Source: a virus (taxonomy: Duplodnaviria > Caudoviricetes). Taken from it: a stretch of DNA of 64,000 nucleotides. This document shows positions 1 to 64,000 of the stretch, piece after piece (the stretch's first letter is position 1; each line of letters begins with the position of its first letter). The notes beneath the pieces were generated by a model. That model was not told the origin of the DNA and made no database searches. It was given only the letters and a program-made list of their open reading frames with translations. The position numbers and the translations under genes were made by a program. Location of the stretch: IMG/VR virus record IMGVR_UViG_2811995017_000005, positions 3,317 through 67,316 of that record. One strand, given 5' to 3'.

Positions 1-1768
1 GAATACCGAGATCGACGTTTATCTGCGCAAAGTTTGTTTTATCTTTCACAGTGGGGATTACCACTTCGGCGACTATTTTATCCAGCCCATCAGATACATC
101 AAACTCTTCAAGCCTAACGTAAGTATTAAGGGTGGGATCTGTTTCCGAGTAATGCAGGATAGCTCCAACGTTTATATTTAAAAACCGAGCATCATGCGAA
201 ATATATAGAACCTCCGCGTTCGTGTATGATGTGGAAGATGTCCTGTAATAACCCCCCGTATATTCAACATCTGTCGTGTTAAAAAAGGGCTTTTCTTGGA
301 TCGCTAAGTTAAAAGCGAACTTTCCGTTATTAACAAGGACCGCGCCGTCCGGCCTCTCGATCGATACGGCGCCTTTCGCAACGTATAAGCCACGCGAATC
401 TAACCGAACAAACTTATTACGATCCGCCTCGTTTATCGCGATCAAGTAGTTTCCGTCCCAATAAAAAAGATCACCGTTACCGATGATCTGAATATTGTTC
501 GTTTTTATTTGTCCGGCTGTCAAAACGCTTGTGACGACGCCGTCAGCCGTGATCGCTTCTTTAAACGTCTTGCCTCCGTCAGTCGTTACGCCTAATCCGC
601 TCGACCTCAGTGCAACGAAACGGTTTGGATCGTTAGGATCTCGCGCGATAATTCCCATGCCTTCCGGATATTCAAGTTGCGTTAACGAGTTATTAAGCGC
701 CTCGGTTGCGCGCTGCACCGCTTCGTCATACACGTTGTAGCGAAGCTTTCCGGAATTCTCATCGTATATCTTGTCGAGCAACTGTTTCGAATACGAAATA
801 ACGGACTTTGCGAACGTTTTTAACGTCGAAGCAAGCGTAATCCTCGGCGCCTTATTCGATTCCGGATACTCTTCGATCTCCATCACGCGGAGACTTAGTT
901 TTATGTCTAACGGCTCGTAGATCGTCGGAACAGTATCGCCGAGCCCTGGTTTCGCCACCGCATAACCAGCGTTTTTCAATTCGACGAAATCAAGTTCGAT
1001 CGTAATTTCCGGCTTATCCTGGAGCTTCGCTTTTAAATAACGCTCCAAAGTCGCTTTATGCGTGATCGTCTCGTTCGTATAAATCGGCGCGTGGCGAATT
1101 CCGTAAAGTCCAGCAAGAGGCGACGTATACTCCGCTGTGACCATCGGATTACCTTCGTTGTCCTTTTTTCCCTCTCCGCGAATATACGTTGATAGATTCG
1201 AGCTGTCGACCGTTTTCCTAAATGTTTTGACGTTGTGGTTATATCGGAATTGAAAATCGGGTGAGCTTCCGATCTGTTTCCTAATACGTACATCTCGCCC
1301 AACAATTTCGTACTCAGCTTCGAACCTATCAAGAGCGTGTGTGAATAATGAAATGCAGTTGTCGTTTCCGAAATTCTCGAACTCTGCCGTGTCGAATGAA
1401 TCGATAACGCTAAACGTCCAACCCGTGTCGCGAAAGATAAAATCGAGAATAACATTGATTGATTTAACGCCATCCTTTAGCGTGTCGTATCGAAATTCGT
1501 CAATGAGATCGAAGAAAACATGCGGAGCCGTTACGGTTTTAACCGGTGTGACTCCGACTAGTTGATCCACGCACTGCTTAATTCGATAGTCAATTCCGTT
1601 GTATGTTATGACGGATTCCTCTTCGACAAGATCGAAAGCATGTGCGTTATGATCTGTTTTCGGCAATAAAAAAGACAGTGAAATATCGCCGTTCACTGTC
1701 CGTTTTATCGCTAGGTTTGTATAGCCGGTCAGCACTTCGGAAGACCCGGTTATATTCTTTATCTTCAT
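1..1768 (-). CDS. Tail-associated (Tal / prophage tail endopeptidase) protein, partial
   Basis: SD GAGGAGG + ATG at 1768 (ATGA overlap). Manual translation MKIKNITGSSEVLTGY...FRYNHNVKTF...STYIRGEG; apparently open to window edge, so absent from ORF track. Confidence 0.85.
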   Translation of the reverse strand, partial: MKIKNITGSSEVLTGYTNLAIKRTVNGDISLSFLLPKTDHNAHAFDLVEEESVITYNGIDYRIKQCVDQLVGVTPVKTVTAPHVFFDLIDEFRYDTLKDGVKSINVILDFIFRDTGWTFSVIDSFDTAEFENFGNDNCISLFTHALDRFEAEYEIVGRDVRIRKQIGSSPDFQFRYNHNVKTFRKTVDSSNLSTYIRGEGKKDNEGNPMVTAEYTSPLAGLYGIRHAPIYTNETITHKATLERYLKAKLQDKPEITIELDFVELKNAGYAVAKPGLGDTVPTIYEPLDIKLSLRVMEIEEYPESNKAPRITLASTLKTFAKSVISYSKQLLDKIYDENSGKLRYNVYDEAVQRATEALNNSLTQLEYPEGMGIIARDPNDPNRFVALRSSGLGVTTDGGKTFKEAITADGVVTSVLTAGQIKTNNIQIIGNGDLFYWDGNYLIAINEADRNKFVRLDSRGLYVAKGAVSIERPDGAVLVNNGKFAFNLAIQEKPFFNTTDVEYTGGYYRTSSTSYTNAEVLYISHDARFLNINVGAILHYSETDPTLNTYVRLEEFDVSDGLDKIVAEVVIPTVKDKTNFAQINVDLGI

Positions 1769-4413
1769 TCGGTGCCCTCCTCGTAAACCTCTCCGGTAAT
1801 TGCTGCGTACTGCTCACGGCTAATTTTCGAAAGAGTAACGTACTTTGCGACTTGCTCCTTCGTATATTTTCTGTTCGAGTAAAGAATACGAATGTTCTTA
1901 AACCACCAGTCAGGGTCGTTTTGATCTGCGAGGTATAAAAGTAAATCAGCGTTTTGCGAAAGCGCAACTGATCCAGATGAATCCGGCGTGAGTTTGTTAA
2001 CTTTTGCGGTCAGGACCTGAACCTGTGCGTAAAGCTCTTGAACCGATTTAATCAGCAGTCCGACGAACTCTTCGTATCGAAGTCCGTAAATAAATTCGCC
2101 TGTTTCATTTCCTTCCTCGTCATAAGCCGGAGTCTTAGAAATTGGCGCAAAGTCATCAGTAGAGATGCCGAAGCTATTAACGACTTCCTCGACCTCTTGC
2201 GCAATTAGGCCGTGATGGGTGCGTCCGGAATGGCCGTCTTTGTGCTTATAGGACACCGGGTGAAGTTTATTGATGAATGAAAGGCCGAGTGTTTCATCTT
2301 GGATATCTTGTTTATAATTACGGTCAGAGGTTGAGATAGTCCCGGATGCGACGAATATACTCGCCCAACGCACGGCACTAATTCCGATCGATTCTTTGTT
2401 ATCTATTTTCGGGTTCAAGAATCCTAAAATCTCTTTGTTTTTAGTTTTCCACCCGTCAATTTGATCAACCGGCCATGTTCCATCAAGATATTTATTTTCG
2501 ACTATCTCACACACAGGAGTTCCTATGGTAGCGTCTGTCGGGGTGTCTAATCGAATCCCTCGACCTATATTAATAAATCTATTTCTAACAATCGCGATCC
2601 TGTTAGTGTTTGGATGCCCGTAAACCCCGTAATTTGCGTTTCCTGAGCCGTTAAAGACATTATTGTGAATTTCTACCCCGCAAACATAGGATTCAATGCG
2701 AACAGGTTTTGCTGAACTACCTGACATGTTGTTTACGATGTTGCCAGATATCTCGATTCCAGTTTCTCCGGTGAATTGATTTGTTGAGTTGCGCGAAATA
2801 TATATACCCTGATTTACGTTGGTGATTGTGTTATTCGAGAAAAGAGCTCCGATCCATTTAAACTGTTGCCCTTCGTTTTCCCCGTCGATTACTCTGATCC
2901 CATCTTTAAATCCCGATATTGTATTACCATCGACGATACAATCTCTCGCCCATCCTTCGAATAGTGCCAGCCCATGACTAGATGTGTCAGAAGCTCCGGT
3001 TAACATATTGCCTCTAATGAGCGATGATCTTGTTCGGATTGAAACCCCATTTAATTGGCATTCAGTAAAGATGTTTCCGGTCACAGTAACTTTGTACGTT
3101 CCTCCATGACTAGTCATCGGATTCTGCGTAGATCCTTTCGATCCGCAGAGATTTACGTAACAGTTAAGTGAAGGAGTTTCCCCGGATTTATATGTGATAT
3201 CAAACGGTTGAGTCCCATTCTCTGCATATGACTGAAAGAACCCACAATCTTGCGAAGACACTGCTTTAAACGCATTCCTGTAATAAATATCGGCAGGCTC
3301 CGTTGTGGTGTCGTAGTATATTCGACTACCACTGTCGCCACAAGCAAGAGAGGTTTCAAACGTAATAAATGACCCATCCGATACACTATAAGCTGTGTTG
3401 TTTCTTGTATAGCAATGGTTAGCGTATTTGACACTGATAAATCTTGAAGCCGTGCCCGTGAAATTAAGTCCTTCGATAATTACGTTTTCAATGGGCGTTA
3501 CCTTCTGAATTGTCGTTGTTGCCCGCGCCGTCGAAGACGTTTCGTTTGCGCCGTCGGTCCGATAATCCGGGAATAGAAGCCCCGCTGTGATTTCGAAAGA
3601 AGTCGATGACGTTACCGTTTTTACTCGGGCATACTCTCCGAAATAACATCCCGGGGCACTAGGCGTTGCATACCCTAAACGCCAATTTTCTCCTGCGTCA
3701 GAAGAAAGAGCGTCCCGTTGCGATTTTATCCGTACTAAATCACCGACATTAAGTCCGTGATCAGTGGTTGTCTGTATTGTCTTGCTGCCCATCGTTAAGT
3801 TAGCTGCAATCGGAATCTCTTCTCCAATAGAACCTTCGACTACAATAGCGTATCCGCCGTTTACCTCAATCTTCACAGCAGGATCGCTCGTGATCCGTAC
3901 GTTACTTTTCGCATATATAGGCGCTGTTAACTTAACATCCTTCGAAATATAAATGTTTCCGAGCCCGTTCTCCGCAGCGTATTCAATCGCTTTATTAATG
4001 GCCGCCGCATCTGTATCGCCGTCCTCTTTGAAATCCAGCGCGTTTAGGCTGAGCGATTGGACCGATGATTGAGTCGACATGACTTCGACCTGATTAGCGT
4101 CGATACGGGCTTTTAACGTTTCGTACTCTTTTCCGTTATAGTCAACGCGAGCTTGTGCAGTTTCGGGATCGATAGAACCTTCGAGCACAACTCCGTTAAA
4201 TTGCTCCTGAACATTGTTCGCAACACGCTCGGCTTCGCCCGCAGTCGTTAACGCATCGCCGGCCGTCTTATTTGCGGCCTTCGCTTCCGAAAGTGCTTCG
4301 TCCATTTGCGCCTTGGATGCCGATACGTCTCCGTTCATAGCCCGGAAATTTTCGTTTATCGTGTTCCGAAATTCGCGGTCTAATGGCGCTTTTACGTCTT
4401 TAATATTCGCCAT
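1765..4413 (-). CDS. Tailspike/receptor-binding protein: beta-helix (pectate-lyase-like), Peptidase_S74 intramolecular chaperone, C-terminal XkdX-like domain
   Basis: DTDAAAINKAI lyase start, N/G-rich beta-helix repeats, TSDRNYKQDI...HGLIAQEV...LRYEEF, ending WFKNIRILY...KISREQYAAITGEVY. Confidence 0.85.
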   Translation of the reverse strand: MANIKDVKAPLDREFRNTINENFRAMNGDVSASKAQMDEALSEAKAANKTAGDALTTAGEAERVANNVQEQFNGVVLEGSIDPETAQARVDYNGKEYETLKARIDANQVEVMSTQSSVQSLSLNALDFKEDGDTDAAAINKAIEYAAENGLGNIYISKDVKLTAPIYAKSNVRITSDPAVKIEVNGGYAIVVEGSIGEEIPIAANLTMGSKTIQTTTDHGLNVGDLVRIKSQRDALSSDAGENWRLGYATPSAPGCYFGEYARVKTVTSSTSFEITAGLLFPDYRTDGANETSSTARATTTIQKVTPIENVIIEGLNFTGTASRFISVKYANHCYTRNNTAYSVSDGSFITFETSLACGDSGSRIYYDTTTEPADIYYRNAFKAVSSQDCGFFQSYAENGTQPFDITYKSGETPSLNCYVNLCGSKGSTQNPMTSHGGTYKVTVTGNIFTECQLNGVSIRTRSSLIRGNMLTGASDTSSHGLALFEGWARDCIVDGNTISGFKDGIRVIDGENEGQQFKWIGALFSNNTITNVNQGIYISRNSTNQFTGETGIEISGNIVNNMSGSSAKPVRIESYVCGVEIHNNVFNGSGNANYGVYGHPNTNRIAIVRNRFINIGRGIRLDTPTDATIGTPVCEIVENKYLDGTWPVDQIDGWKTKNKEILGFLNPKIDNKESIGISAVRWASIFVASGTISTSDRNYKQDIQDETLGLSFINKLHPVSYKHKDGHSGRTHHGLIAQEVEEVVNSFGISTDDFAPISKTPAYDEEGNETGEFIYGLRYEEFVGLLIKSVQELYAQVQVLTAKVNKLTPDSSGSVALSQNADLLLYLADQNDPDWWFKNIRILYSNRKYTKEQVAKYVTLSKISREQYAAITGEVYEEGTE

Positions 4414-4434
4414 ATATCCGCCTCCCTTCCGTGT

Positions 4435-5256
4435 TTATAAATAATAAAAGCGAAAGTCGAACGAGACTTCCGCTATTTCTTCGCCAGATACTTGTATACT
4501 GTTCCATCCGGGAGCAAGCGTAATAAGACCGTAATTCGTTTTATCGGTCAATGACGTCGCGCTCCTTACCGTCCGTGTGCCGTTGATGACGATCGGAAGA
4601 GTCGTATTCATGCTTCCGGTATACGTCCATTCGTCTTTGGTTGTTGCGTTGTATAAGCCGATAGAAACCTTCGAGATATTCTTTTTCGATTTAATCGTAA
4701 TCTTTAACGGTTTATTCCTCGGATCAACCGTCGCATCGCCTGCGTTGTATATCCGAAAAGACTTATCTGTGTGTACGTACTGGTAATCCTCCGCGAATAA
4801 ACCGTTGCCGAATCCCCATAAGTTTACATCGGTTGTGAAATTCGAAAGAGACGTTCCGACTGACTCAGCGTAAGGACTGGCGCTGATAAACGGAACCTCT
4901 ATAAAGCCGTATATGCGTTGCTGATCCGGCGAAAACTTTCCGTCAACTTTAGCGAGCCAACGACGCCAAGGCTCCCGCGAATCGATAATATAAAACGCTT
5001 CTTTCGATTGAAAAATCCGATAGACTTCGTTTCGCAACAGTGGATAATCGTATAAATCTACCGCCTTAAAATAAAAGGACCCCGTCATTGTTCGAGGTCC
5101 ATACGTTGTTCCAGCGTCGATCACTCCGTCCATGCCTTCTACCGTTTCAGTTGCGTTAATTGCCTCGGGTGAATCGATGACGAAATCACGCGTAACTATC
5201 CCGTGTTCGGACAGGACGTATTTATCTCCGTTTAGTCTTTCGATTGTTAAATCCAT
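4435..5256 (-). CDS. Distal tail protein (Dit)
   Basis: Follows TMP; VEGMDG...YGPRTM and LAPGWNSI...FRFYYL motifs. Confidence 0.85.
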   Translation of the reverse strand: MDLTIERLNGDKYVLSEHGIVTRDFVIDSPEAINATETVEGMDGVIDAGTTYGPRTMTGSFYFKAVDLYDYPLLRNEVYRIFQSKEAFYIIDSREPWRRWLAKVDGKFSPDQQRIYGFIEVPFISASPYAESVGTSLSNFTTDVNLWGFGNGLFAEDYQYVHTDKSFRIYNAGDATVDPRNKPLKITIKSKKNISKVSIGLYNATTKDEWTYTGSMNTTLPIVINGTRTVRSATSLTDKTNYGLITLAPGWNSIQVSGEEIAEVSFDFRFYYL

Positions 5257-5263
5257 TCGTTAA

Positions 5264-8200
5264 TCACCCACCTTTGACGCCGCTAATTCGTTGCTGAATG
5301 CGGAAATCTTCGTTGAATTTGCTTTGGATCAGATCGTACATCTTCTCCGCATCTTCTCTCGACCCACTTCCGCTATAATTAAGCGTAATATTAATCGGAG
5401 AAACGGAGTTATTTCCGGAAGCATAATCGTCTCTAGAAAAACTTAACGGTACGCTTCGGTTATACGCTGCGTCAACCGTATACGAGTAGTCCTGTGCGTC
5501 AAACAGAGCCGCGTTTGCCATTTCGTTAGCCGCCGCTTTGACTACGCCGATATTGCGCTCGATACCTACCGCAAGACCCATCGGAAGGAACTTACCGATT
5601 TCGTCACGGAATACGCGGGATGGTGAGTGAATTCCGAAGGTATCTTTAATATCCTTTGTGATTCCGCCCATAAAGTCGCCGATTTTTTGTCCGATCCAAT
5701 CTTTCATGGACCAAATTCCGTCCCATAAACCATGCATTAGGTCTGCTCCGGCGTTGAAAATTTCGCCACTGTTGTCTATAATTGCGCCCGCAATTTCACC
5801 GACAATTTCCATACCCACTGAAAATAATTCCGGTAACAACTGCATAATCCCGTCAACTACCGCCATGAGAATTTGCATCCCGGCATCCAGTATTTCAGGA
5901 AGATGGTCTATCAAAGCCTGCGCAATAGCAAAGATGAGCTCTATCGCTGCCTCAATTAATTGCGGTAGGTTTTGGAGAATCCCGTCAATAAGAGCAAGCA
6001 GTAACTGAATCCCGGCATCAATGATTTTCGGCAAATTTTCGATTAACGCTTGCGCTATAGTAATGACTAGATAAATCGCCATTTCGATGAGCTGCGGAAG
6101 AATTTGAATGATGCCGTCAATCAAGCTATTTAGAATCTGGATACCGGCGTCAATAATCATCGGCAAATTCTCAATAATTGCGTTTGCAAGCGCGAGTATT
6201 AGCTGCAACGCCGCTTCAATTAATTGCGGAAGAACCTGGATAATTCCAGAAATTAACGCATTTAAAATTTGGATTCCGGCCTGGATAATCATTGGCATAA
6301 GCGTTACGATCGTATTAATCAGCGTCGTCAGCATCGTTGTGGCCGCTTGGATGATCTGCGGTAGCGCCTCGACTATTCCTTGGATCAGTGAAGTCAGGAT
6401 CAAAATACCGGCGCCGATCAGCGCAGGTAATAACGTAACGAACGCCTGAATAAGCGAATTGATGATCTGAGTTGCGGCCGTTAGAATACTCGGCAACGCT
6501 TGAGTAAATCCGTTCAACAAACCTTGGATGATCTGAATGCCCGCTTGTAAAATTATAGGTAGATTCGTGACGATCATATTGACGAAAGAATTCACAATAT
6601 TAACCGCAGTATTGAGAATGGTCGGCATGTTCTGCTGAATGCCTTGCGCTATTGCCGGGAGGTATTTCGAACCCGCAACGATCAATCCCGGAATACCGCC
6701 GACTATGATTCCGATGATATTCGGAATGAATTCCGCGAACCCTGAGAAATCTCCGTTAAAGGCGTCAGATATTGCCTTTTTCAAATCCTCGAATGCGCCT
6801 CGGATAATTGCGACTCCTTTGACGACGACATCCGCAACAGAAGGCGGCAGGAGATTGTGCAACGCGATTGAGCCTTTCGTGAAGTCGCCAGTTAGCGTTT
6901 CCGCGAGTCCTTTGAACAGTTTCGTTAGTTTATCGACCGTCGGCGATACTTTCCGGCTGATTGCGTTTCCTAGGGCCGTCACCTTTTCGCGAATAACATC
7001 GCTGTGTTTGTAGGCGTAGGCAAAGGCGATTCCGAGCGCGATGACTGCGGCCGATATGAGGCCGAACTGGAACATCGTTAAGAGTAACGCACTGCGAGTC
7101 ATGTTTAGCCGCGCCGCCAGTATGCCTAATCCGGTACCTAAAGCACCTATCCCAGACGCCATGGACCCGATGGCCGCGAGAGCTACCCCCACAACTGTTA
7201 CAAAACCCGTTAACACAGTTGCAATTGCAAGCCCATAAGCGATAAACTTTTTCATTTGTGGAGAAAGGTTATTAAAGCCTTCAACGAGACGATTTAAGAA
7301 TTTTACAATCTCAATTAAAGCTGGTTTTAGTGCATCACCGATCGCCTTTTTCGCGGTTGCCGTACTACCGCTGAGAATCTCTAATTGACCGGCTAAGTTA
7401 TTCATTTTTCTGCCGCAACCTCCGCAGCAGTGACTTTCGACATTGATTTCCACATAGCATCGGCGCCTTTAGCGCCTTCCTTCATCATGATGTTTGCGGC
7501 ACGGACGGCGTCGGTACCGAACATCGTTTTTAGCGCCGCTTGTTGCTGCTCTTTTGTTAGTCCTTTTAACTTGTCTTGCAAAATCTGCGACATTTCCGCA
7601 AATGATTTGATATTTCCTTGTGCATCATAAAAAATGCTAGACCCGTCCTTTGTTATCAGACCTAGATCTAGCATTTGTCCGTATGCTGCTTCCGAGGCCG
7701 GCGTTAAATTTAACAACATTGTTTTTAGAGAGGTACCGGCATCTGACCCTTTAAGACCGTTCTGCGCGAATACAGCAAGAGCCGTCGATGTATCCTTAAA
7801 TGATAGTCCGACCCCTGAAGCAACAGCCGAAACCATCGAAAGGCCGTATTTCAATTCGTGAACATCGGTAGCTGAAGCGTTGGCCGCCCCCGCAAGCATA
7901 TTCGCAGCATCTGTAACGGAGAGATTGTCGTTTCTAAACGCATTGAGTGCAGTCGATGCGATTTCAGCCGCTTCGGAAAGGTCGAGCTCACCGGCTGTTG
8001 CTAAGTCTAGGGCGCCGGCTAATCCGCCGTTTAAGATATCCGCAGTAGATACACCGGCTTTCATGAGTTCCTCGATACCTTGGCCGGCTTCTACCGCGCT
8101 ATATTTTGTTTTTGCCCCTAAATCTTCCGCTAGTTTCGATAGTTTTGCCATCTCCGAGCCAGTTGCGCCGGAAACGGCTTTTACGTTAGACATCTGTTGC

Positions 8201-8403
8201 TCAAAATTCATCGCTTCTTTTACCGATGAACCAACAACAGCCCCTAACCCTGTGGTCATTACTCCGAATCCCATCGCGATCGACCGCCCCATGTTCGAGA
8301 GCCGAGATCCGAAGTCTTCAAGCCGGCTTTGCGCTTGGTTGAGTTCGCGTGTCAGATCCGTTATTGTAGCGCCTATTCGGACGTTAATAGTATGATCCGC
8401 CAT
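5264..8403 (-). pseudogene. Tape measure protein split by a 1-nt frameshift at ~7405 (333 aa + ~713 aa)
   Basis: TP901-type TMP N-term (FEQQMSNVKAVSGAT, GSDAGTSLKTM) and 22-aa amphipathic repeats to GIHSPSRVF; GAA AAA TGA has 5 A where GAA AAA ATG needs 6. Confidence 0.85.
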
Positions 8404-8417
8404 TTAGCCCCTCCTTT

Positions 8418-8801
8418 CTATTCGATTTCAAATTGCGACAGCCATTCGCTGGCTTTCTGTTGCTTTTCGAACAAGTCTTCGGCTTTTTGCGTTGATACGT
8501 CCGATTTTTCTGGGCGTTTGAATAGATCGCTGAGTTTAATGCGTTTCCGCGCGTTGTTGACTTTTCCGATCATCATTGCGGTTAACGCGTGCTCTTCGAA
8601 ACGGTCATACTTCCGCTCCTGTTCTGCGTCTAACAAAACGTAGAATTCACGTGGAGTTAGCTTCCGTATTTCCTCCGGAGATTTCCCAAGAAAACGCCAG
8701 CCGGCGTGAAATACTTCCTCTATTTCAGAAAGTCCGCTAGCATTTTCGCTGCCTGTGGATCTTTCTTCAGAATCTTCTCGACCGTCTTCTTGTAGAAAAA
8801 A
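8418..8801 (-). CDS. Tail assembly chaperone GT extension (-1 frameshift product)
   Basis: The -1 frame opens right at slippery T TTT TTC (8795-8801) and reads ...FLGKSPEEIRKLTPREFYVLLDAEQ... Confidence 0.8.
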   Translation of the reverse strand, partial: FFLQEDGREDSEERSTGSENASGLSEIEEVFHAGWRFLGKSPEEIRKLTPREFYVLLDAEQERKYDRFEEHALTAMMIGKVNNARKRIKLSDLFKRPEKSDVSTQKAEDLFEKQQKASEWLSQFEIE

Positions 8802-9085
8802 CTTTTAGAAACTACCTCGTTTGAAAGCTTCATAATTTCGTCCATATCGAGCTTTTCTTCCGAAATTGCGGCTTCGATTGCCTCGCGAACTTTTTTGATC
8901 GAGAAGTTCTTTCCGGTATGGAATAGTCCGGCATGAACGATATTCGGGAATGCTTCGAGATCACCCATAAGAGCCTTCCCGATCAATTCGAATGAGCCAC
9001 CTTTGTAAAGTCCGTTTAAGTATTCAACACTTGCGTATGTTAGCTTGAGTTCGTATTCATTTCCTTCGATTTCAAAACGTGCCAT
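8720..9085 (-). CDS. Tail assembly chaperone G
   Basis: SD AGGAGG + ATG; MARFEIEGNEYELKLT; lies between major tail and TMP genes. Confidence 0.85.
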   Translation of the reverse strand: MARFEIEGNEYELKLTYASVEYLNGLYKGGSFELIGKALMGDLEAFPNIVHAGLFHTGKNFSIKKVREAIEAAISEEKLDMDEIMKLSNEVVSKSFFYKKTVEKILKKDPQAAKMLADFLK

Positions 9086-9141
9086 ATTCCAATTCCTCCT
9101 ATAGAAAAAGGACGCCCGCAAGGCGCCCCGTTAATTTTTAA

Positions 9142-9394
9142 TTAAGATGCTGTGGTGCGAGTAACGATCTCGCTCATCGGCGATTCGCCCGCCGCATTAA
9201 CCGCCGTCACGTTAACCGTGAGCTGTGTATCTGCCGTGATACCTGTCAATGTATGAGGCGGTCCAGCTACTTCAGCATCTAAGTTTTTGGCCTCGCCTCT
9301 ATAAACTTTGTATGATGTCGCCCCATCTACCGGGTCCCATTTCACCGTTACACTATCTGCCGTAGCCGTGTACGATAGATTTTGGGGCGCATTA
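9142..9394 (-). CDS. Fibronectin type III extension of major tail protein (+1 frameshift)
   Basis: PNAPQNLSYTATADSVTVKWDPVDGATSYKVY...VTAVNAAGES; no own SD; in +1 frame after CCC TAA. Confidence 0.85.
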
Positions 9395-9853
9395 GGGAGT
9401 AGCTGGAGTATCCGAGCTAGGCGCACCCGCCGGAATCTCTGTTAGTGTCTGCTCTTTAATTTCACCGTTTAGTGATCCCTCAAGCGAGTAAGTCGCAAAG
9501 TCCCCGTTACTGAATTCGCGCTCGAAATTAGAAATCATATACAATCCAACTTCCGCTTCCTTGGTACGCGTATCAATCTCGTAAATTTTCACGAATTCTT
9601 TTTTTCTTTGTTTCTTTTTCATTGCTTTTACAAACGGGTCACCTTCAGTGATGACGCCCTCGAAAGATACATTTTGAGTTACTTTTCCGTAATCACTACC
9701 GGTCTTATCTTTCGTGTCCAAATCGATAGAATCCGCCTCGGAGCTTGTTGATCCGCCTGTTTGGTTAAACGGACGGACAAGTTTTTCGCCTGATGTCTCG
9801 TCATCAATGACGACCGCGAATAAAATCTCTTCACCGCGATATTCTATTGCCAA
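9392..9853 (-). CDS. Major tail tube protein (SPP1 gp17.1-like)
   Basis: YRGEEILFAV...NQTGGS...DTKDKTG; position; ends CCC TAA. Confidence 0.85.
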   Translation of the reverse strand: MAIEYRGEEILFAVVIDDETSGEKLVRPFNQTGGSTSSEADSIDLDTKDKTGSDYGKVTQNVSFEGVITEGDPFVKAMKKKQRKKEFVKIYEIDTRTKEAEVGLYMISNFEREFSNGDFATYSLEGSLNGEIKEQTLTEIPAGAPSSDTPATP

Positions 9854-9870
9854 ATTAACTCCCCCTTTGT

Positions 9871-10311
9871 TTAGTAAGCCTGGTATGTCGCGTCTACTTC
9901 GATATCAAAGAAGACCCGATGATAGTTCGTTTTGTCCGATAAATCCTCGGCCGATATAGGTGTCTCGGCCGTCATGTCCACGCAAAAAAGCCCGAGTTCT
10001 TTGCTCGGGTCATTCGCATCTATTAATTTGAAGCGATCGAACAGGAAAATCTTTCGGACTTTCTCCTGAATAGCCGCTCGTTCTGTCGCTGAATTAGCGT
10101 AAACTCCGACTTGAAAGTGGTAGATCGTCCGAACTGTCTCGCGTAATTTCGCAAGCATCGCCGTGCTGCTCGGCATTTGCTCGATCGTAATGAACGGTTT
10201 CATATCCGGCAATGTGACGCCGTCGTAAATCCAGACGATCTTATAGCCGGTCTTTTCCGCGAGATGTTTTTTAATCGAATATTGTAAATCGAATTGTTTC
10301 GTGATGATCAC
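9871..10311 (-). CDS. Tail completion/terminator protein
   Basis: Position upstream of MTP; start GTG 10311 or ATC 10308/10305, not the 10455 of the track. Confidence 0.6.
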   Translation of the reverse strand: MIITKQFDLQYSIKKHLAEKTGYKIVWIYDGVTLPDMKPFITIEQMPSSTAMLAKLRETVRTIYHFQVGVYANSATERAAIQEKVRKIFLFDRFKLIDANDPSKELGLFCVDMTAETPISAEDLSDKTNYHRVFFDIEVDATYQAY

Positions 10312-10664
10312 CGCCCTAACTGACGGACAAGACTGTTTATTTTCTCCGTATACGGTAGCTCGTTGTTCCATACGGATTTCCGAATAAACGCTTTGTGCGT
10401 TTTGTTCGTATATTCCTGAATCTCCGCATAATCTTCGTCCGAACCGTATTCCCACGTTGTTTGGTCAATTTCTTCCGGACTAGAAGCGATTGAATTTCGA
10501 AGCTTACCGGTCTTAACCGGAGCATAACCCGCAGATTCATTCGCCATCTTTCGTGTGTATGCCTCGGTCGTGTTGCCGATATCACGAACAAGGCCTTCGT
10601 ATTCCAAGGCGCGAACAACTCGGTTAACGCCCTCTATATCGATACGAACCCTCCCGTTCCTCAC
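10308..10664 (-). CDS. HK97 gp10-like tail component
   Basis: APVKTGKLRNSI...YAEIQEY motif. Confidence 0.8.
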   Translation of the reverse strand: MRNGRVRIDIEGVNRVVRALEYEGLVRDIGNTTEAYTRKMANESAGYAPVKTGKLRNSIASSPEEIDQTTWEYGSDEDYAEIQEYTNKTHKAFIRKSVWNNELPYTEKINSLVRQLGR

Positions 10665-11050
10665 GTTATCCTCCTCCCAACGAACTCCGCATGATTCCGT
10701 TCGCCGATTCCCTTCTTATCTTTCGAAAGGACCTCGTAATCTTTTCCGTCATAGATAACGCGTTTGATATTTTCGTAAATATCCGCAATTAATTCGATAG
10801 CGATAGAAAACCAGATGTCTCCGCCCTCAACATCGATGCTATCCAGAAGTTGTCGATCGATCTTGACCTGCGAACTGATTTCGGTAACTACAGACGCGAC
10901 TTTCCGCTCGTCGTATATCGACTTCTTTTCGTCAGTAATCGAATCAGTAGTGAATCCAGCCTCATAAACTACCGTAATCTCATGCGTCCGCCCGCCGACC
11001 ATATCTTCACGCGCTTGTTTCATAAACGCAACATCATACGAATCAATCAC
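10661..11050 (-). CDS. Head closure/neck protein
   Basis: Position and size in neck module. Confidence 0.55.
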   Translation of the reverse strand: MIDSYDVAFMKQAREDMVGGRTHEITVVYEAGFTTDSITDEKKSIYDERKVASVVTEISSQVKIDRQLLDSIDVEGGDIWFSIAIELIADIYENIKRVIYDGKDYEVLSKDKKGIGERNHAEFVGRRIT

Positions 11051-11065
11051 GCAGCCACCGCCTTT

Positions 11066-11875
11066 CTAAAGGTATTTCGGATCGATTTCATACGTCAGAT
11101 ACCCGGTGCAATTAATGTGCATCATGTATATTTCGGAATCGGTCGGTTTGTATAGGCCTGGTCCCATTCCGTAACGGTCTTCGAGTTCTAGCTGTGTACA
11201 TCGGTGGTCCGGGCGGTTTGCCTTTCCGCGATGAACCCGAACCGCCTTAACGACTTGGCTTTGTTGCGCAGAATAGGCCGTAGCGACACGATGCGCCGTA
11301 TTCCCTTCCGTCACAACTAAACGCCGTATCTTCCACGCATCATTGTCGTAGACTTTTCGCACGTTGGCGCTGATCGTATTAACCGAATCTCCCCGGATAA
11401 TTCCGGACCGAATTACCTTCGTAAGCTCGGCACGCTGATCGCCGGCAAAGTTCCAAACACGATCGGACAAAACGAGATCATCGGCTCCTAGACGATTAAC
11501 CATGTACCGTAGTACGTTTTTGTTGATCTTATCGAAAGCAACACCGGAGATCGCCGCGGCACCCACAACGTCCGATAGTGATTTCTTGATCCCGTCGTTA
11601 GTAAATGATGCCGTCTCCGAGATGACTTGGCTTAACGCATCCATGCCGGTATCCCGTACGAGTTTTTCTATCGACTCAAGCTCGCGAAGTAGTTTGTTCA
11701 AGCGCTGCTTCTTAATAGTTCCATCGCTGCCGCTGTACTCCGAGAGCATGTCGATAATTTCTAATCGAATCCGGCCGATCTCCTTAATCGCAAACTCCTG
11801 TTGCTCTGCGTTAAACTTCCGATATTCCATCGATACCTTTTTAAGCTGCCGTTCTAGTTCCGCCTGCTTACTCAT
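11066..11875 (-). CDS. Minor capsid / head morphogenesis (MuF/gp7-like) protein
   Basis: LSDRVW, RRLVVTE, C-terminal HINC motif. Confidence 0.7.
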   Translation of the reverse strand: MSKQAELERQLKKVSMEYRKFNAEQQEFAIKEIGRIRLEIIDMLSEYSGSDGTIKKQRLNKLLRELESIEKLVRDTGMDALSQVISETASFTNDGIKKSLSDVVGAAAISGVAFDKINKNVLRYMVNRLGADDLVLSDRVWNFAGDQRAELTKVIRSGIIRGDSVNTISANVRKVYDNDAWKIRRLVVTEGNTAHRVATAYSAQQSQVVKAVRVHRGKANRPDHRCTQLELEDRYGMGPGLYKPTDSEIYMMHINCTGYLTYEIDPKYL

Positions 11876-12210
11876 CGCCCGTCCGCCCTTGGCGCGAAGC
11901 TTTGATTCGTCAGTAATCGGAGTTGCTTACGGAAATCTTTCTTCGCGTCTTTCGCAAGCTGCGAGTAATTCGCAAAGATATTCGTCTTGTCGATCGTTTC
12001 CTCACCATCTCCGAAACTAAAAAACCGAGCTGCTTCCGACGCAATCGTTTCATAGGCGATTCCGAGTGCGCAAAACAACACGGCATTTTCATGTTCTTCC
12101 GGATTTAGGCCGCTTTCTTTAACAGCTTCGGCAGTCCATGCGGCGATGTCATCCGCTGTGACGCCCGGCACTCGTGATAAACGCGTTCTTAGTCGATCTT
12201 CAACCGCCAC
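11872..12210 (-). CDS. Head-tail connector protein
   Basis: SD GGAGGTG + GTG 12210; helical, follows capsid genes. Confidence 0.55.
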   Translation of the reverse strand: MAVEDRLRTRLSRVPGVTADDIAAWTAEAVKESGLNPEEHENAVLFCALGIAYETIASEAARFFSFGDGEETIDKTNIFANYSQLAKDAKKDFRKQLRLLTNQSFAPRADGR

Positions 12211-12224
12211 ATGAATCACCTCCG

Positions 12225-12416
12225 TTATTTTTTCGGTTTAGCCGCTGTTTTCGGCTTTGCTGCCGGTTTATCCACGCGTTGAATGAACGGATCGTATTTA
12301 TCGAGCGCTGCGATTTCCTTTTCAACGTTCGTTTTATAAACGCCGTATCCGTTAAAGACGATGTATAGACCATCTCTGATAAATTCGTAGTTTGGCAACG
12401 TCTTATATTCCGCCAT
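12225..12416 (-). CDS. Small virion-module hypothetical protein
   Basis: Coupled to upstream gene; Lys/Ala-rich tail. Confidence 0.6.
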   Translation of the reverse strand: MAEYKTLPNYEFIRDGLYIVFNGYGVYKTNVEKEIAALDKYDPFIQRVDKPAAKPKTAAKPKK

Positions 12417-12835
12417 TAAGACATCAATCCTGCCGTTTTGAGTTTCGCAAGCAATGCGTTAAAATCGGCCTTCAAACCGTCGACGTCTGCTGCGGTGCTG
12501 TTCGCTTGCGTAGCCGCTTTTGTTGCGGTTAGTTTCCCGTCCAAAGCCGATTTAACATCGTCGCCTAGTTTCGTCATAGTCACCGATTTAGCGCCGAGAT
12601 TGTTTTCTTGAACGCTTCCGGTTCCGATGTTCCGGTTTTGTACGGAGCCATCGCCGATATTACGGTTAAGGACTGAATTGTCCGCTAGTTTTTCGGTTGT
12701 GATAGAACCGTCTGGAATTTCGACAGGACCTCCGGATGCCTCGAGCAAACTTTGGATAATTTCTCCGAGTTTCAGGTCGTTTGCAGCCGGTGAAATAAGG
12801 TTCAATCGTTGTACGTCTTCATTACTTAAAGCCAT
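12416..12835 (-). CDS. Head fiber/decoration protein
   Basis: 10-aa repeats (GSITTEKLAD/GSVQNRNIG) and C-term DFNALLAKLKTAGLM. Confidence 0.7.
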   Translation of the reverse strand: MALSNEDVQRLNLISPAANDLKLGEIIQSLLEASGGPVEIPDGSITTEKLADNSVLNRNIGDGSVQNRNIGTGSVQENNLGAKSVTMTKLGDDVKSALDGKLTATKAATQANSTAADVDGLKADFNALLAKLKTAGLMS

Positions 12836-12857
12836 TTACGGCCTCACCCCTTTCAAA

Positions 12858-12884
12858 ATAAAAAGGGCCTTGAAAGGCCCCGTT
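12858..12884 (-). terminator. Intrinsic terminator after major capsid gene
   Basis: GGGCCTT-TC-AAGGCCC followed by T tract on minus strand. Confidence 0.65.
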
Positions 12885-12886
12885 AA

Positions 12887-14011
12887 TTAGGAAACAGTTT
12901 TAGAAATTCCGGAAAGGATTGCTACTGATTCTTTCGCGTTTTTAATTTCGAAACCAAGTTCGCCTCGGATTACGCGTGCGAAGTAGTCAGCGCCCGGTTC
13001 TGTAGCATCTTGGTCGTAAATAGAAGTCAGGTAACGTGCTTTGATATTATCGAGATCAAGCAATACTGCGCGATCTTTAGGCATGTTCTGATCGACAACG
13101 ACCTGAGAAACTGCACCGCCCGGAAGATCACTCATGAAGGACATGATCTGATAGCCGACTTGGCCCTCTCCGCGAGTTGTACGGATAGTATCGCCCGCAA
13201 GTTTAGTGATCTGGCGAGAAACGTTCGGCGCACAAAGAACTGTGTTCACACGTCCGCCGCGTTTGAAAGTTTCTTCGATAGCATCGTTCAAGCCTTTTGC
13301 TGTGATTTCCTTACCTCCGAAATCTTTTGAAGCAGATCCCTGTTCTTGAGCGAACGCAAATAAGCCACCGGAAGTACGAGGTTGCAGATCAGACCCTTGG
13401 TATTTACGGCCGTAAATTAGAGAGTTGTTAATTTCGCGAACCATCTCTTGCAAACGCAAGTTAACCTGGTAGTCAAGCTCGTCAGCAACTCCGTAAGTGT
13501 TTACTTGTTGTTGCGTACGAGAAACGGAAGCGTAACGAGTGAAAATCTGAGAGTAGTTGAACGATGCAATACGGTCATTGATTTCGTTCTTTCTAAGCAC
13601 GGACTCACCTTCTGGACGAGGACGAGAAATAACCTTCAGCTCTCCGTTTGCTTCGATGGCTTCTGGAGTAGTCGCGTCATATCCACGTTGGACCGTAATT
13701 TTGTCGGCAGCTTCGTCGACTTTTGTTACGCGCAATACTTCAAGACCGTTTTGCACAAGTGCATTCTCCGTAAATTTGCGAGCGTCGCCTGCGTCCAACT
13801 GGATTTCGGTTGCATCGGCCGCTACGGCAGCTTTAGCGATTGCTGTGTCGCTGTTCAAGTAATCGTTTTGCCATTCGAACTTTGTTTGCGTTAGGGCTTC
13901 ACCTGTTCCGATCAAACCGAAAAGAACCGGTGCCTTTGTAAGAATTAAATCTACGTTCGCCTGCATGTCGCGAACTTGTTGCTGGAAATCATACGATTGT
14001 GCAACTGCCAT
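12887..14011 (-). CDS. Major capsid protein (DUF5309/SU10-like)
   Basis: 374 aa after scaffold; KFEWQND, NYSQIF, GELGFEIKN motifs. Confidence 0.85.
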   Translation of the reverse strand: MAVAQSYDFQQQVRDMQANVDLILTKAPVLFGLIGTGEALTQTKFEWQNDYLNSDTAIAKAAVAADATEIQLDAGDARKFTENALVQNGLEVLRVTKVDEAADKITVQRGYDATTPEAIEANGELKVISRPRPEGESVLRKNEINDRIASFNYSQIFTRYASVSRTQQQVNTYGVADELDYQVNLRLQEMVREINNSLIYGRKYQGSDLQPRTSGGLFAFAQEQGSASKDFGGKEITAKGLNDAIEETFKRGGRVNTVLCAPNVSRQITKLAGDTIRTTRGEGQVGYQIMSFMSDLPGGAVSQVVVDQNMPKDRAVLLDLDNIKARYLTSIYDQDATEPGADYFARVIRGELGFEIKNAKESVAILSGISKTVS

Positions 14012-14068
14012 GTGTAAATCCCCCTAATAATTTTTTGTAATTAAAAAAGCCGCCATAGGGCGACTGAA

Positions 14069-14794
14069 TTACCGTTTGTTTTTTAGCTCTCGAAGTTCGT
14101 TGTAGAGCTTTGTGACTTTTCCGAGATAACGCGGATTTTTAAGCGCTAATTTTTTCGTTTCGTCCAATTCTTTCTCTTTCGCGACAATCTCCGTTTGGGT
14201 GTTGCTCTTGGCCGGGTTGCTTCCGCCAGATGCGTCGGCCCCGATCGGCTGTTTAAACATCCACGGACTGGATTCTTTAAACGCAGCGACCGCTTCTTCG
14301 GCTCCTTTTACGTTTCCATCTTCGTCAATTTCGACCGCAGACTTATCTAGTAGTGCTAGGACTTGGTTCGGATCATTTGCGTTTAGAGATCGAGCGATTG
14401 CGCGAAGTTCCGTATTGATGATTCGTTGATTGGCTGATTCTTGCGCTTTTTTGGCCGCTTCTGCTGCTTCTTCCGCCTTCTTAGCCGCTTCTTCTTTTTC
14501 GGCTCGCAGACGTTCAGCTTCGGACATTTCCGCTTTTTTGCGTTCCTCTTCGGCCTTTTCTAACTCTTCGAGACGTTTCGCTTTTTCTTCGAGTTCGGCT
14601 TGCTTCTTTTTCTCGCGCTCAAGACGCTTGTTAAGAATTTCGTCGAGTTCAGCCTGTGTGAACGTCTTTTCCGGTGTCTTCGGTTGCTCTGTCGGTTTTG
14701 GTTCCGGCTCCCCAGCCGTAGGTTGAGCGTCTTTATTTTCCGGTTCTGTTTGTTCCGCAAAAAACTGTAGGTTTAAAGGTAAAAATTTCAGCAT
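14069..14794 (-). CDS. Capsid scaffolding protein
   Basis: LNLQFFAE N-term, KTFTQAELDEI, E/K coiled coil. Confidence 0.85.
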   Translation of the reverse strand: MLKFLPLNLQFFAEQTEPENKDAQPTAGEPEPKPTEQPKTPEKTFTQAELDEILNKRLEREKKKQAELEEKAKRLEELEKAEEERKKAEMSEAERLRAEKEEAAKKAEEAAEAAKKAQESANQRIINTELRAIARSLNANDPNQVLALLDKSAVEIDEDGNVKGAEEAVAAFKESSPWMFKQPIGADASGGSNPAKSNTQTEIVAKEKELDETKKLALKNPRYLGKVTKLYNELRELKNKR

Positions 14795-14887
14795 ATCGTA
14801 CCTCCACGTTTAAAGTCCGAGTAGACTGTAGATTACGAATAACAACAACCGGCAGTTTACCGACAATACCGTAGGTCAAGAGCGTTG

Positions 14888-16429
14888 TTATTCGTTCGAT
14901 GTTGGTTCTGGTTCAGCTTTGTAAGGGTCTCCTACCTGTTTTTTCAGGTTTCTTTCTTGTAAAATCTCCATGAATTTAACTTCCGCATTCTCTTTTCCGC
15001 TTCGAGTGATCGCTCCTTTAACCGATTCCAACTCGTAGGCAATTTCTTCGCCTAGCTGCTCGACAAGGGCTTTTTGATCCTCCGGTAATGGAAGTCCAAA
15101 CACGATCTTACTTCCGTAATTGCTATCAACTTTCGCAAGCCATTCCTTCTCATATTTAAAGCGTGGATGTTCTTGGCGGGCTTTCATATAACGCAGAATG
15201 TATTCGTTCAACGTCTGTAGCCGCGACTGCCAAACGATCCATGCTCGCTGAGTTTTAGAAATGATCGATGAGTAAAGCATCTTCAATGCGAGGTCATTTA
15301 TGCCTCCGGTATTAAGATCTGCGGTATTAACCATTGGAACCTCGCTTATCTCGTGAAGGCGCTTCTGTAGACGGTCGAGATACGCCTCGATCGCCTCTTT
15401 AAATTTAAAGCCGCTTTCGAGTTTCTTTGCGTCAGGCTCTCCGATTTCTTTATTCGTTTCGCCAAGGTCCCAAATGGCTCCCGGCGCAATTTTAAACGGA
15501 TTTTTCGGATCGTACTCGACGTTTGTTAGTAGAGTGATCGCGAACATTTCAAACCGCAATGCGTCCGAGTAGTCGGATAGCTTCCGGTCAATCTCGTCGG
15601 CCGTTTCGATAAGCTTTTCAAGTTCGCTGAAGCCGCTTGTCTGCCCCGAAAGTTTATCCGTTGGAACGTGGACAACCGGGATAAAATCGAGCCCCATCGA
15701 TTCTCTTTCGACCCGCTTCTCGACAAGAGTAAGTCCGTCGTCGTATATCGCTTCTTCGATTTCACAATCGTAGTTTCCGGTATCCTCATCGCCTTTCCAG
15801 ACGAGATAATACGAAAGTTTCCAAAGCTTCGTCTGTTCTTCGTCCAGCCACGCAACGAAATGAACTTCGTCAAGTTGGTCGACATCCCATTCGTTATGAA
15901 CTGCGATAACCTCAGTCGAGGGATGCCAAAGGATTTTAATTTCGCCGCGCCGGGTATCGTAGTGCAGACGAGCATAAACGCCGGTTCGGCTGATTGCGCG
16001 ATCCTTTGCTGCTGCGAGTAGCTTCTCGTGCATCCGGTTTTCTTCCCATACCCACGTCAGCAAGCGTTCTTTCGCCTTTGCCCGGCTGTTTTCTTCCTCT
16101 TGTAGTGGACTTGGCGTGTATCCCGGCTTAATCATGTCCGCAGGATCGTCGAGAACGTCCGGAGGAACGGTCACTTTCGGTTCCTTTTCGAATTGCCAGG
16201 CCGCTGTAGAATCGATAAGCTTCCGCGGATAGTTCATCGTAAGCTGTGTCGGTTCATAATCGATTTCTTTCGGCTTAACGTAGTCAGTCCAAACGTTGAG
16301 ATCGCCTTCGTAGCGTCGGTAAAGCTTGATTTCGTCAACAATGCGCTGAAATTCTTTCGATCCAAGCGCTTCTTCCATTGGAAGGACGAATTGAAACGGG
16401 TTTATAAAATTTCGGTCAATGACTACGAT
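14888..16429 (-). CDS. Portal protein (SPP1 gp6-like), probable ATC start
   Basis: Follows terL; SD AAAGGAGG-8nt-ATC at 16429 with in-frame TAA immediately before. Confidence 0.85.
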   Translation of the reverse strand: MVVIDRNFINPFQFVLPMEEALGSKEFQRIVDEIKLYRRYEGDLNVWTDYVKPKEIDYEPTQLTMNYPRKLIDSTAAWQFEKEPKVTVPPDVLDDPADMIKPGYTPSPLQEEENSRAKAKERLLTWVWEENRMHEKLLAAAKDRAISRTGVYARLHYDTRRGEIKILWHPSTEVIAVHNEWDVDQLDEVHFVAWLDEEQTKLWKLSYYLVWKGDEDTGNYDCEIEEAIYDDGLTLVEKRVERESMGLDFIPVVHVPTDKLSGQTSGFSELEKLIETADEIDRKLSDYSDALRFEMFAITLLTNVEYDPKNPFKIAPGAIWDLGETNKEIGEPDAKKLESGFKFKEAIEAYLDRLQKRLHEISEVPMVNTADLNTGGINDLALKMLYSSIISKTQRAWIVWQSRLQTLNEYILRYMKARQEHPRFKYEKEWLAKVDSNYGSKIVFGLPLPEDQKALVEQLGEEIAYELESVKGAITRSGKENAEVKFMEILQERNLKKQVGDPYKAEPEPTSNE

Positions 16430-16444
16430 TTAAAACGCCTCCTT

Positions 16445-18196
16445 TCAGTAACGGTAGTTTCCAATGTTGCCGCCTTTTCTTCTACGCGACTTCACAACGG
16501 CCGAAACCACCATCTCTAACGCATCGATAACGTCATCGTGGGCGCCCGTGCCGTACTGCTCGAATTGTTCAAGCAAAAGCGCGTGCTTCCGATCGAATTG
16601 GATTGTTCCGTTTTCGATCGAAGGTAATAGCGCCTCGATACGGAGCTCTTTTCGACTGCGGTGTTTTACTTTCTTGACGCGAGTGTCTGCCGGATAGCCT
16701 GCGTGTGTAAGCTGTTTTTTCAGCTCATCGACGAAAAATTCTTGCGCCGCCTGAGCTTCTGCCGCAATTATGGTCGGCTGAAACTTGACGACCTTCTCGA
16801 CGATGACTTTCAAGAATTCGTCCGGCTTTAATCGTTGGCCGAACGTGTCTATAACATAAATAGAGCCGCTAACCTTATCGGCAGCGACGATCGCAATTGC
16901 GGAATAGTCTCCGCGTTCTTTTCCCATCGCAAAGTCTACGGCGAGAGAAACGTCATACTTCATATAGTCGATATTTCCATTGTGATACGTGAATTTTTCC
17001 GGGTTAAAGATCATCGATTCCTCGTCGATCGGGTTGTTCATGTACTCCGTATTGAACGCTTTGGAGCCGTTATCCCATTTCCAGCGCATCAACTTAAACA
17101 ACGGCTGAACGTCCGGCCACAAAACTTTGCTTCCTCGTAAGAGTTCGTCCTCGTTTTCCTTGTAAAACCGCTCTGCATCCGCAAGTCGATTCGGATTATC
17201 GCGATCGATATAGATCAGACGACACTTTTCCCAAAGATCAAGGCGTTCCGGCTGCTTTATAATCGCACGATAGACTTTTGTCACGAAATCGGACCTCTTA
17301 TAAAGAACGTGCATCAACAACGAATCCATATGGACGGTCGTTCCCATGTAAACGAAGGCTGTCCGCTTTCCTTTCGGATCTCCTAACGGCATTACAGTCT
17401 GCGAAAACCAGTCGCGAAGGTTCGACCGCTGTTCCGGCGTACTTGCGTTTCCGCCCGGCCGCGGATCCTCTAAGTCGTCGCAAATAATGAGATCCGGCCG
17501 CGTTCCGTTCCAGTTACGACCACGAAGCGCCTGACCGGTCGAAGCCGCCTGAACGAGCGCTAACTGTTTCCGGCTATCTCCATCCGGATGCCACGCGATA
17601 AATGATTCGGAGTTATCGATGATGTTCGCTTGGTCTTGCGGCGACAATAATGGCCCAAAGTCTTCGCGCAGCTTCTTGTTGAACTTAAGCTGATTCCGAA
17701 TCCATTCCATATTGGCTTTTGAAACCGACGGCGTCTCCGAAATAATGATCGTGTATTTCCGTTTTCGATAAACGATCTCGTGAACCGGAAAGGCTTTCGA
17801 AAGATACGTCGACTTGGCGTGCGAACGTGGCGCCGCTGCTGCTATCTTTTCGTTAACTATTTCGGTAGATACTACGTTCATAATGTCGCAGATCTCTACG
17901 TGGAAGGCCGGCGCCTCGCTTACATCCGTAACATCGAAGCCGTCCCAATTGCCGTCATTGTCCGGGTTGCGTGCGTCCGAGAAGTATTCGATAGAAAATT
18001 CGAGCAAGTTCCCCTCGCAACGATGAATCCGTTTAAGCCGCTCAAGTTCGGTCGCTTTTTCGTAATAGTCGGCGATCTCTGACGCAGGAATGTCATCGCC
18101 GTAAGTTTCGTCGAGCGCGTCCAAGTATTCGGTTAATACGTTGATGAGTTCTTCTCGTTCATCCCGCTTCAGCCAACGACCATCAACCCATGCGAT
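16445..18196 (-). CDS. terL: Terminase large subunit, probable ATC start
   Basis: PRSHAKST Walker A, LIICDD Walker B, HDDVIDAL nuclease; SD AAAGGAGG-8nt-ATC at 18196. Confidence 0.92.
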   Translation of the reverse strand: MAWVDGRWLKRDEREELINVLTEYLDALDETYGDDIPASEIADYYEKATELERLKRIHRCEGNLLEFSIEYFSDARNPDNDGNWDGFDVTDVSEAPAFHVEICDIMNVVSTEIVNEKIAAAAPRSHAKSTYLSKAFPVHEIVYRKRKYTIIISETPSVSKANMEWIRNQLKFNKKLREDFGPLLSPQDQANIIDNSESFIAWHPDGDSRKQLALVQAASTGQALRGRNWNGTRPDLIICDDLEDPRPGGNASTPEQRSNLRDWFSQTVMPLGDPKGKRTAFVYMGTTVHMDSLLMHVLYKRSDFVTKVYRAIIKQPERLDLWEKCRLIYIDRDNPNRLADAERFYKENEDELLRGSKVLWPDVQPLFKLMRWKWDNGSKAFNTEYMNNPIDEESMIFNPEKFTYHNGNIDYMKYDVSLAVDFAMGKERGDYSAIAIVAADKVSGSIYVIDTFGQRLKPDEFLKVIVEKVVKFQPTIIAAEAQAAQEFFVDELKKQLTHAGYPADTRVKKVKHRSRKELRIEALLPSIENGTIQFDRKHALLLEQFEQYGTGAHDDVIDALEMVVSAVVKSRRRKGGNIGNYRY

Positions 18197-18224
18197 AAAG
18201 ATCGCCTCCTTTCATTTTTCGTAT

Positions 18225-18282
18225 TGACTTTCGTTATCTTTTCCGTTAATATAAGTGTAACAAAATCATTTTTATGTTACGG
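18225..18282 (+). promoter_or_regulatory. sigma-A promoter plus dif-like 11-6-11 site upstream of small recombinase
   Basis: TTGACT-17-TAATAT; GTGTAACAAAA-TCATTT-TTATGTTACGG at 18255-18282. Confidence 0.65.
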
Positions 18283-18294
18283 AGAGTGAACGAA

Positions 18295-18843
18295 ATGGCA
18301 AACGAAGTTTTTCCGATTAAATCAAAACGCGATTACAACAAGTTTATTAAAGCACTGAAGCCGGGCCGTGATCGGGACTTAGGGCAGCTAGGAACTGCGT
18401 TCGGCCTGCGTATCAGCGACTTGTTAAAGTTTAAAATCGGAGAGCTTCGTGGCCATAAGTCGATCACGATTTGGGAGAAGAAACGGAAGAAAAAACGTGT
18501 GATTACGTTTAGCCCTTCCGTTCTTAAGATCGTTTCCCAACTCGAAGGCGATGACGACGATTACGTATTCGCCAGTCGGCAAGGTGGCGGCAAGCCGATC
18601 ACACGCGTTCAGGCATATCGTATCTTAAACGACGCAGCCAAACGGGCCGGCATTTACGAAAAGATCGGCGGCATCGGCACGCACTCGCTTCGTAAGACGT
18701 TTGGTTACCGCCTATATGAAAACGGCGTTGATATAACGCGCATTATGTCGATACTCAACCACTCAAGCGAGCGTGAGACGTTGAGATATATCGGGATTAC
18801 TGCCGACGAAATATCGGAAGCTTACGAAAGCATCGAGGTTTAA
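18295..18843 (+). CDS. Small catalytic-domain tyrosine recombinase
   Basis: GLRISD, HSLRKTFG, LNHSS...TLRYIG; 182 aa, no arm-binding domain. Confidence 0.9.
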   Translation: MANEVFPIKSKRDYNKFIKALKPGRDRDLGQLGTAFGLRISDLLKFKIGELRGHKSITIWEKKRKKKRVITFSPSVLKIVSQLEGDDDDYVFASRQGGGKPITRVQAYRILNDAAKRAGIYEKIGGIGTHSLRKTFGYRLYENGVDITRIMSILNHSSERETLRYIGITADEISEAYESIEV

Positions 18844-18862
18844 GACTTCGGTGCTTTTTTGT

Positions 18863-19240
18863 TTACAGAAGCGAAACCCATTTCGTTTGCCTTGTAGGAT
18901 GATCGTTTCTGTATCCGAGATTATTGACGACTTCGCGTTCCCACTTCTTCTCCTGATCCGTTTTAAGTTCGCTATACGCAAGGATAACCGTCGTTGGCCG
19001 CGTTCCTTTAAACTGCCACCCGACTGCCGCTTGGCCTACTGCTAAAGCTCGGAAATGCATTCGATCATTGTCGATATCCTTAAATACGCTTTCGATAATA
19101 CGCGCCTGATCCGGTGTATCCACTATCATGACTACGAATTCTACTGCGTTCAAGACAGCGTTTAATTGGCTGCGCATCTCATCGAATTGCTTCTCGTAAT
19201 CGTCGCTGGCGGTAAGTTTAACGGTTAGCTTTTCTCCCAT
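18863..19240 (-). CDS. Hypothetical phage protein
   Basis: 125-aa ORF coupled to upstream gene. Confidence 0.6.
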   Translation of the reverse strand: MGEKLTVKLTASDDYEKQFDEMRSQLNAVLNAVEFVVMIVDTPDQARIIESVFKDIDNDRMHFRALAVGQAAVGWQFKGTRPTTVILAYSELKTDQEKKWEREVVNNLGYRNDHPTRQTKWVSLL

Positions 19241-19605
19241 CAGAGTTCGCCCTCATCGTTTTCCGCTTTCCAGGATTCTCTGATCTCTCCCCACACTAAG
19301 CGGTGTCTTTCGGTAGAGGTAAGAATTCCTAACGCATCTTTCAGCTTAAGCGTATCGACATCCGGACTTTCGAGAAATTTTTCAAGGACTCGTGCGGCTC
19401 CTTCAATGCTTAGGTTCTGCTGCTCCTCCCGCAATTCAGCCAACGCCTTAGTCGCCGCCTTTGCCTCGCGTTGAATCGCCTTCAGGCCGGTTATCGCGTC
19501 GGATACATCAACGTCGATCTTGACGCTGATTCTGTCCGCAGCATTGCCCGTTTCGTACATCTGATTCGATCCCATTTCGATTGATTCGCGTTTTGGTTCC
19601 GCCAT
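19240..19605 (-). CDS. Hypothetical phage protein
   Basis: SD AAAGGAG; ISVKIDVDVSDAITGLKAIQRE. Confidence 0.65.
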   Translation of the reverse strand: MAEPKRESIEMGSNQMYETGNAADRISVKIDVDVSDAITGLKAIQREAKAATKALAELREEQQNLSIEGAARVLEKFLESPDVDTLKLKDALGILTSTERHRLVWGEIRESWKAENDEGEL

Positions 19606-19809
19606 TCACATCGTCTCCTTTTCGTTTAGTTGATTTCGAGTATCAATTCGTATCTGATCGCGTCAATGACTTCTGCAATCTCGTCACGCACCAAATGTCC
19701 GGAAGTCTGCAATGCAATCAAACGATCTAAATACGCCAGTAATTCCTCTGTTCTCGTCATCTTCATCGTCTCCTTTTTCGTTATTTAAGACGGTTATTAC
19801 CGCCATTTA

Positions 19810-19881
19810 CAGGGGCGACAGGGATCGAACCTGCCCACGCGGTTTTGGAGACCGCATCGCCACCGAGGAACATACGCCCCT
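19810..19881 (-). tRNA. Phage tRNA-Trp(CCA), no encoded CCA end
   Basis: AGGGGCG/CGCCCCT acceptor, GCGGT-CTCCAAA-ACCGC anticodon arm, GGTTCGATCCC T-arm; D-stem weak (G-U rich). Confidence 0.85.
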
Positions 19882-19882
19882 A

Positions 19883-20032
19883 TTTGCCGCACCGACCGGC
19901 TTTGGTATTACGAGAAACGCCCGTATGTCGATTTAGATACAGGCGTTTCTAACTGATCCCTACGCTACCTGGCCGGTTAATGTACGTACGTCAACCGAAT
20001 GCCTTTACGGCTCTATTGCTAGACGCAAGCAC
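19883..20032 (-). ncRNA. Putative structured RNA upstream of tRNA-Trp
   Basis: Two GNRA-like hairpins then ~110-nt irregular rod (ACCGGC/GCCGGT, AGAAACGCC/GGCGTTTCT). Confidence 0.4.
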
Positions 20033-20088
20033 AAAAAGAGCGACCCTTATTCGGATCGCCCTCGTTCTGATTGCGTAAGAAATTCGTC

Positions 20089-20226
20089 TTAGTCCGGTAA
20101 TTTGACGTCAGCTAATTCCGCAAGCTTTCGAAAAGCTATGTTGTTAGTCAGCGGTCCCGCTTCGCACTCAAAACCGCACTCCTTAATTTGCTCAACGATT
20201 TCTTTTAGTGTTTTAAATTCAGGCAA
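20089..20226 (-). CDS. Small hypothetical protein
   Basis: SD AAAGGAG + TTG; followed by terminator 20033-20063. Confidence 0.55.
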   Translation of the reverse strand: MPEFKTLKEIVEQIKECGFECEAGPLTNNIAFRKLAELADVKLPD

Positions 20227-20303
20227 TTTTACCCTCTCCTTTTTTATCCTTTGCAGGTATTTTGATCTAATTTGTCGAAATACATACAAAAGGGGGTGAA
20301 TAT

Positions 20304-20510
20304 ATGAATTTGGTTCCGGTAAGATCTTCGAATTTAAGAGCAGTCGGGTATGATCCGTATTCTCAGGTTTTAAGAATTGTATTTCACAACGGGACTTATG
20401 ACTATTATGGGGTACCTAAGAGCATATATGACGGATTAATGTCAGCGTCTTCATTAGGGCAATATCACGACAGATTCATCAAAAATCGCTACAGATTTTC
20501 AAGAATTTAA
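20304..20510 (+). CDS. KTSC domain protein
   Basis: VRSSNLRAVGYD...LRIVFHNGTYDYYGVP...SLGQY, canonical KTSC pattern. Confidence 0.9.
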   Translation: MNLVPVRSSNLRAVGYDPYSQVLRIVFHNGTYDYYGVPKSIYDGLMSASSLGQYHDRFIKNRYRFSRI

Positions 20511-20544
20511 ATTTAACAGGCGCCGTTTGTTTGGCGCCTTCGTA

Positions 20545-20656
20545 TATGCGGGCGAGGATTTGCACCTCGCATGACAGCATTCGGCCACGTCTCCGATTTC
20601 AGATCGGGAAGTATCTGCCTTAAGCATTAAGCGTCTACCTGTTCCGCCACCGCATA
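20545..20656 (-). ncRNA. tRNA-Leu-like RNA with non-canonical T-loop and expanded core
   Basis: TATGCGG/CCGCATA stem, GGCGGAACAGGTAGACGC D-arm, GCGAGG-TGCAAAT-CCTCGC T-arm. Confidence 0.6.
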
Positions 20657-21000
20657 CGATATTAATTACGTTTTTGATAAACGACTCAAAGCCTCGTAGT
20701 TATTCGCGATTGTCTGCTTTATTAAGGCCCTCCGTAGTTGCTCACGATTCATCCCTTTCGTCCTCCCATCGAATTTACACGAAATTAGCGTTTCTAACCG
20801 TTACCCTACCGAATACCCTCGGCGGAGGCTAAGACGTCTAATTTCGTGTGATTTGCGCGTGAAAATCGTTATGTTAAGCCGCTATAATAACAAGCCTCGT
20901 AATATTCGTCCCAACATCGCTCGCACATATGCCGATCGTTAATATCATCGTAGTCTAATTCGACATCTTTTTCGCAAACATCACATTTCTGAATCATCAG

Positions 21001-21213
21001 CTACACCTCCGCAATGGTGTCGCCGTCTCTTATACCTAAATCGCGATAACCTCGAATAGTATCGTAAAAATCATCATCGTAGTCGCCGCTTAATTGTGTA
21101 TTATGCCAAGGGTGAAACATTTCGTGCCATTCTTCTGCGGCTTCCCTCGTACATTTCTCCCACATAACGCGCTCTTTGCAATCGTGGCAAGCCGAAATAT
21201 AATAGACGCCCAT
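21001..21213 (-). CDS. Small Zn-binding hypothetical protein
   Basis: CHDC...H..FH.WH; strong SD. Confidence 0.6.
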   Translation of the reverse strand: MGVYYISACHDCKERVMWEKCTREAAEEWHEMFHPWHNTQLSGDYDDDFYDTIRGYRDLGIRDGDTIAEV

Positions 21214-21524
21214 CTTTCGTCCTCCTTTTCGTTATTCCTCACGTAACTTGCGCCTGTATTCCGAAATACCATCGTCATCTCCATATCGCGGCTGTCTATC
21301 GTCTGTCCACATCGGTTCGATGCGGCTATAACCGTTTCCTAGATCGATGATTCTCCGATACTCGCGAAGGTCATACGCGCCGGAGGCGATTAGGCGTTGA
21401 TGGAGCGTCGAATTCGCCCAAGGATTCGAGTTATGTTCGACAGTGTTTAGCGTTATTGACATCGGTTGCACCTCCGCAAAGTCAAAGTGAATTTTTGATG
21501 TGCGCGTTTAAGATGCGCCTGGAG

Positions 21525-21730
21525 CCGCGGATTTTGTTTTTCCCTCCCCGGCCCCCTCCTTCGTTGTGTATCCGGTATTCATTCGTTTGTATATCGAGTG
21601 TAACACTATCGGATTCTGTTACACTGGCGTTCATCGCAATCGTTGTCATATCAACGTTCATTCGTTGTTGTATTGCGCTATGTATTTCGTTTTATTTATG
21701 CATCGTATAAACCGCGTCATATCAACGTTC
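21525..21730. other. Candidate cos/pac packaging region
   Basis: Non-coding, downstream of terS; CCCTCCCCGGCCCCCTCC tract and 15-bp direct repeat GTCATATCAACGTTC (21645, 21716). Confidence 0.5.
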
Positions 21731-21901
21731 TTATGTCCGGCAGGATCAGCGCGATATGTATAAGATAGTGCATAAACGGATGGGCTTTCGTCAAAGTGAT
21801 CGGAGGGTCGCGCGCCAGGAGGTTTCAGCTGACAGAATACTATCCGCCGTCACCCCTCGTAAACCCTCCGTATCCTATCCGTTTCCTATATACTGCGCCC
21901 A

Positions 21902-22291
21902 CTATTCGGCATCCTTACGCAACGCCCTCATACGCTCTATCTGCGCCTTCATCTCGTCTATGTCCGTATCGCTGCCGTTCTTATTCTCTACGACAACATT
22001 ATCCGTAAGCATACTATGCGCCTGCAATAACGTCCTGAACATCGCAGCGTTTCCGTCGTTAATGATATGATCCGGTATGGAATCCATTACTTCCGGTAAA
22101 CGATCGAGAGTGTTCCGCATAATCTGGCGCTTTAGTTCGTCATTAAACGAATCATTCTGCCGCCATTCATATAACGTCTGCCTACTTACGCCTACTTCTT
22201 CGGCAATCTGATCGTAAGTCATTCCGCCTCTTTTCGGCTGTGCTAAAATCGTTATGGCAGCGATCTGTTTTTCGCTAAGTTTCCGGGCCAA
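21902..22291 (-). CDS. terS: Terminase small subunit (HTH)
   Basis: LSEKQIAAI...TYDQIAEEVGVSRQTLYEW...F HTH typical of Bacillus TerS. Confidence 0.75.
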   Translation of the reverse strand: MARKLSEKQIAAITILAQPKRGGMTYDQIAEEVGVSRQTLYEWRQNDSFNDELKRQIMRNTLDRLPEVMDSIPDHIINDGNAAMFRTLLQAHSMLTDNVVVENKNGSDTDIDEMKAQIERMRALRKDAE

Positions 22292-22642
22292 TTTTCCGCC
22301 CTCCTTTCCGTTAAGTTTACGTAGCTTTACGTCCTTCTACTACGTAAGACAGCATAACGATATACTTTATAACAATCGATCTATATTAACGCAATATTAA
22401 CGCTATCCTTTCGTATGTTTAAAACCTAGCGTCCACTCCGTCGCTTACGCTCCTCCGTGTCCGCGGATATTATTAAGACCTTTATCGCGATACAATTATT
22501 TATACAATATACATGATTGCGTTTCTGCGGGACGGAGTGAAACGTAGTTCCCGCTAGTCTTCGGATTCAGAAGACTAAGAAGTGATTACGGACTCAAAAT
22601 CGCTGTATCCCTTGCGGCTGTAGGCACGAACCCCATTTTCGG

Positions 22643-22694
22643 TTGTGCGAATAAAGTCGTGTTTTTGGCCGATTTGTGCGAATAAGATCGTGTT
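22643..22694. repeat. 21-bp iteron-like direct repeat, 31-bp period
   Basis: TTGTGCGAATAAAGTCGTGTT / TTGTGCGAATAAGATCGTGTT. Confidence 0.7.
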
Positions 22695-22824
22695 CATTAT
22701 CAATTACGTTATTCTAATTGAGAATAAGGCGATAATCAACCGACCTCTCACCGTTATATCACTCGTATTATTATTCATATAAACGAATAAATATACGACG
22801 TCAACACGAAGAAATAGACGCCAA

Positions 22825-23043
22825 TCATTCGTCAGCGTCTTCGATCTTCACCTCGAATAGCTCCTCGACATTCACTCCGAGAGCTTTCGCGATGGCAAAC
22901 ACGTGCCAATCGAGATGTCTTTCGGCGGAATCAAAGCGTGATATAGTCGGCTGTGGCACACTGGTTCTTCTCGATAGTTCTGATTGCGACCAGTCTTTTT
23001 CGTCTAGGAGCGCTTGCAAACGCGGCTTAACCGTTACCTTCAT
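22825..23043 (-). CDS. XRE-family HTH regulator
   Basis: WSQSELSRRTSVPQPTISRF...IAKALGVNVEELF. Confidence 0.9.
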   Translation of the reverse strand: MKVTVKPRLQALLDEKDWSQSELSRRTSVPQPTISRFDSAERHLDWHVFAIAKALGVNVEELFEVKIEDADE

Positions 23044-23096
23044 TCGATCACCTCCGCACTAATTATACGCCAGAGAATATTTTTTCGCAAATTCGC

Positions 23097-23125
23097 TTGA
23101 CTTTATCTATACGCTGTCGTATAAT
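23097..23125 (+). promoter_or_regulatory. Near-consensus sigma-A promoter
   Basis: TTGACT-17-TATAAT. Confidence 0.8.
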
Positions 23126-23152
23126 AAGAGTATAGAAAGGAGGTGAACGTAA

Positions 23153-23299
23153 TTGATTGACGTAGTGATGAAGCTTTCGGCAATCGTCGCAACTTGGCTC
23201 GGAATTATCAAGCTCGGTCTTGAACTCCGCAAGATGCGAAAAGAAGCCGAAAGTAAAGAGCGACGGCCTCCGACCAAGAAGCACCGTCGCCGCACATAA
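23153..23299 (+). CDS. 48-aa type I toxin-like peptide (YonT-like)
   Basis: SD AAAGGAGGTG; MIDVVMKLSAIVATWLGIIKLGLELRKMRKEAESKERRPPTKKHRRRT. Confidence 0.7.
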   Translation: MIDVVMKLSAIVATWLGIIKLGLELRKMRKEAESKERRPPTKKHRRRT

Positions 23300-23341
23300 C
23301 ACCGAGGGGCGCAAGCCCCTTGTCAATCAATTATAACACGA

Positions 23342-23506
23342 ATGAAACGAATTGATACCACCGAAATTTTGTTAGTTGTCGTCTTGCTCGCTTGGATTGC
23401 GGATATGAACTTCGGCCGGCTGTCCGTTCTGGACTACGTCGGCCTCGGCTCAGCGATCGTTTTCATCGCGCTTCTATTCTTTAGATCGGGGAGGAATCGG
23501 AAATGA
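23342..23506 (+). CDS. 54-aa two-TM membrane protein
   Basis: MKRIDTTEILLVVVLLAWIAD...GSAIVFIALLFFRSGRNRK; stop overlaps next ATG. Confidence 0.6.
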   Translation: MKRIDTTEILLVVVLLAWIADMNFGRLSVLDYVGLGSAIVFIALLFFRSGRNRK

Positions 23507-23703
23507 CACTTTATATAAAACGTTTGGGGTCGGACACACCGCCATTAAGACCGCAGCAGGCCGATCAACTTCTCGATCTATATCAGCGCCCTGTTGCGAC
23601 GTTCAAAGACGCCGGCAGGGCGTATCAGATCGGGTTTAATACGGCGCTGACATGTCTCGGCTATTTAATCGCAACCAAACACGGAGGTAATGACGATGAA
23701 TAA
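23503..23703 (+). CDS. Hypothetical protein
   Basis: SD GGGAGG, ATGA coupling. Confidence 0.55.
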   Translation: MTLYIKRLGSDTPPLRPQQADQLLDLYQRPVATFKDAGRAYQIGFNTALTCLGYLIATKHGGNDDE

Positions 23704-23952
23704 AACGAAGACGTCGATATTGCTTATCGAGTGGCTGACGACATGGCTGCGGAAGCCAAAGACGCCCAAGAAACGGTTGAGCGCGAGTACATTGTCGAAG
23801 GAAAAGATTACGCTGTTTCAGCGGATGACGGCGGCTTTAGTTTCGATCCGGCAGCCACAGACGCAAAGCCAGGCGATCGGATCAGCGTTACTTTTACGAA
23901 GGATCAATACGAAAATGGCAGCGGATTTAAGGCGATTAAGGTTATCGAATAA
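23696..23952 (+). pseudogene. Probable frameshifted/deleted small exported protein
   Basis: SD-led ATG is out of frame with the acidic, protein-like 23731-23952 frame. Confidence 0.4.
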
Positions 23953-24107
23953 CACACGAAATCAGGCGTTAAGCGGCCGCCGATACCTAATATACCCGCA
24001 GCAGCTTCCGGCGGCTCCTACGCTTTAATTTCGTGGGAAAATCGTTGTCTACGGCGTTGAATCCGTCGTGCTAATGTCGTATTCTAATAGTCGGAGGTCG
24101 AGGACGA

Positions 24108-24281
24108 ATGGATTATGAAACAAAAGGCTACGATACGACGATTGTATACGATTATAAGGAGTATCCGGACGTTCATTACGGACGCTGCGATAACTGCGAT
24201 TACACGTTGTTTAAAAGTTCGGTGAAGGACGGGATATTTCTTCGCGAGTGCCGTAGATGCGGAATGAAAAAGAGCATATAA
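24108..24281 (+). CDS. 57-aa zinc-ribbon protein
   Basis: MDYETKGY...RCDNCD...ECRRCGMKKSI; followed by bidirectional hairpin 24291-24320. Confidence 0.7.
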   Translation: MDYETKGYDTTIVYDYKEYPDVHYGRCDNCDYTLFKSSVKDGIFLRECRRCGMKKSI

Positions 24282-24312
24282 AACGAGAAAGGCCCGGCTC
24301 GATTTGAGCGGG

Positions 24313-24636
24313 CTATTTTTCTTCTGCGTTTACAACAGAAATTCCTATTTTCTTGTTTGTTGGATCGTAAATACCTGAAAACTCTTTTTCTTTATCGTTA
24401 TTTATGTAGCCGGATACTTCTACACCGCCCGTTGGATCGATGTTATAGTCTTTAGAAAAATGAACTTCCGACACATTTTTATAGTCTTTTTTCAAATAAC
24501 TTCTCATTTCCTCTTTTGCTTCTTCTACTAATTTTTGTTCGGCTTTATGATTATCGTATTGATGCTTCACGAAAAAACCCCCAACTGCTATAATCATAAC
24601 CAATAGGATAATAATGTATTTTCTCAAACAGATCAT
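24313..24636 (-). CDS. Membrane-anchored DUF1433-like protein, candidate immunity
   Basis: N-terminal TM then YLKKDYKNV...DPTGGVEVSGYINND; likely start TTG 24627. Confidence 0.65.
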   Translation of the reverse strand: MICLRKYIIILLVMIIAVGGFFVKHQYDNHKAEQKLVEEAKEEMRSYLKKDYKNVSEVHFSKDYNIDPTGGVEVSGYINNDKEKEFSGIYDPTNKKIGISVVNAEEK

Positions 24637-24680
24637 CCTTTCTTTCTTTATTTTACATTATATGAAAGGTGAAGTATACG

Positions 24681-26114
24681 TTGACAAAACAAAAAAATGT
24701 AAGAAAACCAAATGTTTCTGATGAAGAGTATTTTAATTTGAGCAGGGCTTCATACCACTATAAGACCCTGAAATTACACATAAAATATAAAAAACCATAT
24801 AAAATCAATAAAACCTCTTATTGGTACATCGAACAAGTTAAACAGGATACAGATACCGGTTTAGATGCATTCGTTTTCTCTCAAGCCGAAAATAAGAATG
24901 GCAAATGGGTTAAATCAAACAACCCGAAAAACGTCGTCGTAGCCTTCGCAGGCACTGATCTCTCAAAAGATCTCGAAGCAGACGGCGCGAAAGCGGACGC
25001 TGAAAATGTCGCCATCGGATTGGACCCTAAAAAAGAGACAGAATACATTGTCGAAAAAGGTGCGAAAGATACGTCAAAAACGCTTGGGGTATATACTCGA
25101 TCAATGGAGCAACTCCAGATGATGGAGTCTGGAAACTATAAAGTGATTACAAAGACGACGCAAATCGACCAAGCCGATCAATTGGTTAGAGAAGTCAAAC
25201 AAAAGTATCAAGGGACATCGACGATTGTTTCAACGACTGGACACTCGCTTGGAGGCGCGGAGGCAGAATACAGCGCAGTCAGCAATAATGTCTATGCAGT
25301 AGCATTCAACAGTCCGTCTATCGTTAAGCTTCATACAGAAGAAAAACAGAAGCAAATCAATAACGGGGAATATAACACTTATGTAAAATCGATCATCAAT
25401 CCGGACGACATGGTTGGTTCCGGCTGGTGGGACGAATTTGATCGCCACAACGGGACAACCATCTACACAAAAGACCCTTCCATCGCAACGTCTAATCGCG
25501 AGAAAAGGCTTGACGGCAATAAGCTCCAACAGGTCGGAAGAAACCTCATGTATTTCGCGAATACGCTGATCTTCCAAAACCCGGATACTCATGGCCTCAA
25601 TAAAGGAAACTTTGTATTCGACGAAGACGGCAACGTTCAAAATGTTGAAGGCGATGAACTCGTCTACGATAAAAATTTAAAAGCAATGCTTCCGGCTGAA
25701 GTCGTTTCCGGGAGCGGCGCGATTAAAGTCACCCCCGAAGTCGCTAAGCAGCTTGCGGAAAAAGTAAATGCGATTATAAACGACCTGCGTACGATGAAAA
25801 GAGAAGCGGAAAACGCCTACCAGGAACATGACGCTGCGATAAGCGATCTGAAATACGATACCTATCGCCAGGTCGGTCACGGCTTATACGATCAGCTTAC
25901 GCTCGGTGATGTAAACAATACGCTGAATGATTTGGCGCAGTCGTTTGATAAAAAAGGGAATCCGCTGTTTTACGATGTCGATGCCGAAGCGGCATATATC
26001 GCTTCATTACAAGACACGATTTCAGATTTAGAAGAAATCAGCGGCTATCTGGCGCAAATCGCAAAGGATTTCAAATCAAAAGACAAGATGCTCGCAAACT
26101 GGTTAAAGTTATAA
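24681..26114 (+). CDS. Lipase (GHSLGG) with C-terminal LXG/WXG-like helical domain; putative T7SS toxin
   Basis: VVAFAGT, TGHSLGG, NPDDMVG, DTHGL; C-term IKVTPE...helical...FKSKD. Confidence 0.75.
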   Translation: MTKQKNVRKPNVSDEEYFNLSRASYHYKTLKLHIKYKKPYKINKTSYWYIEQVKQDTDTGLDAFVFSQAENKNGKWVKSNNPKNVVVAFAGTDLSKDLEADGAKADAENVAIGLDPKKETEYIVEKGAKDTSKTLGVYTRSMEQLQMMESGNYKVITKTTQIDQADQLVREVKQKYQGTSTIVSTTGHSLGGAEAEYSAVSNNVYAVAFNSPSIVKLHTEEKQKQINNGEYNTYVKSIINPDDMVGSGWWDEFDRHNGTTIYTKDPSIATSNREKRLDGNKLQQVGRNLMYFANTLIFQNPDTHGLNKGNFVFDEDGNVQNVEGDELVYDKNLKAMLPAEVVSGSGAIKVTPEVAKQLAEKVNAIINDLRTMKREAENAYQEHDAAISDLKYDTYRQVGHGLYDQLTLGDVNNTLNDLAQSFDKKGNPLFYDVDAEAAYIASLQDTISDLEEISGYLAQIAKDFKSKDKMLANWLKL

Positions 26115-26147
26115 AATTAAAGGCGCCAATAGGCGCCCTCTTTCGTT

Positions 26148-26213
26148 TTATGCTCCGCGCGGAAACCCGTATTTAGGCTTCGGCAACTCTTTCGCTCCTA
26201 CCGTAAATCCCAT
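26148..26213 (-). CDS. 21-aa small ORF
   Basis: SD GGAGGTGA; MGFTVGAKELPKPKYGFPRGA; then hairpin 26120-26140. Confidence 0.4.
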   Translation of the reverse strand: MGFTVGAKELPKPKYGFPRGA

Positions 26214-26237
26214 CCGTATCACCTCCGACATGGTAAA

Positions 26238-27038
26238 TTATACTTTCTTAACGTTAAACATCGCAAGCAGCGTCTTATCCGGCGCCTTGGATTGTCGATA
26301 AAACACGTTAGGATTGAACGTATATCGCTCCGGTTCGCTGCCGACCTTTATTCGCGCGACAACGAATTCCCCGTCGAATTTCATCTGTTTCAACCGTCGG
26401 CCAAGCGTATCCGGCGTTACTCCGATCGCCGCCGCTAGCTCCTTCTTATTGAACCATCGGATATACTTCGGATTCTTTTCGAAAGGATTGGCGCATAGAG
26501 CGTTTGTTTCGTAGTGGACGAACGGCAACATCCGGTAGATCAGTCCGATGTCTGTCGCTTTCACTTCGCTGTATACCTTCTTAATCTTCGCGGTATACAA
26601 TTTGACAACGTACTGGCTACCGAAGTTACCTTTGAAGTGGTAGCGCTCGTTCACCGCGTATATGCCGTTTTCTTCCCGGATAATATCGTGCGCAGTACAG
26701 GCACTGAGGAAGTCGTAGAACGTTCGCGGCTTTTTCGCAAGTTGTAGAACGGCCATCATATCCGCTGTGGTCATCGGAGTTTTATCGCGGCTGGATCTAA
26801 CGAGAACACCGTTATAGTCAACGTAGCATTGCAGCAGCATCAGATAACCGCATTGTGCCGTTGTGAGAGCGTCATAGACTTCGTGAATATTAGACATATT
26901 GGCGTTGGAAAAGTCGCGCCTGTCCGTCGTCTGTTTTTGTTGCTCCCGGAAGGCTTCGTCCTGATTCCGGTGTCTAAGCGTATAGTCTGTCGATAGATCT
27001 TCTCCTGTTTCTGCGTTTACTACCCGTAATCTCTTCAA
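26238..27038 (-). CDS. RepL-like/winged-helix DNA-binding protein
   Basis: VVNAETGE N-term, NKKELAAAIGVTPDTLGRRL HTH, YTFNPNVFY. Confidence 0.6.
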   Translation of the reverse strand: MKRLRVVNAETGEDLSTDYTLRHRNQDEAFREQQKQTTDRRDFSNANMSNIHEVYDALTTAQCGYLMLLQCYVDYNGVLVRSSRDKTPMTTADMMAVLQLAKKPRTFYDFLSACTAHDIIREENGIYAVNERYHFKGNFGSQYVVKLYTAKIKKVYSEVKATDIGLIYRMLPFVHYETNALCANPFEKNPKYIRWFNKKELAAAIGVTPDTLGRRLKQMKFDGEFVVARIKVGSEPERYTFNPNVFYRQSKAPDKTLLAMFNVKKV

Positions 27039-27169
27039 AATATCGTCTCCTTTTTCGCAAAATAAAAGAGCGCGGATGTGGCGCCCTCATAACGTATAGA
27101 CAGCTAAACGGGTAAAAGTATCGGGGTTGGTGAGAAATTTTTTGGATATTGAACTTTCAGGGTGAAACT

Positions 27170-27964
27170 TTATTCATATTTAGATAAATCGTCTTCAACT
27201 TGTATCTGGTCGAGACGCTTATTAATTATTTCTATATACTCTTTTTCGGTCTCGAATCCAATCCACTTGCGATTATTTAATTCACAAGCTACTGCTGTTG
27301 TTCCGCTGCCTAAACAGTTATCAAGTACCGTATCACCTTCGTTGGTGTAAGTCTTGATAAGGTATTCAAATAATTCAACTGGTTTCTGTGTCGGATGCAA
27401 ACCTGTATCATTTTTAAACTCCAAAAGGCTGTTCGGATAACCTGTTTTTGTTTGTCTGTATGAGTCTTTCAATCCTGGTCTATCACCGCCATAATTAGCT
27501 CTCATTGTTTTGTTGTTTTTTACTGTTTTATCTATTTCCAATAGACCTTGTGGAAAGTACCTCATTTTGTTTTTGGAATTTGTAGGAATTCCGCCTTTAC
27601 TGAAAACTAAAACATTTTCGTGCTTCTTCATCGGTTTGTTTTTTGCGTCAAACGCCCCCCCAACTATACTTTTAATCCATATCCACTCATATTTAAAAAG
27701 TTCTATTTTGCTATTAACCAACTGACTTGTAAAAGGTTGAGAAGCTGTTAAGACTATTGCTCCGTTGTCTTTTATGATGCGTTCGTATTGCTCCCAAAGC
27801 GGTTCAAAGGGGATTATAGTATCCCACTTACAAGCGGTCGTTCCATATGGTAAATCACACAAAATCATATCCACGCTCCCGGCGGGAATTAATTTCATAC
27901 CCTCTAGACAATCCATTTGATATGCTCTATTTAACTCTAAACTTCCCAATAACTCTTTCCCCAC
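27170..27964 (-). CDS. Orphan N4/N6 DNA methyltransferase (beta class)
   Basis: DLPY motif IV precedes HPTQKP and DNCLGSGTT motif I; lower GC. Confidence 0.9.
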   Translation of the reverse strand: MGKELLGSLELNRAYQMDCLEGMKLIPAGSVDMILCDLPYGTTACKWDTIIPFEPLWEQYERIIKDNGAIVLTASQPFTSQLVNSKIELFKYEWIWIKSIVGGAFDAKNKPMKKHENVLVFSKGGIPTNSKNKMRYFPQGLLEIDKTVKNNKTMRANYGGDRPGLKDSYRQTKTGYPNSLLEFKNDTGLHPTQKPVELFEYLIKTYTNEGDTVLDNCLGSGTTAVACELNNRKWIGFETEKEYIEIINKRLDQIQVEDDLSKYE

Positions 27965-28161
27965 TTAATCACTCCTGTAATTGTTTAATTTACTTTTTAA
28001 GACTACTTTCACGATTTTCATAATGGTATTTATAACATTCCATCATATCTTCAAACACCGTATATTCATCCGTGCATTCTGAACAAATACATAGGTCAAA
28101 ACTACTATCATTATAATCTCCTATACTAACTCTCCTTCACCCTCATAGTTCAAGAAACTAC

Positions 28162-28668
28162 TTATCTATTAATAGGTGCATACCCAATTTTTTCGCCTGT
28201 TGTGATATTGACAGTAAATTGTCCCGGTGTTTTCCCTTTCACGAAATCCAAATATTTTTTCCGTCTCTCTTTATTACGAGCTTTAGCGCATCGATCCATC
28301 TGAATCCCTTCGTAAGTTGAAAGGCGTCTCCGAGCCGGTTTCCCTTGATTTTTGCCAAACTCATCGTACTCTTCAGCCATCTTCTCGGAAGTTTCTCCAG
28401 ATCTGCGCGTTTTCTCCATACGCTCACTCATGATCGGATACTCATCGTTCTTCATTTTGTTTTTATTTGTGTCCGATAGTTCCTCGTATATAATAAGATT
28501 CGCCATACGTTCAAGCGCGATGGAGTCCGGATGCTCTCCGACGGCATCAAAGTAAGCGTCGGCCAACGCAGTAATTTCCTCGATACGTTCAATGCGATCC
28601 AATTCTCCGGCTTTTGTTCGTTGCTGTAATTCCGTAATCATTTCGTGCAGTAGCGTTTTATCCATCAA
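28162..28668 (-). CDS. Conserved phage protein coupled to sigma-r4 gene
   Basis: Overlaps stop of upstream gene; LERMANLIIYEELSD...EYPIMS. Confidence 0.6.
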   Translation of the reverse strand: MMDKTLLHEMITELQQRTKAGELDRIERIEEITALADAYFDAVGEHPDSIALERMANLIIYEELSDTNKNKMKNDEYPIMSERMEKTRRSGETSEKMAEEYDEFGKNQGKPARRRLSTYEGIQMDRCAKARNKERRKKYLDFVKGKTPGQFTVNITTGEKIGYAPINR

Positions 28669-29048
28669 TTTCGTCCTCCCATCGAGTACCCTTCGTTATG
28701 TCCCGCCCAATAGTAGTAAATATCCGCGATCTTATCTGCTGCAAAATCGATATAACGTCCGACAGCAGCCTGCGTTATCCCCATCCTCTTCCCCGCCTCC
28801 ACTTGCGTCAGGTCTTCGAAATATACGAGCCGGATGGCCTCACGCTGCCTGTCGGTCAGATTCGCAAGCTCAATCGCGTTGTGCAGATCGAGCAGAACTT
28901 CGGCAGCTTCGTATTCTCCGAGTCGTTTGCGGCTGACGAACTTCGGATAATCGGAGAGCAGCGTTTTGACACCCTCCGCATTGTCCAACGCATATGTCGT
29001 TTCAAATTCGCGATCCTTTCGGTGTAGATCGATTTTGACTGTTCCGAT
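28665..29048 (-). CDS. Sigma-70 region-4 HTH protein (late transcription regulator), probable ATC start
   Basis: LTDRQREAIRLVYFEDLTQVEAGKRMGITQAAV; SD AAAGGAGG-8nt-ATC 29048. Confidence 0.8.
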   Translation of the reverse strand: MGTVKIDLHRKDREFETTYALDNAEGVKTLLSDYPKFVSRKRLGEYEAAEVLLDLHNAIELANLTDRQREAIRLVYFEDLTQVEAGKRMGITQAAVGRYIDFAADKIADIYYYWAGHNEGYSMGGRN

Positions 29049-29163
29049 AACAACCGCCTCCTTTTTTCGTTAATAACTTCGTTAACTTTCCGCGCAACTC
29101 TGTTGACTATCGGTAACTAATCCGGCTATACTGAACGTAAATACTTTCGTAAGGAGATTCGAT

Positions 29164-29553
29164 ATGGCAATCGAATGGATTTCAAGCGAGATACCTCGCG
29201 ATCTTAAAGCGTTTATTACAGTTGATAATTACGGAAGGTTCTGTATGTCGATGGGTGCGCGCCGCGCTTTAAAGCTTCCGGAAAAAACGGGGTTCCAACT
29301 ATTCCTTGCATATGATAAAGACGAGCGAAGGATAATCGTAGGAAAGCCCGGGCATGTTTCGATAAAAGGCGATGTGAGGCCATTTAAATTTGATCCGCGT
29401 GGTTACTCATCCGCACGTCCATATATCCGCAAACAGAATTTATACGGCCCAGATCTTCCACAGCGATTCTACCTAATCGGCGATGGTGAAGCGTCCAAGC
29501 AACCGTACCTGGCCTATCCGAAAGGCACGTATGCGTTTCAATTAGACGAGTAG
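29164..29553 (+). CDS. AbrB/MraZ-like hypothetical protein
   Basis: FITVDNYGRF...RRALKL swapped-hairpin-like motif; SD AAGGAG. Confidence 0.5.
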   Translation: MAIEWISSEIPRDLKAFITVDNYGRFCMSMGARRALKLPEKTGFQLFLAYDKDERRIIVGKPGHVSIKGDVRPFKFDPRGYSSARPYIRKQNLYGPDLPQRFYLIGDGEASKQPYLAYPKGTYAFQLDE

Positions 29554-30102
29554 TTTCGCCATAATCGCGTCCAGCTTCTCGTACAACTCTTCCGGCTTGC
29601 CTGCGTTCTCGATTTCGTAATCAACTTCGAAACTGTTAACGGCAAGCTCAGTCGGATGCCCCAAGTCGGCAAGATCGAATTGATCGCCGGCTTTTTTTGC
29701 GCGTTCAATACGGAGATCAACCGGTGCTGTTATGCGGATAAATACGAAACCTTCGTCCTTCAGACGCTGATATTCGTTAGGCTGCCGGCAGTCATCGATG
29801 ATCACGCGATTCTTTAGCGCCGTATTGCCGCAGTCGCAAGGATGGCGGTCGAGATAGGCGGCCACTTTCGGCATGAGAGCGTCGATCCATACGTCCTCTC
29901 CGAAAGCTTCTCGCGCCCACTGACCGAACTTTTGATAATGCGCGCGTGGTTTCGGCGTTCGCGGAACGTTAGGGAATGCGCGGTGAAATGCGTCCTTTAG
30001 TTCGTCGCCGAATGCGAACGGCTGGAAATCGTAGTGAAGCGAAATGTACGATGCGGCCAGCGACTTGCCTGCGCGAAGTGGCGCGGTGAGGGCGATTTTC
30101 AT
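29542..30102 (-). CDS. Deoxynucleoside monophosphate kinase
   Basis: APLRAGKS P-loop, FAFGDELK, IIDDCRQPNE. Confidence 0.8.
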   Translation of the reverse strand: MKIALTAPLRAGKSLAASYISLHYDFQPFAFGDELKDAFHRAFPNVPRTPKPRAHYQKFGQWAREAFGEDVWIDALMPKVAAYLDRHPCDCGNTALKNRVIIDDCRQPNEYQRLKDEGFVFIRITAPVDLRIERAKKAGDQFDLADLGHPTELAVNSFEVDYEIENAGKPEELYEKLDAIMAKLLV

Positions 30103-31142
30103 CGGCACTCCCTCATTGCGTTAAGAAGCGCGGCAACCTCTTCGGCAGTGAACAGGCGCATATCTGAATCGGATTCGAGGTGCGCCACCTTTCCGTCCGT
30201 TTCCTTTGCGGCATATTTCAGCGCCTCCAATTCTTCGCCGTGCCTCCGGTTGTCCTTGTGCAGCGTGTCGATTTCGTCTTGTAGACGTCTAGTTTCTTCG
30301 TATAGAAAATCGGATGTATCCTCGTTTGTAGCATAATCGTGTACGATTCTATCCTCTAGCTTAGCGATATCATGACGAATGTCCGAAACGGCATTCCGCA
30401 ATTCTGCGATCCTTCCCGGCCCTATTTCGTACCAGCCGAGCTCTTCCTTGATTCGTTTATTCTCGCGTTCCAACTCCGCAACACGCGTCGCCAGGTTAGC
30501 GATAACGTCGATCGGGTCGGATGGTTGCGGTTCTTCTTCGGAAGATTCGACCGGGACGAGGACGCGGTATTCTTCGTACTCTGCGTCTAAAAAATTCTCA
30601 CCTAGAACGCCATTAACCAAAAAGAAGGACCCGTTGTCATGAAAGTCGTCAACTTCTTTTACGGAGTCGACAAATCCTTTCGGAAAATCATCGCTCTCAG
30701 TTACGATAACCTTCTCGCCTATTTCCGGCTTACGATCGACCATTTCGTAGCGCTCCGGACCGTCAGGGCCGTCAATGTGGGCGATATTGGTCGGTTCGAG
30801 AACGCGGTATTCTCCGAGGTAGATAAGTCCGCCACAGTTCATACCGGATGTGGCTTCGCCGCATTCCACGAAACCCGATCCAGGAGGAGCTTCGCGGTCT
30901 ACCGTAAAAATATCTCCGTTCTCGTAAATATCGCCCGGATACCTTTTGTCTACGATCACAATCTTATCGCCGACCTCCGCCTTCCTATCGACCTCTACAT
31001 ATTCCCGTTTGATTCCGCCAAGTGATTCGTCAGCCAATACGTGGATTTTTTCGTTAGTTTTAGTCATTTTACCGAGCTCCCTTCGTATTAATCGTTCAAA
31101 TTCCGGCTTAACCCGATCCATCGCGCTTTTAAGGAAGTCCAA
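30099..31142 (-). CDS. Repeat-module plus coiled-coil phage protein
   Basis: Two DRKxxxGxKxxx modules; possible internal start at MTKTNE. Confidence 0.65.
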   Translation of the reverse strand: MDFLKSAMDRVKPEFERLIRRELGKMTKTNEKIHVLADESLGGIKREYVEVDRKAEVGDKIVIVDKRYPGDIYENGDIFTVDREAPPGSGFVECGEATSGMNCGGLIYLGEYRVLEPTNIAHIDGPDGPERYEMVDRKPEIGEKVIVTESDDFPKGFVDSVKEVDDFHDNGSFFLVNGVLGENFLDAEYEEYRVLVPVESSEEEPQPSDPIDVIANLATRVAELERENKRIKEELGWYEIGPGRIAELRNAVSDIRHDIAKLEDRIVHDYATNEDTSDFLYEETRRLQDEIDTLHKDNRRHGEELEALKYAAKETDGKVAHLESDSDMRLFTAEEVAALLNAMRECR

Positions 31143-31158
31143 ACGAACCGCCTCCTCG

Positions 31159-31716
31159 TTATTTAATAACCCGCAATTCTACCGACTGCCGGCCGAACTG
31201 TACTGCGTCTGCTTCATTCGCGACCAACAGATCGAGCCGTGCGCCTTTAATCATGCCGCCTGTGTCGATCGCCTTCGCCCGGAAATTCGAACCGTCAGCG
31301 AGTCGGACTTCAACCGTAGAGCCAAGCGCAATCACAGACGGATCGACCGCTATGACGCGTGCTCCCTCGTAGTAGATCGAATGGCTGACGTCGACTCCCG
31401 TTTTGGTGATGCCGGTGCAGCCTTCCGAACAGAATGCGGTATAAGCCGAGGCCTCGAACGTTTTCCATCCCGATTCAACTTTTGTACTCTTTACGGACAT
31501 CTGCTTCGACTTCTTCAGCGCCCTAATTTCGTCCTCAAGCGCCTGTATCTGCGCGTCCTTTTTCGTTATCTCTTTCGTTAATTCTTCGTTACGCGATTCT
31601 GCCGATTGAAGTGCGGCCTGATCTGGCGTTATCCTTGGCGGTTCTGGCGGCTGATCTGCCGGACAATGGCCGGAGAATAGCTGCGCTGTTAGCGTAAAAT
31701 TCGTTAGGATACCGAT
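31159..31716 (-). CDS. 3D-domain (MltA-like) cell-wall protein, probable ATC start
   Basis: ASAYT...IAVDPSVIALGS...AIDTGGMIKGARLDL; SD GAGGAGG-7nt-ATC. Confidence 0.85.
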   Translation of the reverse strand: MGILTNFTLTAQLFSGHCPADQPPEPPRITPDQAALQSAESRNEELTKEITKKDAQIQALEDEIRALKKSKQMSVKSTKVESGWKTFEASAYTAFCSEGCTGITKTGVDVSHSIYYEGARVIAVDPSVIALGSTVEVRLADGSNFRAKAIDTGGMIKGARLDLLVANEADAVQFGRQSVELRVIK

Positions 31717-31718
31717 GC

Positions 31719-32546
31719 TTACACCTCCTCGAAGAATTGCGCGGTCCACGGCTCTACATTAACAACTTCCCGGCGCAGGGCTTCCGCTAGATCAGCGATC
31801 TCCTTTTGCGCACCTTTGCCCGGCTTACGTTTCGAATAGAATTCGAGTAACGACCGTAGATTCGTAGTCATTACGAGATTCGTTGCGGCTGCTTGCGGGA
31901 GGACGGCGCGAGCATCTTCTGGTGGAACTCCTGCTTCCCGGAGCTTGTCGTATGTTTGTTGAGCGATCGCCATAGCTTCCGCAAATATTTCCGGTGAAGG
32001 GCGACCTTCCATCGGTGCTCCGTATACAAAATCGTACATGTCTGCAGTTTTATCTTCGGTTACTGTCGTAGGGACCACGTAATCGAACCCACCGATCTTA
32101 TCATCGCTTCCCATCCGTACATAGCGCTGTGACTGGACGCTGAAGCTAAAACCGACGCGATGCCGTGTAAGTTGCGCCAATAACGCCCGGCTGACGCCTT
32201 CAATCGCAAAGGTGAACGAAAGGTGTTCGAGTGTCGACGTGTGGCCGGAACGTACGATCATTCGGAATAGGCGGTCGGCATCCGTGCCTGCGCCACCATC
32301 TGACGCTTTGGAGCCGAAATACTTGGCGCCTTCCTTTGCGACGATTTCAGACGGCTTGTTGGCGCTGTAGCACGTTCTGATTGCGGTTAGGGCGACCGCT
32401 TGGCCGTCGGTTTGGTGCAGATCGTCCAAGGTGTTCGTATAATATTCGCCAGATTCATCGTATTTTCTGTAATCGAGGGTCTGTTTGAATTCGTCGCTTA
32501 ATTGCGTATGTGCGATTAGCTGTACGTTCATTTTGGTTTCCGCCAT
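31719..32546 (-). CDS. thyX: FAD-dependent thymidylate synthase
   Basis: GHTSTLEH, QLTRHR...SVQSQRY, EDARAVLP. Confidence 0.95.
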   Translation of the reverse strand: MAETKMNVQLIAHTQLSDEFKQTLDYRKYDESGEYYTNTLDDLHQTDGQAVALTAIRTCYSANKPSEIVAKEGAKYFGSKASDGGAGTDADRLFRMIVRSGHTSTLEHLSFTFAIEGVSRALLAQLTRHRVGFSFSVQSQRYVRMGSDDKIGGFDYVVPTTVTEDKTADMYDFVYGAPMEGRPSPEIFAEAMAIAQQTYDKLREAGVPPEDARAVLPQAAATNLVMTTNLRSLLEFYSKRKPGKGAQKEIADLAEALRREVVNVEPWTAQFFEEV

Positions 32547-32774
32547 TTATTCGTCCTCCTTCGCTAGACTTTCGAAAACTCTTCGGTATTGGTCGTTAAT
32601 AGATTGCGTAACTATTTCTCTCGCTTTCTCTTTCGTTGTGATCCGAAAAGTGCAATCGTCTTCTCCGTACATTTCGGAAGTGACAACATAATCGCGAAAC
32701 AGTTCGTTCATATATTCGAGATCGCCCGCGCCGTAAAACTTTCCGTTAATGAAACATGCGTATGTTTGTGGCAT
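32547..32774 (-). CDS. Hypothetical protein
   Basis: Coupled ORF within operon. Confidence 0.6.
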   Translation of the reverse strand: MPQTYACFINGKFYGAGDLEYMNELFRDYVVTSEMYGEDDCTFRITTKEKAREIVTQSINDQYRRVFESLAKEDE

Positions 32775-33355
32775 TATATCAGCTCCTTCCCCATCGGTTC
32801 TCCGAAATATTCCGGATGTGGACTACCGACCCCGCTACTCCCGAATCCGCCCGCACCCCGATTGCTATCGCCCAACTCGGCCACTTCCGTAAATGCCGCC
32901 TGCTCGACCGGTTTAATTACGGCCTGGGCGATGCGATCTCCTTTGCGGATGATGTACGTTCCCGCACCGACAATTTCGTAAGGTATGTCGACCAATGTTC
33001 CGCTCACACTTTCCGCATACCCTCGGCAAACATTTATGAGTGTGCCGGCCTCGTTAGTATCGTAAATCCATTGCGCAATATTATCGACAATCACTCCGAC
33101 CTCGCCCCGATAGCCCGCGTCAACTGTACCGAGCTGAACGCGAAGCTTCGTCTTCAGCGTAATGCCGGAGCGTGGCCGGATCTGCATTTCGTAGCCTTCC
33201 GGAATCTCGAACGCTAGCCCCGTTTTGACTAGCGCGGTTTCTCCCGGCTCGATGATGACGTCTTCTGCCGCAACCAGGTCGAAGCAGGCGTCTGAGGCGT
33301 GAGCATATTGCGGAATTTGTGCATCGGGTGACAGGCGTTTAATGTTTACGTTCAT
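32774..33355 (-). CDS. dut: dUTPase (trimeric) with insertion
   Basis: RPRSG, GTVDAGYRGE, RIAQ, RGAGGFGSSG. Confidence 0.95.
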   Translation of the reverse strand: MNVNIKRLSPDAQIPQYAHASDACFDLVAAEDVIIEPGETALVKTGLAFEIPEGYEMQIRPRSGITLKTKLRVQLGTVDAGYRGEVGVIVDNIAQWIYDTNEAGTLINVCRGYAESVSGTLVDIPYEIVGAGTYIIRKGDRIAQAVIKPVEQAAFTEVAELGDSNRGAGGFGSSGVGSPHPEYFGEPMGKELI

Positions 33356-33405
33356 ACGAAAACCTCCTTGTTAATAACTGCGTATCTACTTTCGTTATTG
33401 GACGC

Positions 33406-34374
33406 TTACTCGAAGTAGAAATCGTCATCCTGGAGCGCTTCGACCGTCGCTTTTTTGTAAGAATTTCCCTTTTGACTGAAGAAGTCGTGGGACTTTGTTT
33501 TTGTACTTAATCCGTTCATTACAATCGGGTTCGGTGTTTCATCGACAAAGTACGAATCGAATCCGAGGTTCATCAACGCCTTGTTTCCGTTGTATCGCAC
33601 GAACTTTTTGACGTCGTGAGTCAGTCCGACCTGATCGTAAAGGTCTTCTGTGTAGGCGATCTCGTTTTCGTAGAGTTCCGCAAGCAATTCGATAGCAAAG
33701 TCGCGCAGTTCGATCTGGACGTCTGGTGACTGACGGTTGTAAATTTCTTGCGCGAGTAAGCCGACGTATACGCCGTGGATCGCCTCGTCTCGAATAATTA
33801 ACGAGATAATCTCGCCTGAGTTCGTCAATTTTCCCAGACCGGCAAAATATAACGGATAGTAAAAGCCACTATAGAAAAGGAAGCTTTCGAGATAAACCGA
33901 AGCGACCATCGCCTTGTATAACGAAATGTCATCGCCCGGCTTAATGGCGTTATATAGGCCGCCAATGATTTCGGCCTTCCGCTGTAGGTATCGATTCGTC
34001 TTCACCCATTCGAACAGTCCCGTTATCTTCTCCGTTGGTGCGAGCGTCATGAAGATGTTCGAATAGGATTTCGCATGGACTGCGTTTTCCATCATCGCCA
34101 TAAAATTTAGGACGGCTTTCCGTTGGTGGCCGGATACCTGGGCGGCAATTAGCGGCATACCTTCATTCCCTTGCTCCGTGTCGAGCAGCGCCAGCCCCGC
34201 GAGCACTTTCATATACGTATCCTGTTCGTTGGCTCCGAGATACTTCCACGTGAGAAGGTCGCCGTTTAGCGAAATCTCTTCCGGCAACCAAAACTGCTTA
34301 ACGTTCTGTTCGTAAAACATCTGCGTGAATCCGTCGTCGTGTTGCGACCAGTTGGCCGCTGTATATTGCGTCAA
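33406..34374 (-). CDS. nrdF: Class Ib ribonucleotide reductase beta subunit
   Basis: [27 protein letters not shown]. Confidence 0.97.
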
Positions 34375-34394
34375 TTATTCGTCCTCCTTTTCGT

Positions 34395-36512
34395 TTAAAC
34401 TACGCATGATAAACAACCCTCCGCAGTCGTATCTTTAGTCCGCGCATAATACAGCGTCTTGATCCCTTTGTGATGCGCGTATAGGTCAATTCGGTTCAGA
34501 TCGCGTGTCGTCATCGTATCCTTCAGGAACAACGTAAATGAGATTCCTTGATCGATGTGTTGCTGGATCGTTGCGATCATATCGACGACTTTGAACATAT
34601 CCATGTCGTACGCTTCCTTATAGAAGAACCAATTCTTCGCGCTAAGCCCCGGCATCGGATAATACGTCTTGGAATTTCCGTACGTACGCTCCTCAATGCG
34701 CTCCATAATCGGCATGACCGACGCAGTAGCCGACTGCACATACGAAATAGATCCCGTTGGTGCAATCGCGAGTCTGTACGAATGGTAGAGTCCGTGTTTG
34801 ATGACATCACACATAAGATTAAACCAATCGACGACTGTTGGTATGTGTACGCCTTCGAATAGTGCCGCCACTTTATCCGTTTTCGGAGCGCAGTCGACGA
34901 ACCGATCCGATTCTTCGATGACGTATTTAACGAAATACTCACCGCTCGCATACGTTGAACCTTCGAATCCCTCGAACGTGCTACCGGTTTCCTTCGCAAG
35001 CTCCATCGAACGCACAAGCGACCAATAATTAACGAGCGCAAAGAATACGTTAGCGAAATCACGCGCCTCTTCCGACTCATAAGCGATCCCATTCTGCGCA
35101 AGATATCCGTGTAGATTCATCGCGCCAAGTCCGATCGAACGCATCTGACGGTTAGCCTTAGCGACTGCCGGCGCGTTCTTGATATTCGTTGATTCTGATA
35201 CGACCGTAAGCGAATCGACTGCGAGCTTAACCGTTTGCTCGATCGACTTGTTCGCCATGACGTTCGCAATGTTCAGCGATCCGAGATTACACGAAATGTC
35301 GAGGCCGATTGCGTCCTCTTCGCCGTAGTCGGTGTATTCCGATACTTGCGACGCCTGACAAATTTCTGAACAGAGGTTGGAAAATTTAACCTTCGAAATG
35401 TGATTAAGCGCATGTTCTTGGTTCACATTATCTTGAAACATTAGATACGGATAGCCTGATTCGGAACGCAGCACGGCCATCTTTTCGAGTAACTGACGTG
35501 GGTTAATGCGTTCCTTGCGCACCGCCGGATTATCTACGAGTTCATCGTACATTGCGCCAATATCCATGTCGTCAAGATGCGTGCCATATGCCTTATAAAC
35601 CGTGTGTGGGTAGAAAACGTAAGCTGGACGATCTTCTCGCGCTAGTTCGATGAATTTATCCGGAATGACTACGCCGATCGATAATGTTTTGACCCGGACG
35701 TCTTCATCTGCCGAGATTTTCTTTGTATCTAGGAAATCGTTAATGTCCGCGTGGAATACGTTTAGATACGCAGCTCCCGCCCCAGAACGCGCGCCTTGCT
35801 GATCTGCATAGCGGAAGGCATTATCGAGGAGTTTCATGACTCCGACGACGCCCTTCGTTACGTTCTCGATTCCTTTGATCGATTCACCTTTCGCGCGCAA
35901 CTTCGATAAATTCAAACTTACGCCTCCGCCAAGCTTCGATAGTTGCATTGCTGTTCCGATCGCCATTTGAATATCGTTCAGAGAGTCGCCCACTTCGAGA
36001 AGGAAACACGATACGAGTTCGCCGCGTCGCTTCCGCCCGGCATTCAAGAACGTCGGTGTGGCCGGTTGATATTCCTGCCGGATCATCATTTCCGCAAACT
36101 CGATCGCCTTGGCTGCGTCTCCTTTCGCGAAGAACAACGCACAGATGGCGATGCGGTCTTCGTACCGTTCGAGGATCTTCTTCTTATCGTTCGTCTTCAG
36201 CGCGTAATCGTTATAAAACTTGAACGCACTCATGAACGAAGGGAAACGGAACTTTTTCGCGTAAGCCGCCTTGTAGACCGCTTTGATTTCGTCGAACGTA
36301 TACGGCTCGAAGACTTCGCGTTCGTAATAGTCGTTCTCGATCAGATAGTCGAGCTTTTCGCGCAGATCGTGGAAAAAGACCGTATTCTGATTCACGTAAT
36401 CTATGAAATAACTGCGGACGGCTTCGGCATCCTTTTCGAATTGAAAGCCGCCGTTCTTCCGTATCATAATTTCGTTATTAAGTTCGATATACTTCGCGTG
36501 TTTATTCGTCAA
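34395..36512 (-). CDS. nrdE: Class Ib ribonucleotide reductase alpha subunit
   Basis: PATPTFLNAG, VSCF, SNLCSEI, APTGSIS, KTLYY, C-term CLSC. Confidence 0.97.
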   Translation of the reverse strand: MTNKHAKYIELNNEIMIRKNGGFQFEKDAEAVRSYFIDYVNQNTVFFHDLREKLDYLIENDYYEREVFEPYTFDEIKAVYKAAYAKKFRFPSFMSAFKFYNDYALKTNDKKKILERYEDRIAICALFFAKGDAAKAIEFAEMMIRQEYQPATPTFLNAGRKRRGELVSCFLLEVGDSLNDIQMAIGTAMQLSKLGGGVSLNLSKLRAKGESIKGIENVTKGVVGVMKLLDNAFRYADQQGARSGAGAAYLNVFHADINDFLDTKKISADEDVRVKTLSIGVVIPDKFIELAREDRPAYVFYPHTVYKAYGTHLDDMDIGAMYDELVDNPAVRKERINPRQLLEKMAVLRSESGYPYLMFQDNVNQEHALNHISKVKFSNLCSEICQASQVSEYTDYGEEDAIGLDISCNLGSLNIANVMANKSIEQTVKLAVDSLTVVSESTNIKNAPAVAKANRQMRSIGLGAMNLHGYLAQNGIAYESEEARDFANVFFALVNYWSLVRSMELAKETGSTFEGFEGSTYASGEYFVKYVIEESDRFVDCAPKTDKVAALFEGVHIPTVVDWFNLMCDVIKHGLYHSYRLAIAPTGSISYVQSATASVMPIMERIEERTYGNSKTYYPMPGLSAKNWFFYKEAYDMDMFKVVDMIATIQQHIDQGISFTLFLKDTMTTRDLNRIDLYAHHKGIKTLYYARTKDTTAEGCLSCVV

Positions 36513-36858
36513 TAGCGCTCACCCTTTCCGTAAATATCCGTATATCTTCCGCCGTGCCCGCCAGCTCGAACTTGTGAACGATCGGCACTCCGTACTCTTC
36601 CGCGATCAGATCGGCCGCTTTAGCGAAATTACGCCCCCAGTTGCGATTGCCTGACGCAGCCACGCCCGCCATTAAATCGCCATTGTCCGCGAGAAAATCC
36701 CAAACGGTGCCGGCGACCTGGCCGAATCCGTAAGTTCCCGTTACCAATACGAACGGCTCCGTCAAAAGCATATCCGCCTTGATTTCGGCCGCAGGCAGGC
36801 CGGTCTTGGCTACGAATCGGCGGACGTTTCCGGCCAGCGAATAGTAGGCGATTAGCAT
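36502..36858 (-). CDS. nrdI: RNR flavodoxin
   Basis: SLAGNV, GTYGFG, SGNRNWG, KFELAG. Confidence 0.95.
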   Translation of the reverse strand: MLIAYYSLAGNVRRFVAKTGLPAAEIKADMLLTEPFVLVTGTYGFGQVAGTVWDFLADNGDLMAGVAASGNRNWGRNFAKAADLIAEEYGVPIVHKFELAGTAEDIRIFTERVSAIDE

Positions 36859-37194
36859 AAAGACGCCACCAATACTCCGATAGGAATCGCGTACATAATC
36901 AGGACGGCTATCTTCGCGAGTTTAGATCTCGTTGTTTTCGCTTCGACCGTCACCGTAATCCACGCAAAGAAAAGCAGGCACGCTATCGCAACGTATGTCA
37001 TTCGATCGACTCCTTCCGTTTTAATTCCGCCTCAATCTCGTCTTTTCGCGCCAGAATCCGGTCACGCTCGTTTTTCAATTCGCTCAGCTTCGTGTCGTGC
37101 CGGCTGATTGCGTAATCAACATCGATAAGTTGTTCGTCAAGCCATCGCAAAGACTGCCGTAACTGTGCGGCCGGGACGCCGTAGCATTTGTAGG

Positions 37195-37452
37195 TCATTG
37201 CGCTTCCTCCTCTGCGTCCTTTTGAACGCGTTTATGTTCTCGATAGACATCGCGTAGTCGGACGGCACTCCCGACGATTATCCACGTTAATGCGAAAACT
37301 ACTACGATGCTTACTCCGACTTGAATAATTACGCCTATAACCGGAATCGCAAGCAGTACCTTAACGACAAAATAACCGGTAAAGCCGCCTGCGAAACTTA
37401 GCCCGAATAGCGCAACGATCGTTAGGGCTTCGATAAGTCGCTGCTTAAACAT
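37195..37452 (-). CDS. Two-TM membrane protein
   Basis: Hydrophobic ORF within operon. Confidence 0.6.
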   Translation of the reverse strand: MFKQRLIEALTIVALFGLSFAGGFTGYFVVKVLLAIPVIGVIIQVGVSIVVVFALTWIIVGSAVRLRDVYREHKRVQKDAEEEAQ

Positions 37453-37456
37453 CTGA

Positions 37457-37822
37457 TCACTTACCTCCGATCGTGTCGAGGATTTCCTTAATCGCGTAGT
37501 ATTCCGGGTTGATTATCTGATTTATTTCGATAGGTATGACGAAGAAGCTTACAATAACAGTTATTCCTAAGACTACTCCGAAAAATATTGCAACTAGCGT
37601 ATATGGGCTTGTGTCGAAAGAATCTAGCACTTTATTGTGCTCTATTCCTTTTTTCAATAGCTTAGTAAAAACGATCCCAAGGAAAATAATCGCTGCAATC
37701 ATACCGAAAATCCCGATAACTCCGCTTACCATCTGCTGCTTAACAAGCACCCCGTATACATGCTCAGCCGCGACTCCGAGCTTTGCCGCCAGCTTGTCGA
37801 TATACTCCATCGCTTTATCCAT
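37457..37822 (-). CDS. Membrane protein
   Basis: MDKAMEYIDKLAAKLGVAAEHVYGVLVKQ...INPEYYAIKEIL. Confidence 0.7.
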   Translation of the reverse strand: MDKAMEYIDKLAAKLGVAAEHVYGVLVKQQMVSGVIGIFGMIAAIIFLGIVFTKLLKKGIEHNKVLDSFDTSPYTLVAIFFGVVLGITVIVSFFVIPIEINQIINPEYYAIKEILDTIGGK

Positions 37823-37827
37823 TCGAA

Positions 37828-38386
37828 TCACTCCTTCGGTTTATCTATTACGCCAACATGAATCAGCCACGCAAGTCCGATCGCAGCCGAATCACTCTCG
37901 TCGAAATTAGCAAACTCGCCGGTATATTCCGGTCATGCGCCGAACCGCCGCCTCAACTTCGTCCTTTTCTGCGTTGCCTGATCCGGCAACCAACGACTTA
38001 ACACGCGTTGCTGATATTCCTAGTTGCGGTTTCTTTGCAGTCGGAGTCTTCCAATACTTATCGAACGATAACCCGAATCGTGACGCTGCTCTCTCACACG
38101 CATTCCACGCCGCCAGAACCGGATAGTTCGAGGTCGACGTTTTGCCCGCGAAGTCCTCCCGCACCACATAGTCGAATCCGTCACGCGGACAGTTTTTATC
38201 GAGAAACATCATCGCCCACCCTTCGATAACTTCGGCTCGATGCGCATGGGACCGGCTAGGGTTTGGCTTGACGTGCGACAGCGCTTTTATCGTAGGCTTT
38301 CGATTACGTACCTCGATGATTGCGACGCCAGGGCAGGTCATAGACGTGTCGAACGCGAGGATCCGGATAGGCTTGGCGCTACTCAT
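37828..38386 (-). pseudogene. RuvC-like Holliday junction resolvase, frameshifted near C-terminus
   Basis: ILAFDTS N-term; the DESDSAAIG acidic motif lies in another frame after an extra A at 37927-37928. Confidence 0.75.
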
Positions 38387-38586
38387 GCGCACCACCGACT
38401 GAACTCGATATCCTTCGTCTTTAGCGCCTCCGCCGCCAGTTTTTCCGGGTTATCTGCGCCAGTTGCGATTGCCTGTAGCACATCGGCATGGAGAGCGTCC
38501 TCCATATTGTGCGCAACCTCATCATCTCCCCCTTCGGCCCATGCACGAATAATTTCAACTGCACCCTTTACGTCATCAACCGTCAC

Positions 38587-39636
38587 TCATTCCGCCTCCC
38601 TTTCGCGAACTCTTTCGATAAATTCGAGCGCCTCAACGTACTGCCGTTTCGTAGATTCGTAGACGTTCGATCTCAATACTCGCGACACTTTTGCGCGAAG
38701 CTCCGCCAGTTCTTCGTCCGTCAACGACTTCGCAATAGCCGTCTTGTATCCGTTAAACGTCCAGCCGTTCATATCCAACGGTAACGGCTTTCCTTCCTCA
38801 ACAGATTTGCGGATCTCTACGAATCTATCGAATAGCTGCTCGACGTCTTCCTCCGTAATTTCGATGCCGAACGCCCGCATATCCGGCGACTTTTCGAATT
38901 CCCCTTCCGGATATACCCATGATTTCTTAGACGCGTTTACGTAGAGGATGACGTATAGGTCGACGCCGTACATCGGACCGTAAGCGACGCATTGCTTGAC
39001 GTGCTTTTCTTCCGGCTGTCGCATCGAATGGAGTGACGTTTTGGCTGCCGTTGTTTGCTTCGACTTAATTTCGAGGCCGACGCGCAGCACTTCGCCGTCT
39101 TCCGTTACATAGCGCATGATGCCGTCACATGTTCCGTAAAGGTTGAACGAGTATCCACGATGTGTGACCGGATGATTCTTTTTCGCGAAATCCTCGAACA
39201 TTGGCGTTCCGTCTTCGTTCTTTTCGAAGCTGAACGGACATGTCCGCCCGGTCTTCTTCTCGAAATGTTTTTCCATAAAGAGAATATCGCGCTGGATCAC
39301 ATCGCCAATCGCCGTACCGATGCGAGTCCATCGCCCTTGATACGGAGGCTTTTTCGTTTCGTCTCTCGGAGATCCGATCGCCTTGTGATAAAGCTCGCGA
39401 GGGCAAGCGTTAGCAGATGACGGCGAGAAATACGGCTTCTTCGAAAAGACTTTCGGAGCATTGGCGTACCATTTATGAATCTGCGCGTCCAGGGCGTTAT
39501 CCCACGTCTCCGGCAGCGAGTGCCATTCGTTCAGATATTCGACCAATTTGTCCGCAATCTGCTGCGCGTATGTGGTCGGTTCTTTTATATGTGCCCGCAG
39601 TGAATTTGCGGCCGATCTTCCGTTTGTGTTCGTCAA
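38587..39636 (-). CDS. PD-(D/E)XK (Cas4/RecB-like) exonuclease
   Basis: FSPSSANACPR, GTCDG, LEIKS, QCVAY. Confidence 0.75.
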   Translation of the reverse strand: MTNTNGRSAANSLRAHIKEPTTYAQQIADKLVEYLNEWHSLPETWDNALDAQIHKWYANAPKVFSKKPYFSPSSANACPRELYHKAIGSPRDETKKPPYQGRWTRIGTAIGDVIQRDILFMEKHFEKKTGRTCPFSFEKNEDGTPMFEDFAKKNHPVTHRGYSFNLYGTCDGIMRYVTEDGEVLRVGLEIKSKQTTAAKTSLHSMRQPEEKHVKQCVAYGPMYGVDLYVILYVNASKKSWVYPEGEFEKSPDMRAFGIEITEEDVEQLFDRFVEIRKSVEEGKPLPLDMNGWTFNGYKTAIAKSLTDEELAELRAKVSRVLRSNVYESTKRQYVEALEFIERVREREAE

Positions 39637-40341
39637 TTAATCACGTCCTTTCATTGCGCGATCAATAATTCCGCCTAATTTAAAGAACATTTCGTGGTCT
39701 TCCGGGAAAGCGCGCAGCAATCGCATTAGGTCTGTATTATCTAACGCCACCAGATGAACCGTTCTAACGACTGCGTTTTTAGGTTTGAATTTTAACGGAC
39801 GATCTACGGAATCTTGGACGATGTTTAGGAATCCGTTATATTCTTTAGAGACACGCGGAAGATATCGCTTGAATACTTCGATCGTTGCCTCTACGTCGTT
39901 TAGCGCCCGGTGGTGGCCGTTCAATTCGATATTGTTGCGCTTAACTACGTCCTTCAAGCTCGCTGATAACTCCGGCTCAACAAAGCGAACCATTGCGCGA
40001 GTGCAGTGAAAAAGTTCCGGTTCGATACCCCCTCGACTAATAAACGAAAGATCGAACGGAGCATTTTGCGCTACTACGACAGAGTCACCGATAAACTCTC
40101 GTAAGCTACTAAGCGCGTCGGTTTCGCTTGGAGCACCTTCGAGATCCTCCACAGTAATGCCGGTTAATTTCGTAATAAATTCCGGTAGCTCCCGGCCTTC
40201 CTCAAGCGCAACCATTGTGTGGAAGCGATCAATTTCGTCGCACCAATCATCAATTTTAATCGCGCCAATTTCGATAATCTGATCGTTTTGATAATCGAGT
40301 CCTGTCGTTTCCAAGTCGAGTACAACGTATGTCTTTCCCAT
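39637..40341 (-). CDS. DnaQ/epsilon-like 3'-5' exonuclease
   Basis: DLETTG, QNAPFD, HRALND. Confidence 0.92.
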   Translation of the reverse strand: MGKTYVVLDLETTGLDYQNDQIIEIGAIKIDDWCDEIDRFHTMVALEEGRELPEFITKLTGITVEDLEGAPSETDALSSLREFIGDSVVVAQNAPFDLSFISRGGIEPELFHCTRAMVRFVEPELSASLKDVVKRNNIELNGHHRALNDVEATIEVFKRYLPRVSKEYNGFLNIVQDSVDRPLKFKPKNAVVRTVHLVALDNTDLMRLLRAFPEDHEMFFKLGGIIDRAMKGRD

Positions 40342-42629
40342 TAAACCGCCTCCTTATTTTTGAACCATTCTTCCACGGGAACTCCTTCGCCCCATCTTCG
40401 CATTACTTCGATATCTGTTCCGTTAGGTACAACGTCTCCCCAACGATATGAATTAAGCATGATATCGCGAATGTCTTGCGCTTCCTCCCACGTAAAATCC
40501 TCCGGGACTTCGAATATCAATTCATCATGCACCGTTGACCACAACGCCCAGCCCGGCTTGTTAGCGCAATATTCATGAGCCTTAATCATCGTGACCTTCG
40601 TTTGTATAGACGACGATCCTTGTACCCGAGCATTGGTCGCCTGTCTCAAGGCGCGATTGATTCGCGAGTTATGTTTCCTTGCGTCCGCATATTCCGGATC
40701 ATTCCATTTTCCGTACGGAATGTTCTTGCGTGGTAATTTTGCGTCTGGCAGACGACGTTTTCGCGCTCTTAGGTCAGCCCAAACATAGCCGTTCTTCCGC
40801 ACAAATTCCTCGTTTTCTTTCAGCCAAGCCGATAACTTCGGCATACTTCCGAATAGCTCACCCTTGAACTTTGTCGCCTCTTTTTTATTAACGCCTAGCA
40901 TATCCGCAAGAGAATAGTCACTCATCCCATAAAGTGTCGCTAACCACACGACCTTCATTTGCTTACGCTCCTTAGTGTCTGAGCCATCGGCGTTTTTATA
41001 GACTTCCTCGTACGGACGCTTATAGAAGTTTGATGCCATCATAGCGTAAGGATCGCGCTCCTCTAAAAACGCGTTTATCAGTACCGGCTCTCCGGATAAA
41101 TAAGCCACACACCGAATCTCCTGCGCTTTAAAGTCGGCACCCAGCAACACTTTTCCGGGAGGAGGGCTAAACATCGGTCGGGCTTCTTGAGGCTGATTCT
41201 GTACGTTAAAGCCTTGATCTGTTTTATCCTCATCATCCTTGCCGGAGCTGAATCTTCCCGTTACGGTTCCCATCGGATTAAAGCGCGAATGCCAACGCTT
41301 AGTTGTCGGATTTTGCTTCAATGGCAGAGTTTCAATGTAGGTACCGGAGAGCTTCGTAATTTTCTTGTACTCCAACAACTTTGCAATGACTTCGTGGTCG
41401 CCTTTTAGCGGCTTTAATGTTTTCTTTGCGTCCATGTTCGGAAGCTCTTTGCCGATCACCTTCGAAAGTGCAGGGCGCATCTGTTGGGTTGAGTTTAAAT
41501 TTAACGGACCGTCGCCTTCATGGAACGGAGTCAGCTCCGTAACTAATTCCGACCGCAACTCTTCCGCACGCTTATGCAGTTTTTCTCCGTATTCCTTTGC
41601 GAAATCCAAGTCGAGGATATATCCGTTAGCTTCTAAGTCGACAATTACGTACAGCAATGGAATTTCAACGGTTTGGTAATACTCCAAAATCGTAGGCATT
41701 TTTTCCATGTGTTGACGTTGAAATTTGTACAGCTTCCACGTTAATTCCGTATCTTTAGCTGCGTAAACTAGCGCGATGTCTAATGGCACTTCTTTGAATT
41801 GCGCGTCCCGACCAAACAAAGCGTCGAACGTATCTGCCGGTGTTTTTAGATATTTTGGCGCCAAGTCTTTTAATTTAAATGATCCGGCACCGCCCAATGT
41901 GCGATCCTCTTCGTTTTCATTTAGCATGTGCATCGCAGTCATCGTATCCCAAACGACGCCTTTCAGATCGAATCCATGTCGGCGGACCATCGCAATATCG
42001 AATATCGCGTTGTGCAGGACTTTTCCGATCGACTCATCGTTAAATACCGGCGCCAATCCTTCAAGCACGTATTCGCGACTCAGTTGCTCGCAATCTACGT
42101 GATCAACCGGTATATAAACGTGCCAGTCAGCGCTCGGAAGCGTGAGCGAAAGCCCGACGATAACATCCGTATAAACATCAACGCCGGTCGTTTCGGTATC
42201 AACCGCGATAATTTTTTCGTTACTTAATGCCTCAATTAACGCCTGGAATCGGGCTTCAGTCGTAATTAACTCGTAGTTTTCCGGCGTATTCTCGACCATC
42301 TTCCGCAAGGTTTCTTCGCGCTGCGATTCTTGCAGCGTCTTCCATAATCGCATCGCTTCCGCTTTGCTGAACGCCTTCGGGTTTCCGGCCTTGTTTACGC
42401 AGTCAGACGGATTCCTGGCGAGCTTGCCCGCGTCCATTGCCGCCTTGACTTCGTTTAATCGTTGGCGGTCAGTTTCCGATAGCTTGCTTGCGAATATGCG
42501 GCGCCAGCTCTCCTCGATCGGTTCGGCCGTTTTTGCCTTCTTCTTCCGCTTGGCTGTTTCGGCAACTTTCTCGTTTTTAACTTCGCTATTAATAGCGCTA
42601 AGATTCAACCGCAGATTTCCGAGTTCCAT
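40341..42629 (-). CDS. polA: Family A DNA polymerase
   Basis: DTETTG, HNAIFD, TGRFSS, DFKAQEIR, TLYG, VHDE. Confidence 0.95.
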   Translation of the reverse strand: MELGNLRLNLSAINSEVKNEKVAETAKRKKKAKTAEPIEESWRRIFASKLSETDRQRLNEVKAAMDAGKLARNPSDCVNKAGNPKAFSKAEAMRLWKTLQESQREETLRKMVENTPENYELITTEARFQALIEALSNEKIIAVDTETTGVDVYTDVIVGLSLTLPSADWHVYIPVDHVDCEQLSREYVLEGLAPVFNDESIGKVLHNAIFDIAMVRRHGFDLKGVVWDTMTAMHMLNENEEDRTLGGAGSFKLKDLAPKYLKTPADTFDALFGRDAQFKEVPLDIALVYAAKDTELTWKLYKFQRQHMEKMPTILEYYQTVEIPLLYVIVDLEANGYILDLDFAKEYGEKLHKRAEELRSELVTELTPFHEGDGPLNLNSTQQMRPALSKVIGKELPNMDAKKTLKPLKGDHEVIAKLLEYKKITKLSGTYIETLPLKQNPTTKRWHSRFNPMGTVTGRFSSGKDDEDKTDQGFNVQNQPQEARPMFSPPPGKVLLGADFKAQEIRCVAYLSGEPVLINAFLEERDPYAMMASNFYKRPYEEVYKNADGSDTKERKQMKVVWLATLYGMSDYSLADMLGVNKKEATKFKGELFGSMPKLSAWLKENEEFVRKNGYVWADLRARKRRLPDAKLPRKNIPYGKWNDPEYADARKHNSRINRALRQATNARVQGSSSIQTKVTMIKAHEYCANKPGWALWSTVHDELIFEVPEDFTWEEAQDIRDIMLNSYRWGDVVPNGTDIEVMRRWGEGVPVEEWFKNKEAV

Positions 42630-42991
42630 TCGCATCCTCCTTTCTCACGTGATAGGTTCGGACTACTCCGAGATAAAATTTATGGCACCGAAAAATAACG
42701 CCATAGATACGTATAATCCAGCGAATAGCCATTCCGAATTGTATATAGCGATTACGGACAATGCAGAATTATAGATACCGAAGACATAAGCGATTGCCCT
42801 ATTCGACCTGCTCATAAATCGACCTCCTCCGTCCATTTCCGTCTGTATTCCGCCTCATTATCCGCGTACCAATCCGACCAGCAAGCGTCGTCGCAAAAGT
42901 ACCGGTCGAAGAGCGAATCGTATGTTGCGGATCGCCCTTCGTTCAAAATCCGGTTACATGCGGCGCAGATGGCGGCAGGTTTTGCGTCCAC

Positions 42992-44059
42992 TTACTCGTC
43001 GTCCTTTCGGTCGAACCGCGCTTCGGCCGGCGTAATGAGCTTTAGCCGATCGATAGGCACAGTATATCTCTTGACATAGCCGTAATTATCCAACGCCTCG
43101 ATTACTATAGCACGTTCGCTCCTTCTTCTAACGACCTCTCCGAACCCGCTAGTCTCGAACCAAACCGGATCATCATACGCAACAATATCGCCTTTTTTAT
43201 ACTCGCCAACCTCGCGTCCGATTGCGGCCCACCTCTTACGCTCTTCCTCTTCGGCCTGCTTTCGTTTTGCTTCGGCAACTTCTTCGTCAGTTGCGCGGAC
43301 GAGCTCTCGTTTCGGAACGTATTGCGTTTTACCGTCGATAATTCTACGGGCAAACTTGCTACTTATGGTACCTCTGTCTTCGCTGATCTCTACGATATCT
43401 TCATCGTTAAACGCGGCGTTAACCACCTTCGCATAATCACCGACTTTTAGCCGTTCAGGCTTCGGATCGGCCTCGGCGCTTGCGACGCTGACTTTGCGGT
43501 AGACTTCGAATACTTCGCCGTAGGTATCAAAACCGTCTCCTTCGTCATCAACGATGATCGGATCCCCGCAATCATCCACGCGATAAATCTCGTAATACTT
43601 CCCGGCGGTTAGATATCCGCATGGAGCTTCGTCAAACTTAACGTAATCGCCCGCTTTCGCCTCGCTCTTGGCAATCCGTACGTACTTCGGTACAGCTTCG
43701 ATTTTTAGCGCAGCGAAGTCGGATTTTAGTGCTTCGATATCCTTTTCGTTTGTGCTTACGCGATCTTCTAATGACGGTTGAGATGCGCTGACTTTGCGGA
43801 ATAGCACATAGCTTTCGTCATAGTTACTGTCAACCTCATCAATATCATCGACAATCATCGGATCTTTAGCGATAATTCCTACGGATAAATAAAACTCCCC
43901 TTTTGTAGCATCACACCAACTGCCGTCCGTAATTAGCACCAGATCACCTTTTTGCGCGCCGCCTTCCACACGCTCATACTCCGCGCCTTCATATGAAACC
44001 TTCGTAATTTCACCGTTCACCATATCGAGAGTCTTAACGCCTTCTAATTTCGCCATCAA
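42992..44059 (-). CDS. Repeat-module phage protein
   Basis: Several KxGDxV modules. Confidence 0.65.
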   Translation of the reverse strand: MMAKLEGVKTLDMVNGEITKVSYEGAEYERVEGGAQKGDLVLITDGSWCDATKGEFYLSVGIIAKDPMIVDDIDEVDSNYDESYVLFRKVSASQPSLEDRVSTNEKDIEALKSDFAALKIEAVPKYVRIAKSEAKAGDYVKFDEAPCGYLTAGKYYEIYRVDDCGDPIIVDDEGDGFDTYGEVFEVYRKVSVASAEADPKPERLKVGDYAKVVNAAFNDEDIVEISEDRGTISSKFARRIIDGKTQYVPKRELVRATDEEVAEAKRKQAEEEERKRWAAIGREVGEYKKGDIVAYDDPVWFETSGFGEVVRRRSERAIVIEALDNYGYVKRYTVPIDRLKLITPAEARFDRKDDE

Positions 44060-44487
44060 ACCGCCTCCGCTTCGTTATTTTCCGCAAAATCTTCCCGCAT
44101 GAAATTCAGATCCATTTCGACCCAACGCTTGCCTTCCCGTTCTGACGGCCCCCAATAGTCCGTAATGCCGCGGTTGTCGAACATCCAGACGCGAGGGAAA
44201 TCGCCCTCACCGATCAGCACGCCGATGAAGAAGTCGACGTCTTCTGGCGTATATGGCCGGCCGTCTCCTTTTCGGCCTTCTACCGTTAAGAAACCGCGAT
44301 CTTCTCTACGGTCCCGGATCGTCTTAACCTGGAACGTCTTCCATTCGCCTGTGCCCGGATCTCTTGCGCTGATATCGAACGGTTCTTCCGTCTCCGCTTT
44401 TGATACCGCCTGCCACCCGCTAGCCATTAAAGCTGCGCGGGCGATCAGTTCGGAATATTTGCCGATAGTTTCCTTGAGATGCGCCAT
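44056..44487 (-). CDS. PD-(D/E)XK endonuclease-like protein
   Basis: EPFDI...TFQVKT...Y...VDFF. Confidence 0.65.
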   Translation of the reverse strand: MAHLKETIGKYSELIARAALMASGWQAVSKAETEEPFDISARDPGTGEWKTFQVKTIRDRREDRGFLTVEGRKGDGRPYTPEDVDFFIGVLIGEGDFPRVWMFDNRGITDYWGPSEREGKRWVEMDLNFMREDFAENNEAEAV

Positions 44488-44664
44488 CACTTCGCCTCCA
44501 ATAACTTGTATAGTCTCGCCGTTTCTAAAAGTAGCGCGCCACATGTTACCTGAGTAATTCCTAAAACAAAATCACCCGAGATGATTCGTACGCCTGCTAA
44601 AACGAAAAATATTATCGCGAGAGCAATTCGAGATTGGTACATTCAAGCGTCCTCCTTCGTTTTA

Positions 44665-45444
44665 CTAAAACGGCAGATCTCCGTCGTTTATTTCTTCGTC
44701 ATCTTTTTCGTTAGTCGATCCGGCACCGAGGCTTTTTCCTATAAGGCTGATATCGAATCCTGCTGCGACTAGGTTTTCGATCTGCGTCTTCTCGTCAGCT
44801 TCGAACAGTAGGCCGTCGAACAACTTCATATCGAATTCTTTGCCGTCGTATTTGCTGAAGTTCTCGCGTTCCTTATCCGTCAGGTCTTCCTCCATATCGA
44901 TGAATGGCGTTAAGCTGACCGTCGTTGATGTGCCGGAACCTGTTTTCGAAAGCTCAAACGCAACCTTTCCGAGTTTCTTTTCGAACTTCGTGATAACTGC
45001 GTAAACGGCCTGCGCTTGCTTTTTCGAAAGGTCGATGATGATTGGATTACCTGTTTCTAAGTCGATGAATCCGAGTGCATAACGTTCTTTGACGCGATAC
45101 TTGGCGGCTTCTTCCTTGTACTTCTCTTCCGCTTTTGAGTCGCCCTTATCCGCAGCCGCCTTCTTTAAATCCTGATAATACTTCCAAGCGAGGTCCCACG
45201 GTGTGTAATCCGCAACCGGAAAGCCTTTATCGTTCATCTTGCTTGGTTTCTCCGCAACGAACGAGTTTACTTTCTTGTAGATACCGTAGCTGTAGAAACG
45301 AATAAGGTCTTCGGTACCGAGTACGCGAACCTTAAAGGAAGATCCCGACTTAAAGCTCGTAAATTCCATCCCGTTTCCGCTTCCGCCTTCGTTCGTTGAG
45401 TTTAAAGCGTTGAGCGCCGCCGCGCCTTTTTGAAATTGACTCAT
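44665..45444 (-). CDS. Single-stranded DNA-binding protein (phage type)
   Basis: Acidic tail ending DDGDLPF; position before polA. Confidence 0.75.
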   Translation of the reverse strand: MSQFQKGAAALNALNSTNEGGSGNGMEFTSFKSGSSFKVRVLGTEDLIRFYSYGIYKKVNSFVAEKPSKMNDKGFPVADYTPWDLAWKYYQDLKKAAADKGDSKAEEKYKEEAAKYRVKERYALGFIDLETGNPIIIDLSKKQAQAVYAVITKFEKKLGKVAFELSKTGSGTSTTVSLTPFIDMEEDLTDKERENFSKYDGKEFDMKLFDGLLFEADEKTQIENLVAAGFDISLIGKSLGAGSTNEKDDEEINDGDLPF

Positions 45445-45691
45445 TCGATTTCCCCCTACGTTTTAATTTTGAGGCTTTTCGCCCTCGCAAAATGCCGGTA
45501 TCTGCGTCCGAAACGGCGCCAGCGCGAAGCAGTAGCGACGCGACTCTCTTACTTAACGGACACCCCGACATTCTCCGAGCGCCGGGCCGCACATTCGCCG
45601 CCCTCATTCGCTCTCTTCGCGATTAACTTCGTAAATAAGTCCGCCAATTACAAGCGCTGCAATGACGCCGACAATTTCGAAAACCCATACG

Positions 45692-46216
45692 TCAGACATA
45701 GGCGGCGACTCCTCTCGCTGTACGCGTCAGTTCGCGTCTTATTTCGTGCGATTCCGCCGGCAATTCATCCATACGCATGCGCACCGCATTAATTCGGGCC
45801 TGCAACGCCAATTTAGTTGATAATGACCGGGCGCGAGACAAACGGTCTTCCAAATGTGCGATTTCTTCTTCGAGTTCATCGCGAAACTTATCGATCCTAG
45901 CCACCTCTTCCGTAATTTGTTGCGACATTTTCGTAATTTCTTCCGTAATGAAATTCGTCACTTTACGCCGGATTCGATTGATGTAGCTTTTACTCGGTGG
46001 AATTACGGTTTTAACAACGTCTTTATCTACCGCAAGCATGAACGTTGCTCCACGATGGGAATACATCCGAGCATCTTCTCCGTTGTCGTCCGGACCGATG
46101 CCGCAGTAAATCGCATTAGATAACATCTGCGACGCCCATGCTTCCGGCGTTTGGTTGCCGATCTTAAAGCGCCCGGTAATTCGTTTCTTTGCGTGGTGAG
46201 ATAGCGTGACTTTCAT
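45692..46216 (-). CDS. Hypothetical protein (SHHAKKR N-term, coiled coil)
   Basis: LSHHAKKRI motif resembles DUF4258/RelE-like fold. Confidence 0.5.
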   Translation of the reverse strand: MKVTLSHHAKKRITGRFKIGNQTPEAWASQMLSNAIYCGIGPDDNGEDARMYSHRGATFMLAVDKDVVKTVIPPSKSYINRIRRKVTNFITEEITKMSQQITEEVARIDKFRDELEEEIAHLEDRLSRARSLSTKLALQARINAVRMRMDELPAESHEIRRELTRTARGVAAYV

Positions 46217-46506
46217 CCGACCCACACCGCCTGGATCGAAAGTGGACGGTAGTAGTCCGCCGGATCTTCGTCGACCGGCCATGCGCCTTGATATAAAATT
46301 TCGGTAAGTTTGCGCGGATCTAGCGCAGGATACGTATTGGAATCGGTAATTTTGGGGATATTCATAGTATGTTCGCCTCCATATTATTTAGGTAAAACGC
46401 ACTAGATCGGAAGGTGTGTTCGCATTCTGTTCGCTTGTCTTTTGACAACAGATTAGATATGATAATGGTGTAACGAGTGCCTTCCGGGCTAGTTACGTAT
46501 AGAAAA

Positions 46507-47034
46507 TTACGCTGTTAATTGGGATTGGCAGTGTGCCCTGAACCGTTGGATGAACTTACGGTGAGACTCGGGATTTCCTCCAAATCGCTTCGCCAAAAGC
46601 GATGAAATTTCCGAATCGTTTGTGCATCCTCGGTTCCAAATTGCCAATATCGTTTTTTTTCGTGGGTCGTCCTGCGCCAACAGGGCGATCTTTTCTTTTA
46701 ATAAAACCTCGCCTACGACGTTCGCCGAAACGTCTTCAGGTTCCCATACGGTTTCTTCTTCGTTTATCGCCTCAATCGATAGTTCTTTTCGAGATCGTCG
46801 ATTCCTAAGAACTCTTGCCTTGACTTGTCGAATTGTCTTTTGAATGAGTGCTTTCTTCTCTCTCCCATTCTCTAGGTACCTCTCTAACGCGTATCCTATA
46901 GCTTGGTAACACTCTTGTTCAAATGATGTGAAGTCGGGTATCAAGTGTGCGATCCGATTCGATTCTCTAAGCACGTAGGGAATCGCCCCACTTTCAGCTG
47001 CTATCCTCATTCTATTAATTTTTTGATTTTCCAA
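46507..47034 (-). CDS. Phage sigma-factor-like protein (group 4 size)
   Basis: Region-2-like FEQECYQAIGYALERY, LSIE linker, C-terminal HTH-like region. Confidence 0.6.
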   Translation of the reverse strand: MENQKINRMRIAAESGAIPYVLRESNRIAHLIPDFTSFEQECYQAIGYALERYLENGREKKALIQKTIRQVKARVLRNRRSRKELSIEAINEEETVWEPEDVSANVVGEVLLKEKIALLAQDDPRKKTILAIWNRGCTNDSEISSLLAKRFGGNPESHRKFIQRFRAHCQSQLTA

Positions 47035-47151
47035 ATTTCCAACCCCTTTCGCCCTACACTTATATAATGGGTAGGTAACACATAATATTGGGACACCATT
47101 TCTGAAATTTTTTCTTGTCTTTATTTTTTTTGCTAATTATTTAGCTTTTTG

Positions 47152-47341
47152 TTGACATAAATTAAAGAATATTGTAGAGTATAGACATATCTAAATAAAC
47201 CCTACAAAAACAGCCTGAAACGTTGGGGGACGTAGCTTAAGGCTTTAATTTGTAGTGTCTAAGAAGCTGAATAAATAGCTTATGAACACAGTTTATTAAA
47301 GATTTCTTTAAATGTCAACTTGTTTTTTAAAGATTTCTTTA
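47152..47341. promoter_or_regulatory. Genetic switch: convergent sigma-A promoters and two operators
   Basis: Rightward TTGACA-17-TAGAGT (47152-47180); leftward TTGACA-17-TAAACT (47318-47290); TAAAGATTTCTTTA at 47297 and 47328. Confidence 0.75.
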
Positions 47342-47374
47342 GTTTGTTTTCATGAGCCATTAAGGATGGTTGAT

Positions 47375-47704
47375 ATGATTACGTTTGAAAGAGTTAAAAA
47401 ACTTTGTAAAGATCGAGGCATAAGCCTCTCAAGACTAGAAGAAAATGTAGGATTCGGAAAAAACTCTATTTATTCATGGAAGCAGAATAACCCTTCGAGT
47501 GACAAACTCAAAAAAGTAGCCGACTACTTCAATGTATCTGTTGACTACCTACTTGGCCGTACCGATGATCCGAAAATACAAGGCCAATACGACATAGATA
47601 CTATAGCCGCTCATCACGATGGTGAAGATTGGACAGAAGAAGAGTTAAGGGAGATCGAACGTTTCAAAGAGTTTGTCCGCTTAAAAAGAAAACAACAGGA
47701 GTAG
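47375..47704 (+). CDS. ImmR/CI-like XRE repressor
   Basis: ISLSRLEENVGF...KVADYFNVSVDYLLGR; IAAHHDGE. Confidence 0.9.
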   Translation: MITFERVKKLCKDRGISLSRLEENVGFGKNSIYSWKQNNPSSDKLKKVADYFNVSVDYLLGRTDDPKIQGQYDIDTIAAHHDGEDWTEEELREIERFKEFVRLKRKQQE

Positions 47705-47709
47705 TTGAG

Positions 47710-48177
47710 ATGTACGAAACATTACTTTCGGAGGCTACTCACCTTGGTATAGACACCTATGAAAAACAAATGCCTCATAGACTCAAGGGATTGTACTCAA
47801 AAAATGTTATTTTGATTAATAAAAACATGGAAACCTCTTATGAAAAAACTTGTATACTTGCCGAAGAACTTGGTCATTATTATACATCGAGTGGGGATAT
47901 AGTTGATCAAGATACAATTGAAAAGCGAAGACAAGAAAAAATTGCGAGAACGTGGGCTTACGAAAAGCTAGTACCTTTGTCCAAAATTGTTCAAGCCCAC
48001 AAAGAAGCTATAAAAAATAGGTATGAGCTTGCTCAGTACCTTGAGATTACAGAAGAATTTTTAGATGACGCCATTAAGCGCTATAAAGAAAAATACGGTG
48101 CTACTGTTAACTATGGTGGATACACCATTTGTTTTGAACCACTTGGTGTAATAGAGTGGTTTGACAATTCTTTTTAA
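47710..48177 (+). CDS. ImmA/IrrE-family metallopeptidase antirepressor
   Basis: LKGLY...CILAEELGHY...QEKIARTWA. Confidence 0.9.
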   Translation: MYETLLSEATHLGIDTYEKQMPHRLKGLYSKNVILINKNMETSYEKTCILAEELGHYYTSSGDIVDQDTIEKRRQEKIARTWAYEKLVPLSKIVQAHKEAIKNRYELAQYLEITEEFLDDAIKRYKEKYGATVNYGGYTICFEPLGVIEWFDNSF

Positions 48178-48271
48178 CCTAAAAATCGAACATACATTCT
48201 TTTTAAGGAGGTATGGACGACCTGTACGAATGGATCGTCGAGGAATAACCGGTAGTCGGTCGTTGACGGGA

Positions 48272-49285
48272 TTAAGTGTCGCCCGTCAACGAAAAACTTA
48301 CCCGTTTAGGTATCTTCAGACGCCAGCTCTTAACGTCCTCCGCACGCTCATACACCGCCTTCAACTCCGCTCTCCCCTTCGCAATCAATAGTTCGTTCGC
48401 ATCCTTTCCCTCCGTAATATATCCGTGTGCCAGTCCGACTTTCCCGTATAAATAACGCTCGACCTCCGCCCGCAACTTCTCGCCGGCCTTATCGTTATCC
48501 GTCACGATGGTTACGTGTTCGATCGGAGACTGAACGATAATGTCCGCTTTCCGTTGGTTGAACGAAGACCCTCCGGTCCCGATCGCCGGCACTCCCGCTG
48601 TCATCCACGATTGCGCATCGATCTCCGCTTCGCATAAGACAACGCGTGTCAGCCGCCGGTCATACACGACGTTCATTCCGTAAACGAGATCCCGTATCGG
48701 CCAGCCGCCTTTGACGTACCAGAACGCCTTACCCCACGTCGATCGGTACTTTACGTTAGCGAGCCGCCCGTTCGGCAACCGCCAGGGTAGCGCAACCGCA
48801 CTACCAGCCATACCGACGCCCATTAGACGCTGGACAGCCGGCATGATTCCGCGCTTGTTTAAATAATCGTTAGGCCCCGCAACCACGCCGCCGAGAATCG
48901 ATTCGCTTAGAGGTTCGCGATTCTTTGCGATCTTCAGCTTCGGCGGCCTGAGCGTTAATTTACTGCCTTCCGATTCCGGCGCATACGCATCGATTAGGTA
49001 TTCGACCGTCTCTTCCTCGGTTTCTTCGCGCAAGAAGGCGAGCAGCTTAACGAAGCCACCCCGCGCATACTCTGCGTCATAATAGCCGCTATCGCCCCAA
49101 TAGCCGGCCTTCGCGGTCGCCGTGTCTTCGAGGTATACGTAAAAGCTCGGCGTTCGGTCATATCGGAAAGGACTTGCGGCCAGCAAGCGCTCATCCGTCC
49201 AGGTCGGCCGCGTCCAATCGAACTGTTCGAGCTCATAACGTATGTCGACGTCGACCGGGCGCCCGTTTAACGTCAATGTTGGCAC
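48272..49285 (-). CDS. DNA primase (TOPRIM)
   Basis: SPFRYDRTPSF, LCEAEIDA, TDNDKAG, KDANE. Confidence 0.9.
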   Translation of the reverse strand: MPTLTLNGRPVDVDIRYELEQFDWTRPTWTDERLLAASPFRYDRTPSFYVYLEDTATAKAGYWGDSGYYDAEYARGGFVKLLAFLREETEEETVEYLIDAYAPESEGSKLTLRPPKLKIAKNREPLSESILGGVVAGPNDYLNKRGIMPAVQRLMGVGMAGSAVALPWRLPNGRLANVKYRSTWGKAFWYVKGGWPIRDLVYGMNVVYDRRLTRVVLCEAEIDAQSWMTAGVPAIGTGGSSFNQRKADIIVQSPIEHVTIVTDNDKAGEKLRAEVERYLYGKVGLAHGYITEGKDANELLIAKGRAELKAVYERAEDVKSWRLKIPKRVSFSLTGDT

Positions 49286-49419
49286 TTTCGTCTCACTCCT
49301 TTCGAACTAAAAAGCCGGATTGTTCTATATATTACGTCCTAATTTTTAAAAAATCCTTCGGAATTTGTCGAAAGAACCGCGGTAAATGTTGACAATTTTA
49401 TCCGATAAATTCCATCTCC

Positions 49420-50778
49420 TTAGAAATCGAACTGATCCGCTGAACCTTCGGACCCCCCTAGCTGCTTAACAACGCCGAACTGCGGCAGATAAACGATCTC
49501 AGCGCTCTTTCCTTCGCCACCATCCCGGCCTTTGTTCAGACCGATCAGGCCTCGACCTTCCTCCGCGTTCGTATCCACCGCAATCAATAGCGCAGCATCT
49601 TCGAGTAGGGCCTTCGTTTTCTTGACGTCCTTACGCTGCGGCAACTTTAATTCGGAATCAGCGTCTTTCCCTTCGCCTTCTTCCGCTTGCGTCAACGCAA
49701 AGACAGTCGTTTTTGTTTGGCCGGCCAGACGTCGGAGTTTCTTCGAAGTCTCGGCCGCGTCTCCACCCGCTGTCTTTGACGTGTTCTTTTCGTAATCGAG
49801 ATAGTAAAAAGGGTCGAGTAGCACGACGTCAGCTTTCGTTTCGAGGATATCCGCCTTCAGGTCGCGCAGTTTCCGAGAGTCGAAGTCCTCATCGTCTACC
49901 GCGCGGACAATGATGTTACCCGGAATCAATTCGTTCATCTTATCGAGGAACTCCATAAATCCGGACTCAAATTCATCGTCCAGTTTTCCTTGGCGAACAT
50001 CGCGCGAGTTAAATCCGGCCTCAATATCTACGCCGTCAAGAGTAGCCTTTGCGACACCAACGCTCGCTGAAATGGAAACGTAGAGCCGGACAAGAACCTC
50101 GTACCATCCCATCTCCATCGACCAGATTAGTACGTTCGCCCCCTGCATCGCGCAATTAATCGCTTCCTCCAACGCTATGGCCGATTTTCCCCGACCGGAC
50201 TTCCCATAAATAACGTATACGTTCGACGAAACATAGCCGCCCATCGCCCGGTTTATGAAGTCGAATTTACTGCGCCAGATCCGGAATGACTCGCCAGCCT
50301 TGCGGTTTTCGTATTCGGCTTTAAATTTATCGATATCTCGTTTTATATCGATACCAACCGTATCACGAACGTTTGTTCTTATTCTAAACCTTTCGGCCTG
50401 CTCCGTCAACCACGAAAAAAATTCTTCCGGGTTATCTTGCGCGCTCTCCCACCGTTTCATAAATTCGGATTCTCCGCCTTCCTTACCGTTAACAATTTCG
50501 GAAAAGGCACGCAAAGCCGCTTGATTACGCAGTTTCTCCGCAAGGTACTCGTAGCTGGCCTCGATATTAAAATCCGGCTCGAAGTCCGGCACCTCATGTG
50601 CAAGCATCTCGGCAGTCGGCGCCTGACCTCCGTGTTTCTCCGCGTATTCCGTGATATATCGTAGTGCCTTGCGTTCGCCTTCCGTCGGCAGATCCTCGGC
50701 GGTAATATTAAAGCGCAACAACGCGTTCGGATCATTCTGTTCGATCACTTTCGATAGCATTAAAACACCGTAGTTCAT
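49420..50778 (-). CDS. DnaB-like replicative helicase
   Basis: GKSGRGKS, WSMEM, LLDPFY, LTQ, KGRDG. Confidence 0.92.
   Translation of the reverse strand: MNYGVLMLSKVIEQNDPNALLRFNITAEDLPTEGERKALRYITEYAEKHGGQAPTAEMLAHEVPDFEPDFNIEASYEYLAEKLRNQAALRAFSEIVNGKEGGESEFMKRWESAQDNPEEFFSWLTEQAERFRIRTNVRDTVGIDIKRDIDKFKAEYENRKAGESFRIWRSKFDFINRAMGGYVSSNVYVIYGKSGRGKSAIALEEAINCAMQGANVLIWSMEMGWYEVLVRLYVSISASVGVAKATLDGVDIEAGFNSRDVRQGKLDDEFESGFMEFLDKMNELIPGNIIVRAVDDEDFDSRKLRDLKADILETKADVVLLDPFYYLDYEKNTSKTAGGDAAETSKKLRRLAGQTKTTVFALTQAEEGEGKDADSELKLPQRKDVKKTKALLEDAALLIAVDTNAEEGRGLIGLNKGRDGGEGKSAEIVYLPQFGVVKQLGGSEGSADQFDF
50366..50409 (-). promoter_or_regulatory. Intragenic sigma-A promoter with LexA (Cheo) box over +1
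   Basis: TTGACG(50409-04)-17-TAGAAT(50386-81)-A-AGAACAAACGTTCG. Confidence 0.75.
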
Positions 50779-50977
50779 CCGCGATCCCTCCTCACTCTCT
50801 TAACGTAAATCACTCGGACGCCTCTTTTCGCCTGCTCCGCGACTTCGATTCTAATGCGGAAGTTGTCGGAAGCCTTACCGAACATATCCGCTAAAAATTC
50901 CGCAACTGTAACGATTCGATCAAACGACCATTCAAGCGCCGCAAACGTCCACTTTAACGGATAGAGTAGCCGGTACA

Positions 50978-51340
50978 TTATTTCGCCGCCTCCAATAGAT
51001 CAGGATTTTCATAGAAGGTTCCGAGATACTCTGAATCCGGCCCACAATCAGCAAGAGACTGAATTAATCCGCTCGGATATTCTCCGTAAAATGCAGCTAA
51101 TTCATCGTAATAAACAACCTTAAAGATTCTACCGAGAGAGTCTTTTCGAATGTCCCCCTCCCAAATCTCCTGGCCGTTTTTCCCCTCTAATCCGGTATAT
51201 TGCATGATATTTTCGAAAAAGCCCGTTATATCCGCATTCCCGTAATATACCTTTCCATCAAAAGCAATCACATTTAAAGGGCTGTATTCCATTTTTTTAA
51301 GTGGAGCATTCCACGCTCTAAACTTGAACTCTCTCATCAC
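50978..51340 (-). CDS. YopX family protein
   Basis: REFKFRAW, MQYTGL..KNG.EIWEGDI, YENPDLL. Confidence 0.9.
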   Translation of the reverse strand: MMREFKFRAWNAPLKKMEYSPLNVIAFDGKVYYGNADITGFFENIMQYTGLEGKNGQEIWEGDIRKDSLGRIFKVVYYDELAAFYGEYPSGLIQSLADCGPDSEYLGTFYENPDLLEAAK

Positions 51341-51825
51341 CGCTCGACCTCCCGCTTTAATTTCGCCTTTACCTCGTCCTGCTTCGCCTTATATTCCGCA
51401 TCACCGTACATTGCTTCCAGACGCTTGTAATCGTTATATTCATCGAGCAACTCATCGATTTTCTTCGTCTTGTCTTTCGTCATGTCACCCCACGCCTTTT
51501 CGATTCCTTCGCGAATCTTAGTTACAAGATCTTCATTTGGTAACTCCGCAAAATGAAACGCCGTTCCCTCCGGCTCCGGATAGTTTTCGTAATCAAAATC
51601 GTCAAGGAATCGTTCGGCGTACTGTTTGCGGCAGACCAACCGCAAGTCACTCGAATCCGCGACAAGCCACTCGCCGTTGATTGCGTCCGTCAGATCGAAC
51701 TCGACGTAATTGGAGACGCCGGTATCGTCCTCCTCTTCGACTTTACGCCGCGCATCAACGTAGAAAATGCGGTCCGGGTATCCGTCTACTGCGACTAGGT
51801 CTCCGAGAGTGATGTCGGTCTTCAT
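51337..51825 (-). CDS. Hypothetical phage protein (IDEAL-like C-term)
   Basis: IDELLDEYNDYKRL...GDAEY. Confidence 0.6.
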   Translation of the reverse strand: MKTDITLGDLVAVDGYPDRIFYVDARRKVEEEDDTGVSNYVEFDLTDAINGEWLVADSSDLRLVCRKQYAERFLDDFDYENYPEPEGTAFHFAELPNEDLVTKIREGIEKAWGDMTKDKTKKIDELLDEYNDYKRLEAMYGDAEYKAKQDEVKAKLKREVER

Positions 51826-52604
51826 CTCCGCATCCCCCTTTTCGATTCGCCTTCGAATTCATGCACTTTACATAAATCACGAATCCGATCCGCTAACCTT
51901 CCTTCGCCGAATACGCCTGACAATCGTTCGATCGCAATGTTACTCGTATAGATAGTCGGAAGTTGGTTCGTCACTCTCGCGTTAATTATTCCGTGCAGAT
52001 CGCCGCGAAATCCGTCTGATGGGCTCCGAACGCCTATATCGTCTAGCACCGCAAAGGGCGCCGTTTTAGCCGCTTCTAACGCGCGATAGTAACGGGCGGC
52101 CGCTGGCTCTGCGACTGAGTCCGGAACGCGTGGCCGGTTGAATTCGTTATAGTCGTTCTGCCATTCGTTCACATCGAGGAAATAGGCCGGTCGCTGCAAC
52201 GGCTGCTGTCCGCGTTTTAACGATCCGCTGTAATGGACGCGCAGCCATTCGTTAAGGATTGCCGCGGCTGTCGTCGTCTTGCCGGTGCCGGAGTTCGCGC
52301 TGTAGAGATACAACGACTTGATGCGGTCAGCCGGTTCGATATAACCTTCCGTCTGCTCAAACTGGCGCTCGAACGTCTTGGCGTAGTTTTCAACCGATTT
52401 ATATACCGCAGGCTGATCCGCTCTGGCTGGCGAATTGGCGAGCGTTGTCAGGCGGTATTCTCGCGATAAGCCTGCCGCCGCAGATCGACCGCCGTTGCCC
52501 GATGCGCCGTGTAGTGCGATGAAGTGCGGGCATTGGCGAGTACAGGCGGACGTGCCGGCCGCTTTGCATCCGTTAGCCAGGACGCAGTTTCTTTCGTTAG
52601 TCAT
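51822..52604 (-). CDS. DnaC/IstB-like helicase loader
   Basis: Cys cluster, SGTGKTT, LDDIG, TIYTSN, RLADRI. Confidence 0.9.
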   Translation of the reverse strand: MTNERNCVLANGCKAAGTSACTRQCPHFIALHGASGNGGRSAAAGLSREYRLTTLANSPARADQPAVYKSVENYAKTFERQFEQTEGYIEPADRIKSLYLYSANSGTGKTTTAAAILNEWLRVHYSGSLKRGQQPLQRPAYFLDVNEWQNDYNEFNRPRVPDSVAEPAAARYYRALEAAKTAPFAVLDDIGVRSPSDGFRGDLHGIINARVTNQLPTIYTSNIAIERLSGVFGEGRLADRIRDLCKVHEFEGESKRGMRR

Positions 52605-52993
52605 AGTCGCGAACCTCCTTACGATCAATTCGTTTTCGTATAGTGCGCTCGTGCTTCGAACGCATCCTCTTGTCAGCGCCTTTAACTCTCAGTTCGGAAT
52701 ACATACCGTCATATGTCCAATCATATCCGCTGTATTTCTTAAACACTGTTGTCTTTAGGCGTCTGTGAAACGTCACTCTCGCTCCTCCTTTCGTTAGAGC
52801 AATTCCGCAAGCATATACGTTATTAATTCGACTCTTCTGCGCTGCCTATAAGAACCAATGTAATAGTCGCTGGAATGAAGTTCCTCCGTCAGAGCTTCGA
52901 TCTTATCGATTAACTCATCCGTATGACCCTGTCGTTCGGCCAACTTCGTAGCCTCAACATATTCCGGCGTGCCAAACGTTAAATGTCCGATAT

Positions 52994-53995
52994 TCATTCG
53001 CCCACCCCCGTCCGGCTGTCGTCGATGATTTTTCCGCGTTTGACAGCAATAGATGTAAGCGCAGCTCTTCCGCCCCCTGTCGGTTCACCATCGGCAACTA
53101 CAGTCACATAATCAATTGTTTTATAGACTCCGCGGTAAGCGACAACATCCCCCACACGAACCTCAGTCGGCTGCGGTGCGTTAAGATATTCGTCAGGTAC
53201 TTCGAGTCCAAGTGCGCGATGGAGAGCGATGGCTTCTCCGATATGGATGTTAAAGCAGTCGTCCGGCGCACATATTGCCGTTCCATAAAACGCAGTCCTG
53301 CTATTCGGTTTCTTTGCGACCGCCTCTACGGTTCGACTTTCACGGTTGATATCGAACGTAATATCGAAAGTCTGTAACATTCTATTAATCATCCTGAGGC
53401 GTTCAACGTCCGCCTTCGCCCGCTCAACGATTTCATCCCGGCGTTCTTGTGCGGTCTTTTCCTGCGGCCGCATATATGTCGTATCCATTTCCGCATCGAA
53501 TTTTCCTTGCTTATATCCTTCGCCATAAGAACGTAGCCTGATCGTCCGCATAACCTCTTCGCCGTGGGCGATTAGTTCATCGTATCCCATTGCGTTCAAA
53601 TCGATTTTCATTTCGTCAGCCTCCTCGTTTTTAACTTCGTTATTTACGATGACTTCGTATTCGCTATGAAAAATAAACGTCAGATCAACTTCCTTCGTTG
53701 TGATTGCGTATCCTATACACAGGTCTGCGGTTAAAATATCCCCGTTTTTGTACTCACCGGAAGTTCCGTATTTATCCGTAATCAACACACGCTCGCCAAC
53801 TTTGGCCGGACGCTTTTCTGTGACGATAAGCTCGGCGTCTTCGACATTAACAAGACGGCCAACTCCCGGAACCCTAACGTCGTAGAACGAGACTGTCTCT
53901 CCAGTCAATTCGAACACCTCCCCGATCTTATCCGCATACCAACTCGACTCATATCTCGCCTTCAAAATCCGCACATACTTTTTCGTTTTAGTCAT
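52994..53995 (-). CDS. Repeat-module phage protein
   Basis: KRPAKVGERV; AICAPDDCFNIHIG; internal SD+ATG near 53612. Confidence 0.65.
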   Translation of the reverse strand: MTKTKKYVRILKARYESSWYADKIGEVFELTGETVSFYDVRVPGVGRLVNVEDAELIVTEKRPAKVGERVLITDKYGTSGEYKNGDILTADLCIGYAITTKEVDLTFIFHSEYEVIVNNEVKNEEADEMKIDLNAMGYDELIAHGEEVMRTIRLRSYGEGYKQGKFDAEMDTTYMRPQEKTAQERRDEIVERAKADVERLRMINRMLQTFDITFDINRESRTVEAVAKKPNSRTAFYGTAICAPDDCFNIHIGEAIALHRALGLEVPDEYLNAPQPTEVRVGDVVAYRGVYKTIDYVTVVADGEPTGGGRAALTSIAVKRGKIIDDSRTGVGE

Positions 53996-54009
53996 CGCAA
54001 TCCCTCCGT

Positions 54010-54384
54010 TTAATAAAAGTCGTCGCCGATTTCCGCTTGCTGCTCCCGCCTTTGTTGCGCTGCTGCTTCGGCCTTGATTTCCGCAACTGCCCGCTGCAAA
54101 TTCCGTCCCATCCACTTCTGCATAAATCCGAAACTGACGCCCGGATATTGCGGGTTCGGCCTGTATTCCGCAAAGCACAGATCGATGAATCGCTTCGTTA
54201 CTTCCGGCCCGTATTCGCCTGGCTTCCGCTTCGTCCCGACCCATCGACCGAGCATTCCCGCTTCCGCCTGGTATCCGCGCATCGGAACGTAAGGGACGCC
54301 GTATAACCGCTCATGTTCCGCCTTTAAGTACGATTGGAAGTCGCGCACATTCCATTTGGATACCGGTTTATCTGTCGTCGTCAT
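54010..54384 (-). CDS. Replication initiator C-terminal-like/loader partner
   Basis: WNVRDF, FIDLCFAEY...FGFM; upstream of DnaC-like gene. Confidence 0.45.
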   Translation of the reverse strand: MTTTDKPVSKWNVRDFQSYLKAEHERLYGVPYVPMRGYQAEAGMLGRWVGTKRKPGEYGPEVTKRFIDLCFAEYRPNPQYPGVSFGFMQKWMGRNLQRAVAEIKAEAAAQQRREQQAEIGDDFY

Positions 54385-54760
54385 TTTCGTCACCTTCTTC
54401 GTCATTGATACCGGAGATTTTGATTCCGAGAGCACCCAACGTTCTACGGACTGCTCGCTTCATGAGCAAGTACTTGCCTTGGTCCTCATAGAACTGTGCT
54501 CGATCGTAACCATCGCAGAGTTTCTCGTAGTACTCCCGCACCTTCTCCTCCGGAGTCTTTTCGACTTCATATCCGTTGATTAATGCGGCTAAAAAGTCCG
54601 TAAACCCAAGGTCGTACAAACAAGCGCAACCAGAATCGAATAAATCTAGTTCACTTTCGATGTACTTAATAACAATCTCTTCGTCAGTGTACTGTTCTCG
54701 TAACTTTTCGAATGCCTCCGCCTGCTCCTTCGTAATTACCGGCTTTTTAATTTCGCTCAT
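54368..54760 (-). CDS. DUF1642-like phage protein
   Basis: KPVITKEQAE...ALINGYEVE. Confidence 0.6.
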   Translation of the reverse strand: MSEIKKPVITKEQAEAFEKLREQYTDEEIVIKYIESELDLFDSGCACLYDLGFTDFLAALINGYEVEKTPEEKVREYYEKLCDGYDRAQFYEDQGKYLLMKRAVRRTLGALGIKISGINDEEGDENDDDR

Positions 54761-54773
54761 CTATTCGCCCTCC

Positions 54774-55157
54774 TTATACTGAGAATGCCTCGTATATCTC
54801 CCGGATCTCTTTTGATAATTCCGTATAGTCCGTCTTACTTTCGTCCAAAGCTGGCAAGCAATCCGCGAGCATTTTAATAAGTTTAACGTTGTATTCGTCG
54901 CATTCTTCGTATAGATATTTGTGGAATTCATCGGAAGCCTTCATCCGCTCGACCGTTTGCTTTACGAGGTCTCTTACGCCCTCCGGATAAGCTACCGCAT
55001 ATTCGAGTGTGCCTTCCTCGAATCCGTAATCTTTCGGCAGCATATCGCGAATAGCCGCGAGTTCTCTTGCCCAACGCTCGTTTTCTTCCTTCAACCGCTC
55101 GTTTTCCGCAATCAATCCGGCAAGGGCACAACGTAGGCTTGCGATTTCGTCCGCCAT
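54774..55157 (-). CDS. Hypothetical coiled-coil protein
   Basis: SD GGAGG + ATG. Confidence 0.6.
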   Translation of the reverse strand: MADEIASLRCALAGLIAENERLKEENERWARELAAIRDMLPKDYGFEEGTLEYAVAYPEGVRDLVKQTVERMKASDEFHKYLYEECDEYNVKLIKMLADCLPALDESKTDYTELSKEIREIYEAFSV

Positions 55158-55196
55158 TTTTCCGCCTCCATTCCGTGTATCTTCGCCCTTCCAACG

Positions 55197-55526
55197 TCAG
55201 TCCTTACGATTACCCTCGACCGTCAGCAAAGCCGCTAATTCCCCGCGAAATTCCCGTATAATTCGTGTGAGCTCTTCCAGCGTCTTGGCGTCCGATAATT
55301 TGATCCGCCGATCCATTACGTACATGATTGCGCGATCAACCGATGAGAAGTACGCGACCTCTCGCCAACGTGCGATTGGTGACGGATCCAGGTCGGGATT
55401 TTCGGCGAGTCGCTTCGGCCAGTTCGGCGCTTTCGTTGGATCGGTGAAATAACGTTCATTGACGATGATATTGCGTTCGTCTGACGTGAGTTTGTAATCG
55501 GGGGAAATCGGGATTTCAATCGGCAT
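55197..55526 (-). CDS. Hypothetical phage protein
   Basis: YKLTSDERNII...W...AYF. Confidence 0.65.
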   Translation of the reverse strand: MPIEIPISPDYKLTSDERNIIVNERYFTDPTKAPNWPKRLAENPDLDPSPIARWREVAYFSSVDRAIMYVMDRRIKLSDAKTLEELTRIIREFRGELAALLTVEGNRKD

Positions 55527-55691
55527 TACAACATCGCTCCTCTCGCTTTGATAATTTCAAGCGCCTGGTCTTCGGTGAATCCTGCGCGGATAAGTGCGTC
55601 TTTTCCTTTTCGCATCAGCACCGCGTTCAGTTCGACTTGGCGGGCGACCAGCTCCATATTTTCGAGGAAAAATTCGATGGATGACTTTAAT

Positions 55692-56039
55692 TCATTCGTT
55701 TGTTCTTCCGTCAATTCCGTCAGCTCCTTCGTTATTAAATTGATTGAGGAAGTCGCGAATCGGTCGCATCGGAACTTCGCTCAGCCCGAATTCACCGCCG
55801 AATAGCACAGAATTTATTTTCTGTCCGTGATTGCGCATGAGCTTTCCGAGGCCAAACTCCGGACCGCACGGGCATTTCGGGTTACTGCAGTACCTAAAGT
55901 CGTTAATATATTGCGTAGCGTGTACGATTAGTTCTAAGAAGATAATACGCAGATCATCCTTATCAGGTCCGTCGTATCCGCACATAAATTCGTTTTGATA
56001 AATTTCGATCATACCCTTGAGAATCGTCCTATCGTTCAT
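55692..56039 (-). CDS. Hypothetical protein
   Basis: SD-led ORF with Cys cluster. Confidence 0.55.
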   Translation of the reverse strand: MNDRTILKGMIEIYQNEFMCGYDGPDKDDLRIIFLELIVHATQYINDFRYCSNPKCPCGPEFGLGKLMRNHGQKINSVLFGGEFGLSEVPMRPIRDFLNQFNNEGADGIDGRTNE

Positions 56040-56251
56040 ACTTTCGCAATCCCTTCCGTTTATTAATAAGACCTAGCAATCGTTCGCTTTCGCTCACTCT
56101 TGCAGATGTTATTAATCGCGATACATCTTTAATAAGAATATCCGCGCGAATGTATATGAGCGCTATTATTTATCTAGTTATTAATGGCTCTAGTTAAAAG
56201 ATGGTTCTTGTTAGTGTGCTGTCTAGCCATATATGGCTCAGCCGTGTGCGG

Positions 56252-56686
56252 TTACTCGTCACGTGGATCCGGCAATTCTTCCGTATTCCCGTCAAATATC
56301 GCAAGCTGGCTGATCGGCATGATCGTGTATCGCGTGTTTTCCCATCGCTGCGTTTTCGGGTCTCTCGTCTTCTGCTTTACGACCAACGGACGCCCTTGCC
56401 AACGATATTCACAAAGCGCCTTGATGCGTTTGTTTGCGGCCTCTCTTCGTACATTCAGCGCCTTAGCAATCTGATCCTGCGTCGGGTAACATTCGCCCTT
56501 TTCGTTCATGAATGACGAGAGGACACACAACGTTTGCCAACGGTCGGCTCCGATGTCCGCGATCAGTCCTTTCTTAACGGCATCGACGTACATTTTAACG
56601 AAGATACGCGTTTCGGACTTGCCGGACGTTAGATTATATTCGGACTGCGATTCGACTGAGACAAGTCGTTGATGTTCGTTTGTCAT
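56252..56686 (-). CDS. Replication initiator N-terminal wHTH
   Basis: CYPTQDQIAKALNVRREAANKRIKAL...NTRY. Confidence 0.8.
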   Translation of the reverse strand: MTNEHQRLVSVESQSEYNLTSGKSETRIFVKMYVDAVKKGLIADIGADRWQTLCVLSSFMNEKGECYPTQDQIAKALNVRREAANKRIKALCEYRWQGRPLVVKQKTRDPKTQRWENTRYTIMPISQLAIFDGNTEELPDPRDE

Positions 56687-57174
56687 GATCTCGCCTCATA
56701 TCTATCGTAGATTTCATAGGCGATTTCTACTAAGCGCTGACCGTAACCGTCTTTTAAATACGTGCTTAGTTTCGAAGGACCTCCCTGTATTCCTCGTGTT
56801 GTACTTCTTTTAACGTTTTTAGGATCTACGCCTGTTTCTTGACGAAGCTTTTCGTACAGCTCGCCCCATACCTTTCTTCTACTAAGACCGAATAAAGTCT
56901 CTGCGCGAAACATTACCTGTGAAATCTCTCGATGAAGAGCCTTACCTGTCAATTTTGACGAACGGCATAGACGAGTATCAGACTGCGTTTTATCTACGGC
57001 GTTCTTGACATCGGCCAGCGTTCGTTGTTTCTTAGGCTCCGGTAACGCCGGACTTTCTTCGCCGCCTAACAATTTTTCCGCGAATCGAGGAAACATCGCC
57101 TTCGCAACTCCTGCGTATTCAGCTCCGAAAATATAAGCTACTCCACCGTCTTTTACGTTTTTGATTGTCAACAA
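56683..57174 (-). CDS. Hypothetical DNA-binding protein
   Basis: WGELYEKL...G...SKL resembles antirepressor C-terminal domains. Confidence 0.5.
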   Translation of the reverse strand: MLTIKNVKDGGVAYIFGAEYAGVAKAMFPRFAEKLLGGEESPALPEPKKQRTLADVKNAVDKTQSDTRLCRSSKLTGKALHREISQVMFRAETLFGLSRRKVWGELYEKLRQETGVDPKNVKRSTTRGIQGGPSKLSTYLKDGYGQRLVEIAYEIYDRYEARS

Positions 57175-57187
57175 TTAAATCGCTCCT

Positions 57188-58036
57188 TTATCCGTTTATA
57201 ATGATCGGTTCTTTTTCGTCCATTGCGCCTTGAATCGACCTCATAAGCGTCTGCATCGCATGAATCGCTTTCCTATACTCTTCTTTGCCTTCGTCAATCA
57301 TTTCGCTAAACTCCCGAGAGAAATGCGTCAAATGACCGTATTTTTCCACAAACTTACGAACATCTTCGGAAAACTCGTATACGGTATACGTGATCGCGTC
57401 TCCGTTAGTCACGCGAGTTGTCCGCCCTTCATACATCGAAATGTCACCGAACAATTCTTTATATCGTTCGTTTTCAGCGACGAGTTCCGGATCAGGCGTT
57501 TTAACTTCGACGTATTCCGTCTGGATTTCCGGTTCGGCTTCTTCGACTCGTTCGAGTTTGTCGCGAAGTATATCCGCTTCCCGCTCCGCTTGCTTAAGCG
57601 CTGCCTCTGCCGCCTCTTTCTCCGCCAATAGTTCCCGGTACTCCTTTAGCGTTTTGACTTCGCCATTTAGGACCGCCTGTTTAGCTTGGCGTTTCGGTTC
57701 AGTTGACTCTGCGGATGGGCGTGCGATTTCGTACGTTAGTGAGACGGGGAGGTCTTCGAGTATATTGGCTTGTTCATCACATTTTGTGATAATCAACTCG
57801 TACCTCTGAATCAATCTCATTGCTTTCATCCGGTCAATCCCAATATGAGTACACCAGTCTTGGAAGCATCCGTACCCACATTTTGAAAGACGTTCCTGTG
57901 CCTCCTTCAATTCGCGACCTAACTCTGTATATGCCTTTCCGACAATTTCTCGCATGTTATTTTCTTTAGTTCGGAGAAATTCAGCAGTATTACTGTCTAA
58001 TTGCTCATATCTGAACGTCTTAATTTCTTTTGCCAT
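57188..58036 (-). CDS. DUF3102-like early protein
   Basis: ELGRELKEAQERL...GCFQDWC...LPVSLTYEIA. Confidence 0.75.
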   Translation of the reverse strand: MAKEIKTFRYEQLDSNTAEFLRTKENNMREIVGKAYTELGRELKEAQERLSKCGYGCFQDWCTHIGIDRMKAMRLIQRYELIITKCDEQANILEDLPVSLTYEIARPSAESTEPKRQAKQAVLNGEVKTLKEYRELLAEKEAAEAALKQAEREADILRDKLERVEEAEPEIQTEYVEVKTPDPELVAENERYKELFGDISMYEGRTTRVTNGDAITYTVYEFSEDVRKFVEKYGHLTHFSREFSEMIDEGKEEYRKAIHAMQTLMRSIQGAMDEKEPIIING

Positions 58037-58254
58037 TCGAATACCTCCTTCACTCATACAACCCCATAGGTAACGCTATTTTTGCAACATCAATTCCGAA
58101 AATTTTTTCGCCTTCACTTATAAAATGGGTAGATAGCATTCAATTTTGGGACATCAATATCGAAAATTTTCCTTTGCTCAATAATAGATGTGCATATAAT
58201 TCCGGGTCGACACCGTTTTTAGACAAAAAAAAATAACCCGGCCGCAGGGCCGAG

Positions 58255-59313
58255 TTATCTCCGTCGTGTTTTCCTTTTTTTATTCGAATTTTCTTTTATC
58301 TGAAGCAATGGAGAGTGTTTGCTATGCTCTTCAGTTAATGCTTTTTTAGATAAGTGCGTATATCGCATTACCATCCTTAAATCCTTATGTCCGAGTATCA
58401 TCTGTAAATGACGAATATCTCCCCCATCTTCCAGAAACATTGTCGCCCCTGTATGTCGTATCAAATGTGGATGAACACGTTTCTTTATTCCAGCTCTTTC
58501 TGCATAGGTATTTAAACGCTGTCTAAAATTATTAGTAGTCATCTTCTCTCCGTAATTTGCCAAAAATACATAGTCACTATCGAAATCCTCATTCTCCCTT
58601 ATTAGTTCACGCAGCAATCGAAGTGTGTCATCCTCCAACGGAACGAACCTTCCCTTTCGATTTTTTACGTCTTTCCCTTCAAGGACTAGCATTTTCGATC
58701 CAAAATCTATATTCTGCTCCTTAATCGACAGCACTTCGCCGACCCTCATCATCGAATCAATTAGACATGTGACTGCGACATAATCTCGAAACTCGACGTA
58801 CGATCGTTGGTCCATCGTTTTTAAAAGAGAACGCATTTCATCAGGCGTTAAGATGTTCACAGGGTTTTCCGGTGCATTTATTAAAGAAATGTCTTGAAAA
58901 GGGTTTTCATCCGTATACCCCTCTTTAACCGCGAATCTAAAGAAGGTTCGAACAGTCTTTATATAATCGTTCACAGACCTAGCCGAAAGCCCCTTCGTTT
59001 TGTGTTTGTCCAATTTGAATTTGTGACCGTCAAACTTAACCTTTTCGGTCCGCAGCCAAGAAACGAACCCGCGCGCAAAGTCAACGTCAATATGACGAAT
59101 GTCTGCGTCCAATCCGATTGTTCCAGCGTATAAAGTGAGATACTCACATGCCCGCTGATAACGATCGATCGTTTCTTGTACGACATCCTCTGCGCGTTTG
59201 GCATCGTAAAGTCTTTCGAAAATGCATTCGAGATCATACGTTCCTTTCCGCAAAGTCTTGACGGTAGACCGTCCGGATTTGACGCGTTTTCCTTTTCGAT
59301 TTTCCGAGTGCAT
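58255..59313 (-). CDS. int: Prophage tyrosine integrase
   Basis: MRVGE, HPHLIRHT, LGHKD...RYTH; adjacent to tRNA. Confidence 0.93.
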   Translation of the reverse strand: MHSENRKGKRVKSGRSTVKTLRKGTYDLECIFERLYDAKRAEDVVQETIDRYQRACEYLTLYAGTIGLDADIRHIDVDFARGFVSWLRTEKVKFDGHKFKLDKHKTKGLSARSVNDYIKTVRTFFRFAVKEGYTDENPFQDISLINAPENPVNILTPDEMRSLLKTMDQRSYVEFRDYVAVTCLIDSMMRVGEVLSIKEQNIDFGSKMLVLEGKDVKNRKGRFVPLEDDTLRLLRELIRENEDFDSDYVFLANYGEKMTTNNFRQRLNTYAERAGIKKRVHPHLIRHTGATMFLEDGGDIRHLQMILGHKDLRMVMRYTHLSKKALTEEHSKHSPLLQIKENSNKKRKTRRR

Positions 59314-59454
59314 TAAAAAATCGCCTCCCATTTCGCTTGGAAGACGATTGATAAACGGTGCGCTGCGCTGTTGAGATCGGAAGCGCTACGCTGTTTAAGT
59401 CATCGGATAAGTCAACGTTTAGTCATCGTTGATATACCGGGATTTTACGTAAGA

Positions 59455-59527
59455 TGGAGCATAGCGGGCTCGAACCGCTGACCTCTACACTGCCAGTGTA
59501 GCGCTCTCCCAGCTGAGCTAATGCCCC
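59455..59527 (-). tRNA. Host tRNA-Ala(GGC), integration site
   Basis: GGGGCAT acceptor with G3-U70, CTACA-CTGGCAG-TGTAG anticodon arm, GGTTCGAGCCC. Confidence 0.97.
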
Positions 59528-59631
59528 GTTTGTTTGAGACATGATTTATTATAGATGTTTTTCCGTTTAAAAGCAAGTGCTTTTTTGACTCAGCCGCCAA
59601 AAAGATTTCCTTCGAATAATCCGCGTGTTCA

Positions 59632-59835
59632 TTATTTGCTGATGATATGATTAACACCCGCGATCACAATGTCTCTCATGATTTCTGTATAATCATTGTA
59701 ATCATCGTTTTGGCTGATCAGGATGTCAAACACGTCCTTCATCTTGCCGTCTATCATCAGAGTCAATCCTTCGACTTCCTGTCCCGTTTCTCCATTTTCA
59801 AATGTTTCTCTAAGAATCGTTATTTTATCAGCCAT
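59632..59835 (-). CDS. Host hypothetical protein
   Basis: SD AGGGAG; 67 aa acidic. Confidence 0.65.
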   Translation of the reverse strand: MADKITILRETFENGETGQEVEGLTLMIDGKMKDVFDILISQNDDYNDYTEIMRDIVIAGVNHIISK

Positions 59836-60077
59836 GCTGCCAAATCTCCCTCTTCATTTTTGTCATATGTCTTGCACCATATTTATGTCGCTTTCTCTAT
59901 CTTATCATTGATGGTGTTTTTTTGTCTTCTTTCTTTTTGTTTTTTCTGCCATTTCGTCCGAAAAGATGCGTTTTTGATCATAAAAGAAAACACCGGCCGC
60001 CGAATCCAGCGTTTTCGTTAGGTGTATAGGGGGAACGGAATGCTGAAGCTTTGGCACCGGAGAGTGCTCTGAACTCG

Positions 60078-60548
60078 TTACCTTTCCTCTCTGCACAAAT
60101 GAAAATACTGGCCAAATCCGGGAAATACATCCCAGTTTGTTCCAAGAGTATCGCTAGTCTCGCGCTCCTCGACCGTACCGGTCTTAAAGTCTTTCTTTTT
60201 CATCGCTATATAGCCATCTTCGCGGAAGCTCAAAATCAAACTACTTACTTCCTTATCAGTTTCATCATCATATTCCCAATACATCGCTGTTCTTAAAAAA
60301 ATCTTACCATCACTGATAACTTCAAAGTCATAATTTAGATACTTACGAGTGAAATCATCATAAAAACTTACCGACACCCATTCATTTGTTACATTTACAA
60401 TATATTTAGTGTTATCATCTGCAGTTAATACCGCCGTATATGGTTCATGTTTTTGATGGCGTGTGTACGCAGTACGGTCATCAAGAATGTTCCAAGGCTT
60501 CTTTTTGATATCCGACCATTCGTCACAATAATAAACTTTCATCGTCAA
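60078..60548 (-). CDS. Orphan immunity-like protein
   Basis: Aromatic/acidic low-GC ORF in toxin-immunity array. Confidence 0.6.
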   Translation of the reverse strand: MTMKVYYCDEWSDIKKKPWNILDDRTAYTRHQKHEPYTAVLTADDNTKYIVNVTNEWVSVSFYDDFTRKYLNYDFEVISDGKIFLRTAMYWEYDDETDKEVSSLILSFREDGYIAMKKKDFKTGTVEERETSDTLGTNWDVFPGFGQYFHLCREER

Positions 60549-60906
60549 TTATACACCTTCCCCTTAATATCCCTAATAATCATCCTGCTTTTGTTGCTTC
60601 ATCAAGAATTGTTTGCGGAATTGGTTTATTTTGAAATGGTTTCTTCTAATATGTATTCACCTTTAAGTCATTAAAAGTACTTTTAGAGCCAGATGAATAT
60701 TTTTTTGTAATCTATATCATTCACAAATAGATTTCCTTGTCTCATTTAAAAATCCGCATTTGTTTGCTCACTGGCCGATGTCCCTGTTTGTTACCACTTA
60801 GCTCTGTTATTCGCGTGTGATGGTATTGCAAATTTAATTGTAAAGATGTTTAAAGCTTAAAAAACCTTGAAAAGCTTATGCCATCAAGGTATGAAACTTC
60901 ATCCAA

Positions 60907-61467
60907 TTACTTGCAAATGTCTAAATTATCTACAAAGACAGCATCCCCTAGAGTAAACCTTCGATTAAACGGTTCTAGATCGGGTACATCTTTCCACTCA
61001 AAAACTGTATCATAATAATCATATAGGTAGCTTAACTCTTTAAAATTATTTTTAGCAAAAAACTCTCTAACGAGCTTTTCAATTTTCATAATCTCCAGTG
61101 TTTCTGCAGAACCATTTAAATCAAGTTTGTTGTCACATAACAATCTATGACTAATCCTATAACTCAAGTCCATAATATAAACTGGAATTATTTTTGAAAC
61201 CTTTATAATTACTTGTTGGGATATTATAAAGCCCTCATTTCCAATTATATCTTTTAAATCTATAAAGATTTCATAAGAAGGGGAAACTTTATTTTGAATT
61301 TTTATTTCTTTTACCAATTCAATATTTGCTAACTCCTCTGGAACTAATGTATCCTCCTTCTTACAAATATCTAGAAACCAATCATCAAGTTCTCTAGATA
61401 TGTAAAGCTTATAAAAAAGTGTACTGTATTCAGGATATTCCTCAATAAACTTCTTACCGTGGTGCAA
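60907..61467 (-). CDS. Orphan immunity-like protein
   Basis: SD GGAGG + TTG; very AT-rich. Confidence 0.6.
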   Translation of the reverse strand: MHHGKKFIEEYPEYSTLFYKLYISRELDDWFLDICKKEDTLVPEELANIELVKEIKIQNKVSPSYEIFIDLKDIIGNEGFIISQQVIIKVSKIIPVYIMDLSYRISHRLLCDNKLDLNGSAETLEIMKIEKLVREFFAKNNFKELSYLYDYYDTVFEWKDVPDLEPFNRRFTLGDAVFVDNLDICK

Positions 61468-61967
61468 AATTAATCAACCTCCGTGAAATCTTATAGAAGA
61501 GTTCCCTTGCTTTGTATTAAAACCTAAAACTGAATCGCACTCACCAAGATACCGAGTTCTTCTTCTATTCCCATTTTTTTAATCTACCATGTCGTTGATC
61601 CCACCGCCAATAATTACCTTCCTTATCTATCCATGATTTTTAACCCTTTGCTAATCTTCACACCTCTCTTTTATTCATCCGATTCGTAGACTCAATTAGG
61701 TTATCCAATTGTTGGATTACCTATAATCTTATTTCTTTCATTCATTACAGAAATATAATGATTGTCCTCTCAGTTCTTCTATCATAATTCTTTCGTGGGC
61801 AATTTCCTCATGTCCTTTTGAGATATTTAAAAATAGGCATATCTTAATACTTATTTTCTCTTCCCTGCCTCCAATGTCCTTCTCAACCTTATAAATCGAG
61901 TCCTGAATCTCCGCTTTCGAAGCCTTGTTGACGCTGTTGACGTGTCGTTAGAATCGGTGTCTTTGTA

Positions 61968-62087
61968 GGCGAGGGTGCCGCCTTGCACTTCCGTTCCCCT
62001 GGCGATGTCGCTCAAGGCGTCTGCGCTTTTGGCGAACTGTTTTTTGATGGCGAAGCCTGCGTCGTTCAGCTTGTCCTGGGCTTTCAG
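61968..62087. repeat. 120-bp copy of toxin linker 63194-63313
   Basis: One mismatch in 120 bp; degenerate similarity extends to ~61895. Confidence 0.9.
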
Positions 62088-62212
62088 TCATTAGATCTCG
62101 ATCAGGGATAAAAAAACGCATAGAATTTTCTATGCGCTATAATTATATGGTTATTTTTTAAATTAAAATATACGATAGAACTAGTGTTTATTGTGATTCT
62201 AATTTATTCATA

Positions 62213-62611
62213 TTATAGAATAGCTTTAAAAGGGGCATGTCCTGTTTCTGCATTTCTTAACAATGTTGGTTTTCTAAATCTTAAGCTACACTCTAGTTTG
62301 AAAATTGCTACGTCTTCTTTCATTTCAACAAAAGATACGTCAATCCATATTGGTACAAATGGAGACTGACTACCCAGTAAATTCACAACTTCATCAATTT
62401 CCAAAAATCTATTGCCTATATTTTTTTCACTTAACGCCCATAAGCGCATTCTTTGATCTCGGCCATCAAGCACTTTTCCAGGTTCTTCTATAGGCATTAT
62501 TAAAAATTTACTATTTACATAGTTTAATTGTTTAAATTGTTTTAATTCCTTTAAAGTTTTTAATAAATTCTTTTTAAATATTTCTTTATTCATTTGAGTT
62601 ATTTTCTCCAT
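62213..62611 (-). CDS. Cognate immunity protein
   Basis: Directly downstream of toxin; PIWID...CSLRFRKP...GHAPFK. Confidence 0.7.
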   Translation of the reverse strand: MEKITQMNKEIFKKNLLKTLKELKQFKQLNYVNSKFLIMPIEEPGKVLDGRDQRMRLWALSEKNIGNRFLEIDEVVNLLGSQSPFVPIWIDVSFVEMKEDVAIFKLECSLRFRKPTLLRNAETGHAPFKAIL

Positions 62612-62632
62612 TATTATTTCACCTTCCTTTAC

Positions 62633-64000
62633 TCATTTTATTTTTTGATTAAATATTATTTTATCGTCAACAATATAATTTGATATATTACTCTCAAACT
62701 CATGAATCTCTAGCCAAGCATTTTTTACATTTAACCCCGTTTGATTAAAAGCATCAGGATATTTTTTTGCTTGGTCTGCATTAGGTCTGTAGTGACCTGA
62801 TTCATTACTAATTCTTCTAATCTGACCTTGACCATTTATTTTCAATTTCCCTGCAGCCTGCACATCTTTACCATTGGCTAAATAAGAATGACCACGACCG
62901 ATATGCAGGTTTCCATCCATATCAATAACAAAATCAACCTCATTTATCCCATTAATATTTTTGATTCTACCATTCTCAATCGTAAAATCAAATCTTTTAC
63001 CGAGCTGTTGATCATCTGGAAAGTGGTTTTTTATAGCTTGTACTGATTTAGTCCCAATTGTTGCCTTACCGTCATTGTGTATATTTTTCCCAACACCCTT
63101 ACCAGTCTCAATCCGCTGAATCGACTCCTGTATCTTCGATTTCGAAGCTTGATGAGCGTCATTCACATGTCCGTAGAAATCGGTGCCTTTTCGGGCGAGG
63201 GTGCCGCCTTGCACTTCCGTTCCCCTGGCGATGTCGCTCAAGGCGTCTGCGCTTTTGGCGAACTGTTTTTTGATGGCGAAGCCTGCGTCATTCAGCTTGT
63301 CCTGGGCTTTCAGCCTGCTGACGCGCATGCGGTTGGACCAGAGGGTCTTGCTGTCTTTTAACGATTGTACCACATGTTCCGTTCTGCTTGATAATTTGCC
63401 GATGGTCGCTACGCCTTTAAACGATTGGGTCGCCACGGCTGCTCCCGGAAGTATGTCGAGTGCCCCGAACGCGCCTCTTTCAAATCGTTCTCCTGTATTT
63501 AACTCGCGCCCCGTCATCCAGTCTTTCCCTGTGGCTGCACTGGAGATTTGGGCTGTTCCGTATGCACCTGCTACAACGAGTCCCACGGGTGCACAAAAGA
63601 TGGTGAGCACGACTACACCGCCGCCGATGATGAGATCACGCCACAATTCCTGATTTTTTTGAACGTCGCTGACCGATTCGTACTCAAAGCCGCGGGCTGA
63701 CACGATCGCCTTCGAATAGTCTTCATAGTTCAATTCGATGTCGGGATTTTGGTCTTTAAACGCTTTATATTCTTCGTTCAGCACATGATCAAACGCTGCC
63801 GAGTCTTTGAAAATGTCATTTACGGTGATTTCCGCTTTGTCTTCCTGGACAGCCGTCTTGTTCATGCCGTAGCCGACATAAGTTGTTTCTTTGGAGCCGA
63901 TGCGGTTTTTGGTCTTGTAGTTGTGGAGTGACAGGCCTTCCATTTTATCCGCGAAAGCGTCGAGCTTTTTGGCAAAAGGCGCATCAATATGGTCTTCCAC
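62633..64000 (-). CDS. LXG-type T7SS polymorphic toxin (partial) with pre-toxin TG domain
   Basis: TGKDWMTGREL...ER PT-TG; toxin tip GHSYL...AAG...SNESGHYRP. Confidence 0.85.
   Translation of the reverse strand: MEDHIDAPFAKKLDAFADKMEGLSLHNYKTKNRIGSKETTYVGYGMNKTAVQEDKAEITVNDIFKDSAAFDHVLNEEYKAFKDQNPDIELNYEDYSKAIVSARGFEYESVSDVQKNQELWRDLIIGGGVVVLTIFCAPVGLVVAGAYGTAQISSAATGKDWMTGRELNTGERFERGAFGALDILPGAAVATQSFKGVATIGKLSSRTEHVVQSLKDSKTLWSNRMRVSRLKAQDKLNDAGFAIKKQFAKSADALSDIARGTEVQGGTLARKGTDFYGHVNDAHQASKSKIQESIQRIETGKGVGKNIHNDGKATIGTKSVQAIKNHFPDDQQLGKRFDFTIENGRIKNINGINEVDFVIDMDGNLHIGRGHSYLANGKDVQAAGKLKINGQGQIRRISNESGHYRPNADQAKKYPDAFNQTGLNVKNAWLEIHEFESNISNYIVDDKIIFNQKIK

Follow-up and report, generated by a model that had tools for sequence, protein, structure and literature searches.

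Initiation factor IF3 discriminates against AUU, and infC, the gene coding for IF3, itself starts with AUU. In Escherichia coli, the AUU starts of infC and pcnB keep translation low, and infC is thereby sensitive to IF3 proofreading. Elements resembling a Shine-Dalgarno sequence (SD) that stabilise Bacillus mRNAs without starting translation also exist. infC starts at ATT in many bacteria, and in Deinococcus an ATC start of dnaA was established by N-terminal mass spectrometry (PMC2830850). In E. coli, AUA, AUC, AUU and CUG initiate at 0.1-3% of the level of AUG, and an AUC start gave an N-terminal Met (bioRxiv 10.1101/063800). For phages, the account of the S. thermophilus phage TP-J34 describes an AUU start for orf28, rechecked by re-sequencing PCR products with the primers terS-F/terS-R, whose names imply that orf28 is the small-terminase gene (PMC3952083). 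The Phage Annotation Guide remarks that phages also start genes at TTG, CTG, ATT and ATC, and that gene callers miss these (PMC8785237).

The stretch of DNA analysed here (the window, 64,000 nucleotides) covers almost the whole of a Bacillus provirus of 67 kb. In four minus-strand genes of the window, which code for the large terminase (terL), the portal, a sigma-70 region-4 protein (sigma-like) and a 3D-domain enzyme, a strong SD is followed 7-8 nt on by an in-frame ATC. These sites are all present as the original prediction described them, and its term "late/lytic set" was imprecise, because the 3D gene lies 3' of thyX in a nucleotide-metabolism block and the sigma-like gene lies 3' of a methylase. 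The features are:

14888..16429, minus strand: portal gene, 513 codons from ATC 16429-16427 (SPP1_portal, phrog_64)
16430..16447, minus strand: portal initiation region, with SD AAAGGAGG at 16445-16438, spacer cgttttaa and an in-frame TAA (16432-16430) directly before the ATC
16445..18196, minus strand: terL, 583 codons from ATC 18196-18194, stop codon included (Terminase_6C, phrog_38)
18197..18214, minus strand: terL initiation region, with in-frame TGA 18214-18212, SD AAAGGAGG at 18212-18205 and the 8-nt spacer cgatcttt
28665..29048, minus strand: sigma-like gene, 127 codons from ATC 29048-29046 (Sigma70_r4, phrog_3512)
29049..29072, minus strand: sigma-like initiation region, with in-frame TAA 29072-29070, SD AAAGGAGG at 29064-29057 and the 8-nt spacer cggttgtt
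31159..31716, minus strand: 3D-domain (cell-wall enzyme-like) gene, 185 codons from ATC 31716-31714 (3D domain, phrog_27183)
31717..31749, minus strand: 3D initiation region, with SD GAGGAGG at 31730-31724 inside the end of thyX, spacer tgtaagc and the thyX stop TAA at 31721-31719
9871..10311, minus strand: tail terminator gene, with a canonical GTG start (10311-10309) in a GTGA overlap with the upstream stop

With infC and pcnB of E. coli these genes would share a near-cognate AUH start that keeps translation low, but here AUC is found in four unrelated phage genes, whereas there AUU is found in one housekeeping gene. Like dnaA of Deinococcus, as described in PMC2830850, they have an ATC start that is conserved among related species and missed by automatic annotation; the proof there is proteomic and here comparative, and the organisms and genes differ. 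TP-J34 resembles the phage studied here in being temperate, in infecting a Gram-positive host and in having an AUH start, but the account of orf28 concerns one gene in one phage pair, starting with AUU (PMC3952083), whereas here four genes, terL and portal among them, start with AUC, and most loci of a large terL family have it. The AUC initiation with N-terminal Met measured in E. coli is the mechanism assumed here, although those measurements used reporters in E. coli (bioRxiv 10.1101/063800) and the present genes would be read by Bacillus ribosomes from a perfect 8-nt SD. The passage on start codons in the Phage Annotation Guide is a general remark without a family-level census or named genes (PMC8785237). 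Overall, the AUH start itself is of a known kind, of which these phage genes are a new instance.

The SD before the ATC is AAAGGAGG in terL, portal and the sigma-like gene and GAGGAGG in the 3D gene, with a spacing of 7-8 nt at 4/4 sites; the portal SD is overlapped by the terL stop TGA (16447-16445). In terL, portal and the sigma-like gene, an in-frame stop lies 0-7 codons upstream of the ATC with no ATG, GTG or TTG between, and no SD was found before any of the canonical codons chosen by the ORF list (TTG 18124 for terL, ATG 16378 for portal and TTG 28988 for the sigma-like gene), the latter as originally described. These three genes have no usable canonical start. The genome contains 126 GGAGG sites, 49 with a canonical start and 77 orphans, and the orphans were scanned for any codon 7-8 nt downstream that begins an open frame of 100 codons or more, with a stop at most 20 codons upstream. 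ATC passed four times, AAG, GAC and AGA once each and all other codons never; each of the three non-ATC passers either has an ATG close by, on one side or the other, or falls within a gene. The pairing of SD and ATC thus exceeds chance. The tail terminator, which had been suggested as a possible fifth case (10305/10308), was rejected as an AUC gene because it has the ordinary in-frame GTG listed above and because the same junction is ATGA in phages 268TH007 and phi18-2.

The product of terL matches PF17289 (Terminase_6C; 4.6e-11, 43.4 bits, cut-off 22.6) and PHROG 38 (8e-96), and its initiation region is identical in 268TH007 and phi18-2, two phages with ~80% identity across the region. A tblastn search with TerL gave matches beginning at residue 1 in 92 loci of prophages and IMG/VR records, where the aligned first codon is ATC in 68, ATG in 12, TTG in 9 and ATA, ATT and GTG in one each; these loci are not independent, since many stem from the same lineage of prophage found in more than one genome, and the genome and IMG/VR sets partly duplicate each other. 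They reduce to 81 distinct sequence contexts, 61 AUH and 20 canonical. In 47 of the 61 AUH contexts, the frame contains no ATG, GTG or TTG from the upstream stop up to the AUH codon; two loci scored as ATC (L011 and L042) have an in-frame ATG directly upstream, at a contig end, and a canonical codon within the spacer occurs in three more AUH contexts. The SD and the start codon are 8 nt apart in 45 of 60 contexts of the AUH class. Seventeen prophages of Bacillaceae and Paenibacillaceae (50-95% amino acid identity) have ATC (11), TTG (4) or ATG (2) as this codon, and an SD precedes it in all 17. The same codon is ATG in phages Heath and C7Cdelta and GTG in Lietuvens. Among the best 120 TerL hits in a wider protein database, with N-termini inspected by eye, 71 start exactly at M/L-A-W, ~25 are truncated and 19 run through I-A-W/I-A-F from upstream, and the share of canonical starts looks higher there than in the 92 loci. 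AUC is not essential for terL, since about one quarter of the homologs do well with ATG, TTG or GTG. ATC nevertheless stands far ahead of the other Ile codons at this position, despite gene bodies using ATT for 39%, ATC for 38% and ATA for 23% of Ile; therefore a particular codon, and not just any weak one, appears to be selected.

Other features of terL vary with the class of its start. The predicted SD duplex is stronger in the AUH class than in the canonical class (-18.1 vs -15.8 kcal/mol; p 0.009, uncorrected for phylogeny). Codon 2 is GCA or GCT in 57/61 AUH contexts and GCG in 16/20 canonical ones, and in about 12 phylogenetically independent pairs this association goes the same way in ~9 and the opposite way in ~0.4 (median p 0.004). 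Stronger pairing and a different second codon look like compensatory changes that keep expression at one level. On a tree of 95 TerL proteins, near-cognate and canonical starts must have replaced each other 14 times or more, and the terL start has switched to and from ATG, TTG and GTG many times.

The portal protein matches PF05133 (SPP1-type portal; 1.1e-20, 74.4 bits, cut-off 25.5) and PHROG 64 (1.9e-52). Its SD and ATC are kept in 268TH007 and phi18-2, and the in-frame stop before the ATC is TAG in 268TH007. Among 71 loci with the next gene identified, portal starts are ATG in 29, TTG in 19, ATC in 17, ATA in 4 and GTG in 2; the 21 ATC/ATA loci represent 10 different N-terminal sequences, 8 with ATC and 2 with ATA. 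Homologous portals with an ATG at most one codon from the place of the window ATC are found in L010 and L091-L108. For the sigma-like gene, alignment of 31 loci gives a first codon of ATC in 21, ATG in 8 and TTG and ATA in one each; 268TH007 and KLEB27-1 have ATG, and phi18-2 has ATA.

The first codon of the 3D gene is ATC in 32/32 loci. In the window, this ATC sits 2 nt past the thyX stop, and an alternative in-frame GTG (31749-31747), without an SD, lies 11 codons upstream and could serve the gene alongside or instead of the ATC. A start at this GTG would put positively charged residues before the hydrophobic N-terminus of the protein, and the PHROG 27183 profile includes the 11 extra N-terminal residues. 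The NTG at codon -11 arises where the Pro and Trp codons of thyX meet, and the wobble base of Pro decides whether it reads ATG, GTG or TTG; in 6 of the 32 loci (5 distinct sequence contexts) there is no in-frame canonical codon upstream. phi18-2 keeps the ATC with a different SD, after an HNH insertion, and the only relative with a canonical 3D start is KLEB27-1, with an ATG 3 codons downstream.

The alignment of 5' ends across related prophages thus upholds the conservation of ATC in terL, the sigma-like gene and the 3D gene. The predicted N-terminal extensions (xAWVDGRW and xGTVKIDLH) are conserved as protein. The stretches from the ATC to the next canonical codon evolve as coding sequence, with 15/5/5 variable sites at codon positions 3/1/2 in terL, 10/4/1 in portal and 8/5/3 in the sigma-like gene, and W3, W8 and R14 of TerL are invariant in 16 sequences. 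The aligned codons, their conservation and this coding signature argue strongly that the ATC codons are real starts, and we consider it probable that all four are genuine start codons giving low, tuned translation behind a strong SD.

That the letters are wrong, or that a dying prophage has had its start codons mutated away, was one refutation foreseen in the original prediction; the record is a provirus and ATC is one change from ATG. The terL and portal ATC are, however, not sequencing errors, as 4 runs from 4 studies have contigs spanning both codons, and no other letter is listed there; a search for runs holding the sequence gave no RNA run. All four ORFs are intact, ATC recurs in the majority of terL and sigma-like loci and in every 3D locus, and it is present in the plaque-forming phages 268TH007 and phi18-2, which makes error or decay practically negligible as an explanation. 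It also seems very improbable that the strong SD is only a stabiliser or standby site and that the downstream canonical codons are the true starts, with the ATC either untranslated or read like any other Ile codon. Other starts are indeed picked by gene callers and in GenBank records, and the stabilising elements of Bacillus mRNAs offer a precedent, but TTG 18124 of the window is TTA or CTA in relatives and ATG 16378 is ATC in both 268TH007 and phi18-2. The intervening stretch moreover evolves as coding sequence with its invariant Trp residues, canonical codons stand exactly at the ATC position in relatives (ATG, TTG or GTG in terL, ATG or TTG in the sigma-like gene), and positions 2-126 of the phrog_3512 profile align to residues 2-125 of the sigma-like protein. 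Marginally less credible still is a reading for terL only, in which initiation takes place at the out-of-frame ATG or TTG formed by codons 2-3 (GCA TGG), 5 nt past the ATC, this codon acting as a decoy, as a two-codon mini-ORF (ATG GGT TGA) or as an entry for frame-shifting. The wobble base of codon 2 gives such an ATG or TTG in the AUH contexts and a GTG in the canonical ones, as counted above and in agreement with the independent pairs, and Val codon 4 is GTT in 23/31 AUH contexts vs 32% GTT in gene bodies. But the mini-ORF and the T of codon 4 fail in independent pairs (2.4 the same way, 1.6-1.9 opposite), and no slippery site joining the ATG frame to the terL frame was seen on reading the terL start region. 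The overlapping ATG is also absent from the portal, sigma-like and 3D starts, coupling of the second codon to the start class was looked for in the sigma-like gene and not found, and the ATG or TTG at codon 1 in relatives marks the protein start.

A regulatory switch, in which translation of packaging and regulatory genes depends on IF3 activity or ribosome state, so that the proteins would be made only once proofreading by IF3 slackens (for example at a late stage of infection, in stress or through a phage factor), is unlikely but deserves more weight than the other alternatives. The preference for ATC among Ile codons at the terL start (68 ATC, 1 ATA, 1 ATT) favours it, as does the fact that two of the four genes, terL and the sigma-like gene, each open a transcription unit behind a gene on the opposite strand; that IF3 discriminates against AUU and that infC starts with AUU is established. 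The phage factor that had been proposed for such gating is, however, not evident: a search of the provirus for IF3_N and IF3_C domains gave no matches at E <= 1, and its only tRNAs, Trp(cca) and Ala(ggc), include none able to read AUC as a start. No recognisable initiation factor or initiator-like tRNA that would close a loop of the infC type was found with the IF3 profiles and among the tRNAs, and, with no IF3 domain, a feedback loop like that of infC is not evident in the phage. Phage 268TH007 keeps three of the four ATC starts of the window, and its authors found no tRNA gene in it (PMC9476937). The at least 14 terL switches and the 8 of 31 sigma-like genes with ATG indicate that close relatives do without AUC, and the accompanying changes in SD strength and second codon fit tuning of the level better. 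They suggest selection on one expression level and not on an on/off switch.

Low, tuned translation is therefore most likely the role of the AUC starts. Under the proposed mechanism, the 30S subunit would be held by AAAGGAGG or GAGGAGG, a very strong SD located 7-8 nt upstream of the start codon, and would then initiate at the near-cognate AUC, presumably with fMet-tRNA, so that the proteins would begin with Met and not Ile. Because AUC initiates poorly, the arrangement would give low translation, a yield taken from E. coli data and applied to Bacillus with a strong SD, while a strong ribosome-binding site is retained. The proteins concerned, namely the terminase, the 12-copy portal, a transcription regulator and a wall enzyme, may be needed in small amounts or may be harmful in excess, and the pattern is consistent with the suggested capping of low-copy proteins. 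The AUC start is an old and widespread trait, and among the aligned loci most terL genes of a large family from Bacillales siphophages and prophages have AUC as their first codon. The GenBank records of relatives mis-annotate these AUC-start genes and, since AUC is kept at the same place in most related phages, gene finders would routinely mis-annotate them.

The window takes in 64,000 bases of an IMG/VR provirus, a single contig of 67,316 bases judged 100% complete by CheckV; its GC content is 46%, and the minus strand carries nearly all of its genes. Among named phages, its closest relatives are three temperate siphophages of B. subtilis, 268TH007, 268TH002 and phi18-2 (~80% nucleotide identity over terL and portal), followed at a greater distance by Bacillus phage KLEB27-1, Sporosarcina phage Lietuvens and the Paenibacillus larvae Halcyone-type phages. 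Window DNA also occurs in public sequencing runs, as contigs from 10 studies that mostly concern food-fermentation metagenomes; no RNA run was among those listed as carrying it. The original prediction was that four genes start at AUC behind a Shine-Dalgarno (SD) sequence, and all four sites are present in the sequence as it described them:

18196, minus strand: terL start, SD and in-frame ATC (AAAGGAGG-cgatcttt-ATC)
16429, minus strand: portal start, SD and in-frame ATC (AAAGGAGG-cgttttaa-ATC)
29048, minus strand: sigma-region-4 protein start, SD and in-frame ATC (AAAGGAGG-cggttgtt-ATC)
31716, minus strand: 3D-domain protein start, SD and in-frame ATC (GAGGAGG-tgtaagc-ATC)

Profile searches identified the four genes as terL (Terminase_6C and phrog_38), portal (SPP1_portal and phrog_64), a sigma-like gene (Sigma70_r4 and phrog_3512) and a 3D-domain gene (3D domain and phrog_27183). 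An in-frame stop lies 5, 0 and 7 codons 5' of the ATC in terL, portal and the sigma-like gene, respectively, with only the SD in between, and none of the starts chosen by the ORF finder for these three genes (TTG 18124, ATG 16378 and TTG 28988) is preceded by an SD. Among the 126 GGAGG sites of the genome, 49 have a canonical start (ATG, GTG or TTG) and 77 are orphans. We used the orphans as a control over all codons, counting every codon 7-8 nt downstream that opens at least 100 codons with a stop within 20 codons upstream. ATC was found 4 times, three other codons once each and every remaining codon 0 times; for the three non-ATC cases, either an ATG close by accounts for the site or the site falls within a gene. 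The terL and portal ATC showed no other letter in contigs from 4 runs of 4 studies, and this uniformity, combined with conservation of the codons in relatives, rules out sequencing error or pseudogenes.

The tail terminator, suggested as a possible fifth member, was rejected: it has a canonical GTG at 10311 in a GTGA overlap, at which relatives have ATGA. Describing the four genes as a late/lytic set is loose, because the 3D and sigma-like genes belong to the genome's nucleotide-metabolism and regulatory part. When the window was scanned for AUH (AUU, AUC or AUA) or CTG codons behind weaker SDs, most matches beyond terL, portal and the sigma-like gene had a canonical codon 1-2 codons downstream; for ATT 51361 the nearest one is 7 codons downstream. 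Three weak AUH candidates, ATA 21843, ATT 3464 and ATA 39500 (minus strand), have a partial SD, no in-frame canonical codon upstream and none over the following 10-41 codons.

We found no start-hiding hairpin at the four initiation regions, which fold no better than shuffles (z -0.57, 0.96, 0.33 and 0.37); the 5-bp GCGAU/AUCGC stem predicted at terL is not significant. The motif CGAAAGTCAA occurs upstream of the terL SD (18224-18233, minus strand), also upstream of terL in five other loci (L010, L013, L017, L034 and L080), and as CGATAGTCAA, with one mismatch, upstream of the sigma-like gene (29103-29112, minus strand). It may represent a promoter or operator common to two units that open with an AUC gene. 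Within the window the motif is not enriched (11 matches against 7.4 expected, with 14 of 100 shuffles reaching 11).

In terL, the SD, spacer and ATC of the window are identical in 268TH007 and phi18-2 despite diverged surrounding DNA, and at the position of the window's TTG 18124 they have TTA or CTA. Scanning one genome per prokaryotic species (tblastn from residue 1) gave 17 prophage loci in Bacillaceae and Paenibacillaceae with 50-95% amino acid identity, in which the aligned first codon is ATC in 11, TTG in 4 and ATG in 2, always with an SD 6-9 nt ahead. An IMG/VR profile scan contributed 80 more, of which L047, L051, L058, L063 and L066 were dropped since their match did not run from residue 1. 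In the resulting 92 loci, the aligned first codon of terL is ATC (68), ATG (12), TTG (9), ATA (1), ATT (1) or GTG (1). These 92 loci overlap in origin, the same prophage lineages occurring in several collections, and they collapse into 81 distinct sequence contexts, of which 61 are AUH and 20 canonical. No in-frame ATG, GTG or TTG exists from the upstream stop to the AUH codon in 47 of the 61 AUH contexts; such a codon is found only 5' of the SD in 9, and inside the spacer in 5, including L011 and L042, where an ATG lies directly upstream at the contig end. The same codon is ATG in phages Heath and C7Cdelta, the latter's record carrying the remark 'difficult start call', and GTG in Lietuvens. 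An alignment of 16 family members shows no variation at W3, W8 and R14, and a quick FastTree tree, built from 95 terL proteins without their first 12 residues, requires 14 or more changes between near-cognate and canonical starts. Together, these comparisons indicate that the aligned codon is the start codon of the terL family. As judged from these sequences, AUC is the commonest first-codon state in the sampled family and has been gained or lost many times.

The wider protein database gives a softer case for AUH starts in terL than the locus census. Among 8000 candidates scored, 965 proteins matched at E <= 1e-50, and we classed the N-termini of the best 120 by regular expression and by eye: 71 begin exactly at M/L-A-W, ~25 are truncated at the N-terminus, and 19 begin at a codon further upstream and continue through I-A-W/I-A-F, in many cases with the SD translated as R-K-E/G. 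The truncated and read-through proteins are gene-caller products of AUH starts.

The portal SD and ATC are retained in 268TH007 and phi18-2, with TAA or TAG as the in-frame stop before the ATC, and both phages have ATC in place of the window's ATG 16378. In the 71 of 92 loci with an assignable next long gene, the portal-position start is ATG in 29, TTG in 19, ATC in 17, ATA in 4 and GTG in 2. The AUH starts at this position belong to 10 different N-terminal sequences, and portal homologs with an ATG start (L010 and L091-L108) begin at most 1 codon from the window's ATC. At four loci (L021, L094, L095 and L101) the gene after terL has an ATA start 8-9 nt behind GGAGG and no canonical alternative nearby, where homologs have TTG. 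In Heath and C7Cdelta, portal has a CTG placed 9 nt after AAGGAGG, and an in-frame TGA precedes this CTG by 3 codons; the N-terminus that follows is homologous to the portals of L023-L025, which have TTG or ATG starts, and the GenBank CDS begins at a GTG 42 codons past the CTG. The portal start in these two phages is very likely the CTG.

The sigma-like gene has ATC in 21, ATG in 8, TTG in 1 and ATA in 1 of 31 IMG/VR loci, one more locus having been dropped as its match ran from residue 53; the aligned codon is ATG in 268TH007 and KLEB27-1 and ATA in phi18-2. The 3D gene has ATC in 32 of 32 loci. In 21 of these and in the window it overlaps the end of thyX, with an in-frame NTG 11 codons upstream; the Pro-Trp codons of thyX create this NTG, which changes with the Pro wobble base and so carries little information on the 3D start. 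Six loci, representing 5 distinct upstream contexts, have no in-frame canonical codon upstream at all. In phi18-2 an HNH gene separates the 3D gene from thyX, and the ATC, with a stop 6 codons before it, has another SD (AAAGGA, 8 nt). It is possible that GTG 31749 serves as an additional start of the window's 3D gene. Among close relatives, the stretch from the ATC to the next canonical codon varies chiefly at third codon positions, with 15/5/5 variable sites at codon positions 3/1/2 in terL, 10/4/1 in portal and 8/5/3 in the sigma-like gene.

Some further features of these loci deserve mention. In KLEB27-1 (~20880-20940), GGAGGGGAGG is followed 8 nt later by an ATA that opens a frame with a complete lipoprotein signal peptide (Lys-rich start, hydrophobic core and LLSGC); the annotated gp26 begins within the hydrophobic core, and this ATA is probably another AUH start, in a different gene. 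Divergent from terL, the window ORF at 18274-18843 (plus strand) occupies the position where relatives' records annotate a C-terminal tyrosine recombinase fragment. That arrangement beside terL is annotated in 268TH007, phi18-2, Lietuvens and KLEB27-1, and adjoins the genome end or a terminal repeat. Two distant prophages (L009 and L022) have in common a short conserved element in the first ~70 nt past the terL stop, and then an extra ORF before portal; in Lietuvens an HNH endonuclease (3225-4044) lies in the same place between terL and portal. The extra ORF or HNH gene may be a mobile insertion.

Near-cognate starts as such are of an already known kind, ATT and ATC being named among phage start codons in a phage annotation guide (PMC8785237). 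In E. coli reporters, AUA, AUC, AUU and CUG are reported to initiate at ~0.1-3% of AUG, the AUC product having an N-terminal Met (bioRxiv 10.1101/063800); ATC initiation of Deinococcus dnaA is described as proven by N-terminal mass spectrometry (PMC2830850), and the AUU start of orf28 in S. thermophilus phage TP-J34 as rechecked using primers terS-F/terS-R (PMC3952083). In the phages studied here, the unusually long SD would anchor the 30S subunit, and fMet-tRNA would then pair imperfectly with AUC, so that initiation would be rare.

Two features of terL co-vary with its start class. Predicted SD:anti-SD pairing, computed with an anti-SD rRNA motif entered by hand, averages -18.1 kcal/mol in AUH versus -15.8 kcal/mol in canonical contexts (Mann-Whitney p 0.009, kinship ignored). 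The second codon (Ala) is GCA or GCT in 57 of 61 AUH contexts, whereas GCG is used in 16 of 20 canonical ones; in gene bodies the Ala codons are GCG 45%, GCA 24%, GCT 17% and GCC 14%. This pairing of codon-2 wobble with start class (window 18183-18196, minus strand, and the terL loci L009-L108) went the same way in ~9 of ~12 phylogenetically independent pairs, the opposite way in ~0.4 and without difference in ~2.6 (median p 0.004). The sigma-like gene shows no second-codon coupling. The coupling in terL may be due to compensation or to a decoy out-of-frame AUG: the wobble base gives an out-of-frame ATG or TTG 5 nt into terL, which in the window opens a frame of two codons, ATG GGT TGA. As a functional element this mini-ORF was rejected, being enriched over the terL start in raw counts (46 of 71 versus 6 of 24 rows) but without support from independent pairs. 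Our reading is compensation, in which a weak start would go with a strong SD and a well-read codon 2, and a strong start with a weaker SD and GCG. These patterns of SD strength and codon 2 suggest that the phages tune the level of expression rather than flip a switch.

IF3 proofreads AUH codons, and the AUC starts could act as an IF3-dependent switch for these genes. The terL start is ATC in 68 loci versus ATT in 1 and ATA in 1, though the Ile codons of gene bodies are ATC 38%, ATT 39% and ATA 23%; owing to this preference we keep the switch as a rival, while considering it improbable. Two results speak against a dedicated phage factor: the provirus has no IF3-like protein in a search with two Pfam families (IF3_N and IF3_C), and ARAGORN found no tRNA reading AUC as a start in the window, the only tRNA genes being Trp(cca) and Ala(ggc) at 19809-19882 and 59455-59527 (both minus strand). 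Phage 268TH007 has no tRNA genes according to its authors (PMC9476937), yet retains three of the ATC starts. An obligatory switch is also at odds with the frequent replacement of ATC by ATG or TTG in related phages. In its fullest form the regulatory reading would make the perfect SD with AUC a conserved module of Bacillales siphophages, which would hold the ribosome while TerL, portal and the late regulator are made only in proportion to relaxed IF3 proofreading, as a timer or state sensor for packaging, codon 2 and the out-of-frame AUG of terL having co-evolved with it. We regard this as a long shot, and prefer a tuned level of initiation.

AUH starts are regarded as extreme rarities and are ignored by gene finders. 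In GenBank, the 268TH007 terL and portal CDSs begin 105 and 64 codons downstream of SD+ATC (~1753 and 3524), respectively. In phi18-2 (~1638 and 3409), the annotated terL is extended by 25 codons to a TTG that lacks an SD, and the annotated portal is shortened by 14 codons to a GTG. The 268TH007 genome announcement is silent on start codons (PMC9476937). Public annotations are thus wrong for these genes, and many terL proteins in databases are truncated or read through the SD. In a literature search covering mainly the main text of open-access papers, we found no account of an AUC-start terL or portal in Bacillus phages, of AUC as the prevailing start of a terminase family, of four AUC starts in one phage, or of a start codon co-varying with SD strength and second codon.

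On comparative evidence, a single phage begins four genes with AUC, which is also the most frequent first codon among the sampled members of a large terminase family. The finding has practical weight for annotation, and it offers a good natural system for initiation studies, with a genetically tractable host in B. subtilis. Should the AUC starts prove responsive to IF3, this would be a rare case of regulation through start-codon proofreading outside infC. In the terminase family, AUC-start and AUG/UUG-start versions of one gene have evolved repeatedly, which provides natural pairs for learning how SD strength, start codon and second codon are weighed by Gram-positive ribosomes.

Follow-up and report, generated by a model that had tools for sequence, protein, structure and literature searches.

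How do Bacillus temperate phages with short non-cleavable repressors, or with arbitrium, sense DNA damage? For many arbitrium phages this is stated as an open question in the available text of a preprint (bioRxiv 10.1101/2025.11.23.689978). A promoter-like element with a LexA-type box, buried in a replicative helicase gene, offers a concrete candidate answer. Here we ask whether this element is a genuine LexA-repressed promoter and what it would do to the lysogeny genes lying further along the same 64-kb stretch of phage DNA, to which we refer as the window.

The element is situated on the minus strand (Table 1), where an earlier note on this DNA had placed a -35 hexamer, a spacer, a -10 hexamer and a LexA box; all of them are present, and the helicase reading frame bears out its further statement that the box encodes RTNVR. 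In a promoter scan, TTGACG-17-TAGAAT matches SigA-type hexamers at 10 of 12 positions. A single base separates the -10 hexamer from AGAACAAACGTTCG, and the box covers the predicted +1. The core half-sites of AGAACAAACGTTCG are GAAC (50378-50375) and GTTC (50370-50367), such that GAACAAACGTTC at 50378-50367 is a GAAC-N4-GTTC inverted repeat with no mismatch. The LexA box consensus is CGAAC-N4-GTTCG, with which AGAACAAACGTTCG agrees at 13 of 14 positions, position 1 being A where the consensus has C. The flanks of the box, A on its 5' side and G on its 3' side, recur in 47 of 51 distinct variants, and the boxes upstream of host lexA, in genomes that carry relatives of this phage, likewise often start with A. 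Within at most 160 nt upstream of lexA, all five host genomes of relatives hold three to five GAAC-N4-GTTC-like boxes with no or one mismatch, where simple arithmetic predicts about 0.14; this comparison pertains to hosts of relatives, the record of the window naming no host of its own. Helicase codons 124-138, LTEQAERFRIRTNVR, share their frame with the element, which precedes the ATPase domain. The earlier note stresses an antisense aim; this holds only with respect to the convergent immR-immA genes further on, the promoter being sense to both the helicase and the primase gene.

Table 1. Position and strand of the promoter-operator element and of the genes and sites around it
Feature	Position	Strand	Remarks
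-35 hexamer TTGACG	50409-50404	minus	helicase codons 124-125, Leu-Thr
-10 hexamer TAGAAT	50386-50381	minus	17 nt beyond the -35
putative LexA (Cheo-type) operator AGAACAAACGTTCG	50379-50366	minus	over the predicted start (~50373-50375); encodes RTNVR
DnaB-like replicative helicase gene	49420-50778	minus	Pfam DnaB_C E=4e-12, residues 170-402; PHROG 19 E=1.1e-47
DNA primase (Toprim) gene	48272-49285	minus	RBS AAAGGAG, then GTG
11-bp hairpin across primase stop codon	48260-48291	minus	no U tract on either strand
immA-like metalloprotease gene	47629-48177	plus	Pfam Peptidase_M78 E=4.4e-11; PHROG 87 E=9.9e-42
immR-like HTH repressor gene	47312-47704	plus	Pfam HTH_19/HTH_26/HTH_3; PHROG 8 E=2.9e-30
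switch region	47152-47341	both strands	facing promoter-like sites and near-palindrome copies
promoter-like TTGACA-17-TAGAGT	47152-47180	plus	toward immR
promoter-like TTGACA-17-TAAACT	47318-47290	minus	toward the sigma-like gene
sigma-like gene	46507-47034	minus	same strand as the promoter; first gene there past the lysogeny module

Taken by itself, without homologs, the sequence of the window is no more than suggestive. GAAC-N4-GTTC occurs in it once, and 1500 random 64-kb sequences simulated from a first-order Markov model contain about 1.3 on average. One-mismatch LexA-like boxes number 26 versus 30.75 expected, and thus there is no enrichment of other LexA boxes; a second LexA-like box, with one mismatch, is found at 48187-48200, at the primase/immA junction. 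Promoter-like sites between 45500 and 59500 are as frequent as in shuffles (18 versus 17.6), and only three of them reach 10 of 12 matches, namely this site and two in the immR/sigma-like switch region. Of the 1500 simulations, 8 produced a box adjoining a promoter with 10/12 matches or more, and 52 a box adjoining one with 9/12 or more.

It is conservation among homologs at the nucleotide level that takes the element beyond chance. We compared 97 helicase genes, that of the window included, with 45-94% amino acid identity and with hosts including Bacillus, Virgibacillus, Lysinibacillus, Sporosarcina, Paenibacillus, Thalassobacillus and Salibacterium. At the aligned codons, GAAC-N4-GTTC is present in 96 of these genes, the TTG of the -35 in 94, TAnAAT in 93 and all three together in 92. 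The 17-nt distance between the -35 and the -10 is invariant, and the bases between TTG, TAnAAT and the box vary freely. Across 51 distinct 45-mers the -10 reads TAAAAT in 24, TATAAT in 16, TACAAT in 4 and TAGAAT in 3, the residues encoded there changing (K/I/T/R, then I/M/L) while TAnAAT stays. Codon choice is held as well. All 16 Arg residues at codon 134 are encoded by AGA, a codon that accounts for 30 of 525 Arg codons (5.7%) elsewhere in these genes; in the box, ACA is used in 18 of 19 cases (21.5% elsewhere) and GTT for 19 of 19 Val (29.6% elsewhere), and at the -35 of the dereplicated sequences TTG serves 17 of 18 Leu, versus 18.3% of Leu codons elsewhere. Gene-wide, pairs with the same amino acid share their codon in 0.43 of cases. 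In a ranking of 199 columns by synonymous constraint, codons 137, 134, 129, 135 and 124 come first, and the top 12 of 435 eight-codon windows all begin at codons 122-133. The dual coding suggested earlier thereby withstands the check set for it: synonymous positions at RTNVR are not free among homologs, and nowhere else in the gene is the constraint as strong.

The box is also maintained across amino acid substitutions (AGA>GGA, R>G; CGT>CTG, R>L), its middle codon being free (N/S/D/G/T/C/I/R). In phage Mgbh1 it is shifted by 6 nt and falls on other residues, forming a perfect CGAAC-N4-GTTCG behind TTGACA-17-TAAAAT. Related loci totalling 859 kb contain 100 boxes, 94 of them at the helicase site, which makes this the region's one conserved LexA box. 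The box, the -10, the TTG and the RTxVR peptide are all absent from seven helicase homologs at 31-41% identity, which belong to phages without opposite-strand regulator genes after the primase (Enterococcus SAP6 and EH93P1, Listeria P70, Carnobacterium cd3, B. cereus PSYJ-YH, and Paenibacillus Tripp and Heath); the helicase thus has no need of this peptide. These sequence comparisons make it highly probable that the helicase-embedded element is a real LexA-repressed promoter.

What such a promoter would transcribe is indicated by the genes around it. In 18 of 19 dereplicated relatives, helicase and primase are followed by one or more convergent Cro/CI-type HTH genes; promoter and repressor gene converge in these 18, as they do in the window. 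The 3' ends of the primase gene and the convergent HTH gene often overlap in relatives, and a terminator-like hairpin after the primase is absent in 16 of 20 loci, with a good one present in L058 and L008. In the window, the geometry originally proposed, in which the promoter is followed by the 3' part of the helicase gene, the primase gene, no canonical terminator, an antisense passage through immA-immR and then the sigma-like gene, is what we find. The loader and initiator genes lie upstream of the promoter, as does the part of the helicase gene that encodes the N-terminal portion. The primase gene is the first complete ORF past the predicted start, about 1.1 kb away, which implies a long untranslated leader, open to termination or degradation; between helicase and primase (49375-49354) there is a weak hairpin with a T6 run. 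The 11-bp stem across the primase stop codon, mentioned beforehand as a possible limit to read-through, does lack a U tract; its region has an MFE of -43.3 kcal/mol (z = -4.3) and was not called as a terminator.

The opposite-strand module is ImmR/ImmA in the window and in 6 of 97 relatives, and consists of HTH genes plus arbitrium AimR, with aimR divergent from the HTH genes, in 71 of 97. The window has the arrangement that defines the former, an HTH (XRE) repressor gene and then an M78/IrrE-type metalloprotease gene; the immR-like gene probably starts at 47366 or 47375 and the immA-like gene, convergent with the primase gene, near 47710. The promoter had also been thought to explain why the repressor lies ~10 kb from the integrase, an idea that we do not retain, because the post-primase position of the lysogeny genes is conserved whatever the module type. 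The association between the box and a convergent gene is itself confounded by phylogeny, as the presence of the box requires only two or three changes on a quick tree; L009 (Terribacillus) has the convergent HTH gene and has lost the box, and L014 (Paenibacillus) has the box and lacks a convergent HTH gene. Beyond the repressor pair, the near-palindrome TTAAAGATTTCTTTA occurs in two copies (47296-47310 and 47327-47341) on the minus-strand promoter-like site of the switch region. A search of the integrase-proximal early region (48-60 kb) for copies of the putative ImmR operator with up to three mismatches returned none. An 11-mer at 56125 is probably due to chance.

In the model that we favor, host LexA bound to GAAC-N4-GTTC would hold the helicase-embedded promoter shut in a lysogen, and DNA damage, by way of RecA-stimulated LexA self-cleavage, would free it. 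RNA polymerase would then start near 50374 and transcribe the helicase gene's 3' two-thirds, followed by the primase gene, after which, in the absence of a canonical terminator, it would meet the convergent immR-immA genes head-on, cross the switch region and enter the sigma-like gene. As a likely result, the lysis-lysogeny switch would receive an SOS input whatever the type of lysogeny module. This could perceivably have two effects: interference with, or antisense to, transcription of the repressor, and expression of a sigma-like lytic regulator by read-through past the repressor-bound operators. We infer where transcription starts, that LexA binds, that polymerase reads through and how this acts on the switch. 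As a whole, an SOS-fired, LexA-repressed SigA promoter reading through the primase gene into the lysogeny module toward the sigma-like gene seems to us somewhat more probable than its alternatives combined; that this promoter acts in induction by reading into the module is, on its own, an evenly balanced proposition. It is conceivable, albeit tentative, that the element serves an entire lineage of temperate Bacillales phages as an SOS trigger that works with any module. The promoter would then sit among conserved replication genes, ahead of an opposite-strand lysogeny island that can be swapped, and damage would drive polymerase through whichever repressor genes are present.

The product of the sigma-like gene, at the far end of this path, has no Pfam match. 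Its family profile aligns with ~200-aa proteins encoded at the same position in distant relatives (hhalign 82%, E=1e-5), and those proteins weakly match the ECF sigma factors SigE/SigW (E ~0.002). An AF2 model of the protein (pLDDT 74) shows two helical domains, and nearly all of the PDB matches listed by Foldseek are sigma factors, but all have E values of at least 0.17. A comparison with plasmid records, in which SigN of pBS32 was sought, gave no sequence match.

Other readings of the same element have to be weighed. Were it a product of chance, or were the DNA motifs a by-product of the helicase's need for RTNVR and its neighbors, one could understand that the number of boxes in the window is at chance level, that promoter-like sites do not exceed their frequency in shuffles and that the RTxVR peptide is conserved within the clade. 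Protein constraint, however, is able neither to fix synonymous codons, such as the otherwise infrequent AGA at codon 134, nor to preserve bases across amino acid replacements; moreover, the functional homologs at 31-41% identity do without the peptide, and the juxtaposition of box and promoter is as infrequent in simulations as given above. We regard this reading as very improbable. Alternatively, LexA or some other protein could bind the box without gating this promoter. The box might, for example, be a roadblock against read-through from the early operon in lysogens, or belong to a replication or recombination site, the likeness to a promoter being secondary. This would agree with the box being the best conserved part (96/97 versus 93-94/97 for the hexamers), with its persistence in L014, L012, L015 and L092, where the -35 or the -10 is degraded, and with the one-mismatch box at the primase/immA junction, a sensible place for a roadblock. 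Nevertheless, what is conserved is only the TTG, the fixed 17-nt gap, TAnAAT and the box, a pattern that marks a promoter together with its operator and not a lone site, and Mgbh1 retains its -35 and -10 at 17 nt while its box moves by 6 nt. A purpose other than gating the promoter appears to us quite unlikely.

The remaining rival accepts a real LexA-repressed promoter and holds that it only supplies primase, together with co-transcribed genes, during SOS, for example for starting in-situ replication or for transcriptional activation of a nearby origin, with no effect on the repressor. The primase gene indeed has a good RBS as the first complete ORF downstream, the promoter always resides in the replication module some 1 kb before the primase gene and not beside the lysogeny genes, and L014 retains its box with no convergent HTH gene to act upon; furthermore, antisense effects are negligible in phi106/phiW23 according to the available text of the preprint (bioRxiv 10.1101/2025.11.23.689978). 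On the other hand, primase would be of no obvious use in a repressed prophage without the N-terminal part of the helicase, the loader and the initiator, and phages without opposite-strand regulator genes need primase too, yet lack the element. In addition, the primase and HTH genes converge so tightly, often overlapping, that any primase transcript must run into the HTH gene. Primase supply as the sole role of the promoter is, in our view, unlikely, and we continue with the model in which transcription reaches the lysogeny module.

Parts of this model have counterparts in known systems. Coliphage 186 has an antirepressor, p95-tum, under LexA repression, and its face-to-face promoters pR and pL show transcriptional interference. 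It resembles our proposal in that SOS acts via host LexA rather than repressor self-cleavage and that the switch has convergent promoters; it differs in relying on a protein antirepressor and an intergenic promoter, as well as in host phylum and LexA motif. ICEBs1 carries its ImmR/ImmA pair beside int and senses damage via RecA-dependent ImmA activity. Its HTH repressor gene followed by an M78 metalloprotease gene is shared by the window, where the pair is instead 10 kb from int, convergent with the primase gene and targeted by a predicted LexA promoter.

The closest of the cited cases to set beside it are phi106-type phages, in which, in the text available, a LexA site gates aimX and points antisense at the cI-like repressor gene aimC (bioRxiv 10.1101/2021.09.20.460909), and in which, for phi106/phiW23, antisense is described as being of little consequence and a small antirepressor protein as doing the work (bioRxiv 10.1101/2025.11.23.689978). 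As far as these texts describe them, both are Bacillus temperate phages with a family-conserved host LexA operator (here predicted) on a promoter convergent with a repressor gene, providing an SOS input to the switch (here proposed). The phi106 site, again as described there, is intergenic, directly upstream of a 29-aa antirepressor ORF beside the repressor, and acts with AimR; ours is within the helicase gene, ~2.1 kb from the repressor operon with the primase gene in between, and, in contrast to the AimR-coupled phi106 site, is common to ImmR/ImmA and AimR variants. Unlike the antirepressor modules of phi106 and 186, it has no conserved small ORF. In pBS32, LexA represses the SigA promoter PsigN1 of the sigma factor gene sigN (PMC6751061, available text), which parallels the route proposed here from LexA through a sigma factor of a mobile element to a lytic or killing program in Bacillus. 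According to the same text, SigN is weakly ECF-like, as is the sigma-like protein here, and PsigN1 is directly upstream of sigN, whereas our sigma-like gene is 3.3 kb downstream, past an opposite-strand repressor operon. In GIL01, a B. thuringiensis tectivirus, host LexA is the lysogeny repressor at P1 (PMC4551915, PMC6182141, available text), and Firmicute LexA boxes thus lie on a phage promoter controlling replication genes there as well; by these accounts GIL01 has no repressor of its own, needs the corepressor gp7 and has intergenic boxes, whereas the phage studied here has ImmR/ImmA.

We found no description of a helicase-embedded LexA box in open-access papers and bioRxiv. If our model is true, the element would provide the missing DNA-damage input for arbitrium phages without a LexA site at aimX, and would represent a regulatory circuit long maintained by dual coding within an enzyme gene. 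The dual coding is unusually clean for a natural case, in that about 13 promoter/operator nucleotides constrain five codons of a replicative helicase, fixing AGA, which these genes otherwise avoid, and imposing RTxVR. Annotation and SOS-regulon prediction that mask coding regions will overlook sites of this kind.

Several other products of this stretch were considered and set aside. A truncated helicase from an internal start would have to use the ATG at codon 179, which has no SD and is ATC, ATT or GTT in relatives, and the stretch from 50374 to the repressor operon yielded neither a conserved small ORF nor a conserved internal start. Synonymous constraint stops at about codon 140, contrary to what a conserved sRNA or RNA structure past the start site would require, and codons 139-150 are without constraint, contrary to an opposite-strand promoter that would use the palindromic box. 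Between 45500 and 52000 no Rfam family was detected at E<=0.1, and hence no known RNA element. The RNA data comprise Logan contigs from four food/fermentation metatranscriptomes containing several related phages, and are uninformative on starts, ends and strand. One of these contigs, which is no proof of a single transcript, joins immA to the 3' end of the primase gene (47347-48452), and immR-immA are covered by contigs as well (e.g. 47127-48185, with 6 differences).

The hexamers, the 17-nt gap between them and the adjoining LexA-type box (GAAC-N4-GTTC) described in the earlier note were all found on the minus strand of the window, where they form codons 124-138 (LTEQAERFRIRTNVR) of the DnaB-like helicase gene, in frame and N-terminal to the ATPase domain. 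Since the helicase ORF itself lies on the minus strand, the element is in the sense orientation with respect to the gene that harbors it, and its earlier description as antisense holds only towards the convergent immR and immA genes.

Features of the window bearing on the helicase-embedded element (window coordinates)
Feature	Position	Strand	Remarks
-35 TTGACG	50409-50404	minus	
-10 TAGAAT	50386-50381	minus	17 nt after -35
LexA-type box AGAACAAACGTTCG	50379-50366	minus	one base (A) after -10
DnaB-like helicase ORF, 452 aa	49420-50778	minus	Pfam DnaB_C, E=4e-12, residues 170-402; PHROG 19, E=1.1e-47
Integrase	58255-59331		
Early and replication run (DnaC-like loader, helicase, primase)		minus	between integrase and lysogeny genes
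Primase	48272-49285	minus	good RBS
ImmA-like M78 protease gene	47629-48177	plus	convergent with primase
ImmR-like HTH gene	47312-47704	plus	convergent with primase
Promoter-like TTGACA-17-TAAACT	47318-47290	minus	towards sigma-like gene
Promoter-like TTGACA-17-TAGAGT	47152-47180	plus	towards immR
Sigma-like gene, 175 aa	46507-47034	minus	followed by DNA polymerase A and remainder

Conservation was followed through a codon alignment of helicase relatives (45-94% amino-acid identity) from 97 loci, comprising 2 named phages, 15 bacterial genomes and 80 viral contigs, the best-kept 80 of 113; site counts refer to 97 sequences with residues there, the window included and one truncated locus excluded. 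GAAC-N4-GTTC is present at the aligned position in 96/97 helicase genes, TAnAAT in 93, TTG in 94 and all three motifs in 92. Across 51 distinct 45-mers (consensus TTGnnnnannangnnGAangnntTAnAATnAGAACAAncGTTCGt), conservation falls on precisely those letters that matter in a -35, a -10 and a Cheo box, and the letters between them are free. Phage Mgbh1 has two additional codons between -10 and box, with differing residues, and its DNA nevertheless reads TTGACA-17-TAAAAT followed by a perfect CGAACGGGTGTTCG. In 859 kb of relatives' loci, 94 of the 100 boxes fall at the helicase site, and no second conserved LexA box was found near it. Sequences with the box group together in a quick tree, the box label taking two to three changes; the sole relative without a box, from Terribacillus (L009), is nested among them, and its missing box reads as a loss.

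The same picture emerges at the level of codons. Among 20 sequences dereplicated at 85% identity, same-amino-acid pairs share an identical codon at a gene-wide baseline of 0.43, and among 199 informative columns constraint is strongest at codons 137, 134, 129, 135 and 124 (sharing of 1.00 for Val GTT at 137, 0.98 for Arg AGA at 134, 0.89 for Thr ACA at 135 and 0.89 for Leu TTG at 124). When 435 eight-codon windows were ranked, the top 12 all began at codons 122-133; the synonymous constraint ends at about codon 140. Synonymous positions of the box codons, to which the earlier note had pointed as a check, do not vary freely in homologs: AGA encodes Arg at codon 134 in 16/16 cases versus 30/525 Arg codons elsewhere in the helicase genes, with corresponding figures of 19/19 versus 29.6% for GTT and 18/19 versus 21.5% for ACA, and of 17/18 versus 18.3% for TTG in the -35. 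The Arg four codons past 134 is always CGN, and this codon contributes both the last base of GTTC and the G that flanks it. The DNA motif even outlasts amino-acid replacement (Arg to Gly via AGA to GGA, Arg to Leu via CGT to CTG), and the middle codon of the box specifies eight different amino acids among homologs. As a separate observation, codons 142-143, four codons past the box, read GGA ACA or GGA ACG, a GAAC half-site, in many relatives (GGA 13/20, ACN 16/20; GGT ATC in the window).

Could the element have arisen by chance, or from constraint on the protein? Taken alone, the window makes a weak case for more than chance. It contains one GAAC-N4-GTTC in 64 kb versus a mean of 1.3 in simulated sequences, and 18 promoter-like sites between 45500 and 59500 versus 17.6 in shuffles; only three of these 14-kb matches reach 10/12, the element included, the remaining two both lying in the immR/sigma-like intergenic region, and 8/1500 simulated windows gave a box adjoining a promoter of at least 10/12. 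Both explanations are, however, contradicted by the codon-level constraint, by the frozen rare codons and by distant homologs devoid of the peptide, and we hold them to be highly improbable. Box, hexamers and RTxVR peptide are all absent from helicases at 31-41% identity, namely those of Enterococcus SAP6 and EH93P1, Listeria P70, Carnobacterium cd3, B. cereus PSYJ-YH, and Paenibacillus Tripp and Heath; the peptide is therefore not required by the enzyme and is more likely imposed by the DNA element. None of these seven phages, of which we take SAP6, EH93P1, P70 and cd3 to be virulent, carries opposite-strand genes after primase.

Host genomes provide a further control. In the five behind loci L003, L007, L012, L014 and L017, 3-5 boxes with 0-1 mismatch lie within 160 nt upstream of lexA versus about 0.14 expected by arithmetic, and LexA of these hosts therefore uses the GAAC-N4-GTTC motif, which the phage box matches better than do most of their lexA-upstream boxes. 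The record being a single 67.3-kb virus contig, the lexA of the window's own host is not readable from it. We hold the element to be very likely a LexA-repressed SigA promoter.

Downstream of its predicted start (~50374) no conserved in-frame start or small ORF was found, and the first complete ORF is primase, preceded in the helicase-primase gap by a weak hairpin with T6 (49375-49354). The 11-bp stem that the earlier note had named as a possible limit to read-through does exist; it spans the primase stop codon and lacks a U tract on both strands, and no terminator-like site was called on the minus strand from there to the sigma-like gene. Upon SOS induction, RNA polymerase starting there would be expected to traverse primase and enter the repressor operon head-on. 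Repressor transcription could be disturbed in this way, and the sigma-like gene could be reached by read-through across operators occupied by repressor. We give roughly even chances to the proposal that such read-through, by interference or by sigma-like expression, tips the lysis-lysogeny switch.

The promoter might instead only supply primase or activate replication, which we think unlikely, and less probable still is that the LexA site serves some other purpose than gating a promoter, for example as a roadblock. The arrangement beyond primase is a family trait. In 18/19 dereplicated relatives one or two opposite-strand Cro/CI-type HTH genes directly follow primase, often with overlapping 3' ends, and past them lie AimR and/or a sigma-like gene of ~200 aa on the helicase strand; in the Paenibacillus locus L014 primase is directly followed by the sigma-like gene. 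A simple pattern search (n=20) found no terminator-like hairpin after primase in 16, a weak one in 2 and a good one in 2 (L058, L008).

The predicted read-through would cross the switch region between immR and the sigma-like gene. The promoter-like sites of immR and the sigma-like gene face each other, with predicted transcripts overlapping by ~96 nt, and two copies of the near-palindrome TTAAAGATTTCTTTA, 31 nt apart and without a further copy in the early region, lie on the sigma-like promoter as probable ImmR operators. The sigma label is weakly supported: the gene has no Pfam match, and a profile of its family can be aligned (hhalign 82%, E=1e-5) to proteins encoded at the same position in distant relatives, which match ECF sigma factors at E ~0.002. 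In an AF2 model (pLDDT 74) a disordered linker connects two helical domains; the Foldseek PDB matches listed for it are nearly all sigma factors, none at E<=0.001.

Lysogeny modules vary behind the element. AimR lies on the helicase strand in 71/97 loci, opposite-strand ImmR and ImmA occur in 6/97 and ImmR alone in 1/97, and neither AimR nor ImmR/ImmA was found in 19/97; a module-type homology breakpoint lies directly past the primase hairpin. As AimR and ImmR/ImmA loci both carry the element, the LexA promoter is common to phages with different lysogeny modules.

Known systems set beside the element include phage 186, with tum and face-to-face promoters, the ICEBs1 ImmR/ImmA module, and the tectivirus GIL01. 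The nearest studied design is that of phi106-type arbitrium phages, in which aimX is gated by a LexA site and convergent with the repressor (bioRxiv 10.1101/2021.09.20.460909); a later preprint names a 29-aa antirepressor as the effector, gives antisense little weight, and describes many arbitrium phages as lacking a LexA site at aimX, with the damage input there unknown (bioRxiv 10.1101/2025.11.23.689978). In pBS32, the ECF-like sigN is directly preceded by a LexA-repressed SigA promoter (PMC6751061). Unlike in the systems compared, promoter and operator here form part of the codons of an enzyme gene, and a replication gene lies in the ~2 kb that separate them from the repressor; they have no antirepressor ORF, and their conservation is independent of the lysogeny module. 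No description of a helicase-embedded LexA promoter was found in the open-access and bioRxiv literature.

Several minor observations concern the surroundings. In AimR relatives, aimR is divergent from small HTH genes, followed by the sigma-like gene, a layout unlike the 'extended' aimR-aimP-aimX/aimC/aimL order described in bioRxiv 10.1101/2025.11.23.689978. The virus itself appears to be temperate and integrated. Directly 3' of integrase lies a strong terminator-like hairpin (58229-58262, minus; 15 pairs and a T run), and past it, ahead of the early genes, a weak promoter-like site (58210-58181). Beyond the prophage's integrase end, an ORF of bacterial polymorphic-toxin type (domains Pre-toxin TG and Nuc_N) runs off the window (62633-64000, minus), followed by small ORFs without family match; this region is probably host or cargo DNA. 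Directly after immA, an 11-codon mini-ORF, MDDLYEWIVEE (48213-48248, plus), follows a strong AAGGAGG site, and its ATG is the exact homology break between phages with different lysogeny modules; it may be what is left, at the 3' end, of an HTH gene that was replaced, marking the recombination joint of a swappable module. A second LexA-like box, AGAATGTATGTTCG (48187-48200, minus), with one core mismatch (GAAT for GAAC), falls exactly into the 94 nt that separate the stop codons of the convergent genes primase and immA. It resembles the boxes that precede lexA in the hosts; 4 close relatives share its exact sequence, and a fifth has a degraded version. Since the window shows no enrichment of boxes with one mismatch (26 versus 30.75 expected), this one may be a chance match; if real, it could act as a LexA roadblock where primase and immA converge.
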